Source of the DNA: an uncultured Candidatus Bathyarchaeia archaeon
Lineage (GTDB): Archaea; Thermoproteota; Bathyarchaeia; Bathyarchaeales; Bathyarchaeaceae
Length of the DNA stretch: 45,365 bases
Assembly: GCA_964346895.1 (NCBI GenBank)
Contig: CAYFWY010000002.1
Location: 1-45,365, forward strand
Direction of reading: 5' to 3'
Position numbers and translations under genes: made by a program. The notes beneath the pieces are model-generated. The model saw nothing but the letters and a program-made list of their open reading frames with translations. It searched no databases and had not been told where the DNA came from. Position 1 is the first letter of the stretch, and each line of letters begins with the position of its first letter. Shown piece after piece: positions 1 through 45,365 of the stretch.

Positions 1-22
1 AATCAATTTTATCTGATAAACA

Positions 23-472
23 TTGCCAGAAAGTATTTCCTGTCCAAAGTGTAATTTAAATCTCAACACAAAAACCGAGATTGATAAACATACATCTGAA
101 AATATTGATAAAGATCCTATGAATCCTATTTTGGAAGTAAATTCAAAAGAATGGGAAAAAAAAATTTTAAAATCAAAAATGTTAATTCTTGTTGAGTTTT
201 GGCACCGAAATTGTCCAGCTTGTAAAGATTTTGCTCCGATATATGAAAAAAGTGCAATAGAATTCAAAAATAAACTTAGTTTCTTTGAATTGGATGTACT
301 AAAAAACAAAGAAAATCGAGATTTAGCTATTAAATACGGATTAACTAGTACTCCAACTCTAATTTTTTTCTGTAATGGCAAAAAAATTGCTATAAAAGAA
401 GATCGAGACGGCTTTGAAACAGAGGAACAATTTAGAAACCTTCTCAATACAATGATCAAAAAATGTTATTAA
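23..472 (+). CDS. Thioredoxin-family protein (CPAC redox motif)
   Basis: ORF 23..472 (TTG start). 'EFWHRNCPACKDFAP' is a CxxC active-site context and 'TSTPTLIFF' a cis-Pro loop, both typical of thioredoxins. A canonical-length (~117 aa) Trx would start at ATG 119. Very AT-rich codon usage. Confidence 0.8.
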   Translation: MPESISCPKCNLNLNTKTEIDKHTSENIDKDPMNPILEVNSKEWEKKILKSKMLILVEFWHRNCPACKDFAPIYEKSAIEFKNKLSFFELDVLKNKENRDLAIKYGLTSTPTLIFFCNGKKIAIKEDRDGFETEEQFRNLLNTMIKKCY

Positions 473-518
473 AAAATCTAATTATCATGAAGAATAGAAG
501 TAAATCTTTGAGGAAAAA

Positions 519-977
519 TTGATGGAAATTAAAATTGGAGATAAAGCGCCAGATTTCACTCTTTTATCCCAAACTGGAGAAAGTGTAACTCTTTCTGATT
601 TGATTGGAAAGAAAAATATTGTTTTATACTTTTATCCAAAGGATAAAAGCAAGGGTTGTACACGGCAAGCTTGTGAATTTCGAGATAAATATGAAGTATT
701 CACAGACTTGGGTGCCGAAGTTATTGGAATAAGTTCTGATGATATTAAATCTCATGAATCATTTGCAGATGAATACAATTTACCTTTCATATTGTTAAGT
801 GATGAAAATAACAAGGTTAGAAAACTTTTTGGTGTAAAATCAACTTTTGGCGTGATTTCAGGAAGGGTAACCTACGTGATAGACAAAAAAGGAATTATTA
901 GGCATATTTTTTCATCGCAATTTCAACCAAAAAAACATATTAAAGAAGCCCTAGAAGCACTAAAAAAACTCAAATGA
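519..977 (+). CDS. bcp: Peroxiredoxin, Bcp/AhpC-TSA family
   Basis: 'APDFTL...VLYFYPKDKSKGCTRQACEFRD' is the classic Bcp peroxidatic Cys context. ATG at 522 directly follows TTG 519. Same low-GC composition as the upstream trx. Confidence 0.85.
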   Translation: MMEIKIGDKAPDFTLLSQTGESVTLSDLIGKKNIVLYFYPKDKSKGCTRQACEFRDKYEVFTDLGAEVIGISSDDIKSHESFADEYNLPFILLSDENNKVRKLFGVKSTFGVISGRVTYVIDKKGIIRHIFSSQFQPKKHIKEALEALKKLK

Positions 978-1052
978 ATATATTCCAAAAATTGTTTTCA
1001 ATTCTATCAAAGAAAAAAAAGAGAAGTGCTCACTAAATTATTCCGACTGATC

Positions 1053-1064
1053 ATGCGCGCGCAA
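1053..1064. repeat. Alternating GC palindromic motif ATGCGCGCGCAA
   Basis: Read directly. Intergenic between bcp and ftr. Confidence 0.9.
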
Positions 1065-1107
1065 TACAGTTTGAAGTAGAACCCAAGGAATAACATACAG
1101 TTCTGAA

Positions 1108-1329
1108 GTGCCCTACGAAACCCCAGCAAAACGGCGTGTTGCGCGCGCGCGCATATACGTGCAACTTCTGCAGGGACAAGGCAAAGAAGAGTACATGTGT
1201 AAGGTAGCGACAACGCTTGAGGAAGCACAAAAATTAATAGAGAGCGGTTTCGAATATGTCACTTCAATGCAGATAGGCAAAATGGTCTATCAGATGTTCA
1301 GGAACAGGAAACCGTGGAAACCATGTTAG
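1108..1329 (+). CDS. Small hypothetical ORF; its C-terminal '..TLEEAQKLIESGFEYVT..FRNRK' module resembles a motif I recall from archaeal integrase/mobile-element-associated ORFs
   Basis: GTG-start ORF whose first third is encoded by the (GC)6 repeat at 1141-1152. An internal ATG (MCKVATT..., about 1195) is a more plausible start. The motif resemblance is from memory only. Confidence 0.3.
   Translation: MPYETPAKRRVARARIYVQLLQGQGKEEYMCKVATTLEEAQKLIESGFEYVTSMQIGKMVYQMFRNRKPWKPC
1139..1154. repeat. Alternating GC palindromic motif TTGCGCGCGCGCGCAT, inverted partner of 1053-1064
   Basis: Read directly. (GC)6 at 1141-1152. Confidence 0.9.
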
Positions 1330-2279
1330 GAAAAGTAGGAGACATCCAAGTAGTCAAAAAGACGGATATGGGATACATTCTGGAGAACGGATGTATAATT
1401 GAGGATACATTTGCTGAAATGTTTCCAATGTGGGCGGGAAGGATATTGATAACCGCTGAGAACGAGAAGTGGGCTCTAACCGCGGCAAAGACAGCGACTG
1501 GATTCGCTGCCTCCATAATTATGTCACCAGCAGAAGCCGGAATAGAAGGCATGGTAAATCCAGAAGAATCTCCAGATGGCCGCATTGGAGCACTAATTCA
1601 AATTTTCCACACAACAAGGAGAGCACTAAAGACTCAAATGAGCTTGAGAATTGGACAATGCATAATGACGTGCCCTACCACAGCAGCTTTCGACGCTTTA
1701 CCCGAGGCTAAAAGGAGATTGAAAGTTGGGAGAAGCCTACGCCTTTTTGGCGACGGTTTCCAAAAAATGGATTTAATCGCAGGAAGAAAGGTATGGCGCA
1801 TACCGATCATGGAAGGAGAATTCATTGTTGAAGACAGCTTCGGCATCGTAAAGGCTGTTGCCAGCGGAAACTTTCTAATCTTGGCAAAAAAACAAAAATC
1901 CGGGCTCCTGGCGGCAGAGGAAGCTATCAAGGCTATCAATCAAAAGGCTCAAAGAGTCATCATGCCCTTCCCAGGCGGAATCTGCGGATCAGGGTCCAAG
2001 ATAGGCTCGGTGAAATACAAACTCGCAGCGTCCACGAACCACCTCTTCTGTCCCACTCTTAGGAAAATCTTGTCCGATTCACAAGTACCAGACAATGTCG
2101 ATAGCGTTTACGAAATAGTGATAAATGGCTTAGATTCGGATAGTGTAAAAACGGCAATGGCTGAAGGGATAAAAGCAGCGGTGAAGGTTCCGGGCATCGT
2201 CAAAATTTCGGCGGGAAATTACGGAGGCAAGCTTGGTCCGTTTCGAGCCAATTTGAAAGAGGTCTTGAAACTAACATAA
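1314..2279 (+). CDS. ftr: Formylmethanofuran--tetrahydromethanopterin N-formyltransferase
   Basis: 'IEDTFAEMFPMWAGRILITA...ALTAAKTATGFAASIIMSPAEAGIE...PDGR...RIGQCIMTCPTTAAFDALPE' closely matches remembered Ftr sequences. The likely true start is ATG 1368 (MGYILENG.., 303 aa), which fits the usual ~300 aa length. Confidence 0.85.
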   Translation: METMLGKVGDIQVVKKTDMGYILENGCIIEDTFAEMFPMWAGRILITAENEKWALTAAKTATGFAASIIMSPAEAGIEGMVNPEESPDGRIGALIQIFHTTRRALKTQMSLRIGQCIMTCPTTAAFDALPEAKRRLKVGRSLRLFGDGFQKMDLIAGRKVWRIPIMEGEFIVEDSFGIVKAVASGNFLILAKKQKSGLLAAEEAIKAINQKAQRVIMPFPGGICGSGSKIGSVKYKLAASTNHLFCPTLRKILSDSQVPDNVDSVYEIVINGLDSDSVKTAMAEGIKAAVKVPGIVKISAGNYGGKLGPFRANLKEVLKLT

Positions 2280-2297
2280 CCTAGTACCCCTATCCAA

Positions 2298-3347
2298 TTA
2301 ACTTGTCAATTTGATGTATTCTGTACCCTTTCCTTCCGGAGAACCAACAAGTATTCGATAGTGTTCTCTGCGGGTTTTGTTATCTACAACACGCTCAAGT
2401 TTACCCCTAACTTCAATTGATTCACCAACTTCAGCGATACTGCCGTAAAGGCTTTCGTAAGAAACCACTTCTGCGATCTCACTTATCTGAGGTCCCTCTA
2501 CGATCTTTGCTTCCTCAATGCGATAGACGGAGGGAAGGAATAGGTGGTCTGTGTCGGCGCAGATAACTGCGCGGATAGTTGCTTGATCCACAGGGTAGTA
2601 AGTCTTTGCACCATATTCTTCAGAAATTTCCCACTCTAACTTAACCGGATGAACAGAAAATGATTTGCTTTCAAACATGCCTATGTTCCATTTCCGTTTG
2701 TAAATTTCTAAGGCTTCATCAGGTGTTAACGGATAATTCCTTGCTTTTCTAGCGCACCAAGCTTTAAGGACCTTTCCTTCATAACGTTTAACCGGAGAAC
2801 TTGGTAGAGAATAGTTTTCAATTAAGGCGTCTTTCACTGCTAAACTGCTTTTCAAGCCATAGATTGTTATGTCTATGTCTGAAAACTCGGGTTGATGAAT
2901 GTCTAGGAGGATTGAACCAGTTACTCCGAAAAAGGAGTAGGGGACATTGCTTATTTCTGTCAGAAATGAGGTGAGTCTGGTTAGTTTTTCCTGTAAAGGA
3001 TCTAAATGTGATTTCTGGAGCAGCTGATCCATTTTTTCTTCCGGTTTAAAGTGTTTTTTCAGATGATTATGTGGAACTGCTGTCAAGGTGATATTATAGA
3101 AAGAGGAATGAAACAGATAATGGGGATAGTTTCTTTCTAAAAGACTGAAAGTTTCTAGCAGGTTGGGAATAGTATAGTTTCTCAAAACTCTTTTGAATCG
3201 TTTTTCACCCTTTTTCCAAATACCGAACCGTGATGGAACATATTTTACGTAGGAGATGATTCGGTCCGGAGGATGTAATGAGCCAACTACACAGAAGAAG
3301 AAGCCTTCTCCTGTTTGTAGGAAATCCCTGTCTCTAAATCTTCGCAT
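2298..3347 (-). CDS. Pol-beta-superfamily nucleotidyltransferase with N-terminal 'RFRDRD' domain and C-terminal OB-like domain, paralog 1
   Basis: '[25 protein letters not shown]' is a GS...DxD minimal-NTase motif. The N-terminus '[35 protein letters not shown]' is shared with the two neighbours. The beta-rich C-terminus '[12 protein letters not shown]...[14 protein letters not shown]' looks OB-like. Confidence 0.7.
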
Positions 3348-3405
3348 GACCTTAACCTTTTTGACCAGCGATTATATAGTTATCCAATCTACGGGAGGTT
3401 CGGCA
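3348..3405. promoter_or_regulatory. 58-bp divergent promoter region between NTase paralogs 1 and 2, with a central TTATATA box
   Basis: TTATATA at 3372-3378. GGGAGG at 3393-3398 precedes ATG 3406. Confidence 0.35.
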
Positions 3406-4425
3406 ATGAAAGCATGGACTCCTAGAGACGGGGACACCTTTATCACCAAAGAGGGATTCATCTTCTATGTGTTTGGATATGAGCACCCTAAAAATCGGGT
3501 ATTCTCTTTTCTAAAATACATCCCATACAATCTTAAGTCGCACTTCCCCATACGCTTTCTTAGACAGAAATGGAAGCTCGGAAATGTAGAACTCGCTAGA
3601 GCAGAAAAACTCTACACCGCACAAAACTATCAAAAGCTTCTGGAAACTTTTCGAAGTACATATCCCCAATACGTTTACTCATGCCCTTTCCGTGGAAAAC
3701 AAGTTATAAGCGCTCCATTGGAACTCGTGAAGAGAGTTTACGTGCCAAAAGAGTGCCTTCAGAGGCTCTTTGAAAATAAAAGGAAGGATGGTCTACAGAA
3801 AGTAGCCTTAGAGCTACTCTCCCTTCTCTCCGCCGAATCTAAAGTGCCCTTTGAAGATTTTGGAATCCACGGATCTATTGCACTGAACATGCACACCGCG
3901 AAGTCTGATATCGATCTTGTAGTTTATGAATCTAGAAACTTCAGGAATCTAGAAAAAGCAATCGAAAAACTCGTTCGGGAAGGCACATTAAAATATATTT
4001 TCACAAAGAAGCTTGATAGAGCTAGAAGGCACAGGGGACGTTATAAAGAGAAACTTTTCGTTTACAACGCAGTGAGAAAGATTGGTGAAGTTAACGTTAA
4101 TTATGGGAATTACAAATATGTCCCCATTAGAGATATAACTTTCAGTTGCGAGGTTGTTGATGACAGCGAGGCCATGTTTAGACCCGCAATCTATCAGGTC
4201 AAGAATTGTCAACCCTTTGATCCGAACTCGAAACTGATGGAAGATAAAGTTCCTGAGAGAGTTGTTTCTATGATAGGCTACTACAGAAACGTGGCTAGAA
4301 AAGGAGAGAAAATCATGATATCAGGAATGCTGGAGCGAACGGAAAATGTTGAAACAGGAGAAAATACCTATCAAGCTGTGGTGGGTACAGGAACGCGCGA
4401 GGACGAATACATTTGGCCACTGTAA
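3406..4425 (+). CDS. Pol-beta-superfamily nucleotidyltransferase with OB-like C-terminus, paralog 2
   Basis: '[24 protein letters not shown]'. N-terminus '[32 protein letters not shown]'. ATG 3406 is preceded by GGGAGG (3393-3398). The ORF-track start at 3256 would overlap paralog 1 and is rejected. Confidence 0.7.
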
Positions 4426-5480
4426 GATTTAGGGACCGTGACGCCATAATTACGGCAGATAACATTATTTTCAGAGTTTACGGCTATTTTCATCCCTCAG
4501 ATGCATATGTTTGCGACCCAGAATACGCATCGGCTACAATATATAAATCAATGAATCCCCGAGCTCGACGGGGAAAAGGAAAAAATATTTACTACAAATT
4601 CTACGCAGACGAAGGCTTGCAATTCGTTATGGAAAAATATCCTCACCACAATATTTTCTATGAGCCATTGCAAACAAGTTTCATAGGCGTGTCAAGAGAG
4701 CACATCGCCAAAACGCGCAAACCAAATGATAAATTTCGACATCTGATTATAAAGCGACCCGGAGACAAACTTCTTAGAGCATTACACAGCTTGTCTGCGT
4801 TGGTCATATCCAGATCAGGGTTGTCAGAAAACGATTTCGGAGTTTTTGGCTCCCTCCTTCATGATTTCTATCACCCTACTTTTTCAGACATTGATCTTAT
4901 AGTTTACGGCAGACACAAGCTGAGGGAACTCTGTGAAACATTGAAAGAACTGTACCTCGAAGAGAATTCACTTCAAAACGAGTTTGAGAGCGAGGGGGCT
5001 CTTGAGGGAAAAAATTGGAAATTTGTAAACTTCAGCCCAAAGGAGTATCTCTGGCATCAGCGAAGGAAAAAAATATACGCCCTTTTCAAGAGCAAGGAAG
5101 GAAAAAGAATTGTTAAAACAGAATTCGAGCCAGTGAAAAACTGGAGTGAAATCTATAATGAATATAACCCAGATACACGAGTTCAAAATAGAGGTTGGAT
5201 TAAGGCTATTGCCCGAGTGACCGATGACCAAGATACACCCTTCATTCCGTCAATCTACCAAATCGAAGTTCTCAAAATTCTTGAAGGCTCAAAGGTTGAG
5301 AATATTAAACGAATTCTTTCCTACGTCGAAGAATTCAGGATGCAGGCAAAAAGGGACGAAAATGTTTTCGTGGAGGGAATCCTTGAAGAAGTGAAAACCA
5401 AAACCAAAAAATTTCATCAAATTACTTTAACGTATTGTCCTCGTTATTATGAACAAACTTTGAAGGTTATTAGAACATAA
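4413..5480 (+). CDS. Pol-beta-superfamily nucleotidyltransferase with OB-like C-terminus, paralog 3
   Basis: '[25 protein letters not shown]'. N-terminus '[27 protein letters not shown]'. TTG start overlaps the stop of paralog 2 by 13 nt. C-terminus '[12 protein letters not shown]...[12 protein letters not shown]'. Confidence 0.7.
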
Positions 5481-5851
5481 TATACTGATTTATGTAACAA
5501 AAGCCCCAAAAAAAGAGAAAAGAACAAAGATTGAATTACCTCTTTTAGTTTTGCAGTGCATTGTCACCCCTTTTCTTCGAGCTCCACAGTTGTTTTTATC
5601 CTGAGCTCTTTAGACACGTCTCGCATGCTCGCGGGCGCATGAGAAAGGAGGATTGAGTCTCTATTGAAATATCCTGGTGTTTAAGTGTCATTATTTGCAT
5701 GTATTCAGTAAGCGATGGCCTTTCCAAACAACAGGATTTTGACATTTCACCTTAGGATCATTACTGTCCAACATTGATTTTAGATGCTTTTAAAAGTCTT
5801 TTCTTAGAGAGTCTTTTGGATGATACTCTAAACCTTCAACCTGCTTTAGTC

Positions 5852-6124
5852 TCAGAAAAAGCCAAATTGCTCAAGCGCTTCCTCACGTCGTTGAACAAAA
5901 TTAATTTCAAGGACGTCTCTCAACCGCTTGTAGGTTTCCTTATCTACTGTTTTGTTCCGGAGTTGAACTTCAAGCCTCTCCAGTTGTTGTTCGAAGGCTC
6001 TCTTTTCTTTCACTCGATCTCCAACATAAGCATTTATTGACTTCCCTATTTTCTTCTTTTTCCCGAAAATAAAATTGAAACCCATGTCATCCCATCCTTT
6101 AAGATAAAATAAACAAGTATCCAT
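5852..6124 (-). CDS. Hypothetical small coiled-coil protein
   Basis: ORF only. Lys-rich N-terminus, then a heptad-like 'EQQLERLEVQLRNK..YKRLRDVLE'. Internal Met (MGFNFIFGKKKK) is an alternative start. Confidence 0.4.
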   Translation of the reverse strand: MDTCLFYLKGWDDMGFNFIFGKKKKIGKSINAYVGDRVKEKRAFEQQLERLEVQLRNKTVDKETYKRLRDVLEINFVQRREEALEQFGFF

Positions 6125-6171
6125 AAAAGCGACGCTCTATCTAGCGACATATGTCAGAAATAGAAATACAC

Positions 6172-6183
6172 ATGCGCACGCAA
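6172..6183. repeat. Motif variant ATGCGCACGCAA
   Basis: One substitution from the core. Lies in the divergent intergenic region 6125-6267. Confidence 0.8.
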
Positions 6184-6267
6184 TTATGTGATTCCTTCAA
6201 GAGAGGATCCTTATAATCTGCCCTAAACCCCTAAATAATTGGCAACGTCCTTACTTGTGAGAAACTG

Positions 6268-6453
6268 ATGCCCTTACAGGTAACTTGCCATGAATGCGGT
6301 TTTATTCTCTATGACGGAAAAGAGATGAAAGCTCCTGACGAAATCATAAACAACTACAACGGGAGATGCCCTAATTGCAGAAAAAAACTGTCTTATATCC
6401 CAAAAAGAGTTAAGATACAGCCTATTGATGAAACAAAATGGAGGCTCTTTTAG
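6268..6453 (+). CDS. Small zinc-ribbon protein
   Basis: Two CxxC pairs, 'CHECG...CPNCRKK', in 61 aa. Confidence 0.5.
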   Translation: MPLQVTCHECGFILYDGKEMKAPDEIINNYNGRCPNCRKKLSYIPKRVKIQPIDETKWRLF

Positions 6454-6496
6454 TCGCTGCCAAAGTTGATTACCTCTACGGATGGTAACTTCCTAC

Positions 6497-6507
6497 ACGC
6501 GTGCGCA
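6497..6507. repeat. Motif variant ACGCGTGCGCA
   Basis: Lies between convergent gene ends (6453 and 6510), 3 nt from the minus-strand stop. Identical 11-mer at 27035. Confidence 0.8.
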
Positions 6508-6509
6508 GT

Positions 6510-7664
6510 CTATTGTATAACGGAATGATACCAATTGATCATGTATTCGGGCAGTTTTAGTCCTCTTTCTCGTAGTCTTTCAGTCAGTTTAACAGGTAGC
6601 GGGCTCAGAACAAACGCTGTTCTCATGTAAAACCTTCTCGGTTGGCCTGGTCTGACTGTTTCTTCGAGGGTTATTTGGAAGTCTGACTTTTCAGCTAAAG
6701 TTGAATTCCTTGTTCCTGTGATCGATAATACAATTCCTTTCAGTTTCTTGAAGACATTACACCAGATAATAACTGGCTTGGTTTCTCCAGAAAACGACAC
6801 CAAGATCTCTAGATCCCTAGCTCTAGGACGTGGAGTGTTTACGCCTCTCGCTGTATACACATGGTCTCCCAAGAAACCTTTGATGTGGAAAAGTCTTATG
6901 GCGGTCATCTTAACGATTTCATTTGCGGTGCCCTTTCCACCTAGGAAAACGTTGCATCGGCTTTCCAGCAGATCAACTAGATGCGTATATGTTTCTGACT
7001 CCAAATTCGAGTCGATCATTGATCCTAGCGTAGCGAACTCTTCTTTGCATAGCTGAAACACTCCGTCTACTGGTAGGTTTCGGAAGATCGCTTCGGTCAT
7101 CATGCACATAAGCAGTAGACTTTCAAGCTCAAACATATCGCCCATTATGCCTGTTTCGCTGTATTCAAAGGAGGGCTTCGATCTTCCTCGTCCCTTCAAT
7201 TTGATAACATATCCGTATTCACGGGCTATCTGAGCTATGGGAGAGTTCACACCAGAGGTTACAAGTCCTATTGAAAACCTCGATGTTTTTTTATCTTCAA
7301 TATATTTTGCCAAATCTTGCGCCATCGCTAGGGGATCGTCAGAAAAACCGCTTCCTGAGTTTATCAAAAGCAGAATTTTTTTATATCGTCTTTCGAGTTG
7401 AGCAGCCGCATCGTACATACTTTTTCCTGGGAAGCCCGGATCGTCCGGTGTTAACACAATCTTATTTCTCCAGCCTATCTTACTCATTGCGATTTGGCTC
7501 ATCGCTGCGTTCAAGGAGTACAGTGACCTACCTGATCCGCTACAGACCACACAATCGGCGGATTTGAGGTCTTCGTATAAGGGCAAAAGTTGTCGTTGTT
7601 TTATAGAAAGAATGTTATCTCTGATCCTGTTTACGTATTCTAAATTGCTGATTTTGCTTCCCAT
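6510..7664 (-). CDS. Double SIS-domain sugar-phosphate isomerase-like protein
   Basis: 'VVCSGSGRSLYSLNAA', 'LLLINSGSGFSDDPLAMAQ' and 'LVSFSGETKP' resemble SIS phosphosugar-binding motifs repeated in two halves. Exact specificity cannot be determined. Confidence 0.6.
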   Translation of the reverse strand: MGSKISNLEYVNRIRDNILSIKQRQLLPLYEDLKSADCVVCSGSGRSLYSLNAAMSQIAMSKIGWRNKIVLTPDDPGFPGKSMYDAAAQLERRYKKILLLINSGSGFSDDPLAMAQDLAKYIEDKKTSRFSIGLVTSGVNSPIAQIAREYGYVIKLKGRGRSKPSFEYSETGIMGDMFELESLLLMCMMTEAIFRNLPVDGVFQLCKEEFATLGSMIDSNLESETYTHLVDLLESRCNVFLGGKGTANEIVKMTAIRLFHIKGFLGDHVYTARGVNTPRPRARDLEILVSFSGETKPVIIWCNVFKKLKGIVLSITGTRNSTLAEKSDFQITLEETVRPGQPRRFYMRTAFVLSPLPVKLTERLRERGLKLPEYMINWYHSVIQ

Positions 7665-7907
7665 CTAAATCATGCCTCATTAAAGAACTTCGTCAAGTAT
7701 TAATCTTAAACTTATGTGTACGTATGCAGGCAGCTATTGCCAAGCATCGAATATGCATTAAGCAATCCTCAACCAGTTTACAGTGGAACCTTCGCAATTC
7801 CAAGGATGTCTACATCAATTGAAATTGAGATTCTCATCTTTTTTTCAGATTCTACTTTTTGTCGCATAAAATACCTCTCTCTTTTGTCGCCTTAAAGAAG
7901 TTTGGAC

Positions 7908-9566
7908 TTAAGCCTTTGCTAGAACGCTTCCTAGATGAGCAGGCTCCACGAGCCGAGAATACCGCAGTAGATAACCTTTTCTAACCTTCTGTTGTTTCGG
8001 CTTCCACGACTTTAGACGGTTTACCAGTTCTTCATCAGTCAGCTCTACGTTCAGTTTTCTCTTTGGAACATCAATTTCAATTACATCTCCATCTCTTAGT
8101 AACGCTATCGGTCCGCCCTCAGCTGCTTCGGGAGAAACGTGCCCTATACAGGGTCCTCTGGTAGCTCCTGAAAACCTTCCGTCAGTGACCAAGGCAACTG
8201 ACTCGCTTAACCCCATTCCAGCCAAGGTAGCTGTTGGAGAGAGCATTTCCCTCATTCCCGGCCCCCCCTTTGGTCCCTCATAACGAATGATAACAACCTC
8301 TCCTCCAAGAATTTTCTCATTCAGTATGGCCTCCATAGCTTCCTCCTCAGAGTCGAAAACCTTCGCCGGACCTTTGTGGAAAAGCATTTTAGGTGCTATG
8401 GCAGTGGCTTTCACCACAGCACCTTTGGGTGCCAAGTTTCCCTCCAAGATTGCTATACCCCCCTCAGGATGAACAGGGTTAGTTAGGGGACGAATTACAT
8501 TGGTATCAAGGACTACCGTCTTCTTGATGTTTTCTTCAATAGTTGTTCCCGTAACAGTGAGAGCGTTCAAATGCAGAAGGGGACTTAGCTCGTTCATAAG
8601 AGCAGGGATTCCACCTGCTGCATCTAGATCTTCCATTGTAAAAGGTCCACTGGGAGCCATATTGCAGATGTGAGGAACTCGTCTACTCAATTTATCGAAA
8701 AGAGGTAGAGGTAAGGAAACTTCAGCCTCCCTTGCTATCGCCGAAAGATGCAAGACTGTGTTTGTTGATCCCCCTAACGCCATATCTACCATTACGGCGT
8801 TTTCAAAAGCTTCGGAAGTCAGAATGTCTAGTGGCCTCAGGTCTTCTGTTACTAATTCAACAGCTCTTTCTCCACTGGCCTTGGCAATTCTTAGCCTGGC
8901 AGCGCTAACAGCGGAAGGAGTTGCACATCCCGGAAGAGAAATGCCTAAGGCCTCGGTGAGGCAAGCCATAGTGTTTGCTGTAAACATGCCGTTACACGAC
9001 CCGCAACTAGGACACGCAAGGTTTTCAAGTGTCTTCAACTCTTCTTCATTCATTTTACCTGCAACGACTTCTCCAACGACTTCAAACATGGAAGCTGTAC
9101 CAATTCTCTTTCCGTTGTTGATACCTGAAAGCATGGGTCCACCAGTAACGACGACTGCGGGAAGATTTAGCCTAGCCGCGGCCATCAACATGCCAGGTGT
9201 TGTTTTATCGCAGTTTGCGATCAAAATCATCCCATCAAATCTATGGGCTTGAACCATGACTTCAACTGAATCGGCAATCAGCTCACGTGATGGCAAAGAA
9301 TATTTCATTCCTTCGTGGCCCATGGCCAATCCGTCGCAGATAGCTATTGTGTTGAATTCAAAGGGTACACCACCAGCGGATATGACTCCGGCTTTAATAG
9401 CGTCAGCTACTTGGTTTAGGTGAGCATGACCAGGAACCACTGTTGTGTAACTGTTTACCACGGCAATGAAGGGTTTGTCTAGGTCTTTGTCTGTGATTCC
9501 AAGGGCCTTAAGCAAAGCTCTGTGGGGAGCCCTTTCAACTCCCCGTTTTATAGCGTCACTTCTCAA
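7908..9566 (-). CDS. ilvD: Dihydroxy-acid dehydratase
   Basis: 552 aa. '[19 protein letters not shown]', '[16 protein letters not shown]', '[13 protein letters not shown]', '[28 protein letters not shown]' are hallmark IlvD blocks. Confidence 0.95.
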
Positions 9567-9718
9567 CTTTCTCCCTCTTTGAAGTTTTCCTCTTGGTTAT
9601 TAGAGACTAGATAAATAATAAAGACACAGAAAAGCTTTTATATGGAATACTTTGTTGATGTTCTGGAACGAGGAGCAAAAAATGGGGGATTATTGGGTTT
9701 CCGAGAGATGTGAAATGA

Positions 9719-11251
9719 GGGATCGTTTTATCGAATAGTTTCCCCGAGAAAATAAGAATTTTTGACACCACCCTTAGAGATGGTGAACAAACACCTGGAG
9801 TTTCCCTAACTCCAGAAAACAAACTTAGAATCGCAAAAAGCCTAGACAAACTTGGAGTAGATGCTATCGAGGCTGGTTTCGCTGCGGCATCCGACGGAGA
9901 GATGAGCGCAATAAAACTCATAGCTAAAGCGGGGCTTAGAGCAGAGGTCTACAGTATGGCTAGAGCGGTAAAAAGAGATATAGATGCTGTGCTGGAAAGC
10001 GACGCCGAGGGAGTACATCTGGTTGTTCCTACATCAAATCTACACCTCGAATACAAACTGAAGAAAGATGAGAAAGAAGTCTTAAGATTAGCCGAGGATT
10101 GCACCCAATATGCCAAGGACCACCAACTCGCTGTTGAACTTTCGGCTGAAGACGCCACGAGAAGCGAACTAAGTTTTCTAACCAAAACATTTGATGCATG
10201 CATTTCTGCGGGTGCCGACAGAATTTGTCCATGCGACACCGTTGGAGTTTTGACACCAGAAAAAACTTATGAGCTATTCTCAAAGCTGAGGAATACATTT
10301 CCTCAAGTTCCAATAAGCGCTCACTGCCACAATGACTTTGGATTGGCTGTGGCAAACTCGATATCCGCCTTAAAAAGTGGAGCTGATGAAGTTCACGCTA
10401 CAATAAATGGGTTGGGAGAGAGAGCTGGAAATGCTTCCCTTGAAGAAATAGCTGTTGCCCTGAGGGCAGCCTACAAAGTGAAACTGTCGATAAAAACCGA
10501 GCGGTTGTATGACACATCAAGGCTGGTAGCGCGATTAACTGACTTTCCCCTCCAGCCAAACAAGGCAATCGTAGGAGAAAACGCCTTTGTTCACGAGTCA
10601 GGTATGCACACTCATGGTATATTGGCACATCCATTGACCTATGAACCAATTTCCCCCGAGTTAGTTGGACGTACTAGGCGACTGGCGTCTGGCAAACACG
10701 CTGGTTCTCATGGAATCAAAGCGTCTCTAAATGAAATGGGACTAAACCCAAGTGATGAGCAACTTCAAAAGGTCTTTTTGCAAGTGAAAACATTAGGAGA
10801 TAAAGGCAAGAAGGTCACCGATGCTGATTTGCAGACAATAGCGGAAACTGTAATGGGACTACCAAAAACCCGTTCAATAAAGCTTGAAGAGCTAACGGTT
10901 GTCACAGGAGACAGAGTTACCCCAACAGCTTCGGTGCGCTTAAGCCTAAACGGCAACGTGCTAACAGAAGCAGCTATTGGAGTAGGCCCAGTAGATGCAG
11001 CGATGAATGCTGTGAAGAAGGCTGTCTTAGCTGTTGACCCTATACAGCTGGAAAACTACTCTGTTAAAGCGATCACCGGAGGCACCGAAGCCGTCACTGA
11101 AGTTGCCGTTCAGTTGCGTAGAGGTAATAGAATAGCTACAGCCATAGGAGTTAATGATGATATAGTGATAGCGAGCATTCAGGCAATGCTGAGTGGCATG
11201 AATGTATTGATGACAGATTATAGCAAAGTTAAGTTAAAGGAGAAATCTTGA
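9719..11251 (+). CDS. cimA: (R)-citramalate / 2-isopropylmalate synthase family (CimA/LeuA); N-terminus lacks a canonical in-frame start
   Basis: My translation upstream of the ORF-track start (9902) gives '..FPEKIRIFDTTLRDGEQTPGVSLTPENKLRIAKSLDKLGVDAIEAGF'. This is very close to the remembered M. jannaschii CimA N-terminus. 'HCHNDFGLAVANS' and a C-terminal regulatory domain are present. The frame is open only from 9719 and has no ATG/GTG/TTG before the catalytic motif (see finding). Confidence 0.85.
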   Translation, partial: GIVLSNSFPEKIRIFDTTLRDGEQTPGVSLTPENKLRIAKSLDKLGVDAIEAGFAAASDGEMSAIKLIAKAGLRAEVYSMARAVKRDIDAVLESDAEGVHLVVPTSNLHLEYKLKKDEKEVLRLAEDCTQYAKDHQLAVELSAEDATRSELSFLTKTFDACISAGADRICPCDTVGVLTPEKTYELFSKLRNTFPQVPISAHCHNDFGLAVANSISALKSGADEVHATINGLGERAGNASLEEIAVALRAAYKVKLSIKTERLYDTSRLVARLTDFPLQPNKAIVGENAFVHESGMHTHGILAHPLTYEPISPELVGRTRRLASGKHAGSHGIKASLNEMGLNPSDEQLQKVFLQVKTLGDKGKKVTDADLQTIAETVMGLPKTRSIKLEELTVVTGDRVTPTASVRLSLNGNVLTEAAIGVGPVDAAMNAVKKAVLAVDPIQLENYSVKAITGGTEAVTEVAVQLRRGNRIATAIGVNDDIVIASIQAMLSGMNVLMTDYSKVKLKEKS

Positions 11252-12954
11252 AAATGGTCAGAATGTCTGGCGCAAAGGCCTTCGTAGAGGCTTTAGAACA
11301 ACAAAACGTAGAGGTAATATTCGGCATATCCGGAGGAGCTGTCATCCCCGTGCATGACGTTCTGCGCGACTCAAGAATAAGACACATTCTCACTCGCCAT
11401 GAACAATGCGCAGCCCATGCAGCTGATGGCTATGCCCGTGCCAGTGGACGACCTGGAGTATGCATGGCAACATCTGGGCCAGGAGCGACCAACCTGGTTA
11501 CAGGCATAGCTAACGCTTACTTGGACTCTTCGCCAGTCATCGCGTTCACCGGTCAGGTCAACACGTTTTCTACAATCTCGTCGTACATGATAGGCAGGGA
11601 CGCATTCCAAGAAGCTGACATAATTGGCATAACCACGCCCGTTACAAAGTATAATTGTCAGGTGAAAAAAGCCTCAGAGATTCCGAAAACCGTAAGGTTA
11701 GCTTTTCACATAGCTACAACAGGGAGACCCGGGCCAACTTTGGTCGATCTTCCAAAGAACGTTCAAACCGAAATCGATGAAATGGAATTTTCGGACAAAG
11801 TAGAGGTTCGAGGCTACAAACCCAAGACAGAGCCTCATCCAATCCAAGTAAAAAAAGCAGTCAAACTCCTCTTTGCGGCAAAGCAGCCGATTGTCTTGGC
11901 GGGTGGAGGAGTAATCATTTCAAATGCTACCCCTGAACTTCTAGAGCTGGCCGAGCTGATGATGATGCCTGTGGCAACAACTTTTATGGGAAAAGGAGGT
12001 TTCCCTGAAAATCATCCCCTCTCCCTTGGAAACGTGGGCATGCATGGAACTCATGCAGCAAATAAACTGATCTGCGAAGCCGATGTTCTTCTGGCGGTGG
12101 GAACGAGGTTCTCAGATAGAACCACTGGAACATTGGACCATTTTTGTTCCGATGCAAAGATAATTCACATTGATGTAGATGCAGCGGAAATCGGGAAAAA
12201 CGTGGAAGTTGACGTACCGATCGTAGCTGACGCAAAGGAGGCGCTAAGGGTAATTCGCCAATTGTTAGTTCATCGGTTAAAACAGAGGGAGAATTCTCCT
12301 TGGTTTATCAGAGTTAAAGAAGTTAAGGAGCAGTTTCAAAGTGAGATGGACCCCAGAGGTGGCGACTTGAAACCACCACTACTACTGAAAGAACTGCGAA
12401 AAATGCTGCCAGCTAATTCAATCCTGACTACTGAGGTGGGACAAAATCAGATGTGGGCGGCCCTGTACTTTAAGACGTATAAGCCTAGAACGTTCATTAG
12501 CTCAGGTGGCTTGGGAACAATGGGCTTCGGTTTCCCAGCAGCCCTTGGAGCCAAAGTTGCTTGTCCCAGAACTTTGGTTGTGGATATAGCTGGCGACGGA
12601 AGTTTCAGAATGACAGAACAAGAACTCGCATGTTCAGTCATGGAGAAAATTCCGGTGACGGTGATAATTTTGAACAATTCAATGCTGGGTATGGTTGCCC
12701 AGTGGCAGAGACTCTTCTACAACAGGAGATATTCCGCCGTGAAATTGGGAAGTTCCCCCGACTTTGTTAAGTTGGCTGAAGCCTATGGTGCCCAAGGCTT
12801 TCGTGCTGGATCACTAAAAGAGTTTTCTGAAGCTGTGAATAAAGCCTTGAAAAGTGAGGTTACTACAGTCATTGATGTTCCAATTTCTCCTGAAGAAAAC
12901 GTGTTTCCAATGGTTCCAGCAGGCAAGGGTCTCAAAGATACAATTTCAGGGTGA
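11248..12954 (+). CDS. ilvB: Acetolactate synthase large (catalytic) subunit, ThDP-dependent
   Basis: 'GAKAFVEALEQQNVEVIFGISGGAV', 'GPGATNLVTGIANAYLDSSPV', 'GLGTMGFGFPAALGAK', 'GDGSFRMTEQEL'. Start overlaps the cimA stop. Confidence 0.9.
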   Translation: MKMVRMSGAKAFVEALEQQNVEVIFGISGGAVIPVHDVLRDSRIRHILTRHEQCAAHAADGYARASGRPGVCMATSGPGATNLVTGIANAYLDSSPVIAFTGQVNTFSTISSYMIGRDAFQEADIIGITTPVTKYNCQVKKASEIPKTVRLAFHIATTGRPGPTLVDLPKNVQTEIDEMEFSDKVEVRGYKPKTEPHPIQVKKAVKLLFAAKQPIVLAGGGVIISNATPELLELAELMMMPVATTFMGKGGFPENHPLSLGNVGMHGTHAANKLICEADVLLAVGTRFSDRTTGTLDHFCSDAKIIHIDVDAAEIGKNVEVDVPIVADAKEALRVIRQLLVHRLKQRENSPWFIRVKEVKEQFQSEMDPRGGDLKPPLLLKELRKMLPANSILTTEVGQNQMWAALYFKTYKPRTFISSGGLGTMGFGFPAALGAKVACPRTLVVDIAGDGSFRMTEQELACSVMEKIPVTVIILNNSMLGMVAQWQRLFYNRRYSAVKLGSSPDFVKLAEAYGAQGFRAGSLKEFSEAVNKALKSEVTTVIDVPISPEENVFPMVPAGKGLKDTISG

Positions 12955-13469
12955 CTGTAATGGCAAAGGAAAAAAATCATATAATATCCACTATCGTTGA
13001 ACATAAACCAGGTGTGCTTTATATTGTTGCAAATCTGTTCAGGCGCAGAGGATTCAACATAGAAAGCATCTCTGTAGGGTCTACAGAACAAAGCGAACTA
13101 GCTAGAATGACTATTACAGTTAAAGGAGACGAAAGAACCATCGAGCAAGTGATTAAGCAGCTGAACAAGTTAGTCGATGTCATAAAGGTAAGTAAGTTGG
13201 ATCCAGCCAACATTGTTATAAGGGAACTAGCTCTAATCAAAGTACGCGCGTTGGACACCAAAGTCAGATCGGATGTAATCAACTACGCTGACATCTTTAG
13301 GGCGCGAGTGGTTGACGTTTCCTCCGAATCGTTGATGGTGGAGATCACGGGAACTTCAGATAAGATAACCGCCTTCCTTGATTTGATGAGACCCTTCGGT
13401 GTGAAAGAGATCGCTAGAACCGGAGTAACTGCCCTCTCCCGAGGAGTTAAATCCCTTAGAATCGAGTAA
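12951..13469 (+). CDS. ilvN: Acetolactate synthase small (regulatory, ACT-domain) subunit
   Basis: '[36 protein letters not shown]....RMTI' is the typical IlvH/IlvN ACT domain. Overlaps the ilvB stop. ATG 12960 is an alternative start. Confidence 0.85.
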
Positions 13470-14476
13470 TGACTGGTGGCTTTCAATTGGTGAAAGTATA
13501 TTACGACAAAGATGTAAGTTTAGATCTCTTAAAGAACAAAACTATAGCCGTAATTGGTTACGGAAGTCAAGGATACGCTCAAGCTCAAAACATGAGAGAT
13601 TCGGGTTTGAACGTTGTAGTGGGTTTGAGACCTGAAGGTAAATCGTGGAACGGAGCCAAAAAAGATGGCTTTGAAGTTTATTCAGTTTCTGAAGCAGCTG
13701 AAAAAGGTGACATAATCCATATGTTGATTCCAGATTTGGAGCAGCCGGCGGTTTACAGGGACCATGTGGATCCTCAATTGACATCCGGAAAAATTCTAGG
13801 TTTTGCCCATGGATTCAACATACATTTTAAGCAGATTACTCCACCGTCGAATGTTGATGTTGTTATGGTTGCTCCAAAAAGCCCAGGATTCAAGGTTAGA
13901 GATATGTATCTTGATGGCTTTGGAGTACCAGCGTTAATCGCAGTCTACCAAGACTATTCGGGTCAAGCGAAGAGAATCGCCTTGTCCATGGCTAAAGGTC
14001 TTGGATGCACTAAAGCCGGTGTCCTAGAAACATCATTTAAGGAAGAGACAGAAAGCGACCTCGTGGGTGAACAAACTGTGCTCATTGGTGGCTTAATTGA
14101 ACTCATCAAAACGGGCTTTGAGGTCCTTGTGGAAGCAGGGTATCAACCAGAACTTGCGTACTTCGAAGCTTGCAACGAGGCGAAACTGATAATGGATCTA
14201 ATTTATCAGGGAGGATTTACGGGCATGCTTAAAGCGGTCTCGAAAACAGCAAACTACGGTGGATTAGTCGTTGGACCTAAAGTCATTGACGAACACGTGA
14301 AGGAGAACATGAGAAAAGCAGTTAGGGACGTCCAAAGCGGTAAGTTTGCAAAAGAATGGATTAAAGAGAGAGAAACAGGTGAAAGAAAAATGAATACTTT
14401 ACTAAAGAAAATTGAGGATCATCAAATCGAGAAGGTAGGTAGGTTCATTAGAAAAACTGCTGGAATTGAAAAATAG
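13469..14476 (+). CDS. ilvC: Ketol-acid reductoisomerase
   Basis: '[29 protein letters not shown]', '[10 protein letters not shown]', '[16 protein letters not shown]'. Start overlaps the ilvN stop. Confidence 0.95.
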
Positions 14477-14597
14477 ACAGCTCACGAACCTTACTCTTTT
14501 TCTATGAGTGCCACGTGACTCACAGAACATATCAAAATCAGGAATGTTATGATTCCTAGAGGATGGTATTTATAGAAAAAATTAACATTGTGTTCTA

Positions 14598-14909
14598 GTG
14601 ATAGAAATGCAGTTTACTAAGGTTCCAGAGCCTCCAATATTGCATGGCGAAGAAGCAATTGCGGCTCTTACAAATTTCGTAGGCGAGCTTGAGAAACAGA
14701 GAGATAAAGAATTGACAGAAGAACAAACCACCGTTTTGACAAAGTTCGCTAAGGGACTAATTTCTTCAATTAAGGCAGAAAAACGATTCAAAAAAACTTC
14801 AGACAAAGCCGTCAAACAAACAGGTTTTGTAAGCCAGCTCAAGAAAACAATTTCAAAATACATTTCAGAACCATTCCGATCCCACGAAAAGTGTAGGCCA
14901 TGGAAGTGA
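14598..14909 (+). CDS. Hypothetical protein
   Basis: ORF only. ATG 14607 is a likely start. No recognisable motif. Confidence 0.4.
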   Translation: MIEMQFTKVPEPPILHGEEAIAALTNFVGELEKQRDKELTEEQTTVLTKFAKGLISSIKAEKRFKKTSDKAVKQTGFVSQLKKTISKYISEPFRSHEKCRPWK

Positions 14910-14914
14910 AGTAG

Positions 14915-15151
14915 ATGAGGAGTTCTTTTGAAATAATTGCGGAAATATTAAAAGTTTCAAAGCATGGAGCAAAAAAGACACGTATTATGTATTCGTGCGG
15001 ACTTAGTTACAGATTTGTCGAAAAATACATCACTTTACTACTAGAAAATGGCCTTCTCAAAATCGGAAATTCCTATCATACAACCGAGAAAGGTATGCGA
15101 TTCCTTCGAGACTATCAAACCATGGAACTTCTCCTGAAAACAAGAAACTGA
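14915..15151 (+). CDS. Small winged-helix DNA-binding protein (archaeal HTH_45-like)
   Basis: 'FEIIAEILKV...KKTRIMYSCGLSYRFVEKYITLLLENGLL....YHTTEKGMRFL'. Same architecture as the paralog at 42949..43263. Confidence 0.6.
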   Translation: MRSSFEIIAEILKVSKHGAKKTRIMYSCGLSYRFVEKYITLLLENGLLKIGNSYHTTEKGMRFLRDYQTMELLLKTRN

Positions 15152-15250
15152 AACCGACAACATTCTATACTTGAATCATCTAAAACATAAGCTCGAATCT
15201 TAAAAAAGTCAAAGCACGTAGAACCTGAAATACAGTCATTCTCTCATTTT

Positions 15251-15264
15251 ATGCGCGCGCGCAT
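15251..15264. repeat. Alternating GC palindrome ATGCGCGCGCGCAT (perfect 14-mer)
   Basis: Read directly. Lies at or before the start of ORF 15251..15580. Confidence 0.9.
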
Positions 15265-15580
15265 AATTAGTGCCATCACATCGTTGATTCCTGTGATAAT
15301 AATTCTAGTCAGCATAATCCTATTAAGTGGACTTATAACGTCGTTCGCAAACGCTATAGGAGGAGAAGCAGTGCCCCAACAGATAGATGAAATGATTAGA
15401 GAAATGGCGTCATCACCAATAATGGGAGAATATAGCGATACCCTTGACTCCTACGGAATCTTACGCGTATTCTGGGGTCTAGGTATAGGCGCATATATGT
15501 TCATTGCCGCGGCAGTAACAAAACTTGCAGCCGGGATATTTGTAAGGAGAGCCATTGTTCCTGAGAAGCAAGAAATATAG
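15251..15580 (+). CDS. Small membrane/secreted protein (N-terminal signal/anchor, C-terminal TM followed by RR)
   Basis: Hydrophobic N-terminus 'ISAITSLIPVIIILVSIILLSGLITSFANA' and C-terminal 'GLGIGAYMFIAAAVTKLAAGIFVRR'. The annotated ATG is itself part of the ATGCGCGCGCGCAT palindrome, so the start is uncertain. Confidence 0.45.
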   Translation: MRARIISAITSLIPVIIILVSIILLSGLITSFANAIGGEAVPQQIDEMIREMASSPIMGEYSDTLDSYGILRVFWGLGIGAYMFIAAAVTKLAAGIFVRRAIVPEKQEI

Positions 15581-15692
15581 AAAGAGTAGAAAAGTTAATA
15601 GCCTACTATGACTCAGCCTCTTCGGCATCGAGATTCCCTTAATTGTGGAAAGTGTCTCAAAACACCAAAATATCAAGAGGCGACCACAGGCA

Positions 15693-17738
15693 ATGCTGAT
15701 CCGAGAGATCATCTTGGAAAACTTCATGTCCTACGAATATGCTAGGATACCTTTTAAACCAGGCGTCAATGTTGTCTGTGGACCCAACGGCTCAGGTAAA
15801 TCGTCAATGCTCATTGGAATTTCGGTCACACTGGGCCAATCCTACACAGAACGCTCTAAGAAATTAAGTGACCTTATCCGAAGGGGAAAAGATCAGGGAA
15901 GAGTGACTTTAGTCCTGGACAACTCTTCAAAAAGTGGGCGCCGACCATATCCTAGGATTAAGAAAGACCAGATCTTTTTGACAAGAAGTTTGAGGTTAGA
16001 TGGAAAATACTGGTTCGAACTGGAAAACAGAGCTGCAACTACGGCTGAAGTTAGACGGCTTCTCTCTAAGTTCGGAGTTGACCCTGAAAACATGCTCATT
16101 ATAATGCACCAGAATATGGTGGAACAATTCACGGTGCTCTCTCCTCAGGAAAAACTACGGATAGTTGAAGCTGCGGTTGGCTTCGAATCCTATCGCAAAA
16201 ACGTCTTGAAAGCCCAGAAGAAATTAAGTCGCATTTTGAGCCAAGAGGAATCCGTGGAAAAACTACTCGCTTCAGCTGAACAAACCCTAACCTACTGGAG
16301 AGAACAATATGATCGGTTACAAAAGAAAAAGCAACTTAGAATGAAACGGCGATTTCTTGAACGAGAATTAGCATGGACTGAAGTTTTAAAAAGAGAGAAA
16401 ATTGTCAACGAGCTGAAGGAGAAAATCCAAAAGAAACAGAACGAGATCCTGCAAGTCGAAAACGAAACAAAAATCATTAATGACCAATTGAAAGAACTTC
16501 AGAGAAAACTAGAAAAAACGAAGAACGAATGGCGAGGACTTTTTGAAGAACGATTGGTCTTGGAGCGTAAAAAGGCGAATTATGAATCAAAAATTTCAAT
16601 GGCTGAACAATCTTTGAAGGAAACAGAATCTTGGGCTGAAATCAGTCATAAAGAAATGGAGAGGCATCTAGATAAAATTAGATTGCTGGAAAATATACTC
16701 CGTGAAAACACCAATCCTATCGATTTCAAAAATCAACTAACCGAAATCGAGGCAACCTACAAAAATCTTGAGAGCACATGGACTCAGCGGTTCACCATCG
16801 AAAGCGAAAGGTTAGAAAAAGAGGTTAAAAACTCTAAAGAACATCTTGTAAAATTGGATTTCCAGATCACTGATGTCAAAGTAAAGACAGATCATCTTGA
16901 TCTAGAAATTGAGGGCGTATCTAGTGATGTTTTAAACCGCAAGATCAACAATGCCTTGCTACAGTATCGAAAAGAAGATCTTTCGAAAGTTTTGAAGAAG
17001 CTGAGTAAGGAGCTCCAAAGTGCAAACGCCGATTTTAGGGAAAGTATGAGAAGAGCTGAAGAAATGGGGCCTCGAATCGTGCCCGTGAAAAGTGACATTG
17101 AGATTCTAGATGAGATTCGGGTAACGGATGGATATCTCGCCGCCCTGGCTGACGTTTCCGAAGATATCGAACGCATGTATGAATCCTATTCCAAACTGTA
17201 TCTAGAGCTAAAGGAAAAAGCACGCTTGGTGGCGGAAAATCGCGAAAAGGCTATGGAAGAGGTAAAAACTAGAATGGAAGCGTGGAAAAGAGTTATTAAA
17301 AACCTTCTGGGTCGCGTTAATGTCAAATATCGAGGAATTCTCCTAGAGGCCCACGCGATCGGAGGCGTTCGATTGGTAAATGAACACGATATTGAAGCAG
17401 CTGGCCTTGAAATATTTGTTGGTTTCAAAGGAGGGAAACCAGTTCCTCTTAACGTTTATACTCAAAGCGGAGGAGAAAGAAGCACTGCTACCATGACTTT
17501 TCTACTAGCTCTACAGCAACATGTCAAATCTCCTTTCAGAGCTGTCGACGAATATGACGTTCACATGGACCCTAAAAACAAGGAAATTATAGCAAATCTC
17601 CTTGTTTCTTCAGTTAGGAATTTAGACGTTCAATACTTGGCCATCACACCTAGTCAAGTGACCTTTACAGGAAAGGATGTTCACATCATAACAGTTCAAA
17701 ATGTAGAGGGAGCGTCGCTCATCAAGGAGGTATCTTGA
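15693..17738 (+). CDS. Short-armed SMC-family ATPase with Smc5/6-like head motifs
   Basis: N-terminus 'MLIREIILENFMSYEYARIPFKPGVNVVCGPNGSGKSS' (Walker A). 'IIMHQNMVEQF..SPQEKLRIVEAAVG' (Q-loop region). About 350 aa of K/E/L-rich coiled coil. C-terminus 'QSGGERSTATMTFLLALQQHVKSPFRAVDEYDVHMDPKNK...YLAITPS' (signature plus Walker B). ATG 15693 is preferred over the GTG at 15645. Confidence 0.8.
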   Translation: MLIREIILENFMSYEYARIPFKPGVNVVCGPNGSGKSSMLIGISVTLGQSYTERSKKLSDLIRRGKDQGRVTLVLDNSSKSGRRPYPRIKKDQIFLTRSLRLDGKYWFELENRAATTAEVRRLLSKFGVDPENMLIIMHQNMVEQFTVLSPQEKLRIVEAAVGFESYRKNVLKAQKKLSRILSQEESVEKLLASAEQTLTYWREQYDRLQKKKQLRMKRRFLERELAWTEVLKREKIVNELKEKIQKKQNEILQVENETKIINDQLKELQRKLEKTKNEWRGLFEERLVLERKKANYESKISMAEQSLKETESWAEISHKEMERHLDKIRLLENILRENTNPIDFKNQLTEIEATYKNLESTWTQRFTIESERLEKEVKNSKEHLVKLDFQITDVKVKTDHLDLEIEGVSSDVLNRKINNALLQYRKEDLSKVLKKLSKELQSANADFRESMRRAEEMGPRIVPVKSDIEILDEIRVTDGYLAALADVSEDIERMYESYSKLYLELKEKARLVAENREKAMEEVKTRMEAWKRVIKNLLGRVNVKYRGILLEAHAIGGVRLVNEHDIEAAGLEIFVGFKGGKPVPLNVYTQSGGERSTATMTFLLALQQHVKSPFRAVDEYDVHMDPKNKEIIANLLVSSVRNLDVQYLAITPSQVTFTGKDVHIITVQNVEGASLIKEVS

Positions 17739-18551
17739 TTGCCCTCGAAAATGAAAAAGCAAGGTAGCGAATATCTTCAACGCGTCATCAGTATGTGCAA
17801 ATCTATTGAAGAAAGAAGTCTCGATCCGTTTAATGTAGATGTTGATGACATCCTAGCAGTTATTCAAAAATATTTCCCTGAATGGAAATCGCTGGAAGAA
17901 ATCTGCCTAGACGCCGAAGCCATCCATCAACTCGCATCAATAATTAAACTTCAAGGAGATTGGGTTAAACATCGATCAACTTCTCTTTACACGGACCCCT
18001 TTCTCCTCCAAGAAAAAATACAGATATTGGGTAAGGAAGAGCTTGCCACAATTTTTCTAGAAGCTTGGCATCCAATCGTCGAATTGGAACAGATTTCCCT
18101 TCTTAGTATAGCCGAAGCCACTAAATACTGGCGGAGTCTTCTTCCTCTAAGTGAGAGATGGTTAAACAGTGGTTCCTTGGAAACGGAAATTGGAGCTACC
18201 TCGCGCGAAGAATTGATTAAGCTAAAAATACTGACTGATAAATCATTCTTAGAAGAGTTGGAAGTCTTCTGGGAAGAATTAAAGCACAGAGTTGGTGGAA
18301 AAGAAAAAATTCTATACTGGAATTTCATCGGCGCTGACACATATCCTGAAACGGTAAAGAAAGCGTATATGACAAGTTTTCTCGTAACCTATGGATACGC
18401 TACCTTAGAACTGTATCCCTTGGAGGAAGAGATCTACATCAAACCCTTTGAGAAACCACGGCCTATGCTAGGAAAAAAGCAGATGGTTTCCATTCCAGTT
18501 TCCATCAGCTTTGAAGAATGGACGAACTGGAAAGGAGACAAACAGAATTGA
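17739..18551 (+). CDS. Kleisin-like protein (ScpA/Nse4-like)
   Basis: Starts immediately after the SMC stop (TGA 17736-17738 then TTG 17739; ATG 17751 is an alternative), with AAGGAGG at about 17723. N-terminus 'LDPFNVDVDDILAVIQKYF...AIHQLASIIKLQ' and C-terminus 'AYMTSFLVTYGYATLELYPLEEEIYIKPF' follow the ScpA N-helical/C-winged-helix pattern as I remember it. Confidence 0.55.
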   Translation: MPSKMKKQGSEYLQRVISMCKSIEERSLDPFNVDVDDILAVIQKYFPEWKSLEEICLDAEAIHQLASIIKLQGDWVKHRSTSLYTDPFLLQEKIQILGKEELATIFLEAWHPIVELEQISLLSIAEATKYWRSLLPLSERWLNSGSLETEIGATSREELIKLKILTDKSFLEELEVFWEELKHRVGGKEKILYWNFIGADTYPETVKKAYMTSFLVTYGYATLELYPLEEEIYIKPFEKPRPMLGKKQMVSIPVSISFEEWTNWKGDKQN

Positions 18552-19108
18552 AAAGAAAAGCATACTACTCAGGAAAAATCAAGAGGGCAACCCACCTTCT
18601 CTTTTATAGACGTCACAGAAAGCCTGGCGTTAAGGGATGGGAACTAAGAAAGAAACTGGGGTCAGATTACCCGAAAGTACTTAAAATACTTGATAGCCAT
18701 CTGGAAAAGCTTGATCTGCAGGTAAAAACCGTTTTTGAGGAAGAGAAAACCGTTGAAGAGCCAACTCGCGAACAGTTGGATAAGGCTCGATTCTATATAA
18801 CTCTGAGGGGAGGATTATCCCCAAAAGAAACTAAGATGATGGGCTGGCGCATAGATGACATAGCTGGTTTAGCCACAGCAATCTCTTATATCATAGCAAA
18901 GAAAGGAAAGGCTCCCCGCAAGGAAGTAGAAGAACTCCTACGAAACAAGCTTCCGGGCTGGAGGGTTGATATAAACTTGAATAGTTACATTCGATCTGGA
19001 TACCTAGCTGAGGATGAAGCCAAACAACTTTATCTAGACTGGAGAACCCGAGCTGAAATCGACCAGAAAGCACTCATTGATTTACTTTTGTCAAAAGAAA
19101 AGATCTAG
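18518..19108 (+). CDS. Tandem winged-helix 'kite'-like protein (ScpB/Nse3-MAGE-like)
   Basis: Overlaps the kleisin gene by 34 nt. 'ATHLLFYRRHRKPGVKGWELRKKLGSDYPKVLKILDSHLEKLDLQVKTVFEEE' and 'SYIRSGYLAEDEAKQLYLDWRTRAEIDQKAL' resemble the two WH halves of MAGE/Nse3. Motif-level resemblance from memory. Confidence 0.5.
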   Translation: MDELERRQTELKRKAYYSGKIKRATHLLFYRRHRKPGVKGWELRKKLGSDYPKVLKILDSHLEKLDLQVKTVFEEEKTVEEPTREQLDKARFYITLRGGLSPKETKMMGWRIDDIAGLATAISYIIAKKGKAPRKEVEELLRNKLPGWRVDINLNSYIRSGYLAEDEAKQLYLDWRTRAEIDQKALIDLLLSKEKI

Positions 19109-19256
19109 ATGGTTCTTCTTGGCGTGTGCACAGTAGTCGACATTGCATACATGGAGTATTAGCAAGGCTCTAAATACGATTGGACTACCGTCATGATACT
19201 TCAATATATAGCAAAGGCATTTGCTGAAAGAACCTAAATCTTACGCGCCCTTGTGT

Positions 19257-19290
19257 GGGGTTTTAACCCCTACCTAACTTCACCTTTTTT
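19257..19290 (+). terminator. Candidate terminator: short GC hairpin (GGGGTT..AACCCC) followed by a T6 run
   Basis: GGGGTTTTAACCCC at 19257-19270, then TTTTTT at 19285-19290, downstream of the SMC-kleisin-kite operon. Confidence 0.3.
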
Positions 19291-19329
19291 GTTGCTATCC
19301 GAAGTACCTTGCTACGAGTTTAATGAATT

Positions 19330-19512
19330 TTACCCGGTTTTTGATGCCCGAACCCCTAAAGCACCGTAAACGATTAGGAAGAACAGCACTAACCCAAATA
19401 TGATGATAAGCCAATGCGTAGCCGAAAGTGTCATTTCTTCAAACATTCCTTTCTCTCTCCTTTTTCTAAGAAATCTCCCTAAAGACAAAAAGGGGCGAAC
19501 ATATTTGAACAA
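19330..19512 (-). CDS. Possible small single-TM protein
   Basis: ORF only. 'HWLIIIFGLVLFFLIVYGALG' is a hydrophobic helix. Weak. Confidence 0.3.
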   Translation of the reverse strand: MFKYVRPFLSLGRFLRKRREKGMFEEMTLSATHWLIIIFGLVLFFLIVYGALGVRASKTG

Positions 19513-19841
19513 TATTTCATTGGATGAAATATGATTTTACAGGAAATACAGGTTCGCGCTTGGAATCAATTCGCAACTCTCTTTGTGAACAGCTGGAGTT
19601 AAGACACACTAACTTCCTCTTTCTCATATTCATCGCTATTTTTTCAAAACAACAATAAAACATTCGTTGATCTTCTTCTATGAACAGAAACTGAAGAGAC
19701 TATATATTCTGTTTTACCTAAAGAAGACCAGATTTATGGCTATCAAAATGTTGAGGATCAAATGTGCTCGCCTGAGTTGTGGCTAGTAATACTTATTTTT
19801 GTTGGTTCTATTGTGTCCATTGAAGCGAGGCGTCAGGATAG

Positions 19842-20549
19842 ATGCGGAGTGTTTTTTATCCTTTGGGTGGGTCTCACCCTCCAGGTTCAAAGGAGAAGTG
19901 TAGTTTATGTGGTCGAGTTATGCCGTATTATGCTCTTAGACCTTGTTTTCGGTGTAAAGGGCGATTCTGTAAAAGTTGCATAACTGCGGATTTGGTGGAA
20001 AGCAAATACTTTGTCTGTCTTAATTGTGCAAGAAGGTTCGTTTCGCCTAAACGAACATTTAGGGGCAAATACACTTCTCTTACATTCTATTTGTCTCGAA
20101 AAGCCCAGTGGACCAGCTGGGTCAAACTCCAGTTCTCACGAATAGAGGGAATAATCGGCAACAACCTTCCAGTTTCAGCAATTCAAAACACGGAATGGTG
20201 GAACAACACGAAAGGTACCCCTCAAGGCGAAGCATGGCTTAGTGTAGGTTGGAAAGTAAAGAAAGTGGACTTGAAAGAAGGAGCCGTGATTTTTACTCGT
20301 TCTGAATTGTCAGAACCCAAAAAGAAACGTAAATACAGAAGACTCGCCTCCAAAGTCATTCTTCCAGAGTACAAACCAAGAAAAGTCAAGAAGCCTTCAT
20401 TGACTCGAATAGCTAAAGCTCAAGCGCGACTTCAAAACATAGCTCGACGAAAGACAGCCATGAGAGAGTATCGAGGAAAATTCAAACCAAAATCGGCTTA
20501 CGAAAAACGCCTATACAAACCAGAAGAGAAGCCCAGCGCGCACGACTAG
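19842..20549 (+). CDS. Zinc-ribbon protein fused to a small conserved domain ('..LQFSRIEGIIGNNLPVSA...WWNN....AWLSVGWKV..VDL....VIFTR') and a Lys/Arg-rich tail
   Basis: N-terminus 'CSLCG...CFRCKGRFCKSC...CLNC' (Cys clusters). The middle domain matches a widespread bacterial/archaeal small domain of unknown function that I recall (LSF.EIE.ILG..LP.SA...WW.N....AWL.AGW.V..VDL). The C-terminal ~80 aa is highly basic. Confidence 0.6.
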   Translation: MRSVFYPLGGSHPPGSKEKCSLCGRVMPYYALRPCFRCKGRFCKSCITADLVESKYFVCLNCARRFVSPKRTFRGKYTSLTFYLSRKAQWTSWVKLQFSRIEGIIGNNLPVSAIQNTEWWNNTKGTPQGEAWLSVGWKVKKVDLKEGAVIFTRSELSEPKKKRKYRRLASKVILPEYKPRKVKKPSLTRIAKAQARLQNIARRKTAMREYRGKFKPKSAYEKRLYKPEEKPSAHD

Positions 20550-20553
20550 AATG

Positions 20554-20570
20554 AGCGCGCAAAGTTTTTT
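20554..20570 (+). terminator. GCGCGC motif followed by a T6 run just after the stop of 19842..20549
   Basis: 'GAGCGCGCAAAGTTTTTT' lies 5 nt after the TAG. Archaeal terminators are oligo-T tracts. Confidence 0.35.
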
Positions 20571-20847
20571 CATTTATGGAAAGGGGTTTTCATTTGAGAG
20601 GCATAAGAAAGCCTGAAAAATGTTACTTGGTGAAAGCTTTTTACTTTTTACCTATTTACTCCAGTAACTTTCCCAAATAAAGAGAAAAATGTAGAACGGC
20701 AAAAAACTGAATCTTTCCACTTTAAGTTTTTCATGTATTTGGTCATATCTACTTAGGAAATTATTCACAAGGCATATCCGAAGTTCAGGGGTTATCACTA
20801 AGAAAAGAGGAAAAAGCTCGAAAAAAATTGGAATATAGGGAAGTTTT

Positions 20848-21078
20848 TTACTTTGGTTCTGAAGGTCGACTTAGGTACACCCAAATCACTACTAGGCATG
20901 TTGTTATTAAAGCGCCGGCGATCCCTGACATAACCCATTCAGCGGTAAATATTGACGGAAAGACATTTAATAGCCAAGGCCACACCACGTGATAAAGGGC
21001 GTTGGCTGAAACTCCACCTACAAACCCTAAAACGGCAAATATTCCTAGTATCTTTAATCGGTCACCCATTGTAATCAC
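20848..21078 (-). CDS. Small two-TM membrane protein
   Basis: 'LKILGIFAVLGFVGGVSANAL' and 'VMSGIAGALITTCLVVIWVYL' are hydrophobic segments. Confidence 0.5.
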   Translation of the reverse strand: MITMGDRLKILGIFAVLGFVGGVSANALYHVVWPWLLNVFPSIFTAEWVMSGIAGALITTCLVVIWVYLSRPSEPK

Positions 21079-21292
21079 CTTGTTTTAACAGTTAAATCTT
21101 CGCGCTTTTGAGTCTAACTTACACGAAACTGTTTATTATGGCAAGTGCGCCTCTCCTCTATTTCCATCCGAGATTTAAAGCTCAAAACGACGGCAAAAGG
21201 TGGATATGTTGTTAGGTATATTTGTGAATGATTTCTACATATTAAAAATGTAATAATACGTTTTAAACTACCCCTCTTTGTGAGGAATTAAA

Positions 21293-21946
21293 ATGTCTGA
21301 AAAGTTTGCTAAAAAATGGGGAGAAGGAATAGACGATACACCTATCTCTACGAGAATCAAAGAAGCTGTTCGCCCTCCAGGTCCATTGAAACCACGCTTA
21401 GATTACGCCATCAAACGAATTACTATGCAAATCCAAAGACTAGACAAGGCAACCGACCGCTTCTCAGAACGCGACAAATCAATATTCGCAAAAATCGTCA
21501 ACGCCTACTCAAAACACGACATGGCACGAGCCAACGTTTTCGCCAACGAACTGGCTGAAATACGAAAAATGGAAAGAATGATAATCCACGCAAGACTAGC
21601 CTTGGAACAAATATCCCTCAGGTTAAGCACAGTTTCAGAACTCGGCGACGTCGTTAGCACACTGGCTCCAGCAATCGGCGTTTTACGCAGCGTCAAAAAC
21701 GGAATGGCAGCAGTCTTTCCAGAAGCTGAAAGGGAACTTGGAAGCATTGGAAACTTACTCAGCGGAATAATTATGGATGCCGGCCACAACTCTGGTTTGA
21801 ACATAGACTTCCAGACAGCAGGCGAAGACGCCCAGAAAATCTTAAACGAAGCAGCCACGGTTGCGGAACAGAAAGTCAAAGAAAAATTCCCAGACCTACC
21901 CACTGGCATACCTACCTTCGGCGAGGCAGCCCAAACCGAAACTTAA
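21293..21946 (+). CDS. cdvB: ESCRT-III/Snf7-family protein (CdvB paralog without winged helix)
   Basis: Helical; 'ARANVFANELAEIRKMERMI..ARLALEQISLRLSTV.ELGDVV' is shared with the paralog at 22813. Sits in a cluster with cdvA and vps4. Confidence 0.75.
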   Translation: MSEKFAKKWGEGIDDTPISTRIKEAVRPPGPLKPRLDYAIKRITMQIQRLDKATDRFSERDKSIFAKIVNAYSKHDMARANVFANELAEIRKMERMIIHARLALEQISLRLSTVSELGDVVSTLAPAIGVLRSVKNGMAAVFPEAERELGSIGNLLSGIIMDAGHNSGLNIDFQTAGEDAQKILNEAATVAEQKVKEKFPDLPTGIPTFGEAAQTET

Positions 21947-21992
21947 CCAACCAAGAAAACTTGACGTTTCATGGATATAAGGAGGTGAAACC

Positions 21993-22730
21993 ACGTCAAA
22001 ATCCACTTCCAACCCCTTTCTCTTTATTGGCAAGCAAGTTAAGGATGAATACGGACGCCAAATTGGTCGAGTAGCATCATTCAGAGTAACCCCTACCGGT
22101 CGCGTAGATGGGATATTCATAGAACATGGGGACGGAGAATTTCTTAGCTATCCAAGCGATCAATTTAGAGTGGAAAATGGTGACTTTGTAATTTTGCCGC
22201 CGCTCAAATTGCGGGCAAAAACTCTCTGTCAGCAAATACCTCTTATCTGGCGAAAAGATCAGGCTTTGAACGAGCTTGTAGATAAGAAAAAGATCCCGCC
22301 GGAAATGTTTGATGATCTCCACAACAATTTTGAAGGAGCTTTAAACCAGTTGAAAGCAGACGCTAAAGCGGTTATGGACGACACAAACAAACAGATCACT
22401 AAATGCACGAAACAAATAACAGAACTCCACTCAGCCTTGATAAATCTGGAAATTGAGCGCGAAATTGGCAGAATCGACGACGAATCGTACGAGAAAGCTT
22501 TAGGAATAATACAGTGGGGATTAAAAGGCGTTAACGCCGAAAAAAGCGATCTGGAAGCGTTGAAGAGCAAACTATTCAACCTACTTCTAGGAGAAACTAC
22601 AGTGAAGCCACCTGAAACAGGAACCCAGAAGGAGACGCAAGAAGCAACTGCTCCCGCTTCTCCTCCTTCCCCAAATCTTCCAGAACCACCAGTTGTTGTT
22701 CACGTGAGGAACCCGAATAACCAGAAGTAA
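21993..22730 (+). CDS. cdvA: CdvA (PRC-barrel plus coiled coil plus Pro-rich C-terminal tail); non-canonical start
   Basis: My translation upstream of ATG 22170 in the same frame gives '..SKSTSNPFLFIGKQVKDEYGRQIGRVASFRVTPTGRVDGIFIEHGDGEFLSYPSDQF', a PRC-barrel-like N-terminus typical of CdvA. A 10-nt SD, AAGGAGGTGA, lies at 21979-21988. The only codon at proper spacing in frame is ACG 21993 (see finding). Confidence 0.7.
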   Translation, partial: TSKSTSNPFLFIGKQVKDEYGRQIGRVASFRVTPTGRVDGIFIEHGDGEFLSYPSDQFRVENGDFVILPPLKLRAKTLCQQIPLIWRKDQALNELVDKKKIPPEMFDDLHNNFEGALNQLKADAKAVMDDTNKQITKCTKQITELHSALINLEIEREIGRIDDESYEKALGIIQWGLKGVNAEKSDLEALKSKLFNLLLGETTVKPPETGTQKETQEATAPASPPSPNLPEPPVVVHVRNPNNQK

Positions 22731-22812
22731 TAAACATTAAAGCCTGTGAGGGATCGCCATAAAAAACCCTTTCAGTAATCCTGTAACACTTGAAGACGTA
22801 ATCTTTGAGGCA

Positions 22813-23622
22813 GTGCCGAAACTTAAAACTCAGCGATTTAAACTCGGACAAGTCATAGTTAGATTGCATCAAAGAGATACAGCCCTGTTCAAGACCTGTT
22901 CAGAAGCACTAAAAGAAAAAAACATCGAACGCGCAACGATTTTCGCTAACGAGCTAGCGGAAATCAGAAAATTGACTAAAATTATCTCCCAGACCCAAAT
23001 CTTCGTAGAACGCGTAATATTAAGACTTGAAACACTCAAAGAATTTAGCGCAGCCTTCGCAGATCTGAAGCCAGCTCTTAGAATTCTTCACACAGTGACA
23101 AAGCGTCTCACAATAATAATGCCTCAAATGGCATATGAAATGGAAAGGGTTAACGAGAGCATAAACGAAACGCTAGCCATGACGACCATCAGTTCTTCAG
23201 AGTTAAACATGCCAATAGATGTAAAGACTCCAGGTGGCGAAGAAGTCCTTAAAGAAGTCTCAGCCTTTCTGGAAAAGAAATTAACGGAGGAATTACCTGA
23301 GCCGCCGATTTCAGCTCCGGTCATGGAAAAGTCTCGTCACGTAGAAAAAGTTAAACAACTGGTTGCTCTCACCGCTACTTGCTCAGAAGTTCGTGAACAA
23401 ACCGAACCTCAAAACTACATATCTTACAAAGACACGGAATTGAAGCGCGTTTCCTTCATGGTTCAAGAGTCTTTAGCAGAAACAGTTCTGGAATACGCCA
23501 AAAAACGTGAAGGACAAATTGACATCAGCCAATGCGCATTTGATCTGAATATTCCATGCGGAGAAGTGGAAAAAGCCCTAGAAAAATTGGGTATGCAAGG
23601 CAAGATAACAATCGAACGGTGA
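22813..23622 (+). CDS. cdvB: ESCRT-III/Snf7-family protein with C-terminal winged helix (CdvB)
   Basis: 'ERATIFANELAEIRKLTKII' core, plus the C-terminal 'VLEYAKKREGQIDISQCAFDLNIPCGEVEKALEKLGMQGKITIE' wH-like domain. GTG start. Confidence 0.75.
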   Translation: MPKLKTQRFKLGQVIVRLHQRDTALFKTCSEALKEKNIERATIFANELAEIRKLTKIISQTQIFVERVILRLETLKEFSAAFADLKPALRILHTVTKRLTIIMPQMAYEMERVNESINETLAMTTISSSELNMPIDVKTPGGEEVLKEVSAFLEKKLTEELPEPPISAPVMEKSRHVEKVKQLVALTATCSEVREQTEPQNYISYKDTELKRVSFMVQESLAETVLEYAKKREGQIDISQCAFDLNIPCGEVEKALEKLGMQGKITIER

Positions 23623-23627
23623 CCCTC

Positions 23628-24788
23628 ATGAGTGCATCCCATGAACTTGAAAAAGCTGCAACGAGCTATGCACTTGAAGCAGTTCGCCTCGATAAACAAG
23701 GCTCTAGAGGAATGGCCATCACCATGTATCAGAAGGGCATTTCAACCCTTCTAAAACTCGTCCAGTTGTACCCCAACTACGGTCTAAACAAGGTTTACAT
23801 TCAACGTGCAATGGCATATCAAGAAAGAATAAAAGCTCTGCAAGGTGTTGGGCCTATTCAGCCGCAAACAGAAAAAGCGGCTGACATGATAGAGCCCTCA
23901 GGAGCAAAAGAAAAGGCAACTTACGATGAACTGGTGCTCAAAGAAAAACCGGAAGTAAACTGGAATCAAGTTGTTGGTTTAGAGCAGGCAAAGAAAGCCG
24001 TCAAAGAAGCCATCGTTTATCCTGTTGAGAGACCAGATTTGTTCACACTGGGATGGCCCAGAGGAATACTTCTCTTCGGCCCGCCTGGATGCGGAAAAAC
24101 CTTACTAGCCGCTGCGGTTGCTACAGAGATCGACGCAAACTTCATTTCAGTGGATGCAGCCTCGATCATGTCAAAATGGCTAGGAGAAGCTGAGCAAAAT
24201 GTCGCAAGACTTTTTGCTTCGGCTAGGAAATCTGCCAATAACGGATGCCCAGCAATAGTTTTCATCGACGAATTAGATTCGCTAATCGGAATGCACTCAA
24301 CCGAGGTTGGTGGAGAAACCAGAGTTCGAAACCAGTTCCTAAAAGAAATGGATGGAATTATAGACAAGGGCAAGAACATTCATGCTTATGTGATTGGAGC
24401 TACCAACAAACCTTGGGCTTTAGATTGGCCCTTCATAAGGAGATTTCAGAAGCGAATAATAGTTCCCTTACCGGATTACGAAGCACGCCTAAAAATGCTT
24501 AAACTGTATACAACTCATCTGAAATTGGCGCCAGATGTGGATCTCGATGAATTTGCAAGGTTGTCTGAAGGATTCTCTGGAAGTGACATAAGGGACGTAT
24601 GCCAATCAGCCCACCTAAAGGTTATTGGAGAACTCTTCGAATCGGGTCTAGCAAGTGATAAACATGCTCAGCCGAGACCCATGTCCATGGATGACTTTAG
24701 AATGATCTTAGAAGAAAGAAAACCTAGCGTTTCCCTAGACATGGTGGCATCTTACAACCGATGGTTTGACGCCTTTAAGGCGCTCTAA
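23628..24788 (+). CDS. cdvC: Vps4-type AAA+ ATPase (CdvC) with N-terminal MIT domain
   Basis: MIT-like 'AATSYALEAVRLDKQG...AITMYQKGISTLLKL'. 'GILLFGPPGCGKTLLA' (Walker A), 'IVFIDELDS' (Walker B), 'ATNKPWALDWPFIRRF'. ATG 23628 follows GGTGA. The ORF-track start at 23556 overlaps cdvB. Confidence 0.9.
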   Translation: MSASHELEKAATSYALEAVRLDKQGSRGMAITMYQKGISTLLKLVQLYPNYGLNKVYIQRAMAYQERIKALQGVGPIQPQTEKAADMIEPSGAKEKATYDELVLKEKPEVNWNQVVGLEQAKKAVKEAIVYPVERPDLFTLGWPRGILLFGPPGCGKTLLAAAVATEIDANFISVDAASIMSKWLGEAEQNVARLFASARKSANNGCPAIVFIDELDSLIGMHSTEVGGETRVRNQFLKEMDGIIDKGKNIHAYVIGATNKPWALDWPFIRRFQKRIIVPLPDYEARLKMLKLYTTHLKLAPDVDLDEFARLSEGFSGSDIRDVCQSAHLKVIGELFESGLASDKHAQPRPMSMDDFRMILEERKPSVSLDMVASYNRWFDAFKAL

Positions 24789-24946
24789 CTTGAAAGGAGG
24801 TTCGTTGTCAAGCTTAAGCAAGGATCATGTGGCTATTGGAAAGGTTTAGAGAGCTATGTTTCTTCGGCAGTAGCTGAGAACTCCTTTCTCTCTCTTTAGC
24901 AACATTCAATAATCTCTTTCTAAACCCCAAAAAAAGCCACATGACT

Positions 24947-25684
24947 TCACTTACGACCAGAAAAAAGCTTGATAATTATTGAAATTTTTTCGTCTCCTCT
25001 GATGGTAATTCCCCTCAATGTTGAAATCATCCCAAGAATAGTATTTCTTAAAATTTTCTTAACAAAAGGATTTAATGGTAAGACGCGTTCATCAAGCTGA
25101 AGTTGTAGTTTTTCTTTGTCTTCCCGTTTTCTTTCAATTAACATTGCAGCTTTTTGGGCCACTAGATTCACTAACTTTTCAGGCTCTTTAAGTGCGTCGA
25201 CGTAACGAATTTTCGGTTTCGCCCCTTCGATATGAATGGGACCAACGAAAGTGAGTATGGGTCTATAGTTTTTAGAAGCCTCAAGAACCTCATCGATTTT
25301 TTTGACAGCAACAATTTTTGGCACGGCTAGATTTTGGCCAATTAATTTCTTGAAACCTTCAAGGACTATAATTTCCACATAATCTTTACATTCTGCAACC
25401 AACTGTTCTAGGCTGTATTTTGCAGTTTCGGCTTTTCTGATGACGGCCAGTTCGTTTGGTGCTACGCTTATGATGGTGCGAGCTCCAGCCTTGGCGTGCC
25501 TCCAAGTGTCTTTCCCAGTGGTGTCAATCGTAAAGTCAGTTTCGGGTATGTGCTTAAATGTAGCGACATTGTAGCCTCTTTCTGTCAGTCCTCTGATTAA
25601 GATTTCAACGGCGGTGGTTTTACCTGATTTTTTGCCTCCAACGACAGCGACCAGAAACATATTGTATTCGCACCTCTCTTGCAT
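24947..25684 (-). CDS. mobB: MobB-like P-loop protein (molybdopterin-guanine dinucleotide biosynthesis adapter family) with C-terminal extension
   Basis: 'VAVVGGKKSGKTTAVEILIRGLTERGYNVATFKHIPE.DFTIDTTGKDTWRHAKAGA'. The likely start is the Met of MFLVAVV (about 25660). Confidence 0.7.
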   Translation of the reverse strand: MQERCEYNMFLVAVVGGKKSGKTTAVEILIRGLTERGYNVATFKHIPETDFTIDTTGKDTWRHAKAGARTIISVAPNELAVIRKAETAKYSLEQLVAECKDYVEIIVLEGFKKLIGQNLAVPKIVAVKKIDEVLEASKNYRPILTFVGPIHIEGAKPKIRYVDALKEPEKLVNLVAQKAAMLIERKREDKEKLQLQLDERVLPLNPFVKKILRNTILGMISTLRGITIRGDEKISIIIKLFSGRK

Positions 25685-25766
25685 ACTAGAAGATTTCAGA
25701 AATTTAAACTAGGATGTTCAACTTCACTAGTGCGGACGCTCGTTTAAAAAAGGAACTCAGATATAG

Positions 25767-26729
25767 TTATGGTCTGTATCCCTTTAGGATACTGACAGCT
25801 AAAACTGCCTCTGTAATGTCTGCTGTTGTTCCCGGATTAAGCTTGTGGTCGGGATCTCTGAGTTTTTCGTCAAATTTCCGAAGGAGATTTCTTCCAGTTA
25901 GAGTTGTTAAGCCACCTCTCGCCAAAATTTTTTCAGCCTCAGCTGAGATTTTCTTCGCGTTGGCTGCACCCACTTTACGACTGATGAAAGTGTCTGGAAC
26001 GTTAGAGAGAATTTTTAAGAAGGTATGCACTGTCGCTGTGTTTATGTCCATCGTCTCTTTAAGTTGTTGAACAAAATAGGGGTGCCCTAAGTTGAAGGTG
26101 ATGGGGTAGTTTTTTACCCACTCAAATGCAATAGAGTCGTATGTGGATGCGATTTTGAACACTTCTGAAAGAGTTACTTGCTCGTCCAGAATCTTCTGTT
26201 TTGAAGCTGGATCAGTCACATCAAGTTTTGGAGCATAACCCAAGCCGCTTGGTCTGGCGATTTCTATCGCATCGTACACATTCACTGCGTCCATCGGAGT
26301 GCTAGATTCAACGATTATCTTCATGTTTTTTCTGAGCTTAGAGACGGAAAATCCCTCTTCAATTAGCATTCCAGCAGCAACTGCCATTGGCGAAAGTAAA
26401 ATTATTGCGCCTAGAAGCGTGTTTCCATCATTTTGCCACAAACTTACGCTTTTGACAGCGTCTTTGATTACTTTTCCAATTCCAACATTTGCTGGGCTGA
26501 TCTTTTCTTTAGACACCTTTATACCTTGTTCAGCTGCGTGTTTGAAGTGTGGTGCTACAGCGACGGCTGATGCTAAAAAATGTTCGTATCGGGTCTCTTC
26601 GAAATCAGCGGTTCGATGGACGTTTCCAGGCTTTGGATGCGCACTAACTTCTAGGAGAACAGCTAATTCCAAGCATCTAGAGACTTGTTCTGTCGTTTCT
26701 TTACATGAACCTAGATTCATGAGGATCAA
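25767..26729 (-). CDS. Triphosphoribosyl-dephospho-CoA synthase (CitG/MdcB) family protein
   Basis: 'HPKPGNVHRTADF' and 'LNPGTTADITEA' match CitG-family motifs as I remember them. Confidence 0.65.
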   Translation of the reverse strand: MILMNLGSCKETTEQVSRCLELAVLLEVSAHPKPGNVHRTADFEETRYEHFLASAVAVAPHFKHAAEQGIKVSKEKISPANVGIGKVIKDAVKSVSLWQNDGNTLLGAIILLSPMAVAAGMLIEEGFSVSKLRKNMKIIVESSTPMDAVNVYDAIEIARPSGLGYAPKLDVTDPASKQKILDEQVTLSEVFKIASTYDSIAFEWVKNYPITFNLGHPYFVQQLKETMDINTATVHTFLKILSNVPDTFISRKVGAANAKKISAEAEKILARGGLTTLTGRNLLRKFDEKLRDPDHKLNPGTTADITEAVLAVSILKGYRP

Positions 26730-27031
26730 CCCCGAAATTATACTGCACCGTGACCTTGTATGGTGAAGTTTAATTAACCTTGTGCAAAACCCGCCAAAAC
26801 GTTTAGCTTTTGGAGAAATGTATTGATGAAAATTCGCTTAAAACAATTTGCCACAGGCTCAACATTTTATCAAAATGGCTTGATCGAACTAGGTGTAATA
26901 AAAAAAGTTGTATCCTTTTATTCAGTTGTAACTTGAGTCTCAGGTTTGAAACGTGCATGACTATTCTAATTTACGTTTCCCGGGCGAAGATTAGCTTATT
27001 GATTTGGATTAGTATGCGTCATCTTTAATGG

Positions 27032-27277
27032 CTAACGCGTGCGCACATGAGCGTTTAATTTTGTTAGTCCAGAAAGGATTTGTGCAACCGACCTTTTTCG
27101 CTTAAGGTCTATTTCAAGTGTTCCATTCGCCATGCAATCTGGGCATATATTACAATCATATGATAGACCATCATGAAAAATAAACTTGCACGAATACACT
27201 GCTTTAACGATATCACCACAACATTCACAAAACAAAGGGCCCATGTTTTTAACCTTATTTGAAGTGAGGGAAAACAA
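27032..27277 (-). CDS. Small Cys-rich (zinc-binding?) protein
   Basis: 'CECCG....C......CNICPDC'. The C-terminal 'AHVRTR*' is encoded by the ACGCGTGCGCACATG motif. Confidence 0.45.
   Translation of the reverse strand: MFSLTSNKVKNMGPLFCECCGDIVKAVYSCKFIFHDGLSYDCNICPDCMANGTLEIDLKRKRSVAQILSGLTKLNAHVRTR
27035..27049. repeat. Motif variant ACGCGTGCGCACATG
   Basis: Overlaps the last codons of 27032..27277(-). Confidence 0.8.
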
Positions 27278-27383
27278 ATCTTAAAAAGAAAGTTTCGTGC
27301 GCAAAAATGGTTGCTAATCTGAAGTATTTAAGAAGACAGATATATTGTGATTTGCGTTACGAGTGTACAATCCTATGGTTTCA

Positions 27384-28967
27384 TTATATCCGCTTGCGCA
27401 CACATAAGGTGTCTTTGGCAACAGACAGCTTATGAGGAAAATCTAGAGAGTAGTGGATTCCTCGGCTTTCTTTACGCTGGATTGCGGAATCAATGATAAG
27501 CTCTGCAACCAATGCCATGTTACGTAGCTCGACGAGATCTGCAGTAATGATAAAATCCCAATAGTATTGATTGATTTCCTCGCGTAAAAGGTTTATTCGC
27601 TTTTTGGCGCGAATCAATCGTTTGTTAGAACGCACAATCCCTACGTAGTTCCACATCAGACGGCGAATCTCATCCCGATTTTGAGTGATTACCACCGCTT
27701 CGTCAACATCCACAGCTGTCCCAGGTTCCCATTGTGCAAATAGCTGTAGAAAGATTTTTTTCTTTAGCAATTTCTTGCATCTTTTAGCAGCATAATTTGC
27801 GCAGACTAAGGCTTCGAGCAAAGAATTGCTGGCCAAGCGATTAGCTCCATGAAGACCTGTACACGCAGTTTCACCTATTGCAAGTAGGTTCTTTACGTCA
27901 GTTTCACCGGCAACTGTGGTTCTTACTCCTCCGCAACAATAGTGAGCTGCAGGAACAACTGGAATGGGTTTCTTGGTGATATCAATTCCGAAAGACAAAC
28001 ATTTCTTATAGATCCCTGGAAATCTAGATCTCACAAAGTGGGAATCCTTAAAGGATATGTCTAGAAATACGCAGTTGTCTCCGCTTTGCTTCAGCTCTTG
28101 ATCGATGGCTCTAGCAACTATGTCTCTAGGAGCTAGCTCTTTCAGCGGATGATAGTCACCCATAAATTGTCTCTCACGTCTATCCCGAAGAACAGCTCCT
28201 TCGCCTCTGAGGGCTTCCGAGATAAGAAAGGACTCTTCGTTAGGATGATAAAGATATGTCGGATGAAATTGGGTGAACTCCATGTTCATAATAGTAGCTC
28301 CAGCTCGATATGCCATGGCTATTCCATCCCCAGTGGCGATTTCTGGGTTTGTCGTATGCCGGTAAACCCTTCCAATTCCACCAGTCGCAAGCACCGTTAT
28401 CTTCGCCGTGAAGTTCCGGACTACCGCGTTTTCTGTGTCCAAGACATAACAACCTAAGCAACGATTTTTCTTGACTACCAAATTAATCACAATTTGGTTC
28501 TCAAAGAGTTCGATGGATGAACTCTTGGATACTTCGTTCAAAAGAGCGGCTTCAATCTCTTGACCAGTAAGGTCTTTTGCGTGAACAACTCGTCGCGTTG
28601 AATGCCCTCCCTCCATTCCCAGATCAAGTCTGCCCGTTGCTGATCGAGAAAATTTAACTCCAAGCTCGATGAGTTCTTGGACACGTTTTGGACCTTCTCT
28701 TACAATTTTTTCAACGACTTCCCTCTTACTCAAACCATCGCCACAGATTAAAATATCTTTAACATGTGACGCAAAGGAGTCTGCTGGGGACAAAGCCGCT
28801 GCAATTCCACCTTGTGCATAATTTGTGTTTGATTCAGCTTTCTCCTTCTTAGTAATTAGTACTACTTCGGCGGAATCAGCTATCTTCAAAGCGAAGGATA
28901 GGCCTGCGATTCCACTTCCAATCACAAGAACATCTGAAGCAAAATCGTTATTCTTCATACTTCTCAC
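27384..28967 (-). CDS. nadB: L-aspartate oxidase
   Basis: 'DVLVIGSGIAGLSFAL' (FAD GxGxxG), 'YAQGGIAAA', 'HPT..Y......LISEALRGEGA.L', 'GLHGANRLASNSLLE'. Confidence 0.9.
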   Translation of the reverse strand: MRSMKNNDFASDVLVIGSGIAGLSFALKIADSAEVVLITKKEKAESNTNYAQGGIAAALSPADSFASHVKDILICGDGLSKREVVEKIVREGPKRVQELIELGVKFSRSATGRLDLGMEGGHSTRRVVHAKDLTGQEIEAALLNEVSKSSSIELFENQIVINLVVKKNRCLGCYVLDTENAVVRNFTAKITVLATGGIGRVYRHTTNPEIATGDGIAMAYRAGATIMNMEFTQFHPTYLYHPNEESFLISEALRGEGAVLRDRRERQFMGDYHPLKELAPRDIVARAIDQELKQSGDNCVFLDISFKDSHFVRSRFPGIYKKCLSFGIDITKKPIPVVPAAHYCCGGVRTTVAGETDVKNLLAIGETACTGLHGANRLASNSLLEALVCANYAAKRCKKLLKKKIFLQLFAQWEPGTAVDVDEAVVITQNRDEIRRLMWNYVGIVRSNKRLIRAKKRINLLREEINQYYWDFIITADLVELRNMALVAELIIDSAIQRKESRGIHYSLDFPHKLSVAKDTLCVRKRI

Positions 28968-28978
28968 AACTGAATTTG

Positions 28979-28996
28979 ATGCGCGTGCATGTGCAT
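28979..28996. repeat. 18-nt strictly alternating Pu-Py tract ATGCGCGTGCATGTGCAT
   Basis: Lies 12 nt upstream of the nadB start codon (28967, minus strand). Confidence 0.8.
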
Positions 28997-29223
28997 CATA
29001 GTTTTTTGCGGATTATTATATATGTACTTGAAAGCGTAACTATAGAAATAAAGCCGGAGAGAAGAACAACAAGATTTTGCCCGGTATCCAAAAACTCAAA
29101 TGTACCCATAATGAAATTCCAAAATGCAACAAGAATAGCTATGCTCCCGGTAGTACAACCAACTATCAGCAATAAAAAAGCCACAATCACCCAATCCATT
29201 CTAACCACAATACACTCAACCAC
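28996..29223 (-). CDS. Possible small two-TM membrane protein
   Basis: 'WVIVAFLLLIVGCTTGSIAILVAFW' and 'LVVLLSGFISIVTLSSTYIII'. More protein-like than the overlapping plus-strand ORF, but still weak. Confidence 0.3.
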   Translation of the reverse strand: MVECIVVRMDWVIVAFLLLIVGCTTGSIAILVAFWNFIMGTFEFLDTGQNLVVLLSGFISIVTLSSTYIIIRKKL

Positions 29224-29858
29224 TATAATCTACATATCTTTTTTGCATGAGACTGGCAAATATACGAGGAATCACCATGTAGCAGATGCATGCAAGAATG
29301 TCTCTCTGGAGCAGCTTCTGTAATAGGTAGATTAAAGAAAAGAAATAAGATATCTCCTTTGTGTGTAGTCATAGCCAATTAAATAAAATCCACCTATTAT
29401 GAAATCACGGGACGTTGCATATTGGGGAGGCATGCACATGCATAGCCAAACACTCTCTTTAGTTCGTGTCAGTTCTGTTCAATAAAAATCTCGTTTGGCA
29501 TGTCTTTAACTGCCTATTCAAAAGTTACCTTAGTGAAACTATTAAGGAAAATGAACCGCATAGAATATTTCGCCAATTTGAAGCGCGACACTAAATTTAG
29601 TTGCCTCTACCCTCCGAGGTTATGGAAAATGTTATATCAAAAAGCCCCGCAGTAAAAATTGAAAAAAAATGAAACGCGTCAAGGATATTGCCGAAATATC
29701 AATACTGCTCGGTTTTACTATTTCATCCATTGGTTTCACATCGCCAAGAAAAGCTTTAGAGACCAAAAAAAATTTCATACGATTGCTGGTACGTTCGTTG
29801 ATTCGCGAACGCAAATTACATTCATTTCGAATAGGTCTAGGAAAGTGGAGGAATCTAT

Positions 29859-31112
29859 GTGTCAGGTGAGAACATAAGCGCTCTGGGAGCTGCCATGCAA
29901 CAAGTAGACATGGCAGCGGAAATGTTGAATTTAGATTCGGGTATTTGTGAGATGCTAAAGAGACCTACGAGGTCTGTAATTGTTGCTGTCCCGATAAGAA
30001 GAGACAACGGTGAGATCAATGTTTTCACAGGAGTCAGGGTTCAACACAATAAAGCGAGAGGACCATATAAAGGAGGAGTACGATATCATCCAGACGTTAC
30101 ACTGGAAGAAGTCACGGCCCTTGCAATGTGGATGACTTGGAAATGTGCCATCGCAGACCTCCCTTATGGTGGAGCAAAAGGAGGGGTAAGATGCAATCCA
30201 AAAGAACTGTCTGTTGGTGAGCTTGAACGCCTAACAAGGAGATACGCAACCATGATACTGAACATCATCGGTCCATACCAAGATGTCCCAGCTCCAGATG
30301 TCTACACAGATGCACAGACGATGGCTTGGATCATGGACACCTACAGCCAATTCAAAGGATACTTAGTTCCAGAGGTAGTAACGGGAAAACCTCTCCACCT
30401 GCAAGGCTCGGAGGGAAGAGAAGCGGCAACCGCGAGAGGATTGACTTATTGCATAGACGAGGCGGCAAAACACATTGGAATGAAACTAAAAGACGCAACC
30501 ATCGTTGTTCAAGGCTTTGGCAAAGTTGGATGGAACGCTGCTAGATTTCTACACGATCAAGGATGCAGAATAATCGCCTTAAGCGATTCTAAAGGCGGAA
30601 TATACAACCCAAAGGGCATTAACCCGACAAAAGTCTATGAACACAAAAAGAAAACAAATTCAATTATTACCTTTGAAGGAGGAAAAAACATAACTAACAA
30701 GGAACTACTGGAAACAGAGTGCGACATATTAGTCCCAGCAGCAATAGAGAATCAGATAACTAGAGAAAACGCAGGAAACATCAAGACACGTCTTCTAGCT
30801 GAAGGCGCCAACGGACCAACCACCCCTGAAGCCAGCAAAATCCTCACTGAAAAAGACATCTTTACAATACCCGATATTCTAGCCAACTCAGGGGGTGTGA
30901 CCGTTAGCTACTTCGAATGGGTTCAGAATCTCCATAGAGAACACTGGACAAAGGAAGAAGTTCACCGTAGACTCAAACAAAAGATGGTGAAGGCTTTCAA
31001 AGATGTTTTTGACGCCAAGAAAAAGCATGAGACAGACATGAGAAACGCTGCTTTTATGCTCGCCATAGGAAGAGTTGCAGAAGCAATAAAGACCCTTGGA
31101 TTATGGCCTTGA
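29859..31112 (+). CDS. gdhA: Glutamate dehydrogenase
   Basis: 'KGGVRYHPDVTLEEV.ALA.WMTWKCA..DLPYGGAKGG', 'VQGFGKVGWNAA', 'EGANGPTTPEA'. GTG start with GGAAAGTGGAGG upstream. Confidence 0.95.
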   Translation: MSGENISALGAAMQQVDMAAEMLNLDSGICEMLKRPTRSVIVAVPIRRDNGEINVFTGVRVQHNKARGPYKGGVRYHPDVTLEEVTALAMWMTWKCAIADLPYGGAKGGVRCNPKELSVGELERLTRRYATMILNIIGPYQDVPAPDVYTDAQTMAWIMDTYSQFKGYLVPEVVTGKPLHLQGSEGREAATARGLTYCIDEAAKHIGMKLKDATIVVQGFGKVGWNAARFLHDQGCRIIALSDSKGGIYNPKGINPTKVYEHKKKTNSIITFEGGKNITNKELLETECDILVPAAIENQITRENAGNIKTRLLAEGANGPTTPEASKILTEKDIFTIPDILANSGGVTVSYFEWVQNLHREHWTKEEVHRRLKQKMVKAFKDVFDAKKKHETDMRNAAFMLAIGRVAEAIKTLGLWP

Positions 31113-31171
31113 GTATTAAGTTGAGACAGAATTCCACCGCATGCATAATCAACTTACCAGTCTCGATATAC

Positions 31172-31183
31172 ACGCGCGCGCAA
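31172..31183. repeat. Alternating GC motif ACGCGCGCGCAA
   Basis: Intergenic, 60 nt after the gdhA stop. Confidence 0.9.
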
Positions 31184-31385
31184 ATCTATCTGAAAACAAA
31201 TTCAGCTATTAACCATTATAAACTCAAATGCGCTTGCAACCTAGATTTAAAGGGAGGAATTGTAGATTAAAAAAAGGCTTCTACCCCACAATCATAATTC
31301 TACCGATACGCACACAAGATGCGGGGCGAATCTCTGGAAGGCGATTTCTAGAAGAAAGCTTTTAATTCAAACGGACTAACCTGAT

Positions 31386-31841
31386 TTGAGAGAGGAAACA
31401 CTCATGTTGGGAATCTTTGGTACAAACGCCGCGCTTATCACCGACATTAACCTTCTAATTCAAATAATTGCGTTTATACTCATTCTTGTAGGCCTCAGAT
31501 ACAAGACGAAAGGCAAATTTAGGAATCACGGCTTTGTGATGGGAGTAGCAGTTGTTCTACATCTCACCTCCTTCTTAATAGCAATGGGTCCTTCATTCCT
31601 TAATGGCTTTGAGTTCTTCACAACCGATACTTCCCTCACAGGAGTCCAAACAATGTGGGTTCACGCTGTAACAGGTGCTGTTGCGCTGGTCCTAGGAATA
31701 CTGCTAGTTGTAGCATGGATTGTCCGAATTTCAGATATTAAAGCGTGTATTAGGAAGAAGAGATTCATGGATGTCACGATTCTACTTTGGTCAATATCCT
31801 TAATATTCGGAATAGCCACATACCTGCTCTTCTATCTCTGA
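31386..31841 (+). CDS. Four-TM membrane protein (DUF420-like?)
   Basis: Four hydrophobic segments with conserved-looking His residues ('NHGFVMG', 'WVHAVTG'). The family assignment is tentative. Confidence 0.5.
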   Translation: MREETLMLGIFGTNAALITDINLLIQIIAFILILVGLRYKTKGKFRNHGFVMGVAVVLHLTSFLIAMGPSFLNGFEFFTTDTSLTGVQTMWVHAVTGAVALVLGILLVVAWIVRISDIKACIRKKRFMDVTILLWSISLIFGIATYLLFYL

Positions 31842-32019
31842 TGCCACTAAAGAACGTATAATAGAATATCTAGAACATAACTGGATTTTAGGCAAGTCCG
31901 CTGCAAATATTCTGACAATTCAAAAGGCACTTGAAATGCTGTTTCGGTTGAGTGCCCCATAACATAAAAACGCGTGTTACCAAGTGTTCGCGCCATGCCA
32001 TAAATAGGTTAATATGACA

Positions 32020-32634
32020 TTATTTCAGGCGAGACTGATACTTTTTGCGCAGCTTGGCGATCTTCGGTGCAATAATTAATCTACAGTAGGGCTGTTCGAT
32101 ATGATTTTTGAAGTAATCCATGTGATAACTCTCCGCCTTATAGAAGGCTTTGAAGGGCTCGACTTTCGTCACAATCGGTGCACCATATGTTCTGGCGTTA
32201 TTGAGTTCCTCGATAAACTTCTCAACGGTGTCTTTCTGTTTAGCATCATGATAAAACACTACTGATCTATACTGCGTACCAACATCAGCACCTTGACGGT
32301 TCAAAGTAGTAGGATCATGCATAGAAAAGAACACCTCAAGGAGCTCTCTAAATGATATAATATTATTATGAAAAGTGATTTGCACAACCTCGGCGTGTCC
32401 TGTTGTTCCTGTGGAAACCTGCTCGTAAGTAGGATTTGCCAATGCCCCGCCTGAATAACCTGGCTCAACGTTTACCACGCCTTTTATCTCATTGAAAACA
32501 GCTTCTGTGCACCAGAAGCATCCACCGCCAAGTGTTGCAACTTCCACATATCTGGAATCATTTCCTAACCTATCTTTTCGCAGTTCACAACAGTTCGAGC
32601 GCGCCAAATCGACTTCCATTGGATCACTTCCCAA
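32020..32634 (-). CDS. msrA: Peptide-methionine (S)-S-oxide reductase
   Basis: 'ATLGGGCFWCTEAVF....GV..V..GYSGG...NPTYEQV.TGTTGHAEVVQITF'. Confidence 0.9.
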   Translation of the reverse strand: MGSDPMEVDLARSNCCELRKDRLGNDSRYVEVATLGGGCFWCTEAVFNEIKGVVNVEPGYSGGALANPTYEQVSTGTTGHAEVVQITFHNNIISFRELLEVFFSMHDPTTLNRQGADVGTQYRSVVFYHDAKQKDTVEKFIEELNNARTYGAPIVTKVEPFKAFYKAESYHMDYFKNHIEQPYCRLIIAPKIAKLRKKYQSRLK

Positions 32635-32827
32635 TTTCCAATCATAATCTATCCATATATTTGATTGAAGTCTCCAGTCAAAAAGTGTCTGGCGTCACTT
32701 CAATTCGTGTGTATGGCTTACACATATTAATGCCGATTCTGTTGCTAGAGAATGTTGAGGCACAGTGGTTTCAAGTTGTTTTGTGCTCCTATAATACTCA
32801 ACGATATGGTTTTCTAGAGGCGTTCCT

Positions 32828-33073
32828 TCATTTCCGTGCCCTTGGACATGCAACAATGTGCAACCTAGATTTCTTTACATTCGCCATCTTGTCGATTTCG
32901 TTAAAGTATATTCTCTCCAACTCTTCAATGCTATCCGCTTCAATTATTCCAACGGCATCATAGATACCGATGACAAGCCTTGCCTCTTTTACTGCCTTTA
33001 TATTCCTAATCTTTGTAATAGAATCTTTCTTCGTTCCGGACTCAAGATCAAGAAAGACATAACCAGTTTCCAT
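32828..33073 (-). CDS. Stand-alone Lrp/AsnC ligand-binding (RAM) domain protein
   Basis: 81 aa. 'GYVFLDLESG......IRNIKAVKEARLVIGIYDAVGIIEADSIEELERI...I.K...V.K' follows a beta-alpha-beta-beta-alpha-beta RAM pattern. Confidence 0.6.
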   Translation of the reverse strand: METGYVFLDLESGTKKDSITKIRNIKAVKEARLVIGIYDAVGIIEADSIEELERIYFNEIDKMANVKKSRLHIVACPRARK

Positions 33074-33085
33074 TGCATTGTTCTC

Positions 33086-33340
33086 CTACTCTAAGATTTT
33101 CTCATCTACGCACAGAAGCGTGGTGGTAGAATCAATACCCTCGATCATTGAGATCTCTTCAAAAATCAAGTTCTCGATGTCGTGGATCTTGGGTGCCCTC
33201 AATTTCACGATAATGTCGTATTCGCCGAACAACAATTGTGCATTTTCCACACCTTTCATCATCAATTTCTCTACGATAGAGCGAGCATAACCACAATATT
33301 CCGTTTGCCTAGATGTCTTCACTAGGATGTAGGCTTCCAT
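33086..33340 (-). CDS. Stand-alone Lrp/AsnC ligand-binding (RAM) domain protein
   Basis: 84 aa. 'AYILVKT.......I.EKL....GVENAQLLFGEYDIIVKLRAPKIHDIENLIFEEISMIEGIDSTTT'. Confidence 0.6.
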   Translation of the reverse strand: MEAYILVKTSRQTEYCGYARSIVEKLMMKGVENAQLLFGEYDIIVKLRAPKIHDIENLIFEEISMIEGIDSTTTLLCVDEKILE

Positions 33341-33561
33341 TGTTTAGGCCTCTCGCACAATGCTATGTATGACTTAACCTCCGTATATATTAAAGATTTT
33401 TTCACGCGCTCACGCTGACTTTTCTGCATGCTTTTTTAAGCCACGTACTTGGAGAATATCCCGAAGTGTGGAACAGTGGAAAAAGAGGACAGTCTGCAGA
33501 AGACATGCATGTTTGTTGAGAAATACGGTAGCCCTGAACGGAAAAAAGGGGTTTTGGAGGC

Positions 33562-33825
33562 TTATTTTGAACAACATTTTACGCATATTGCTGTTTGCGT
33601 TAGGGAAACTCCGTCTATGCTATGTATACCTCTCGCAACCATCTCGCCAACATCATTAATGTTTTTCACTTCAAAGGTTGCCACGATGTCAAAGGTTCCT
33701 GTAATTACGCAAGCCGTCTTGACACCCTTGATCTTTACCACTTTCGTAGCAACATCCAATGTTCTACCTTTCTCAGTGTCTATGAACACATATCCAGTAA
33801 TCAATTCATAACCTCCACAATTCAT
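33562..33825 (-). CDS. Stand-alone Lrp/AsnC ligand-binding (RAM) domain protein
   Basis: 'GYVFIDTEKG......V.KIKGVKTACVITGTFDIVATFEVKNINDVGEMV...I.SIDGVSLTQT'. The TTG at 33804, preceded by GGAGGT, is a better-supported start than ATG 33825. Confidence 0.6.
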   Translation of the reverse strand: MNCGGYELITGYVFIDTEKGRTLDVATKVVKIKGVKTACVITGTFDIVATFEVKNINDVGEMVARGIHSIDGVSLTQTAICVKCCSK

Positions 33826-33888
33826 TTTGTTAACTAGTAAATATAACCTCTGCTCTACTTGACTGTTTATTCGAGGTACAGGTGTATC

Positions 33889-33901
33889 TGCGCGCGCGCA
33901 T
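33889..33901. repeat. Alternating GC motif TGCGCGCGCGCAT
   Basis: Intergenic, 64 nt upstream of the RAM-domain gene start at 33825(-). Confidence 0.9.
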
Positions 33902-34162
33902 ATCTCCCTTGCTTATGTAGTTGGAATAGCTCTTTTTCCGGAAACCGAAATCAAAAATTGAGGACATCGCAGTTCATACACATATTTCACAAGTATGTTC
34001 CTGCATCTATGTTTGCATCTAATCAAACATGCTGCAAGACTAAGTAGTTTAAGCCAGCGCAGCCTACTATTCTTCTGTACACAATCACTAGTACCCTATT
34101 CGATTTTTTTAATCAGAAAAGGCATTCAATTTTTGGAATAATCAAATCATATAAATAGGTAA

Positions 34163-35110
34163 GTGTTATTCTTGAGAAAGACAATAGGTGCAAATAAGGG
34201 AAAAGAAATGAAAGATTTTTCTCCTGGTTTTCTGATGGGCGGTCTGTTTGTCCTAATTCACAGTCTGGCTTTGTTCGTGATAGGGCCATTTAAAGCCGCT
34301 GATATGGGGGCGTTTGAGAACCCGAATGATCCGATGAATCTAGTTTTCTTCTTTTTGACGTTGCTAATTGTTACGGCTACAATTTTGTTAATCGCCAAAT
34401 TTTGGAAGAAACAATTTATACAGGGCATTATTTTAGGGGCAACAGGGTTTACCGCCTTCTATGTATTTTATCCTTTACTGTCTTATGTTGTTCCGGAGAT
34501 GTGGTCTTTGTTTCTCTCAGCTACGACCGCGGCTATTCTGATTATATCGCTCGTCAAGTATCCTGAGTGGTATGTAATAGATATATGCGGAGTTGTGATG
34601 GGAGTAGGTGCAATTGCGATGTTCGGTATTTCGTTAAGCGTCTTTTTGGCCATCGTCTTGCTCATCGGATTGGCGATATACGATGCTGTATCGGTGTACA
34701 AAACTAAGCATATGCTTGACCTCGCAGACACTGTTGTAGATCTCAAATTGCCTGTTATACTGGTCATACCGAAAGTCAGAAGGTATTCTTTACTTAAAGA
34801 TGCAAAGAGTTTGAAAGAAAAACTCAGAGATGGCGAAGAAAGGCAGGCGTTTTTTCTAGGACTAGGAGATGTAATAATGCCTGGAGTTCTAGTTGCATCC
34901 ACCTTTCATAACATTGCCAGCAACGGACTCCTCATAGCCTTGTCGGTGATGCTTGGAACACTCCTTGGTTTTACAGCCCTTATGGCTGTTGCCATTAAAG
35001 GAAAACCACAAGCAGGACTGCCATATCTTTGCAGTGGCGCCATATTAGGCTACATAGTGTCGAGCTTCATATTATTTGGAGAACTGGTTGGTCTTACCTT
35101 TTCCATCTAA
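34163..35110 (+). CDS. Presenilin/signal-peptide-peptidase-type intramembrane aspartyl protease (A22 family)
   Basis: Multi-TM. 'LAIYDAVSVYKTKHM' (YD motif), 'FFLGLGDVIMPG' (GxGD motif), and a C-terminal 'AGLPYL' (PAL-like). ATG 34208 (MKDFSPG..) is a likely start. Confidence 0.7.
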   Translation: MLFLRKTIGANKGKEMKDFSPGFLMGGLFVLIHSLALFVIGPFKAADMGAFENPNDPMNLVFFFLTLLIVTATILLIAKFWKKQFIQGIILGATGFTAFYVFYPLLSYVVPEMWSLFLSATTAAILIISLVKYPEWYVIDICGVVMGVGAIAMFGISLSVFLAIVLLIGLAIYDAVSVYKTKHMLDLADTVVDLKLPVILVIPKVRRYSLLKDAKSLKEKLRDGEERQAFFLGLGDVIMPGVLVASTFHNIASNGLLIALSVMLGTLLGFTALMAVAIKGKPQAGLPYLCSGAILGYIVSSFILFGELVGLTFSI

Positions 35111-35152
35111 GAATATTAACCTAATGGTCGTTTTTGTGGGGGTATCTCACCG

Positions 35153-36145
35153 TTATTTCCAATAGTCCTTGCCATCGCAGTATGCGGTCATTGTTTCTAT
35201 ATCTATTAGTTCTTTAGGGTAAGGTTCGAAAATAGTCTGTTTCATCAAGTACTCTTCTTTAAACTTGATTATCCACAACTTTAGTAGACTTGTGATAACG
35301 CTTAATGGTAGTTTTCCAGCTCTATATTTTTCTAGTGAATCAAGGAAAAACTTCTTCTCTTCTTTGGATAGTTTGTCGGAGAAATATCCCATGGCGTTCA
35401 TCATGACATTTATATTTGAGCCGCATCTCGGTGGTCTCTTGAGTGTCTCAGAGAGATGTTCTTCATAGTCTCCGATTATTTCGGGAAACCTTTTCTTTTT
35501 CTGGTTTGCAACTATTTTTCCTAAGGTTCTTGACTCTTTTTGGTTGTAGGTTTTGAAGAGCAATTTGTTTTCGGAGTGAAATTTAACGAGTTTTCTTAGA
35601 GAATCTGACGTTTTAACTTCTCTGAAGGCTGTAAGCGTAAAAAGTTTCGTCAGGAAATGCTCCTTTATTCGGGGATTTCGTAGACGTCCTTCATCCTCTA
35701 CGGCTAAGTTGGAGAATCTTTCTAGAACCGCTGTACCAAAGAATCCAGGACCCTTTGATGTTGGCGCAACCGTCTTTTCTGTGGTAGGATAGATTTTTGC
35801 GTCTTTAATGGCGCTGGTTGGTGAACGACTTTTCAGTATGAAACCATCAATGTCTTCTAAAGAGCCTAGAAATGAGTCAGTGAAGCTGCGCATTTTCTCT
35901 GTGAGATCCAGATTTGTTTTTGGCTGTATGAGCCTCAATTCGCCGTTCACTTGAACGATTCTTATTGGATCTCGTGGAACTCCTAGCCCTATTTCAACTT
36001 CTGGGCAAATGGGGATAAACTCCACAAAGGGAATAAGGCTCTTTACAAAATCACTTGAGATTATTTGCCCATCCCATCTGACGCTTTCGAACTCGATACA
36101 TCTGCTGATAACTACTCTGGGTTTGACAAATTTTCTCAACAACAA
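35153..36145 (-). CDS. DUF523 (TudS-like) plus DUF1722 fusion protein, YbgA family
   Basis: 'RVVISRCIEFESVRWDG......ICPEVEIGLGVPRDPIRIV' is the N-terminal Cys-rich DUF523 pattern. A helical C-terminal half follows. Confidence 0.65.
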   Translation of the reverse strand: MLLRKFVKPRVVISRCIEFESVRWDGQIISSDFVKSLIPFVEFIPICPEVEIGLGVPRDPIRIVQVNGELRLIQPKTNLDLTEKMRSFTDSFLGSLEDIDGFILKSRSPTSAIKDAKIYPTTEKTVAPTSKGPGFFGTAVLERFSNLAVEDEGRLRNPRIKEHFLTKLFTLTAFREVKTSDSLRKLVKFHSENKLLFKTYNQKESRTLGKIVANQKKKRFPEIIGDYEEHLSETLKRPPRCGSNINVMMNAMGYFSDKLSKEEKKFFLDSLEKYRAGKLPLSVITSLLKLWIIKFKEEYLMKQTIFEPYPKELIDIETMTAYCDGKDYWK

Positions 36146-36176
36146 TCACATCAAGGTCAACATGTACACAAGGTTT

Positions 36177-36596
36177 CTAGGAATGATGATTATTCTTCTT
36201 CTTTTGTTTTTTGAAATGAAGTGCTGTAGAGTTGATACAGAAACGACGGCCCGTGGGTTTAGGACCATCATCAAAAACATGCCCAAGATGTCCACCACAT
36301 GCGCGACATAGCACTTCAGTTCTTCTTCTTCCCAAACTGTCATCCCTTTCCATTCTCAAGTTTTCTTTGGACACCGGAGCCCAAAAACTCGGCCAACCAG
36401 TTCCCGAATCAAATTTTGTATCTGAAGAAAACAATTCGTTCCCGCAACCAGCGCAGGTGTATGTTCCTTTTTTCCTATGTTTAACATATTTTCCAGTGAA
36501 TGGTTGTTCAGTTCCTTTTTCTCTCAGCACATGATACTCTTCTGGAGTGAGACTATTTCTCCACTCCTCCTCTGTTTTTTTTATTTTGGGTTTCAT
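36177..36596 (-). CDS. msrB: Peptide-methionine (R)-S-oxide reductase
   Basis: 'GTEQPFTGKY....KGTYTCAGCGNELFSSDTKFDSGTGWPSFW', 'EVLCRACGGHLGHVFDDGP.PTG.RFCINS'. Confidence 0.9.
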   Translation of the reverse strand: MKPKIKKTEEEWRNSLTPEEYHVLREKGTEQPFTGKYVKHRKKGTYTCAGCGNELFSSDTKFDSGTGWPSFWAPVSKENLRMERDDSLGRRRTEVLCRACGGHLGHVFDDGPKPTGRRFCINSTALHFKKQKKKNNHHS

Positions 36597-36671
36597 GTCC
36601 GTTCAAGGTCCTCCAAACTTTTACGCGAGGTGTGAAAAGGCATAAGGGTCCTCAAATTTTTCGAGAGATAT

Positions 36672-37166
36672 CTATGTTATGTGGCTCGAAAGGTCTAGGA
36701 GACAAGCTTGTGCGTGTCCTTTTACCTTTACTTTTCGGTATACTTTCTTTATAATCCCCTTTTCATCAATCAAGAAGGTGGTTCGTTCCGTTCCCATGAA
36801 AGTCTTACCGTAGAGGCTTTTCTTTTTCCATACTCCATAGAGGCTCAAAGCGTTCCCTTCTGGGTCGCTGAGCAACGTGAAGGGCAAACTATGTTTTCGC
36901 TTGAACTTCTGGTGTGATTGAATGCTGTCTTTGCTTACGCCAAGGATAATTGCGTCCTCTTTCTCAAAATCTTTTGCAATGTCCCTGAACTCAATAGCCT
37001 CTTTGGTACATCCAGGAGTTCCGTCTTTAGGATAGAAGTAGAGCACTACTTTCTTGCCTCGGTAGTCACTCAAAGAGACTTGTTTTCCATCATCAGCATA
37101 CAAAGTGAAGTCCGGAGCCTCTTCTCCCGCGCTAACCAAAGATAATCGCCATATACATCGTGGCAT
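36672..37166 (-). CDS. bcp: Peroxiredoxin, Bcp family (second copy, host-like GC)
   Basis: 'APDFTLYADDGKQVSLSDYRGKKVVLYFYPKDGTPGCTKEAIEFRD'. TTG at about 37139 is an alternative start. Confidence 0.85.
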   Translation of the reverse strand: MPRCIWRLSLVSAGEEAPDFTLYADDGKQVSLSDYRGKKVVLYFYPKDGTPGCTKEAIEFRDIAKDFEKEDAIILGVSKDSIQSHQKFKRKHSLPFTLLSDPEGNALSLYGVWKKKSLYGKTFMGTERTTFLIDEKGIIKKVYRKVKVKGHAQACLLDLSSHIT

Positions 37167-37615
37167 TCTTCAAATTTAAGATCTATCCTCTACAAGCGAT
37201 TGGATTTTAATACTCTTTCTAAACCTAGAATTGAGAAACAACAATGGATAATCCTGTAAAGAAGGGTGTTTCTAGACACAAGTTAGCAAGAACAGTTTTC
37301 ATAATCATTTTGGAAGTGCGCGCGGATGTTAAGGAGATTTCGGAGTAATCGTTAAATAATATGTTTTTTGAAGATTTCGATCAAACTTTCTCTTTCTAAG
37401 ACCGCTTTATACCATGGATACATGTCCATAGTCTATTTTTTCTAGCTTTTTTTCGCAATTCGGTATGCTTAAGTATGCTTTTTTATGTCTCTTGGTCTCA
37501 CGAACCTTTATATTGATGGTAAGCCTATATAGAAAGCAGATATGTCTAATAAAGGACATATTGTACATGAGTTGAACTGAAAAACTGTAGAGCAGAAATA
37601 CATGAGGAAAATGAA

Positions 37616-38011
37616 ATGCCGAACACACAAAAAATGAGGAAGGTCCAAATCAAACTCATGAGAGGCCTTCTAGACCTCGTGATCCTCCAGTTCTTGAAGG
37701 TGAACCCGATGCACGGATACCAAGTCATCACCAGGATCCGCAAGAATTTTGGGGTTTATTTCGGCCCCAGCACTGTCTATCCCCTGCTAGGCGAATTAGA
37801 AGAGAAAGGATACATAAAGAGCCAGTGGGACTTAAACAACGAACGACCTCGAAAAGTCTATTCTCTCACACATGACGGACAAAGTCTATTGAATGGCACC
37901 GAAGAATCATTGAATCATATATGCCGCAGACTTGCGAACATAGGATTGAATAGACTATCCTTTAGCAGCAAAAATAATGGCATACCAAAGAATCCCCAAA
38001 GATTATATTAG
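37616..38011 (+). CDS. PadR-family transcriptional regulator
   Basis: 'LVILQFLKVNPMHGYQVITRIRKNFG..FGPSTVYPLLGELEEKGYIKSQW......RKVYSLT.DG'. Confidence 0.8.
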   Translation: MPNTQKMRKVQIKLMRGLLDLVILQFLKVNPMHGYQVITRIRKNFGVYFGPSTVYPLLGELEEKGYIKSQWDLNNERPRKVYSLTHDGQSLLNGTEESLNHICRRLANIGLNRLSFSSKNNGIPKNPQRLY

Positions 38012-38330
38012 AGACCTTTAGAAACAGTAGGGCGATCAGTAAGATCAGCGCTTGTTCTCAGATTGTCTATTTCCCATTTTTTACAACGAACGGGCAAAGG
38101 TACTCTGTATTAACTCTTCCATAATCTAGGAAACTGCACAACTCAAAAAATTAGGAGTTTTGGACGCCAGTGCAATGTGTGCATTTTCTAATATAGAATT
38201 TCTGGTTTGGTAAGATTTTCAGAAATTCTATTCTTTCTCAGTTTGGCTTTTGAAAATTGAAATTCTTTGGTTTTCCCGGCGATTAAGAGTGTACAATCGA
38301 TAAAAGTTATGGCAAAGTGTGTTTTTGGCA

Positions 38331-38675
38331 TCACGTGTGCACACGCTTACGCACTGCATCTATGTATTCAACGAATATTAGGTCATCCTTTTCTGAGTAA
38401 TATTTGAAATCGCTTCCAACTTTCAAGTAAAGTTGTTTCATTATTTCTGTTTCGAGAATTTTGGCCCCATACCCGAAAATCTCTTCGATAGCATTGGTAA
38501 ACTCTTCAATTTTGTTGGGAATATCCTGCTTTTTTACGGTGAAATTCTTTTCCAAGTAGAAATAGATCGCGTGTTTCGATGAGTCGCCCAGTGGAGACAG
38601 CGCTGCATCTACTGCTTCCAATAGAAGCTCTTTGAAGTCGCTTTTACGCCGTGATTCTAAGATAGACAAGGTCAA
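38331..38675 (-). CDS. Hypothetical protein
   Basis: ORF with TTG start. No recognised motif. The C-terminal 'VRKRVHT*' is encoded by an alternating Pu-Py tract. Confidence 0.4.
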   Translation of the reverse strand: MTLSILESRRKSDFKELLLEAVDAALSPLGDSSKHAIYFYLEKNFTVKKQDIPNKIEEFTNAIEEIFGYGAKILETEIMKQLYLKVGSDFKYYSEKDDLIFVEYIDAVRKRVHT

Positions 38676-38691
38676 TGATTTAGCCTCATAG

Positions 38692-38732
38692 TGTAGTTTT
38701 GTAGAACTGATCGTTTGCTCTACTAAACTACA
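38692..38732. promoter_or_regulatory. Imperfect 14-position hairpin (8+5 bp with one T/T mismatch) immediately upstream of the 38675 start
   Basis: TGTAGTTT-T-GTAGA (38692-38705), a 13-nt loop, then TCTAC-T-AAACTACA (38719-38732). Confidence 0.35.
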
Positions 38733-38776
38733 TATTGTATCGTATGATTTAATATAGCTCTTATTTCCAACTTCAG

Positions 38777-38799
38777 CATATATCGAAACTCGATATATG
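38777..38799. promoter_or_regulatory. Perfect 10-3-10 inverted repeat CATATATCGA-aac-TCGATATATG, a candidate operator
   Basis: Read directly from the sequence. Lies in the 540-bp spacer between 38331..38675(-) and the Lrp/AsnC gene 39219..39707(-). Confidence 0.4.
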
Positions 38800-39218
38800 T
38801 ACTCAAAGAGACACTTTTCCTAGGGCCGAGCAAATAAATTTTTTATAACATCAAAATTTCACAAATATTCCCCAATCAAGAGCAACTCTAATCGATTACA
38901 GGTGTGCAGCCATGTGAAAGTAGCCCAAGTGTTCTACTTAGACCTGCATGCATTTTCGTTGTTGGAGAAATCAATCAAGTGGTGAATAAGAAGAGCGAAC
39001 GGCATATTTGAGAAAGTTAACGAAGATTTGCCTAGGATTCCGTGATTTAAAGAAGTGGAAAGGTGATACCAGCGGCAGTAGAGGTTCCAATCTGCTAACA
39101 AAGAGGTCATCTTGGACCAGATTTTTCGTCTTTCCGATCATAGATCGCAAGTATCTAATTGTTTTTCAACATTTGGGACGTCGAATGTGACAAGAGTGTA
39201 GGGGGCAGGTTTAGTTTT

Positions 39219-39707
39219 CTATTTTTCTTGTTCTGCCAAGTATTTTAGGGAGAAGGGTTTGGTGCTTTTTCCTTTGAGGCTGATAAGAATTGTGTCGTAG
39301 CCTTCTATCTCGTCGTTCCATTCTGTTAGGTACTGTGAAAGGAAATCAGAAAAATCTGTGTAATCCTTGTGCATAGAAATCATCACTCCATTTTTTCCCA
39401 TTCCTTCGGCTCTAGCTGCACATATTACACTTGGTTTTGCCATCGTCGATTCTCTCGCTCTTTCAAATAACTCAGGCTTCATTCTTGTCTTCGTACAAGT
39501 TATTGCCATGAGCTCGTACCCCATTTTCACGAAATCAGGTATCACAGTAAATTCCTTTATGATTCCCTCCCTAACGAGTCTACTTCTAGTCCTGCTCACA
39601 GTCGGCTGCGACACACCTAGAACCTTAGCTAATTCCCTATCACTCCGCTTAGAATCCTTCAACAACTCAAAAAGAAGACGCAACATTCCCTTTTTCATTT
39701 GAAACAA
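39219..39707 (-). CDS. Lrp/AsnC-family transcriptional regulator
   Basis: 'LLFELLKDSKRSDRELAKVLGVSQPTVSRTRSRLVREGIIKEFTVIPDFVKMGYELMAI' is an HTH followed by a RAM-like domain. Confidence 0.8.
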   Translation of the reverse strand: MFQMKKGMLRLLFELLKDSKRSDRELAKVLGVSQPTVSRTRSRLVREGIIKEFTVIPDFVKMGYELMAITCTKTRMKPELFERARESTMAKPSVICAARAEGMGKNGVMISMHKDYTDFSDFLSQYLTEWNDEIEGYDTILISLKGKSTKPFSLKYLAEQEK

Positions 39708-39974
39708 CTTCTTTGAATGATTTAACTTTTATTTAAATTAATACACATATATATTTTTTCATCATACTGATTCTCTTTTCGGAGTCCAATTTTTTCTCTA
39801 ACATTTTGTATTATTAGAACAGGATCAAAAGCCATTCTTTATCTAGACAATAAGTGACTAGAACAATTTTAACGTTATCTCAGCAAGAAAAATTGTCATT
39901 GATTCAAAAAAATATTACAATCTTCAGAAATCTTTAATAACGTCTTGTGCTTCAAAAGTTAAACGGTTATTAAA

Positions 39975-40166
39975 ATGGTCAGTGAAGCAAAAGGAAGACT
40001 ATTCCGAAGAAAAGACGGCAAGTATCTGTTGTACGTTCCAAAAGACCTAGCTGAGGATAGCATGTTCCCCTTCAAAGCAAATCCAGCGATTAAGGTCAAA
40101 ATCAACTTCGAAGTCGGAGACGATAAATTAACCATAACGAAATATGAAGAGGAACCCGAAGATTAG
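39975..40166 (+). CDS. Small hypothetical protein (possibly AbrB/SpoVT-like beta fold)
   Basis: 'GRLFRRKDGKYLLYVPKDLAED...IKVKINFEVGDDKLTI'. The pattern is only suggestive. Confidence 0.35.
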   Translation: MVSEAKGRLFRRKDGKYLLYVPKDLAEDSMFPFKANPAIKVKINFEVGDDKLTITKYEEEPED

Positions 40167-40394
40167 CTTTCTATAGCAGCGCCGATTGGTTTCAATGCTG
40201 CAAAACCATGATTTGAGCCCCCTCCAGTAACCCTCAACAAACTGGCGATTCTACTTGCCTCAAAACCTAACCAGGTACCCATATAAGGCCGAAAAATAAC
40301 AAAAATCTTAACACTGCCATCAACCTTAAATATGATTATGATTCTTGCAGCTGCTTTAGTCAGTCATATAAAGACAATCCTAAGAACCAATACG

Positions 40395-41471
40395 TTAAGT
40401 GTTAACTTGCAAAATTTTAGTATTATGTAGGGTCCGCGCAAGATAGGTTTCTAACAAGAAAATTACGGAAAGGTAGATTAACATCCAAGCTATGAAGAAG
40501 AATTCGCCATAAAATTCATGGAAAGTCGTAGCGATTTCTGGTCCGCTGCCAACCCCAGCTACGAGGATCGTCACTATTCTTAGAATATTGATGAAGAAAG
40601 TTCCAGCTGCACCCACCACGACATAGCATATCTTTCTTCCTAGAGGAATGTAGGTGCCCTTGAGGAACAGCAGAATCATAAAGGAATATATAAAAAGGCT
40701 ATGGACCCCCGCACAAGACCAAGAAATGATGGCAGAATAGGAGTTCTCCCCGCCAGTCTCCGCAACCGATAGCCCCAATCCACTTTCCCCGGCCGAAAAT
40801 ATTTGAGTCTCATAGCCTAAAAAACCTAAGATAGAAGCAGCTGCAGAAACTGTCATTGGAACAAAAGCCTGTAAAATCGTTAGGGTTCCATACGGATAGA
40901 AAGTGTCAAGCGTATAAAAGATGCCTACAGCTCCCAGAAAGAAGAAAGAAAGAGTAAAAACCTTCAGTCCCTGAATCCCATACAACAACCAAATTGATGC
41001 AACAAAGAAGACTGTAAATAAGAGATATTCGAAGGAGAAAAGCCAAGAAACGTCTAGGAACCATCTACCATAACGCTCAAAGGGCACACCAAGGATCGTT
41101 CCCAACTCCAAAACACCACCTCTCAAACCGAAAACAAATACACTCAACACATACAAGGTTGGGAGGATCAAGCCTACTGCCGCCACCATCATCTTTTTGG
41201 TCCAAAAGAGGCTACGCTCTTCTCTTAGTCGCTCACACCCAAGGATAAACTCCAAGAAAAATAACCAGAGAAAGAGAAGATAAGGGGCTCTACCTTTCCA
41301 CATATAATCAAATGAAAGTGGGTCAAGCAGGTAAAGCACTAGAAGCGGCAAAACAAAAGAGGCAAAAAGAAAAGCATTCAGCAAGACAAAAGAAATGCCC
41401 ATTTCAGAAAGAAATTTCTTAATCCTATCGACTAATGACCTTAACATAAGGTGCTTACACCTTGAACACAT
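40395..41471 (-). CDS. Archaeosortase/exosortase-family transpeptidase
   Basis: Polytopic membrane protein with three family hallmarks in order: 'SWSCAGVHSLFIY' (Cys), 'FFINILRIVTIL' (Arg) and 'TFHEFYGEFFF' (His). Confidence 0.7.
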   Translation of the reverse strand: MCSRCKHLMLRSLVDRIKKFLSEMGISFVLLNAFLFASFVLPLLVLYLLDPLSFDYMWKGRAPYLLFLWLFFLEFILGCERLREERSLFWTKKMMVAAVGLILPTLYVLSVFVFGLRGGVLELGTILGVPFERYGRWFLDVSWLFSFEYLLFTVFFVASIWLLYGIQGLKVFTLSFFFLGAVGIFYTLDTFYPYGTLTILQAFVPMTVSAAASILGFLGYETQIFSAGESGLGLSVAETGGENSYSAIISWSCAGVHSLFIYSFMILLFLKGTYIPLGRKICYVVVGAAGTFFINILRIVTILVAGVGSGPEIATTFHEFYGEFFFIAWMLIYLSVIFLLETYLARTLHNTKILQVNT

Positions 41472-41546
41472 ACTTTTACAGATTAGACACAGACCTTTGC
41501 GGTCTTAAGGTTCTTATGATTTGCGGAAGAAACTCCCACGGAATCC

Positions 41547-41558
41547 ATGCGCGCGCAA
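41547..41558. repeat. Alternating GC palindromic motif ATGCGCGCGCAA
   Basis: Intergenic, 76 nt upstream of the archaeosortase start (41471, minus strand). Identical 12-mer to 1053 and 44982. Confidence 0.9.
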
Positions 41559-41706
41559 GTTGAATAGAGAGTATCCTTCATAATTCACTTGCAATCTTAG
41601 GGAGGCCCTCACCATAAGATTTGGAATTAGTCCTTCTTCACATCATACATAAGGCCTAATAGTCTCTGTGCGATACAAACGTCAGTAACGAGTGGAAAAT
41701 CTAAAC

Positions 41707-42831
41707 TTAAGTGACGGTTTCATTCCAAAATATTAGTTTTCTGTATCTCGACGCGTTACTGTAATCTTTGCCATTTTCATAAATTATATCCAGCTCAAGT
41801 ATGTAATCTTCCATCAATGTGTTAGCGTCATTCCATATTTTGTTCGAAAGTTCGTCTGCTTCCCACAACCCCCAAATCGTATCAGTTGGTCCACGAAAAC
41901 CATAGCCGTAATCTTTTGGAAGAACATAGGCTACTCTGTCACTCATCAGATCAATAACTCGAGGGTTACTGTTTGCGTAACGCCAAAACTCTCTTAAAGC
42001 TTCCAAGTGTTCTTCCTCCAAAATTCCATAAGTTGAAACCTTTGGATAATTGAAAACCACGATATATTTTGCTCCAGCATCGTAGGCCAAGATCAGATCG
42101 TTGTAAAGCTCTTCTCCTGACTCTATGTACGGTGGATCCCAATATGTCCAAGTAATCATTACCCCCCAATCTTTATCGTGCATCTTTGCTGCGCCTCTGT
42201 TGAGTGCAACATTCAGCAGTCTGCTGTGGTTCCATCCAAACTCGCAGAGAACTACATCAACCCCGGTTTTGTAGTCAAACCAGTAGAGAGCATAGTCAGA
42301 GTTAAACAGGGAGAACTCACTATCCAAAATAGGGTAACTTGGAATATTCTTCAAATATTCATTCAACTGCCAAACAAACTTGTTGGCTGCATCCGTGTAG
42401 TTACCTGCTTCTTCCACCAGCATATAGGGATCACGATCTATTTGGCGCCCTCCAGCTTCGTCACCAGCGTACACTCCTAGAAAACGGTCACCCCATCTCT
42501 GCCTAGCATCTTCGACCCATCGAGTCTGATTAGAGTCTTCAGTTGGATGCGTATAAACAATGAAGTAAAGCTCACTTTCGTAGACGTACTGGCAAACCTC
42601 GTTGAGTTTCGTAACGTTAAAGGTTATCCCTAAGCTGCCTATTACAAAAAGATTCGTATAGGACTTGACCTCGTCAACGAGTCGTTTAATGTCCTCTACA
42701 CCATCATAGGCAGCATCAACACCGAAGAAAAAGGCAGGCTCCGAGGAATCCTTCAAAAGATTAATGCCTAAAAATAGAAGAAAGATGAGCATGGAAGCGA
42801 GAAAAACAGCTAGAATCGCTTTATACTTCAT
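41707..42831 (-). CDS. Secreted or membrane-anchored protein of unknown function (N-terminal signal anchor)
   Basis: 'MKYKAILAVFLASMLIFLLFLGINLL', then a ~345 aa soluble domain rich in W/Y/D. No C-terminal sorting signal. Confidence 0.55.
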   Translation of the reverse strand: MKYKAILAVFLASMLIFLLFLGINLLKDSSEPAFFFGVDAAYDGVEDIKRLVDEVKSYTNLFVIGSLGITFNVTKLNEVCQYVYESELYFIVYTHPTEDSNQTRWVEDARQRWGDRFLGVYAGDEAGGRQIDRDPYMLVEEAGNYTDAANKFVWQLNEYLKNIPSYPILDSEFSLFNSDYALYWFDYKTGVDVVLCEFGWNHSRLLNVALNRGAAKMHDKDWGVMITWTYWDPPYIESGEELYNDLILAYDAGAKYIVVFNYPKVSTYGILEEEHLEALREFWRYANSNPRVIDLMSDRVAYVLPKDYGYGFRGPTDTIWGLWEADELSNKIWNDANTLMEDYILELDIIYENGKDYSNASRYRKLIFWNETVT

Positions 42832-42948
42832 CTACCTCACAATTCAACTGATATTCAGGTTTACCAAATTTAAGTAATATGCACTGCCCCGACGATGTAT
42901 TCTTGATATTTTAAAAAAAAAGCTGAGGCGTGCGAATTTTGTGCCTTT

Positions 42949-43263
42949 TTAGTATAATAGTGCGTGGATCTTGTTTCCTTCTCCGGCTAGTTGGAAAGCA
43001 CTTTCCAGTTCCCTAAAGTATTTGAGTACGGTCCTACCTCTTTCTGTGGCCATGTAAACTATTCTTGTTTTGTTTCTTTTCTTGCGGATAATTTGTTCTT
43101 CAATGAGGTTCTGTTGTAGTAAGAAATCCAAGTATTGTTTTAGAACGCTACAGTTTACATTGGCCTTATACATTATATGAGTGAGCTTTAATGGTCCACG
43201 GCGAGAGAGAATTCTAAGGATGTCAACATACATTTCCAATTTTGATCTTCTCATATTCAACAC
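42949..43263 (-). CDS. Small winged-helix DNA-binding protein (archaeal HTH_45-like)
   Basis: 'KLEMYVDILRILSRRGPLKLTHIMYKANVNCSVLKQYLDFLLQQNLIEE.......YMATERGRTVLKYF'. Paralogous in pattern to 14915..15151. Confidence 0.6.
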   Translation of the reverse strand: MLNMRRSKLEMYVDILRILSRRGPLKLTHIMYKANVNCSVLKQYLDFLLQQNLIEEQIIRKKRNKTRIVYMATERGRTVLKYFRELESAFQLAGEGNKIHALLY

Positions 43264-43994
43264 ACTACATCTTACATATTCCGCTCATTGAGCCTATGAG
43301 CCATGCAGCGTCTCTGCTTTTAGCTCTCGTTTTTTCTTTTTGATTAGCCACCTTAAATGAAAAGAGTAAAGGTTCATCTTTTGAATGCCTAAAAATCATG
43401 CTTCCTCCCTTATTGTAGGTGCCTAAGTAGTTACAACAATTACGCCTAAAAGGCTTGTTAAGTGCCAAGGATATGTTAGCCCAATATGTTCATTGAGGAT
43501 AAACAAGCCAATGCCGAAGAGAAGTGTCATGTGTAAAAGAAATTGACCACAAGCGGGAGAAGAAGATTGCCGTAAACATGCAAAAATGCGCCCTTTCATC
43601 CATGCAAGATTTTTGATTTTTGTTCTGAGAAAGTGTTAGCTTCAAAATAGCGGTAACCATCAAATCAAGCTTGAAATTCGATTATCTTTATATTGCATTT
43701 TGTATTGTGTTGTTAATGGAAAAGCGTTTGTCGCATCTTTGTCACGCTCAACTGTGATCACATATGGCTTTCATCCACTTCAACTACGCGCTAACTGAAA
43801 TTCTCAACCTGGGCAAGCTGCTCCAGTGTCTAGCGCAATGTAACCAATGAAAAGTTAAGGTTTTCTGGCAAATTAATCAGCTTAAACATACAAATCGTAT
43901 TATATGTTCATGTATTTTCTAGATAGGATATATGTCATAAACTGAAATAATTGAATAATATATTGGTAAGAATTGGTTTTCATAGAGAGCCAAA

Positions 43995-44603
43995 ATGAAT
44001 CTTATCCAACTTCTCCTATCAGAAAGTCTGAGAAACAGAAATCCCCAAATAGAACTGCAAGTTTCAGACAAAAGACTGCTGCGCACAGCCAGTGAAGACT
44101 TGATGAATTATTTTATGTTTCACTGGAAGATGACGAGCCAAGAAATAACTCAACTTGAATTTAAAGAACGGATCCGCAGATATCTTATTGAAGAACCAGA
44201 AGAACTCAAAGAGTTTTTGAAAATCTGGTCCGGACTTTGGATGAAAAAATGGAATGAACGGGTTAAGCCTGTCACAGAGACCATAGAATCTCAACGTCTA
44301 GAGAAAAATCGCAAAAGACTAAATCAAGCTGAACCTTTATGGAACCAACTTAGAAGCCGAACCCAAATCAAAGACATTATTACAGAAGCTCTAATTAGAA
44401 ATGGAGAAATCTGTGGAACATCCATCCTAGCTGAATATCTACTCAAAACCGAATTGGCGTCAAGGATGGAAAGAAGAAATCCCACAAATTCGCTTCAAGA
44501 TCTTTTAGACATCACGAACAAAGCGCTAAAAAGAGCGAGAAATCTTTCTCGAACTAAGGGAAAAACAATCTTTATCATAACCAGGAAACCACGCCTCAAA
44601 TAG
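43995..44603 (+). CDS. Hypothetical protein
   Basis: 202-aa ORF, helical and charged. No recognisable motif. Confidence 0.4.
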   Translation: MNLIQLLLSESLRNRNPQIELQVSDKRLLRTASEDLMNYFMFHWKMTSQEITQLEFKERIRRYLIEEPEELKEFLKIWSGLWMKKWNERVKPVTETIESQRLEKNRKRLNQAEPLWNQLRSRTQIKDIITEALIRNGEICGTSILAEYLLKTELASRMERRNPTNSLQDLLDITNKALKRARNLSRTKGKTIFIITRKPRLK

Positions 44604-44670
44604 CAGCAAAGCGTGGACCTTTAGTCTTAATTTCGTAAAAATTGGTCTTTTCCCATAACTGAGAGGTTCT

Positions 44671-44856
44671 CTATTCAAGTTCGATTATTGGTGGTTTCTT
44701 CCAAGCATGTTTACGCTTGAATTCTCTAAAATGTTTACCTATCCATCCTTTCAAATCGACTGGTATCTTATGATCTCTTTCTAGATGTTCTTTTCTCTGC
44801 TCTCTCGGAATGGTTAGACCGCAGTATTTACATTCTATCAACAGTTTTCCGGTCAT
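44671..44856 (-). CDS. Small C2H2-like zinc-finger protein
   Basis: 'CKYCGLTIPREQRKEHLERDH' fits C-x2-C-x12-H-x4-H spacing. Confidence 0.45.
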   Translation of the reverse strand: MTGKLLIECKYCGLTIPREQRKEHLERDHKIPVDLKGWIGKHFREFKRKHAWKKPPIIELE

Positions 44857-44981
44857 AGGATAATAACCTCTACAAGTTTCACTACTTTTCTAGCTGGATA
44901 CTCGATTAAAGTTTTTGATGCTATATTGGTTAATGCAGTTGAGTTCAGTCCAAATCACCTACCTGGCAATTGCCCTCCTAA

Positions 44982-44993
44982 ATGCGCGCGCAA
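44982..44993. repeat. Alternating GC palindromic motif ATGCGCGCGCAA
   Basis: Intergenic between 44856(-) and 45021(-). Confidence 0.9.
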
Positions 44994-45020
44994 GAATTGA
45001 TGATGTGTAAACAACATTAG

Positions 45021-45365
45021 TTAACTTGGTTTTATTATCCCGTCTTTCATCATTATTTTTCTTTCTGCATAGCCGGCAATATCTTTTTCATGGGTGATGA
45101 CAATAATTGTGGTTTTTGTCTCTTCATGGAATTTTTTGAGTAAATCCATGACTTGTTTTCCGGGTGTTGAAATGAGGCAACAATGAATAGGTTTGGAATA
45201 TGAAGCCCATCTCCAACAGCCTAGACTTGGACTTGGCAGAATCACTTAATTCATGAAGGTTTTTCCCGCGAAACAGTACAACTCCATAATCGGGTTTATC
45301 GAGACCTGCGATGCAATTTAAGAGAGTTGTTTTTCCTGCCCCAGAATTTCCTAAAATCGCAACAA
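45021..45365 (-). pseudogene. ABC-transporter ATP-binding protein (MacB/LolD-like) with internal deletion and frameshift; runs off the window
   Basis: My reverse translation from the window edge gives 'VAILGNSGAGKTTLLNCIAGLDKPDYGVVLFRGKNLHELSDSAKSKSRLLEMGFIFQTYSLLPHF' (Walker A, Q-loop). It then reads 'NTRKTSHGFTQKIP' and stops at 45124-45126. A different frame (ORF 45021..45245) holds the normal C-terminus 'STPGKQVMDLLKKFHEETKTTIIVITHEKDIAGYAERKIMMKDGII'. The LSGGQ signature and Walker B are missing between the two parts. Confidence 0.6.

Follow-up and report, generated by a model that had tools for sequence, protein, structure and literature searches.

A family of GC palindromes between transcription units in one clade of uncultured Bathyarchaeia

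Copies in the window and their form

The window is a stretch of 45,365 nt of DNA from a Bathyarchaeia archaeon. The first-pass annotation had reported seven long (GC)n runs in it, and all seven were confirmed where it had placed them; no strand is assigned to these or to the tracts described below. A (GC)4 copy at 1055-1062 (context catGCGCGCGCaat) lies 77 nt past the stop codon of a peroxiredoxin gene and is unchanged in L151, a related sequence 99.5% identical to the window. It is the left partner of an inverted pair with the longest copy, (GC)6 at 1141-1152, which is enclosed by an alternating purine-pyrimidine (RY) run at 1140-1163. A (GC)5 copy at 15253-15262, within the perfect 16-nt palindrome TATGCGCGCGCGCATA, is located in the 735-nt spacer preceding a Rad50-like gene. 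This copy and the ATG of a doubtful ORF, 15251-15580, overlap; the ORF scores low for coding and matches no Pfam family. C(GC)4 at 31173-31181 follows the stop codon of the glutamate dehydrogenase gene by 60 nt. A RAM-domain gene and a signal-peptide peptidase (SPP) gene diverge from a spacer that contains (GC)5 at 33890-33899, some 264 nt ahead of the SPP start, and L001 and L082 retain a copy at the equivalent place. The two remaining (GC)4 copies lie between the minus-strand archaeosortase gene and the minus-strand ORF374 (41549-41556), and 380 nt past ORF 43995-44603 (44984-44991). All seven are outside long ORFs, and the stop-free frames that run over them are at most 129 codons long.

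Mixed RY tracts accompany the pure copies. The tract ATACACATGCGCACGCA at 6166-6182 differs from its L152 ortholog, ATACACATGCGCGC, by a G/A transition. The word ACGCGTGCGCA, within TACACGCGTGCGCA at 6494-6507, also appears in the comparison of L100 with L101, as a pure copy changed by C>T. Further tracts are TATGTGTACGTATGCA at 7713-7728 in the SIS-ilvD spacer, ACGCGTGCGCACATG at 27035-27049, and ATGCGCGTGCATGTGCAT at 28979-28996, which opens the spacer of 891 nt that precedes the glutamate dehydrogenase gene. The (GCAT)n type is represented by GCATGCACATGCATA at 29430-29444 and by two short members, ATGCATGCA at 29286-29294 and TGCATGCAT at 38945-38953. The divergent spacer between the peroxiredoxin and PadR genes contains GTGCGCGCG at 37316-37324, with a GC run of 7 nt. 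GCGCGC-N13-GCGCGC followed by T6 (20536-20560), where the DUF7662 gene has its stop codon, is composed of two 6-nt runs, a length class at chance level; its first run, 20536-20541, falls in the final codons of ORF 19842-20549, although the first-pass annotation had seen GCGCGC within coding DNA only in the N-terminal extension of msrA. That msrA word is at 32599-32604, not 32606-32611, and TGCGCACACATA is at 27395-27406, not 27405-27416. ATGCTCGCGGGCGCAT at 5625-5640, previously listed among the variants, is not alternating.

The main form of the element is (a)T-GCGCGCGC-A(t), at times lengthened to (GC)5-6, and a sister family consists of (TGCA)2-4, equivalent to (GCAT)n. It is a compact motif with A/T flanks and contains no information past two flanking bases; AT is present on both sides in many copies, but only in about half of all. 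The commonest run length is exactly 8 nt, with 24, 11, 27, and 9 intergenic runs of 6, 7, 8, and 9 nt, respectively, and the G-first phase exceeds the C-first phase by 25 to 3. This length mode and phase preference argue for a sequence-specific agent.

The strong enrichment proposed earlier holds in the window against a dinucleotide-shuffled background. GCGCGCGC shows 11 overlapping matches at seven loci, against a mean of 0.12 in 100 dinucleotide-preserving shuffles, none of which reached 11; in a separate count, (GC)≥4 runs of 8-12 nt were found at seven loci versus 0.165 expected. Strictly alternating RY runs, nearly all intergenic, number 12 at ≥14 nt (0.49 expected) and 18 at ≥12 nt (3.2 expected). 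GCGCGC occurs 22 times versus 3.1 expected, while GCGC beyond the tracts is about as frequent as expected; as seed words, GCGC and CGCG occur 112 and 83 times. Among dinucleotide repeats in the window, only (GC)n is enriched, the counts of (AT)n, (AC/GT)n, and (AG/CT)n being as expected. Prokaryotic genomes in general show suppression of GC8 and RY12 patterns (PMC4060949), and thus a special cause is needed for the archaeal tracts.

Placement between genes and distribution among relatives

Copies occur between transcription units, whether these are tandem, convergent, or divergent, as judged from crude gene calls and from related loci that all belong to two genomic neighbourhoods in metagenome assemblies. 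Divergent spacers hold at least 12 copies. Among 19 copies behind a plus-strand gene, 10 are within 60 nt of its stop codon. The earlier description is borne out in that the element is dispersed and non-coding and is found between transcription units irrespective of gene orientation, and it recurs across the lineage. The claim that nearly every spacer longer than 100 bp carries a copy was overstated: among 26 such spacers in the window, five contain a (GC)≥4 run and 11 contain any RY run of ≥11 nt. It fits better in the 8.7 kb directly left of the window, for which L151 stands in, where four of the five spacers of ≥160 nt have a run of ≥8 nt. A classical regulator site, also suggested earlier, is not supported; no fixed distance from the copies to start codons or AT-rich boxes was found, and their substitution level, given below, is close to that of other spacer DNA.

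The GC palindrome family is confined to one clade of uncultured Bathyarchaeia. The close relatives of the window (clade A) contain 49 copies, or 1.39 per 10 kb, of which 45 are intergenic, while distant Bathyarchaeia and Thermoplasmatota-labelled MAGs contain 0.10 per 10 kb. The same clade limit was repeated in a second genomic neighbourhood. In clade A, (GC) runs of ≥8 nt number 46 versus 1.9 expected, and (GCAT)n/(TGCA)n runs of ≥10 nt, enriched in this clade only, number 19 versus 1.0 expected (~19-fold). Other self-complementary di- and tetranucleotide repeats, like non-RY palindromes, do not exceed expectation in clade A, and neither (AC/GT)n nor (ACGT)n is enriched there. This, together with the preferred G-first phase, makes RY alternation alone insufficient as an explanation.

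The same spacer keeps a copy in genomes whose spacers are unalignable, both on the 3' side of glutamate dehydrogenase and upstream of SPP. In L002, (GC)4 is located 39 nt past the stop codon of the glutamate dehydrogenase ortholog, in a spacer that is otherwise unalignable.

Turnover of the tracts and ends of homology blocks

Turnover of the tracts is rapid, and they mutate about as fast as the adjoining spacer DNA. Substitution is 8.4% inside RY tracts versus 9.7% in other spacer DNA, a difference based on 39 substitutions, with which a reduction of ~15-30% could be missed; it is near neutral and not measurably reduced. No transition bias, and no bias to changes preserving RY alternation, was found among the tract substitutions. 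Between relatives, single transitions are observed in tracts. One pair of close relatives differs by a 4-nt CGCG indel (CGCGCGCGCG versus CGCGCG), the sole unit-number polymorphism found, and in another case a 10-nt tract is wholly present or absent at an AT-flanked site that has no GCGC seed. In the indel spectrum, which comprises few events, palindromic duplications of 2-4 nt are not clearly in excess.

Tracts are also found at the ends of homology blocks. Twelve of 60 block ends are within 5 nt of an RY tract, versus 5.8% of random intergenic positions (p = 1.5e-4), a ~3.5-fold excess that is gone at ±60 nt. One homology break falls exactly at GCGCGCGCG, and homology with the ftr-upstream block of L153 and L154 starts at 1156, 4 nt past the (GC)6 copy. 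Break sites and copies both favour gene ends, and therefore the association may be partly a shared location preference.

Possible origins and related elements

The closeness of 10 of the 19 copies to the preceding stop codon would suit a role in the untranslated regions (3' or 5') as a terminator, processing site, or stabilising hairpin, and the longer copies fold singly at -7 to -14 kcal/mol, and the pair 1055/1141 at -37 kcal/mol. However, the dominant 8-nt copies reach only -1.7 to -3.7 kcal/mol, which shuffled sequences match (z-scores ≥0.5), neither a consistent T-tract beside the copies nor an Rfam match was found, and 3' ends are not expected in the divergent spacers. Such an RNA-level role, raised by the first-pass annotation, is the least probable of the explanations. 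Hardly more probable is a by-product of restriction-modification or methylation at GCGC or GCGCGC, or the excision footprint of a cut-and-paste transposon with GCGC ends that duplicates an AT target. The 8-mer equals two GCGC units, the motif is clade-specific, and the one tract that is wholly present or absent between relatives has AT flanks; yet GCGCGC is over-represented rather than avoided, the AT flank is limited to about half of the copies, and no element with matching termini is seen in ~400 kb of clade-A sequence. Methyltransferase, nuclease, and transposase genes are absent from the window, and the near-expected GCGC count outside the tracts makes a general repair bias unlikely.

Plain microsatellites, in which replication slippage lengthens hairpin-prone self-complementary repeats in a lineage whose repair is weak, the repeats having no function or role in breakage, would account for the unit-number polymorphism, the near-neutral substitution, and the limitation to DNA where frameshifting indels do no harm. 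This origin is improbable, as no other repeat class, including (AT)n, (ACGT)n, and (AG)n, is enriched, run lengths peak at 8 instead of declining steadily, and the G-first phase is far stronger than the seed words predict. The 10-nt tract at a seedless site and the excess exactly at block ends also speak against it. A less remote but still rather unlikely explanation is a selected boundary element in DNA that separates neighbouring transcription units, either a protein-recognised T(GC)4A or a Z-DNA flip; the agent would be a dimeric nucleoid or insulator protein, a type II topoisomerase, or Z-DNA under transcription-driven negative supercoiling. Occurrence in all gene arrangements, the exact 8-nt mode with its phase and palindromic A/T flanks, and recurrence in the same spacer of diverged genomes are consistent with it, as is the choice of deformable pyrimidine-purine steps for cleavage by Top6 (PMC13040014). 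Against it stand the unreduced substitution without bias towards RY-keeping changes, the pure copy in just five of 26 long spacers, the lack of a known binding protein, and the unenriched Z-prone (AC/GT)n and (ACGT)n; estimated from textbook energetics, a CG tract of 8 bp is borderline for passing from B- to Z-form at ordinary superhelical density.

Under the best explanation, the copies are most likely not individually conserved operators or RNA hairpins. The tentatively preferred reading, held at somewhat less than even confidence, is a DNA-level element that is repeatedly generated by a sequence-specific process, seemingly tied to breakage and rejoining, rather than a strongly conserved operator or terminator. 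A two-fold-symmetric process on DNA would keep making (GC)n and (TGCA)n tracts, which would then disappear through unit-number changes and ordinary point mutation. They would survive only where 2-4 nt indels are tolerated, between transcription units, and would tend to mark the exact edges of segments rearranged between relatives. A dimeric enzyme or a break-and-rejoin process, such as hairpin-assisted slippage, or fill-in after staggered cleavage, may both make and use the tracts, and any benefit, as a supercoil sink or boundary, would be weak. No candidate enzyme was identified. Some observations go against repeated generation: same-spacer copies in unalignable genomes look like maintenance by selection, and the sharp 8-nt mode with A/T flanks would suit a protein-binding site as well.

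Type II topoisomerases cleave with two-fold symmetry and leave 2-nt (Top6) or 4-nt overhangs (PMC13040014). Trapped Top2 leads to small tandem duplications through end joining, and the TOP2-linked signature consists of 2-4 bp de novo duplications (bioRxiv 10.1101/2020.05.03.075358; PMC8795545). Fill-in of such overhangs would yield self-complementary units of 2 nt (GC) or 4 nt (TGCA, GCGC), as in the archaeal tracts, though the parallel is no more than a resemblance, and the archaeal indel spectrum is too sparse to display such duplications.

The tracts resemble several known elements in part. Like REP/BIME of enterobacteria and pseudomonads, they are short intergenic palindromes found with any gene orientation, frequently close to 3' ends and in some cases arranged as inverted pairs. 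REP elements, reported as gyrase-binding sites, are imperfect palindromes of 20-40 nt with a conserved non-palindromic head, stable stem-loops, and a link to RAYT transposases, whereas the archaeal tracts have a pure (GC)n core of 8-12 nt with neither head nor stable hairpin, and no RAYT gene was seen. The GC clusters of yeast mitochondria are likewise GC-rich palindromes scattered in AT-rich intergenic DNA and are tied to recombination and rearrangement, but they are organellar, 30-50 bp long, and form sequence families with flanking conservation, in contrast to the 8-16 nt tracts without flanking family structure. The RY box of the Halobacterium bop promoter, a Z-DNA-prone alternating tract with a CG core in non-coding DNA, is a proposed supercoiling sensor. 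Its position within that single promoter is fixed, while the archaeal copies keep no fixed promoter distance and other Z-prone repeats are not enriched. HIP1 (GCGATCGC) of cyanobacteria is also a hugely over-represented, lineage-specific, GC-rich 8-bp palindrome, highly iterated and of unsettled function. HIP1 occurs at ~1 per kb and is common within genes, whereas the archaeal tracts occur at 1.4 per 10 kb, are essentially intergenic only, and are tandem, with length variants and the sister (TGCA)n family.

Alternating tracts in the window and among its relatives

The G+C content of the window is 41.3% over 45,365 bases. Seven (GC)n runs of at least 8 nt are present, as reported in the first-pass annotation, at 1055-1062, 1141-1152, 15253-15262, 31173-31181, 33890-33899, 41549-41556, and 44984-44991. 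The enrichment, formerly estimated from base composition, holds against dinucleotide-preserving shuffles: GCGCGCGC has 11 overlapping matches at 7 loci, while the shuffle mean is 0.12 and 0 of 100 shuffles reach 11. None of the seven runs is crossed by a stop-free frame longer than 129 codons. (GC)n is the sole enriched dinucleotide repeat in the window, with 7 loci against 0.165 expected; the counts are 1 against 0.7 for (AT)n, 0 against 1.0 for (AC/GT)n, and 6 against 3.4 for (AG/CT)n. Strictly alternating purine-pyrimidine (RY) runs are in excess as well (40 observed and 16 expected at ≥10 nt; 18 and 3.2 at ≥12 nt; 12 and 0.49 at ≥14 nt), and almost all of them are outside genes. The longest RY runs reach 24 nt.

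Several details of the first-pass annotation were revised. TGCGCACACATA, placed there at 27405-27416, is at 27395-27406, and the GCGCGC in the N-terminal extension of msrA is at 32599-32604, not 32606-32611. The sequence at 5625-5640, listed as an alternating variant, does not alternate, and the listed 20536-20541 is within the final codons of an ORF. Around this last position (20536-20575), GCGCGC-N13-GCGCGC followed by TTTTTT at the stop codon of the DUF7662 gene resembles a bacterial-type intrinsic terminator. The statement that nearly every spacer longer than 100 bp carries a copy was too strong; on a gene map refined by Pfam matches, a pure run is found in 5 of 26 such spacers and an RY run of at least 11 nt in 11 of 26.

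Contig loci from relatives were analyzed in two groups. Clade A (352 kb) includes the window and those loci, fetched with the signal-peptide peptidase (SPP), whose SPP is identical to that of the window at about 69% of positions or more. Clade B (882 kb) is made up of more distant Bathyarchaeia together with MAGs labelled Thermoplasmatales, Thermoplasmata, or Thermoplasmatota. (GC)≥4 runs number 49 in clade A (1.39 per 10 kb), 45 of them outside genes by crude gene calls, and 9 in clade B (0.10 per 10 kb). Repeat expectations come from a first-order Markov model, and for clade A the counts cover 315 kb of non-redundant sequence. In clade A, 46 (GC)n runs of ≥8 nt (1.9 expected), 7 of ≥10 nt (0.08 expected), and 19 (GCAT)n/(TGCA)n runs of ≥10 nt (0.99 expected) were observed, as were 10 strings of GC and AT dinucleotides alone of ≥14 nt (0.06 expected). 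No (GCAT)n of ≥10 nt was found in clade B, against 4.6 expected. Dinucleotide repeats other than (GC)n, the self-complementary tetranucleotide repeats ACGT, AGCT, GATC, CCGG, and AATT, and palindromes without RY alternation are all at or under expectation in clade A. The CCGG/GGCC-type 8-nt repeats are wholly missing (none in either clade, where 5.9 would be expected in clade A and 11.4 in clade B), with restriction-site avoidance as a possible cause, and (AATT)n is at about half of expectation in the loci of both clades.

The enrichment is repeated in a second, independent neighbourhood, the 8.7 kb of contig L151 beyond the window, which has four further runs of 8-10 nt together with (GCAT)3 and RY tracts of 14-22 nt, all of them intergenic. 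In L153, a locus with 85% ftr identity, five (GCAT)n tracts and no pure (GC)4 are present in 11.8 kb; thus, the balance of the two motifs varies among lineages. One survey reported GC8 and RY12 patterns to be broadly suppressed across prokaryotes (PMC4060949), and a survey of short tandem repeats reported archaea to be the poorest domain (PMC12699852). Clade A is an exception. The enrichment of the motif is robust and unusual, and no specific description of it was found in the literature on archaea or Bathyarchaeia.

The flanks of the runs carry information at the first two positions alone. Of 84 half-sites, 50 have A at +1 and 38 have T at +2, and no conservation was seen past the second position out to 80 nt. 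The unit can thus be written (a)T-GCGCGCGC-A(t). A MITE or a REP element with hidden flanks was rejected, since the flanks farther out carry no information. The run lengths in clade A show a distinct mode at 8 nt (41 runs of 6 nt, 12 of 7 nt, 28 of 8 nt, 11 of 9 nt, 5 of 10 nt, and one each of 11 and 12 nt); the 6-nt runs are at about chance level, and 17 of them are in genes. At length 8, 25 runs are G-first and 3 are C-first. The window has 112 GCGC and 83 CGCG seeds, and thus this phase bias is not explained by seed frequency. The (GCAT)n run lengths peak at 8, 12, and 16 nt.

RNA folds of the common 8-nt copies (-1.7 to -3.7 kcal/mol, z of at least 0.5) are no better than those of shuffles, and folds of -7 to -14 kcal/mol are reached by the longest copies only. 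The close pair at 1055 and 1141 is able to pair mutually (z = -2.4), and a comparable close pair in the relative L099 has z = -1.2. A structured RNA was rejected, as no Rfam family or tRNA was found and the folds of single copies and pairs are unremarkable.

Placement, turnover, and homology block ends

The copies are found in tandem, convergent, and divergent spacers alike, with at least 12 in divergent spacers. Among those 3' of a plus-strand gene, 10 of 19 are within 60 nt of the stop codon. The distance from a copy to the next start codon is mostly 50-300 nt and ranges from 5 to more than 600 nt. AT-rich boxes have no fixed offset from the copies, and a promoter element or BRE was rejected for lack of a constant AT-box offset. 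A seemingly very strong promoter consensus was an artefact that reflected the orthologous promoter of SPP, which all fetched loci share. This promoter, ATCAAAyCCTATAAATAGGTAAGTGTTATTCT (window 34125-34165; L001 1526-1566; most of the loci L071-L112), is near-invariant in the clade and ends near the start codon.

Small ORFs next to tracts were recognized in the relatives. A 131-aa ORF with a Phage_integrase domain (L153, 7363-7769) starts inside the RY tract CGTATGCATGCATGCG. A 36-aa cysteine-rich ORF (MCESSKASYECCGQTF...HKTCCCS, translated by eye) is located in the region 2149-2386 on the minus strand of L099 and is also present in L097 and L100. In L099 it has a (GC)4 copy on either side, and a third lies 67 nt beyond.

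A unit-number polymorphism of 4 nt was observed in a single case, CGCGCGCGCG in L097 against CGCGCG in L100, and one whole tract is present or absent between relatives (CCAT-GCGCGCGTGC-ATTTGC against CCAT-CTT-ATTTGC). Single transitions between close relatives change GCGCGCGC to GCGCGCAC and ACGCGCGCGCA to ACGCGTGCGCA, and the variant word ACGCGTGCGCA occurs twice in the window. Substitutions were compared, using all alignments of 85-99.5% identity, between non-coding columns in RY tracts of ≥11 nt and other spacer DNA. The divergence is 8.4% in RY tracts (39 substitutions, with 22 transitions, 17 transversions, and 426 unchanged columns) and 9.7% in other spacer DNA, which indicates that the copies evolve near the neutral rate, in a sample small enough to miss modest constraint. 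Inside the tracts the transition/transversion ratio is 1.29, compared with 2.41 in the other spacer DNA. RY alternation shows no special protection. An origin of the RY tracts purely through transition decay of (GC)n was rejected; transitions occur, but their ratio is not raised inside the tracts, and the mixed tracts exceed every pure copy in length.

Two spacers point the other way from near-neutral turnover. In the spacer 3' of the glutamate dehydrogenase gene, a copy lies 60 nt past the stop codon in the window and 39 nt past it in L002, while the remaining spacer is unalignable. Upstream of SPP, a copy is at the same place in the window and in L001 and L082, the left neighbour genes being unrelated.

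The gene order near SPP varies in almost every clade-A lineage. The SPP gene with its promoter (about 1.0-1.1 kb) shows 88-94% nucleotide identity between contigs and has unrelated DNA on either side; thus, the unit behaves like a cassette. The homology block shared by L097 and L100 begins exactly at GCGCGCGCG, with unrelated left flanks, and a further block begins immediately past TTGCATGCATGCATG. GCGCGCGC is directly 3' of the SPP stop codon in L077, where the sequence of L078 is unrelated. The ftr-upstream homology to L153 and L154 begins at window position 1156, 4 nt past the (GC)6 copy. Among 60 unique internal block ends, 12 have an RY tract of ≥10 nt no more than 5 nt away, compared with 5.8% of random intergenic positions (p = 1.5e-4), in a test where the ends are mutually non-independent, tracts and block ends both favour gene ends, and the data are metagenome assemblies of two neighbourhoods. 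Within 10 nt the numbers are 14 of 60 and 7.7%, and within 60 nt the block ends show no significant excess of tracts. Assembly chimeras are an unlikely cause of this pattern because the tracts are far shorter than assembler k-mers.

Comparison with known elements and possible origin

The motif is rated as belonging with the short interspersed extragenic palindromic repeats, and it lacks defining features of REP elements, HIP1, operators, and terminators. It shows partial likeness to REP elements, HIP1, Z-DNA-prone tracts, and yeast mitochondrial GC clusters, each in different respects. REP/REPIN elements are imperfect palindromes of about 20-40 nt with a stable stem-loop, a conserved non-palindromic head (GTAG-like), and family-wide flank similarity, whereas the motif has a core of 8-12 nt, its 8-nt copies fold weakly, and its flanks are informative at positions ±1 to 2 (A/T) only. 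No gene for RAYT (Y1 transposase), the partner of REP/REPIN, was found within the window. HIP1-type elements consist of a single fixed octamer that is common inside and outside genes, whereas the motif is intergenic in 45 of 49 cases and varies from 8 to 12 nt. In form, the tracts are simple sequence repeats, with head-to-tail units of 1-6 nt as (GC)4-6 and (TGCA)2-4, and T(GC)4A, with 10 bp of alternation, has the sequence of a Z-DNA-prone tract (CG-rich RY, about 8-12 bp or more).

An RNA hairpin or terminator is unsupported for the bulk of the copies: an intrinsic terminator has a stable 3'-end stem-loop with a T-run, whereas the folds here are weak, many copies are in divergent spacers, and no Rfam match was obtained. 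Nor is a classical regulator site supported, since a transcription-factor operator keeps a constant distance to the promoter or start, while the distances from the copies to start codons and AT-boxes vary, with no AT-box at a fixed offset, and any slowing of substitution in the tracts (8.4% against 9.7%, from 39 substitutions) is modest at most. A restriction-site word should be avoided in its host, and the opposite is seen, GCGCGC being over-represented in the window (22 against 3.1 expected). Microsatellites show steadily declining lengths and several raised repeat classes, whereas the motif has an 8-nt mode, a 25:3 phase, and other classes at expectation. General microsatellite instability was rejected because other repeats are not enriched, and generic slippage is unsupported because just two self-complementary repeats are enriched, with length and phase sharply defined. 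Z-DNA propensity by itself is insufficient because (AC/GT)n and (ACGT)n are unenriched. A GCGC-directed repair bias was rejected, as GCGC beyond the tracts is near expectation, and so was a general palindrome-perfecting process, as palindromes without RY alternation are at expectation.

What remains is a sequence-specific, two-fold-symmetric agent on duplex DNA, creating the tracts, using them, or both. The near-neutral rate of turnover, together with the excess of tracts at block ends, tentatively favours the tracts as a self-renewing element tied to breakage and rejoining. A weakly selected boundary or protein site ranks second, as a somewhat less likely reading; the copies retained in the glutamate dehydrogenase and SPP spacers suit such a site, and the near-neutral divergence of the tracts speaks against it. 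Cleavage by a type II topoisomerase would unite the self-renewing and boundary readings. In its full form, with the tracts as favoured cutting sites of a two-fold-symmetric enzyme of the clade, most likely a topoisomerase, and as self-breeding and reshuffling joints, this proposal is improbable.

Under this proposal, the (GC)n and (TGCA)n tracts would be preferred cleavage sites of the enzyme, most plausibly a type II topoisomerase (Topo VI or gyrase) that would relieve supercoiling at the borders of transcription units. If cleavage aborted, the self-complementary overhang would be duplicated as the ends were filled in and rejoined, so that cut sites might multiply themselves in GC or TGCA/GCGC units, and the multiplied sites could become joints for the reshuffling of gene cassettes between genomes. 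Filling in a self-complementary overhang of 2 or 4 nt would give exactly the GC or TGCA/GCGC unit repeats; the few indels available show no clear surplus of palindromic duplications of 2-4 nt. Gyrase leaves 4-nt overhangs. Eukaryotic Top2 reportedly favours alternating purine-pyrimidine repeats, as the title of one report has it. Cleavage by Top6 leaves 2-nt overhangs and occurs at deformable pyrimidine-purine steps (PMC13040014), and trapped Top2 leads to tandem duplications of 2-4 bp via end joining (bioRxiv 10.1101/2020.05.03.075358, PMC8795545).

Alternating GC and RY tracts are normally suppressed in prokaryotes (PMC4060949), and a clade with 20-90 fold enrichment between genes only is a natural experiment on the role of such DNA. 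The tracts could serve as a supercoil sink, a site for a symmetric enzyme, or a fragile rearrangement joint. Should complete genomes bear out the association with rearrangement junctions, the very poor gene-order conservation among these contigs would have a concrete basis in sequence. The motif is also a simple marker for binning and classification of this uncultured Bathyarchaeia lineage, and it marks the borders of transcription units in its genomes.

Host lineage and gene content

The closest SPP relatives (75-86% identity) are on contigs of uncultured Bathyarchaeia, as are the closest relatives of the ftr protein. An assignment to Methanosarcina, suggested by ftr, CitG, and the 41% G+C, was rejected on these matches. 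Exact look-ups of the ftr product of the window (as the GTG-start ORF and as P0001) gave no record. The NCBI contig L151 is 99.54% identical, without gaps, to window positions 1-12279 and adds 8.7 kb of genome leftward. The gene content of the window includes formylmethanofuran:H4MPT formyltransferase (ftr) and an ilv/leu cluster, a Rad50-like ATPase, a CdvA/ESCRT-III/Vps4 cluster, CitG, glutamate dehydrogenase, presenilin-type SPP, and archaeosortase.

Immediately upstream of ftr and overlapping its start, a small ORF of about 56 aa (1156-1329; ...EEYMCKVATTLEEAQKLIESGFEYVTS...RKPWKPC) has conserved counterparts in L152, L153, and L154 and is annotated as a gene in L151 and L152; no Pfam family was found for it. 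In the region 9567-9902, the leuA/cimA-like ORF, when taken from its first canonical start at 9902, is missing some 50 residues at the N-terminus of the HMGL domain, while the in-frame sequence upstream of 9902 is still typical of LeuA. In L151, which is 99.5% identical, the public gene call begins 192 nt farther upstream, giving a product of 513 aa. Either the start codon is unusual or, as these observations also suggest, the start was wrongly listed.

Genes for oxidative stress (thioredoxin, two peroxiredoxins, msrA, and msrB) are concentrated at 23-977, 32020-32634, and 36177-37166. The Cdv-type cell-division cluster (21293-24788) encodes two Snf7/ESCRT-III proteins, CdvA, and a Vps4-like AAA ATPase with an MIT domain. 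At 32828-33825, three successive minus-strand genes each encode an Lrp/AsnC ligand-binding (RAM) domain on its own (81-87 aa), with no DNA-binding domain attached.

Follow-up and report, generated by a model that had tools for sequence, protein, structure and literature searches.

The stretch of DNA analysed here (the window, 45,365 nucleotides from an uncultured Bathyarchaeia archaeon) carries three neighboring genes, p1, p2, and p3, which the ORF list and BLASTP identify as full-length paralogs at the places given in a first-pass annotation of the sequence. The p1 gene (positions 2298 to 3347, minus strand, 349 amino acids, as in the ORF list) is followed by p2 (3406 to 4425, plus strand, 339 amino acids from its ATG) and p3 (4413 to 5480, plus strand, 355 amino acids, TTG start). 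The longest open reading frame of p2 starts at position 3256, within p1, and the ATG at position 3406 is the start that agrees with the homologues; with this start the sequence reproduces the divergent 58-bp intergenic region between p1 and p2 (3348 to 3405) that had been reported. Judging from the motifs within it, an A/T box (TTATATA, 3372 to 3378) and the sequence GGAGGT (3394 to 3399) located 6 nt 5' of the p2 ATG, the spacer probably serves p1 and p2 as a common bidirectional archaeal promoter. As had also been reported, p2 and p3 overlap by 13 nt (4413 to 4425), and the two genes are probably translationally coupled because of it. A search for RNA-seq runs that contain the region found none, and the region occurs only in DNA metagenomes (mangrove, estuary, and sediment). 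The gene for formylmethanofuran–tetrahydromethanopterin N-formyltransferase (Ftr; 1314 to 2279, plus strand; NCBIfam NF002554, 414 bits against a cut-off of 297) stands tail-to-tail with p1 across a gap of 18 bp. A homologue of the CitG-like ATP:triphosphoribosyl transferases (25767 to 26729, minus strand; Pfam CitG, 2.1e-72) that shares 22% identity with Escherichia coli CitG (E = 2e-10) is encoded approximately 20 kb away from the trio.

Over their full lengths the three proteins are only distantly similar to each other (BLASTP; p1/p2 28% identity, 6e-35; p1/p3 30%, 4e-34; p2/p3 26%, 1e-15). The archaeal family to which they belong, and which includes Methanocaldococcus jannaschii MJ1086, splits into four old subfamilies (A, B, C, and D). 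The p1 protein belongs to subfamily A (503 bits against the subfamily A HMM, compared with 266 for B, 196 for C, and 156 for D), p2 to subfamily C (565 bits), and p3 to subfamily D (632 bits), the most divergent; no subfamily B member was found in the window by tblastn. A recent tandem or lineage-specific triplication is ruled out as the origin of the trio because identities across subfamilies (24–30%) are far below those inside subfamilies (42–57%) and because A and B are both represented in several phyla. A profile search with p1–p3 retrieved 1318 clusters (50% identity, E ≤ 1e-3), nearly all of them full-length proteins of 330–360 amino acids, including the cluster of MJ1086 (representative P0259). 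The genomic context was compared across 80 species-level loci from the Bathyarchaeia, nine Asgard lineages, Ignisphaera and other Thermoproteota, nezha- and korarchaeal lineages, Methanomethylicia, hot-spring Nitrososphaeria, and Anaerolineales. Subfamily A is present in nearly all related loci, whereas subfamilies C and D occur mainly in the Bathyarchaeia; D directly adjoins C in eight out of ten D-holding loci (the exceptions are L007 and L071). The suggestion that single copies are conserved in archaea agrees with 26 out of 81 loci and with the methanogen loci but fails for the 46 out of 81 that carry an adjacent pair, the commonest arrangement; triples (6/81) and quadruples (3/81) make up the remainder, and 41 loci contain an adjacent A and B pair.

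An AlphaFold2 model of p1 (mean pLDDT 88.9) shows the three-part layout that had been read from the sequence, with an N-terminal alpha/beta domain (residues ~1–110), a nucleotidyltransferase (NTase) core (~117–245), and an all-beta C-terminal domain (~248–349, pLDDT ~90). The hG[GS]-x(9-13)-[DE]h[DE] motif of Pol-beta-like NTases is present in p1, p2 (GIHGS...SDIDLVVY), and p3, as first noted, and its residues G141, G144, S145, S156, D157, and D159 (p1 numbering) are 100% conserved among 147 sequences of the four subfamilies. Further conserved positions are E240, a candidate for the third catalytic carboxylate, which follows the strand at 228–235 (92–100%), E318 in the OB domain (100%), and the invariant D/E-x-D...HP residues of the N-terminal RDRD/HP domain; at positions 143 and 233, which adjoin the catalytic residues, the invariant residue changes from one subfamily to another. 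The Pfam NTP_transf_2 model exceeds its gathering cut-off of 21 bits in p2 (22.5 bits), p3 (25.7 bits), and MJ1086 (39.6 bits), and p1 has no Pfam match. The model and the conserved motif thus support the prediction that p1–p3 are Pol-beta-type NTase-fold proteins with a C-terminal OB fold, and all three are likely to be catalytically competent. It is possible that they form a hetero-oligomer or have different specificities. They share the G-x-G-S...D-x-D motif with the Pol-beta superfamily (NTP_transf_2; CCA-adding enzyme, poly(A) polymerase, ANT(2''), and MNT) but differ from it in an N-terminal domain of their own and the C-terminal OB domain. No dedicated Pfam or NCBIfam model for the family was found, and neither a PDB sequence search with p3 (E ≤ 10) nor Foldseek identified a solved structure that matches the full length.

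The first-pass annotation took the OB fold as a sign of an RNA or single-stranded DNA substrate, with 3' tailing and tRNA modification among the suggested functions. In such a view, which may also take in repair, the OB domain would hold the nucleic acid and each paralog would serve a different RNA. Structure comparisons provide some resemblance of this kind. With the full-length p1 model, Foldseek matched the OB domain alone, to SSB, editosome OB proteins, and the anticodon-binding domain of LysRS (probability up to 0.99, target-normalised TM 0.5–0.58, rmsd ~4–6 Å, but weak E-values of 6e-3 or worse). With residues 1–246 modelled alone, the matches were mostly Pol-beta NTases and very weak (E = 0.03 or worse); the nearest structures to the catalytic half were poly(A) polymerases and archaeal CCA-adding enzymes (query-normalised TM ~0.2–0.27 over ~150 columns), and the N-terminal domain had no structural match. 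However, OB folds can also bind small ligands or mediate oligomerisation, and the Pfam domains that correspond to the head-neck-body-tail arrangement of class I CCA-adding enzymes and poly(A) polymerases are absent from p1–p3 (E ≤ 1). The archaeal tRNA-Ile2 agmatidine synthetase TiaS, a tRNA enzyme of the kind envisaged, also has an OB fold near its C-terminus, but its TCKD, FLD, tRNA_anti-codon, and Zn ribbon domains were not detected in p1–p3 by Pfam, and in M. jannaschii TiaS is encoded by a gene separate from MJ1086.

The gene neighborhoods point in another direction. Among the genes located within 6 kb of a family member in the 80 loci, counts that are not fully independent because many loci come from related Bathyarchaeia, a CitG-like gene is the most frequent (25/80, often directly adjacent), followed by Ftr (22/80, recurrently beside subfamily A), an ECF-S-like membrane protein (18/80), a RimK-type ATP-grasp ligase (13/80), FwdA, FwdB, and FwdC (12/80 each), a CofE-like protein (10/80), Mch (7/80), MptA, a DHPS-like protein, and DUF1464 (6/80 each), and a DmrX-type flavoprotein (5/80). 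In an unbiased count of Pfam families among 133 immediate neighbors, the ranking was FTR 9, CitG 8, RimK 8, ECF-S 5, and GCHY-1 3. Most of the recurrent neighbors, and all those ranked highest, have roles in the C1 pathway of methanofuran and tetrahydromethanopterin or in the biosynthesis of methanopterin. The labels were checked with HMMs: the CitG neighbor reached 1e-57; the MptA, DHPS-like, and dihydromethanopterin reductase neighbors all scored above the NCBIfam cut-offs; and MptN was the top NCBIfam model, below its cut-off, for seven out of nine ATP-grasp neighbors tested. The ATP-grasp neighbor in L029 is LysX rather than MptN-like and was discounted. Five Asgard loci contain, in whole or in part, an operon with the order DUF1464-DmrX-DHPS-like-MptA-B-A. 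Gene clusters that combine putative tail-forming functions were found, for example, in L053 (ATP-grasp-CitG-B) and L051 (B-CitG-CofE-ATP-grasp-A). In a single protein (P0257) a B-type family member is fused to HPPK (3e-40), a pterin-pathway enzyme, and the fusion gene is followed 3' by a flavoprotein gene and a DHPS-like gene.

By comparison, no RNA-related family (RNA processing, tRNA, or ribosomal) was identified among the 25 most-shared neighbor gene clusters or the top 25 immediate-neighbor Pfam families of the 80 loci, and a fusion to HPPK would be out of place in an RNA enzyme. The proposed nucleic-acid substrate, together with the nucleotide signaling suggested alongside it, therefore finds no support in the gene context, and a function in RNA or single-stranded DNA metabolism is improbable. 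A role in defense or signaling, as MNT-type antitoxins or as CD-NTase-like synthases of second messengers, would account for the shared minimal GS...DxD motif, a very weak match to MntA (E = 0.08, 12.8 bits against a cut-off of 60), and weak Foldseek matches to CdnC and CdnE (E = 0.26–0.76). It is nevertheless extremely improbable: MNT antitoxins of type VII toxin–antitoxin systems are small (about 100–150 amino acids, compared with 339–355 for p1–p3) and encoded beside a HEPN toxin, neither a HEPN gene nor an effector gene was found nearby, and vertical conservation in stable metabolic operons, near single-copy in methanogens, is the opposite of what patchy defense islands display.

The family is indeed conserved in archaea under the name "predicted nucleotidyltransferase," as had been believed, and MJ1086 (UniProt Q58486) is listed as uncharacterized in the sources consulted; the literature searched yielded no study of what MJ1086 or the family does, which is not proof of absence. 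MJ1086 resembles p1–p3 in length (~340 amino acids) and three-domain layout but is the only copy in its locus and falls between subfamilies A and B (~250 bits against either HMM), whereas the window contains A, C, and D. In methanogens its orthologues are annotated as "nucleotidyltransferase domain-containing protein" or "DNA polymerase beta domain protein region." The MJ1086 clade is found in the Methanococcales, Methanobacteriales, Methanomicrobiales, and Hydrothermarchaeota; in the core genomes of methanogens, where identity is at least 45%, the gene is close to single-copy. The gene context is weak in M. jannaschii (AroE, an NYN-like protein, and mevalonate kinase) and in the Methanobacteriales (PTPS, a radical SAM protein, and DUF366), which speaks against a role in methanopterin synthesis. 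Elsewhere in the clade, in favor of such a role, the divergent neighbor is a RimK-type ligase (L087) or a chorismate-lyase-like gene follows the family gene (L092). MJ1085, which lies upstream of MJ1086 and overlaps it, was considered as a paralog or partner and is unrelated (a weak NYN-like match below the Pfam cut-off).

Tetrahydromethanopterin is the C1 carrier of methanogenesis, anaerobic methane oxidation, and the archaeal Wood–Ljungdahl pathway. We know of no enzymes identified as adding the ribosyl phosphate or the hydroxyglutarate when methanopterin is made, and the literature searched contained no paper that assigns either step, which does not prove that none exists. In methanopterin, alpha-hydroxyglutarate is attached via a phosphate and MptN adds glutamate to this hydroxyglutarate, whereas bacterial dephospho-H4MPT contains neither the phosphate nor hydroxyglutarate (PMC8141765). 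Gene context and chemical plausibility together make it probable that the family acts in the synthesis of methanopterin-type cofactors. The most likely step can be put forward only tentatively, by analogy to CitG and CitX: the family may join a 5-phosphoribosyl unit to 2-hydroxyglutarate through a phosphodiester. A CitG-like enzyme, for which the homologue in the window is the proposed partner, would transfer 5-triphospho-alpha-D-ribosyl from ATP onto the ribitol hydroxyl of the pterin-aminophenylribitol precursor. The NTase-OB enzyme would then apply Pol-beta NTase chemistry to this nucleotide-like triphosphoribosyl donor, with the hydroxyl of (S)-2-hydroxyglutarate attacking the alpha-phosphate and pyrophosphate leaving, to produce the ribose-5-phosphodiester-hydroxyglutarate tail of methanopterin, and an MptN-like ligase would subsequently add glutamate to the hydroxyglutarate. 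The proposal leaves the OB fold and the conserved N-terminal domain without a role, which counts against it.

The CitG/CitX pair builds the prosthetic group of citrate lyase, and in E. coli the two genes are adjacent and annotated as triphosphoribosyl-dephospho-CoA synthase (citG) and phosphoribosyl-dephospho-CoA transferase (citX). The likeness proposed here is between the holo-ACP synthases CitX and MdcG, the partners of CitG and MdcB, and the present family: each would work with a CitG-type enzyme and pass a group containing 5-phosphoribosyl on to a hydroxyl while pyrophosphate is released; adjacency to a CitG homologue gene is shared as well, within 6 kb in the 25 loci noted above for the family. 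The acceptors would differ, a serine of the acyl carrier protein for CitX and a small hydroxy acid for the family, and CitX is a protein of 183 amino acids that, unlike the family, has neither the OB fold nor the N-terminal domain. The family alignment gave an hhalign probability of 0.14% with E. coli CitX; homology was not detected and was rejected, so the analogy concerns function alone.

The same gene context speaks for an alternative in which the family catalyzes another step of methanopterin-type synthesis or uses another mechanism: adenylylation of ribose-5-phosphate or hydroxyglutarate, with the activated intermediate resolved by a paralog in a second half-reaction, or nucleotidylation of a pterin intermediate. 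Two half-reactions could be divided between the members of the 41 adjacent A and B pairs, and the subfamily-specific residues at positions 143 and 233 are in line with such a division, but the single copy in each of the methanogen loci (L082, L087, and L090–L092) indicates that one protein is probably enough there. Older work with extracts reportedly suggested that PRPP donates the ribosyl group and that hydroxyglutarate is added to a ribosyl-5-phosphate intermediate in a reaction of its own that depends on ATP, which would fit adenylylation instead; the close link to CitG-like genes suggests, on the contrary, that a triphosphate donor is already made without adenylylation. We consider this alternative unlikely.

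The possibility that the family instead makes or alters some other C1 or redox cofactor, such as side-chain moieties of methanofuran or an F420-like tail, gains some plausibility from the Fwd and Ftr neighbors, which likewise use methanofuran, and from the CofE-like (10 loci) and RimK-type (13 loci) ligases. Against this possibility, methanofurans are not known to carry a phosphodiester or ribosyl group for which an NTase and CitG pair would account, and a pterin cofactor is indicated by the fusion to HPPK as well as by the operons that include MptA, DHPS-like, and dihydromethanopterin reductase genes. The bacterial MptN homologue MyfB elongates methylofuran, and the enzymes for the linker and terminal groups of methanofuran are unknown (PMC8141765). 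The ATP-grasp, CofE-like, Fwd, and Ftr neighbors cannot separate the cofactors because genes for methanopterin and for methanofuran occur together in the C1 clusters and because of this activity of MyfB. Overall, a different cofactor is distinctly unlikely.

The best explanation overall, on which our confidence is evenly balanced, is that p1–p3 are active A, C, and D members of the family that make tetrahydromethanopterin-type cofactors and are not nucleic-acid enzymes. Subfamily A would be the core enzyme, and the overlapping C and D genes would encode either extra subunits of a heteromer or enzymes that transfer the same donor to different acceptors and so produce a variant cofactor tail. 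In its fullest form, which we regard as possible but doubtful, the proposal is that the MJ1086-type family is the missing enzyme that closes the methanopterin side chain from the CitG-made triphosphoribosyl intermediate and 2-hydroxyglutarate, with B, C, and D attaching different head groups. The analysis provides a candidate family for an old pathway gap, with a culturable and genetically tractable representative in MJ1086 and its Methanococcus orthologues, and names both the CitG homologue as its partner and a reaction that can be tested. If the proposal is true, the 1318 clusters currently named "predicted nucleotidyltransferase" or "DNA polymerase subunit beta" would receive a better annotation, the family might offer a target for inhibitors of methanogens, and a Pol-beta NTase fold combined with an OB fold would act on a small-molecule cofactor and not on nucleic acid. 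The four subfamilies would then hint at undescribed cofactor variants in the Bathyarchaeia and Asgard archaea, and uncultured Asgard, TACK, and Bathyarchaeia lineages would use methanopterin variants with tails that have not been described.

The three neighbouring full-length ORFs described by the first-pass annotation are present where it placed them: p1 (2298-3347, minus strand, 349 aa), p2 (3406-4425, plus strand, 339 aa) and p3 (4413-5480, plus strand, 355 aa, TTG start). A reading of the sequence likewise reproduced the 58-bp spacer between the divergent p1 and p2 and the 13-nt overlap between p2 and p3. The longest-ORF start of p2 (position 3256) lies within p1, and the ATG at 3406, which is preceded by a GGAGGT 6 nt upstream, was preferred based on its fit to the homologues. 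The proteins are homologous from end to end, p1 sharing 28-30% identity with p2 or p3 (E about 1e-34) and p2 sharing 26% with p3 (E 1e-15). The window sequence was found in metagenomes from mangrove, estuary and sediment.

An AlphaFold2 model of p1 displayed three domains (mean pLDDT 88.9). Foldseek matched the C-terminal third, an OB fold, to SSB and editosome OB proteins with a probability of up to 0.99, and the middle domain bears a G-x-G-S...S-D-x-D signature. The Pfam NTP_transf_2 gathering score was passed by the middle domain of p2 and p3, p1 had no Pfam match, and residues 1-246 of p1 modelled alone matched only Pol-beta NTases in Foldseek, all weakly (E 0.03 or worse). A PDB sequence search with p3 returned no match, no PDB structure matched the p1 model over its full length, and a search of NCBIfam found no model for the family. 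Judged from sequence and model, the earlier structural reading as a Pol-beta NTase with an OB fold is right, and the family, itself uncharacterised, counts as a variant of the Pol-beta NTases.

Homologues of p1 are abundant in the Bathyarchaeia, where their fullest name is "predicted nucleotidyltransferase", and the window was accordingly assigned to a Bathyarchaeia-like archaeon, in keeping with its Cdv/ESCRT division genes and with the metagenomes that contain it. A profile of p1-p3 retrieved 1318 clusters (50% identity) at E<=1e-3, with lengths of 330-360 aa in nearly every case. One genome per species was scanned, which resulted in 80 loci within the Bathyarchaeia, nine Asgard lineages, Ignisphaera, the Desulfurococcales, the Thermoproteaceae, hot-spring Nitrososphaeria, the Nezha-, Kor- and Culex- lineages, the Methanomethylicia and two Anaerolineales MAGs. 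Copies were counted by tblastn in these loci and in one extra contig bearing p1 itself (n=81): two copies were found in 46, one in 26, three in 6 and four in 3. A role in defence or signalling is unlikely because the family is vertically conserved in core genomes.

Clustering of 147 full-length members resolved four subfamilies: A (80 members, including p1), present at nearly all loci; B (41 members), the usual partner of A, which precedes A in 9/9 Asgard loci and was not found within the 45-kb window; C (16 members, including p2), mainly in Bathyarchaeia; and D (10 members, including p3), which directly adjoins C in 8 of the 10 loci that hold it. Since the C and D genes of the trio overlap, co-translation of p2 and p3 is probable. 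Members of one subfamily share 42-57% sequence identity, against 24-30% for members of different subfamilies, and a recent triplication was therefore rejected as the origin of p1-p3 in favour of old duplications. The A-C-D set also occurs at loci L002, L003, L005, L008, L010 and L071, and all four subfamilies occur together at L006, L007 and L021. The close relatives L002-L005 carry an asparagine-synthase-like gene and a 243-aa membrane protein gene (named by sequence reading) between C and A; the window lacks both genes, its p1/p2 gap being just 58 bp. M. jannaschii MJ1086 (Q58486, "uncharacterized protein") was identified as a member of the family by exact-sequence look-up; it obtains equal scores from the A and B HMMs and has orthologues (at least 45% identity) in the Methanococcales, Methanobacteriales, Methanomicrobiales and Hydrothermarchaeota.

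Residues G141, G144, S145, S156, D157 and D159 (p1 numbering) are 100% conserved in all four subfamilies, E240 is kept at 92-100%, and H25-P26, G315 and E318 at 93-100%; going by these residues, none of the subfamilies seems catalytically dead. At two positions flanking the catalytic motif, the residue is nearly invariant per subfamily and differs between subfamilies: position 143, within the G-x-G-S motif (T in A, S in B, H in C, F in D), and position 233 (H in A, R in B, N in C, E in D). This pattern is as expected for specificity determinants, for which both positions are candidates; as alignment positions, their p1 codons lie at about 2919-2921 and 2649-2651 (minus strand).

After clustering of every ORF in the 80 loci, recurrent neighbour families were ranked. 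The recurrent neighbours come mostly, and the top-ranked ones entirely, from one area of metabolism: a CitG-like triphosphoribosyl transferase homologue (25 loci), Ftr (22), an ECF-S-like membrane protein (18), a RimK-type ATP-grasp protein (13), FwdA, FwdB and FwdC (12 each), a CofE-like protein (10), Mch (7), MptA, a DHPS-like protein, DUF1464 and Mtd (6 each) and a DmrX-type flavoprotein (5). The labels were confirmed by HMM searches: CitG scores 1e-57, and the MptA, DHPS-like (TIGR00284) and dihydromethanopterin reductase (TIGR02700) neighbours exceed curated cut-offs. MptN was the best NCBIfam model for 7 of the 9 ATP-grasp neighbours tested, with scores under its cut-off; the MptN-like label of one ATP-grasp neighbour was discounted, as the protein is LysX. 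An unbiased Pfam tally of 133 immediate neighbours gave FTR 9, CitG 8, RimK 8, ECF-S 5 and GCHY-1 3, with no RNA-related family among the 25 families listed. The RNA- or ssDNA-directed nucleotidyltransferase proposed by the first-pass annotation, for which fold resemblance is the only basis, finds no support in this gene context and is probably wrong.

Gene order varies from phylum to phylum, and this speaks against simple inheritance of synteny: DUF1464-DmrX-DHPS-like-MptA-B-A in Asgard, A followed by B, CitG and ECF-S on the opposite strand in Bathyarchaeia, CitG-A in Ignisphaera and Fwd-Mch-(ATP-grasp)-A in the Kor lineage and Methanomethylicia, together with "tail" clusters such as B-CitG-CofE-ATP-grasp-A. 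The CitG-B genes are often accompanied by genes for a membrane protein resembling an ECF-S component and for a winged-helix regulator of 169 aa (L014-L018, L021, L046, L069, L076 and L078), which hints at cofactor-precursor uptake or regulation. Within the window, an 18-bp gap separates the end of Ftr (414 bits) from p1, and a CitG homologue (25767-26729, minus strand) adjoins a MobB-like P-loop protein (24947-25684, minus strand). A 384-aa protein encoded on the other strand downstream of p1-p3 (6510-7664) weakly resembles 6-phospho-3-hexuloisomerase (77 bits, under the cut-off of 160) and may be tied to formaldehyde or RuMP metabolism. The window also contains a Cdv-type cell-division cluster (21293-24788) of CdvA, a Vps4-like AAA ATPase with MIT domain and two Snf7/ESCRT-III-like genes, both just under the Pfam cut-off, which is consistent with a TACK or Bathyarchaeia origin. 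It further contains ordinary housekeeping genes: a thioredoxin-like and peroxiredoxin-like pair (23-977, both under NCBIfam cut-offs) and a branched-chain amino-acid cluster (7908-14476; ilvD, leuA-like, ilvB, ilvN, ilvC).

The context in the Euryarchaeota is thinner and consistent with the other loci. At L087 a divergent RimK-type ligase, for which the generic RimK-family model is slightly ahead of MptN, lies beside the family gene. A chorismate-lyase-like (Rv2949c-like) gene is located directly 3' of the family gene on a Hydrothermarchaeota contig (L092, 7043-7618), 4-hydroxybenzoate being a reported methanopterin precursor, and the divergent neighbours on Methanobacteriales-type contigs (L090/L091, 3500-5950) are DUF366/PCC, PTPS and a radical SAM protein. 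The M. jannaschii locus gave no useful indication. There, MJ1085 (L082, 8475-10004, 509 aa) overlaps the MJ1086 start by 4 nt and has only a weak NYN/Zc3h12a-like RNase match (22.9 bits, just under cut-off); it is the sole RNA-related neighbour seen at any locus.

In the cluster representative P0257, a bacterial-type HPPK (3e-40) is fused to a B-type member, followed by genes for a flavoprotein and a DHPS-like protein (L085, 5626-9086, and L086). The fusion contig also bears MacB/FtsX, GntR and TPR genes and looks bacterial, and CitG-B-A is found in both Anaerolineales MAG loci, L053 and L081; this suggests either a methanopterin-like pathway in some Chloroflexota or contig mis-binning.

The citX and citG genes are adjacent in the E. 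coli annotation. CitG uses ATP to form a 5-triphospho-alpha-ribosyl adduct, which CitX moves to a hydroxyl, releasing pyrophosphate. The methanopterin molecule terminates in an alpha-ribofuranosyl-5-phosphate that a phosphodiester bond links to alpha-hydroxyglutarate. The archaeal CitG homologue would put a triphosphoribosyl group on the ribitol of a pterin precursor, the NTase-OB enzyme would link this NTP-like donor to 2-hydroxyglutarate through a phosphodiester, and MptN-like ligases would act next. The NTase-OB family is not homologous to CitX, and the proposed likeness is therefore confined to the way of working. Of the three, A would serve as the core enzyme, with C and D as partner subunits or as paralogs that use other acceptors; distinct roles are favoured by the active-site residues specific to each subfamily. 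The mechanism would account for the NTase chemistry, the pairing with CitG, the adjacency of MptN-like genes and the pterin fusion, and it leaves the OB fold and the N-terminal domain outside its explanation.

MptN attaches glutamate to the hydroxyglutarate of methanopterin, and bacterial dephospho-H4MPT contains neither the phosphate nor the hydroxyglutarate (PMC8141765). A different step of the methanopterin-type pathway, such as activation by adenylylation, is quite possible. The family may instead serve methanofuran or another cofactor, since the clusters mix cofactor genes and one bacterial MptN homologue works on methylofuran (PMC8141765), but the HPPK fusion and the operons with MptA, DHPS-like and DmrX genes speak against this. 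A literature search of incomplete coverage, which leaves room for earlier work, found no paper on MJ1086 or the NTase-OB family and none assigning the hydroxyglutarate step. Overall, function was inferred throughout from comparative genomics, which provides, through gene context, a well-supported link of the NTase-OB family to methanopterin-type cofactor biosynthesis, and the same context suggests a specific reaction for the family, the transfer to 2-hydroxyglutarate.

Follow-up and report, generated by a model that had tools for sequence, protein, structure and literature searches.

A probable Smc5/6-type SMC operon with a hinge-less ATPase in a Bathyarchaeia archaeon

SMC5/6-related archaeal SMC proteins, including those of Bathyarchaeota, were reported in 2021 (Yoshinaga & Inagaki, PMC8665677), and an operon combining such an SMC with Nse4-like and Nse1/3-like genes was subsequently described in TACK and Asgard archaea (van Hooff et al. 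2024/25, 10.1101/2024.01.07.573240; also covered by Yoshinaga et al. 2022, PMC9389158). In Bathyarchaeia, neighboring genes for an Nse4-related kleisin and an Nse1/3-related kite have been recorded, and Table S3 of the same study calls an SMC5/6-related SMC in 3 of 23 genomes, no canonical SMC in most, and a separate ScpB-like kite in most (van Hooff et al., 10.1101/2024.01.07.573240). With calls in just three of these genomes, that study mostly missed the short ATPase encoded next to the kleisin and kite genes. The published studies, which were based on trimmed head blocks, mention neither protein length nor a missing hinge (PMC8665677, PMC9389158, 10.1101/2024.01.07.573240). Here, we analyzed a 45,365-nt stretch of DNA from an uncultured Bathyarchaeia archaeon (the window). 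The novelty claimed for its SMC locus in a sequence-only reading was too strong, as the operon type had already been described phylogenomically in 2021 and 2024/25; the locus matches it in both protein families and gene order.

Three genes on the plus strand (15693-19108), all confirmed as ORFs (Table 1), probably make up a single operon encoding an archaeal SMC complex of the Smc5/6 type, consisting of an SMC-type ATPase (681 aa), an Nse4-like kleisin (270 aa), and an Nse1/Nse3-like kite (186 or 196 aa). All three proteins were conserved at 64-95% identity across hundreds of Bathyarchaeia clusters, indicating that the three-gene set is not a product of chance. The operon is surrounded by housekeeping chromosomal genes. 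Its genes had been read as translationally coupled, and this was borne out: TGA 17736-17738 directly abuts TTG 17739, genes 2 and 3 share a TTGA overlap, and Shine-Dalgarno (SD) motifs occur internally. Every peptide string quoted in that reading was found in the translations.

An alternative gene 1 start, GTG 15645, falls within a conserved TATA-like box, which supports ATG 15693 as the start. On visual inspection of 16 loci, each had this T/A-rich box (consensus CCTTTAATAG) ~45-57 nt 5' of the SMC start; judging from the known archaeal TATA consensus, it may act as a promoter. Gene 2 homologs started with ATG or TTG at the equivalent position. The 34-nt overlap proposed between genes 2 and 3 holds for the ORF beginning at ATG 18518, but the true start is likely the in-frame TTG 18548, which gives a 186-aa product and a 4-nt TTGA start/stop overlap. 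Among 79 related loci, the equivalent codon was TTG, ATG, or GTG in 57, the +1 frame at the start codon read TGA in 65, an SD-like motif preceded the conserved start in 71, and 40 had no upstream in-frame ATG.

Table 1. Features of the SMC operon in the window
Feature	Position	Strand	Basis
Putative archaeal promoter, TATA-like box CCCTTAATTGTGGAAA	15636..15651	+	T/A-rich box in related loci
SD-like AAGAGG, 12 nt 5' of ATG 15693	15675..15680	+	Present upstream in most related loci
Gene 1, 681-aa hinge-less SMC-family ABC ATPase, archaeal SMC5/6-related clade	15693..17738	+	Pfam, PDB, homologs
Walker A/P-loop GPNGSGKSS, residues 30-38	15780..15806	+	Translation
Outgoing coiled-coil helix, residues 165-339, ~26 nm (estimated at ~0.15 nm per residue)	16185..16709	+	AF2 continuous helix, pLDDT 80-94
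Arm apex, six-residue turn T340-N341-P342-I343-D344-F345, in place of hinge/hook	16710..16727	+	AF2
Return coiled-coil helix, residues 346-552	16728..17348	+	AF2 secondary structure
ABC signature motif QSGGERS, residues 591-597	17463..17483	+	Aligns with human Smc6 'sggers'
Walker B and D-loop FRAVDEYDVHMD, residues 615-626	17535..17570	+	Aligns with human Smc6 'frclDEfDVyMD'
SD AAGGAGGT, strong, 7 nt 5' of TTG 17739, within the end of gene 1	17724..17731	+	Sequence reading
Gene 2, 270-aa Nse4-like kleisin	17739..18551	+	Pfam Nse4_C in family, PDB profile matches
Kleisin C-terminal Nse4_C-like winged-helix domain, residues 199-263	18333..18527	+	Pfam Nse4_C stretch
Gene 3, Nse1/Nse3(MAGE)-like tandem winged-helix kite, 196 aa from ATG	18518..19108	+	AF2, Foldseek, profiles

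The ATPase head was complete, with Walker A, Q-loop, signature motif, Walker B, and D-loop, and it matched Pfam SMC_N above the cut-off (5.5e-35). Among 22 diverse relatives, residues G30, P31, N32, G33, G35, and K36 of Walker A were nearly invariant, while S592, G593, G594, and E595 of the signature and D619, E620, H624, and D626 of the Walker B/D-loop region were invariant; Q140 of the Q-loop was intact. The top PDB sequence match was human Smc6 (2.9e-29), with Smc5 at 3.8e-26, and by raw score the Pyrococcus Smc head (5.5e-29) was as close as Smc6. In an exhaustive search of 1.84 billion proteins, ten long proteins among the hits listed just below the archaeal family included three annotated as Smc6 or Smc5 and a further two eukaryotic proteins of other names. 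Gene 1 scored 228-282 bits against published SMC5/6-related heads compared with 98 bits against a canonical Bathyarchaeota SMC. Its relatives RLI38935.1 and RLI24128.1 are within the published alignments, the former labelled SMC5/6-related; judging by its N-terminus, RJS83642.1 is a further relative in these alignments. A rough neighbor-joining head tree without canonical SMC or Rad50 outgroups placed the archaeal sequences apart from those of eukaryotic Smc5/6 with 79% bootstrap support. These sequence comparisons support an Smc5/6 affinity of gene 1, in agreement with the Smc5/6-like head initially recognized from its motifs. Profile scores and neighboring genes gave no sign of membership in Wadjet, Rad50, RecN, or ASRP for gene 1 or its partners.

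The AF2 model of the ATPase, a monomer from a shallow alignment in which the heads were poorly modelled (pLDDT <50), predicted residues 165-552 (arm pLDDT 80-94) to be essentially all helical apart from a six-residue turn, which was the sole break in the outgoing helix and apex region, with the helices paired along their entire length. The arm is thus predicted to be a single antiparallel helical hairpin of ~175 residues per strand, although it may alternatively form an intermolecular antiparallel coiled coil. Two short breaks were predicted in the return helix, at 459-467 and 485-490, the first coinciding with a Pro/Gly cluster (MGPRIVPVK); they might together constitute a 'joint'. N341 and P342 at the apex were invariant among homologs of 70-92% identity; across the wider short-form family the apex was unconserved and variable in length. 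The middle 170 aa of the gene 1 product did not match SMC_hinge, and the protein had no CxxC/zinc hook, its single cysteine being at position 29. The near-continuous helix, the short turn, and the lack of an SMC_hinge match confirm the earlier view that the protein has no room for a hinge.

When sequences were clustered at 50% identity, at least 48 clusters of full-length proteins (548-685 aa) had the short hinge-less form. By contrast, a hinge was found in the kleisin-linked relatives P0455 and P0419. As the hinge is kept in these relatives and in eukaryotic Smc5/6, the data indicate that it was lost secondarily in the gene 1 lineage. We found no description in the literature of a hinge-less hairpin arm for an archaeal Smc5/6-related ATPase; this architecture, with neither hinge nor zinc hook, appears to be undescribed.

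Gene 2 had been read as a kleisin with a C-terminal winged helix, and profile searches were consistent with this. Pfam Nse4_C was matched by 13 of 20 family members (best E 4e-4), and the top four PDB matches of a deeper kleisin profile were EID3/Nse4 (E 4.7e-4 to 3e-3), the C-terminal domain aligning to EID3 239-316 and yeast Nse4 254-344. The N-terminus weakly matched ScpA (E 0.02). For gene 3, AF2 secondary structure contained two winged-helix-like units, in line with the tandem MAGE/Nse3-like winged helices proposed initially. The top three Foldseek hits of the kite were Nse1-Nse3-Nse4, MAGE-A4, and MAGE-G1, NSMCE1/NSMCE3/MAGE accounted for five of its seven top PDB profile matches, and distant orthologs weakly matched Pfam MAGE and SMC_Nse1. 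Matches of the kite to Nse1/3 were individually sub-threshold (E 0.08-0.3) and its AF2 model was poor (pLDDT 62); their concordance supports an Nse1/Nse3-like assignment. A RING is excluded in the kite, as the gene 3 product contains no cysteine.

When co-occurrence of the three genes in relatives was checked, as the sequence-only reading had suggested, their order proved to be conserved across several archaeal lineages. The full triad was present at nine of ten diverse loci where an ATPase is linked to a kleisin, from Bathyarchaeia, Korarchaeota, Thermoprotei, Culexarchaeia, Asgard, and unassigned lineages; at the tenth (L013), the third gene was not a kite. At 3 of the 10, an Lhr-type repair helicase gene was adjacent or close to the operon. 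Among 34 Bathyarchaeia metagenome loci, 19 had the full triad and 15 had a kleisin-kite pair without a neighboring ATPase, so partnership with the ATPase is not obligatorily encoded in cis. Kleisin and kite adjoined in 57 of 58 loci, the kleisin homolog stopping at the kite start.

We considered whether the operon might instead encode a diverged and shortened condensin-type Smc-ScpAB, acting as the main segregation complex and unrelated to Smc5/6. The highest-scoring family match of gene 1 was indeed NCBIfam SMC_prok_A, but its 163 bits were far under the equivalog cut-off of 729. The equal score of the Pyrococcus Smc head and the weakly ScpA-like kleisin N-terminus would also fit such a complex, and because most Bathyarchaeia in Table S3 have no canonical SMC call, the operon may functionally be the main SMC. 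However, the kleisin C-terminal domain fits Nse4/EID3 rather than ScpA, the kite matched Nse1/Nse3/MAGE and never ScpB, most Bathyarchaeia genomes carry a distinct ScpB-like kite, and gene 1 scored far better against the SMC5/6-related set than against canonical SMC. We therefore regard this reading as unlikely. The unusual length of gene 1 could alone suggest an artefact, either a pseudogene cut short or an SMC whose middle was lost in mis-assembly. This is exceedingly improbable and was refuted: homologs of exactly 681 aa with an MLIRE start formed more than 100 clusters throughout Bathyarchaeia, across independent assemblies of which some are complete genomes (1.5-2.2 Mb), and the architecture, with helices pairing throughout, was common to the 48 short-form clusters.

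A Wadjet/Lamassu-kind system for defense or DNA surveillance, restricting plasmids or viruses, is distinctly unlikely. Eukaryotic Smc5/6 restricts viral DNA and, in animals, extrachromosomal DNA, and likeness to it, together with short arms that could suit small circular DNA, would accord with such a role, as would PADLOC matches of the head (mad3, 89.7 bits; LmuB, 59 bits; JetC3, 44.8 bits). These were weaker than the SMC matches, though, and the kleisin and kite matched neither JetA nor JetB in PADLOC, which gave no JetD signal either. As the sequence-only reading had stated, no JetD/Toprim nuclease gene was found in the window, and the ten diverse loci likewise contained no Toprim/JetD or other nuclease. 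The housekeeping neighborhood and class-wide identity are also unlike patchy defense islands, leaving the 'or Wadjet-like' alternative unsupported. Very unlikely, too, is a Rad50/RecN/ASRP (ClsN/Sph)-kind DNA-repair tether with two unrelated downstream genes. The 681-aa length and hinge-less rod resemble RecN and ASRPs, the Lhr-type helicase would suit a repair function, and NCBIfam gave partial matches to Rad50 (76 bits) and ASRP (64 bits), but the scores were far under the cut-offs (Rad50, 700-1087; ASRP, 300; RecN, 408). Moreover, gene 1 lacks the CxxC zinc hook typical of nearly all ASRPs and Rad50, no Mre11 gene was nearby, and the two genes that follow resemble a kleisin and a kite and keep their synteny.

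The Smc5/6-type complex favored here resembles its eukaryotic counterparts in that the head carries SGGERS, FR.(V/L)DE.DV.MD, and, following Walker B, TP(S/Q); the kleisin has a winged helix of the Nse4 type, and the kite has tandem winged helices of the MAGE/Nse1 type. Unlike them, it has one SMC gene and one kite gene, no hinge, arms of about half the length, and a kite without a RING. Nse2, Nse5, and Nse6 were not found within the window. Prokaryotic Smc-ScpAB follows the same logic of an SMC homodimer, kleisin, and kite dimer encoded together, but gene 1 falls under the SMC equivalog cut-offs and lacks the hinge, and the kleisin C-terminal domain and kite resemble Smc5/6 partners rather than ScpA/ScpB.

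By analogy with solved Smc5/6 and Smc-ScpAB structures, two ATPase heads would be joined by ATP. With one SMC gene and a single kite gene, the ATPase presumably acts as a homodimer and the kite as a dimer. The N-terminal helical domain of the kleisin would contact one ATPase at its neck, and the C-terminal winged helix of the kleisin would contact the second ATPase at its cap, with the kite dimer at the kleisin middle. Such a complex would clamp double-stranded DNA atop the engaged heads, and ATP hydrolysis would free or move it. The hinge-less arms could be joined solely via the head/kleisin end, arm-to-arm zipping, or weak apex contact. Because the missing hinge limits arm joining, the most likely activity would be ATP-gated clamping of, or short-range translocation on, chromosomal DNA for chromosome maintenance or repair, whereas trapping of DNA within a large ring closed by a hinge is less probable. 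A loop-extruding or DNA-surveillance function may also be envisaged by analogy.

Other SMC-type proteins depart from the canonical apex. Buermann et al. reportedly engineered an Smc carrying the Rad50 hook in 2017. Among archaeal members of the SMC superfamily, ASRPs (coalescin ClsN, Sph1/2) and Rad50 are also rods of comparable size that lack a canonical hinge, but they dimerize via a CxxC zinc hook and show no conservation of neighboring genes, whereas gene 1 is hookless and accompanied by kleisin and kite. RecN, hook-engineered Smc (PMC5344682), and a marine actinobacterial 'hinge-less SMC' (PMC12153180) come from other clades, either bacterial or engineered, and none of them represents an operon-encoded Smc5/6-type complex with kleisin and kite partners. 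They provide a precedent for SMC-type heads that function, or are at least retained, when the apex domain differs or is missing. A Bathyarchaeota paralog of 1016-1047 aa, which has no adjacent kleisin or kite partner genes, was nested in the gene 1 clade and carried a central C[DE][KR]CGS motif.

Gene 1 has the features by which SMC proteins are recognized, namely a Walker A motif and Q-loop in the N-terminal part, a signature motif, Walker B motif and D-loop in the C-terminal part, and a helical middle, and these ATPase motifs were invariant across its relatives. It scored 121 bits against Pfam SMC_N (cut-off, 40). Among all PDB sequences, the top match was human Smc6 (2.9e-29), followed by the Pyrococcus Smc head (5.5e-29) and yeast Smc5 (3.8e-26). 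The Smc5/6-like head motifs noticed in the sequence-only reading recurred in the Smc6 alignment as SGGERS, FR.(V/L)DE.DV.MD and then TP(S/Q), whereas the equivalent Pyrococcus Smc motifs differ (SGGEK, F..FDEIDAHLD and ITL). An exhaustive search of 1.84 billion representatives returned 121 proteins below 1e-30, mostly short archaeal proteins of 530-685 aa. Ten of the proteins of 1000-1200 aa that ranked just below this archaeal family were looked up by name: two were Smc6 (from Mastigamoeba and an insect), one was SMC5 and two more were eukaryotic (a dictyostelid SMC and a pelagophyte P-loop protein). Of the other five, three were unnamed, one had just a transcript identifier and one had only a generic ATPase name.

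'SMC5/6-related archaeal SMC homologs' were defined in 2021 as a set drawn mainly from TACK archaea, Bathyarchaeota among them (Yoshinaga & Inagaki, PMC8665677), and the supplementary alignments of a later study include RLI38935.1, RLI24128.1 and RJS83642.1 (Yoshinaga et al. 2022, PMC9389158). RLI38935.1, labelled '56rooted' (the SMC5/6-related group of that study, PMC9389158), is a member of our homolog cluster P0370; RLI24128.1 is a 640-aa short form in cluster P0368; and the N-terminus of RJS83642.1 is near-identical to that of gene 1. Against the trimmed heads of the published SMC5/6-related set, gene 1 scored 228-282 bits, compared with 98 bits for a canonical Bathyarchaeota SMC in the same alignment file. 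On sequence grounds, the gene 1 head is thus placed with the published SMC5/6-related archaeal SMCs and eukaryotic Smc5/6, and the proposed Smc5/6 affinity of the operon was borne out by the Smc6 match, the published clade membership and this difference in score. In a neighbor-joining (NJ) head tree, a rough one with 100 bootstraps and built without canonical outgroups, the archaeal family stood apart from eukaryotic Smc5/6 in 79% of bootstraps.

SMC proteins are usually defined in part by their hinge, which dimerises the two subunits and has been discussed as a gate for DNA. In an AF2 model of gene 1 built from 25 homologs (arm pLDDT 80-94), residues 165-552 formed a helical hairpin in which two long helices were joined by a six-residue turn, in agreement with the earlier proposal that gene 1 has no hinge. 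The heads were modelled too poorly (pLDDT below 50) to bear firm conclusions on their structure, because the alignment was shallow. Searched against Pfam, the middle 170 residues gave coiled-coil noise only and no SMC_hinge match, a model that also misses presumed eukaryotic Smc5/6 proteins and is not informative alone as a hinge test; our hinge calls rest on the AF2 arm model, composition and the homology of two longer relatives, P0419 and the Pfam-positive P0455. The sole cysteine of gene 1 is C29, and the protein therefore has no zinc hook.

Three apex types were found within the gene 1 family: hinge, bare hairpin and hook. The hinge type comprised P0455 from an Asgard archaeon (Freyarchaeum; 835 aa, SMC_hinge 4.6e-11) and P0419 (982 aa; SMC_hinge E 0.004), whose middle is homologous to that of P0455 (BLASTP 2e-12), and P0439 (928 aa) was grouped with them on its Gly/Pro-rich middle. 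A single-sequence phmmer search of the P0419 middle against the PDB found no hinge. Both P0455 and P0419 are kleisin-linked relatives of gene 1. When clustered at 50% identity, the bare hairpin type comprised 48 full-length clusters of 548-685 aa, with arm regions of 233-366 aa and no CxxC in any cluster; named members came from Bathyarchaeota, Korarchaeota, Thermoprotei, Culexmicrobium and one 'Halobacteria' MAG. With so many full-length hairpin clusters, and with more than 100 homolog clusters sharing both the 681-aa length of gene 1 and an N-terminal MLIRE, truncation was rejected as the source of the short form. In the hairpin forms, the heads were strongly conserved and the distal arm and apex were least conserved and most variable in length, so that no conserved apex interface was visible. 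On whether the hinge was lost once or more often, bootstrap values in the NJ head tree were only 40-53%. The hook type consisted of Bathyarchaeota proteins of 1016-1047 aa (P0370/P0387/P0394) with a central C[DE][KR]CGS motif, in its fuller form a hook-like KPQI[KR]C[DE][KR]CGS, and with a head ~55% identical to gene 1. These paralogs paired in 100% of bootstraps and were separated from the hairpin cluster in 0/100; in this rough tree, the hook paralog is nested within the hinge-less clade.

Gene 2 had been read as a kleisin with a ScpA/kleisin-like N-terminus and a winged-helix C-terminus, and searches supported the C-terminal part and, weakly, the N-terminal one. Pfam Nse4_C was matched by 13 of 20 gene 2 family members (best E 4e-4) and by a distant ortholog at 7.7e-5. 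A deeper profile, to which orthologs from syntenic loci of other lineages had been added, gave human EID3/NSMCE4B (4.7e-4) and yeast Nse4 (5e-4 to 3e-3) as its top four PDB matches, all on the C-terminal winged helix, together with weak ScpA matches at the N-terminus (E 0.02-0.08). By these profile matches, gene 2 is established as an Nse4-related kleisin.

For gene 3, profiles from close homologs only had no matches in PDB or Pfam. Its AF2 model was likewise too poor (pLDDT 62) to bear firm structural conclusions, with a secondary structure that resembles two successive winged-helix units, and the top three Foldseek matches among 350,542 chains were Nse1-Nse3-Nse4, MAGE-A4 and MAGE-G1/NSE1, at sub-threshold E values of 0.1-0.3. 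When syntenic orthologs were added to the profile, five of the seven top PDB matches were NSMCE1 (twice), an Nse3 MAGE-domain protein, NSMCE3 and MAGE-G1, again sub-threshold (E 0.08-0.26), with alignments spanning most of the protein. Two distant orthologs weakly matched Pfam MAGE and SMC_Nse1. No ScpB match was obtained with Pfam, NCBIfam, PDB profiles or Foldseek, and the searches made gave no MukE or JetB signal. These lines of evidence agree, although each is sub-threshold, and gene 3 is probably an Nse1/Nse3-related kite. The MAGE/Nse3-like partner of the sequence-only reading thus stands as a concordant assignment with two winged-helix-like units, short of a significant individual match; it also agrees with the listing of Nse1/3-related genes in Bathyarchaeia by van Hooff et al.

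A translation check located the three ORFs exactly at the positions claimed for them (Table). The start of gene 1 at ATG 15693 is supported by the homologs of the same length and N-terminus and by the location of the alternative GTG 15645 within the TATA-like box, a box that was seen 5' of the SMC start in 16/16 loci inspected by eye. The reported 34-nt overlap of genes 2 and 3 applies to the longest gene 3 ORF. Across 79 related loci, the in-frame codon at the downstream TTG position was TTG, ATG or GTG in 57, the +1 frame at this start read TGA in 65, an SD-like motif preceded the conserved start in 71, and the upstream in-frame ATG was absent in 40. Gene 3 therefore probably starts at TTG 18548 rather than ATG 18518, encoding 186 aa and overlapping the kleisin stop by 4 nt (TTGA). 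With either start, all three genes are translationally coupled. Sigma-70 promoter and terminator sites in a scan of 15100-19500 were no more numerous than in shuffled sequence, and the window, a fragment of a Bathyarchaeia chromosome with a low GC content of 41%, contained no tRNA genes and no matches to Rfam families.

Positions of the operon genes and their putative signals (nucleotides of the window), and of the predicted arm segments of the ATPase (residues of gene 1)
Feature	Position	Strand	Remarks
Gene 1 (SMC-type ATPase)	ATG 15693 to TGA 17736-17738	+	681 aa
Gene 2 (kleisin)	from TTG 17739	+	270 aa; begins at the base right after the gene 1 stop
Gene 3 (probable kite)	to 19108	+	longest ORF from ATG 18518; conserved start likelier TTG 18548
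TATA-like box	15636-15651	+	consensus CCTTTAATAG in relatives; ~50 nt 5' of SMC start
SD-like AAGAGG	15675-15680	+	12 nt 5' of SMC start
Strong Shine-Dalgarno AAGGAGGT	17724-17731	+	precedes gene 2 TTG
SD-like AAGGAG of gene 3	18532-18537	+	conserved in most of 79 related loci
Outgoing arm helix	residues 165-339		single helix (AF2)
Apex turn	residues 340-345		six residues; locally invariant N341-P342
Return helix	residues 346-552		two short breaks, 459-467 and 485-490 (AF2)

The synteny of the three genes was conserved. In 9/10 diverse kleisin-linked loci, the full triad was present. A closely spaced, co-oriented series of ATPase, kleisin and kite genes was found in the window, the complete Bathyarchaeum genome (CP070820.1), Korarchaeota and an Asgard genome, as well as two unassigned hinge-bearing lineages, a Thermoprotei MAG, Culexmicrobium and another lineage. 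At L013, a locus of a 'Halobacteria'-labelled MAG (GCA_038869515.1), the third gene (7515-8045) is not kite-like and has an HExxH-like HEVAH motif; here, the kite may have been lost, or another gene may have taken its place. At L008, in one of the hinge-bearing lineages (GCA_037917675.1), the 384-aa kleisin (8784-9938) has an Nse4_C-positive C-terminus and an extra N-terminal MarR-type winged helix-turn-helix. Furthermore, 80 Bathyarchaeia metagenome loci were collected via the kite, using a narrower kite alignment that retrieved close Bathyarchaeia loci only. A kleisin homolog ended at the kite start in 57 of the 58 with room for it. Of the 34 loci whose sequence extended far enough, 19 had a full-length gene 1 homolog immediately upstream.

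The remaining 15 of these 34 Bathyarchaeia loci had no ATPase-like sequence anywhere in the kite flanks (L041, L042, L048, L050, L051, L062, L063, L065, L070, L074, L080, L085, L086, L090 and L091). These loci group closely together inside the diversity of the triad loci, and all except L051 retain the adjacent kleisin-kite pair. At L048, which is on a 1.94-Mb contig, glycosyltransferases lie upstream. No kleisin or kite was present beside the hook paralog in the one locus examined (L006, 2105-5248). The CxxC paralog is a candidate ATPase partner for the lone kleisin-kite pair.

Several known SMC systems were considered as a home for the operon. Canonical Smc-ScpAB did not fit: gene 1 did score against the NCBIfam models for canonical SMC (TIGR02169/TIGR02168), but far below the equivalog cut-offs (163 vs 729 bits for SMC_prok_A, and 139 vs 567 bits), and it lacks the central globular hinge. 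The partners differ from those of Smc-ScpAB as well, as the C-terminal domain of gene 2 matches Nse4/EID3 while its weak ScpA match is N-terminal only, and gene 3 has no ScpB match. The eukaryotic Smc5/6 holo-complex, for its part, is built on a hinge-joined Smc5-Smc6 heterodimer, whereas the operon has a single, hinge-less SMC gene and, in contrast to the Nse1 RING, a kite without any cysteine. A Pfam scan of window ORFs revealed no RING, SP-RING or other Nse1 RING/Nse2/Nse5/6 candidate, as the sequence-only reading had stated for Nse2 and the Nse1 RING.

A Rad50/SbcC or ASRP (ClsN/Sph) identity was rejected, as the central CxxC zinc hook used as the ASRP criterion (PMC9389158) is missing and gene 1 scored 64 bits against ASRP (cut-off, 300) and at most 76 against Rad50 (cut-offs of at least 700). 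RecN was likewise rejected (TIGR00634; 19 vs 408 bits), and MukBEF did not fit either, with no MukB, MukE or MukF match for the three proteins in Pfam, NCBIfam or PDB searches. For the Wadjet-like (JetABCD) alternative raised earlier, the PADLOC JetC3 match of gene 1 (44.8 bits) was confined to the coiled coil. Genes 2 and 3 had no PADLOC match, leaving JetA and JetB without counterparts, and a gene for a Toprim nuclease (JetD) was missing beside the operon both in the window and in most loci. At L004, one of the diverse loci, the Toprim match is a reverse-gyrase-like gene ~2.7 kb upstream on the opposite strand. The neighbours in the window are housekeeping genes, with ilv/leu genes upstream of the operon and a Cdv cell-division cluster 2 kb downstream of it, a context that argues against a defence island. 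Wadjet was rejected.

An operon of this type, a second one in TACK and Asgard archaea that encodes an SMC5/6-related SMC, an Nse4-related kleisin and an Nse1/3-like kite, has been described, with adjacent Nse4-related and Nse1/3-related genes listed for Bathyarchaeia and an ancient duplication of the whole complex proposed (van Hooff et al., 10.1101/2024.01.07.573240). The kind of system is therefore already known, phylogenomically only, and the novelty claimed for the module could not be upheld (PMC8665677; 10.1101/2024.01.07.573240): the operon falls within an already published family and does not found a new class. Neither PMC8665677 nor 10.1101/2024.01.07.573240 mentions protein length or hinge loss, the sole find of full-text literature searches for hinge-less SMCs was an unrelated marine actinobacterial clade, and no characterised archaeal Smc5/6-type complex was found in literature searches. 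What does appear to be undescribed is the hairpin arm lacking a hinge, how widely it occurs, and the hook paralog nested among these forms. Table S3 of van Hooff et al. (10.1101/2024.01.07.573240) gives the SMC5/6-related SMC in only 3/23 Bathyarchaeia genomes and the kite in most. Our results correct this census, which left most of the short ATPases of Bathyarchaeia uncounted, and the correction affects the reconstructed number of SMC complexes in the archaeal ancestors of eukaryotes.

By analogy with the solved Smc5/6 and Smc-ScpAB complexes, ATP would drive head engagement, and the kleisin would link the two subunits by contacting one at its neck and the other at its cap. A kite dimer would sit on the kleisin, and DNA would be held in a clamp against the engaged heads. 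With neither hinge nor hook, the inter-arm compartment could be closed only by zipping of the arms or by an unconserved apex contact. For this reason, we favour an ATP-gated clamp or short-range translocator that would act in chromosome maintenance or repair.

A broader proposal, which we regard as possible but rather doubtful, is that hinge-less SMC-kleisin-kite complexes are the closest prokaryotic relatives of Smc5/6 and that many TACK archaea rely on them as their main, or even sole, SMC machine. Lacking an apex dimerisation domain, they would handle DNA by the head/kleisin/kite clamp alone, and a long-armed paralog within the clade would have re-acquired an apex connector, the CxxC zinc hook, perhaps sharing the kleisin and kite where that pair stands alone. 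If so, both the removal of the hinge and its replacement by a hook have already been tested by nature, providing a minimal model for Smc5/6 mechanics. Apart from this proposal, a whole Smc5/6-type clade, of at least 48 sequence clusters over Bathyarchaeia, Korarchaeota, Thermoprotei and Culexarchaeia, retains its kleisin and kite with a predicted bare helical turn in place of the hinge, which raises the directly testable question of which SMC activities (DNA clamping, topological entrapment or translocation) need only heads, kleisin and kite. The Smc5/6 branch includes the least understood SMC complex, and the archaeal one, being small (~1150 aa for the three proteins in total), offers an attractive minimal target for structural studies of this branch. 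The hinge-less operon would be of interest to SMC specialists.

Several further genes lie near the operon. A small HTH_45 winged-helix gene separates ilvC from the SMC operon in the window (14915-15151) and likewise in the complete Bathyarchaeum genome (L001, 8916-9152); it could be a local regulator. The next gene downstream in the window (19842-20549) encodes a 235-aa protein with a DUF7662 domain, a Lys/Arg-rich tail and N-terminal CxxC pairs that look zinc-ribbon-like by eye; it is absent downstream of the operon in L001. The Cdv cell-division cluster ~2 kb downstream of the operon (21293-24788) encodes a Snf7/CdvB-like protein, CdvA, a second Snf7/CdvB-like protein and a MIT domain-containing Vps4/CdvC AAA ATPase, a neighbourhood that is not conserved at L001. 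An Lhr-type helicase gene (DEAD, WHD_Lhr and DEAD_assoc) was found directly after or near the operon in 3/10 diverse loci (L004, 8852-11638; L010, 7902-11695; L007, 10599-12962), which are from Korarchaeota, Thermoprotei and one unassigned lineage; this neighbour gives a weak hint of a repair role for the operon.
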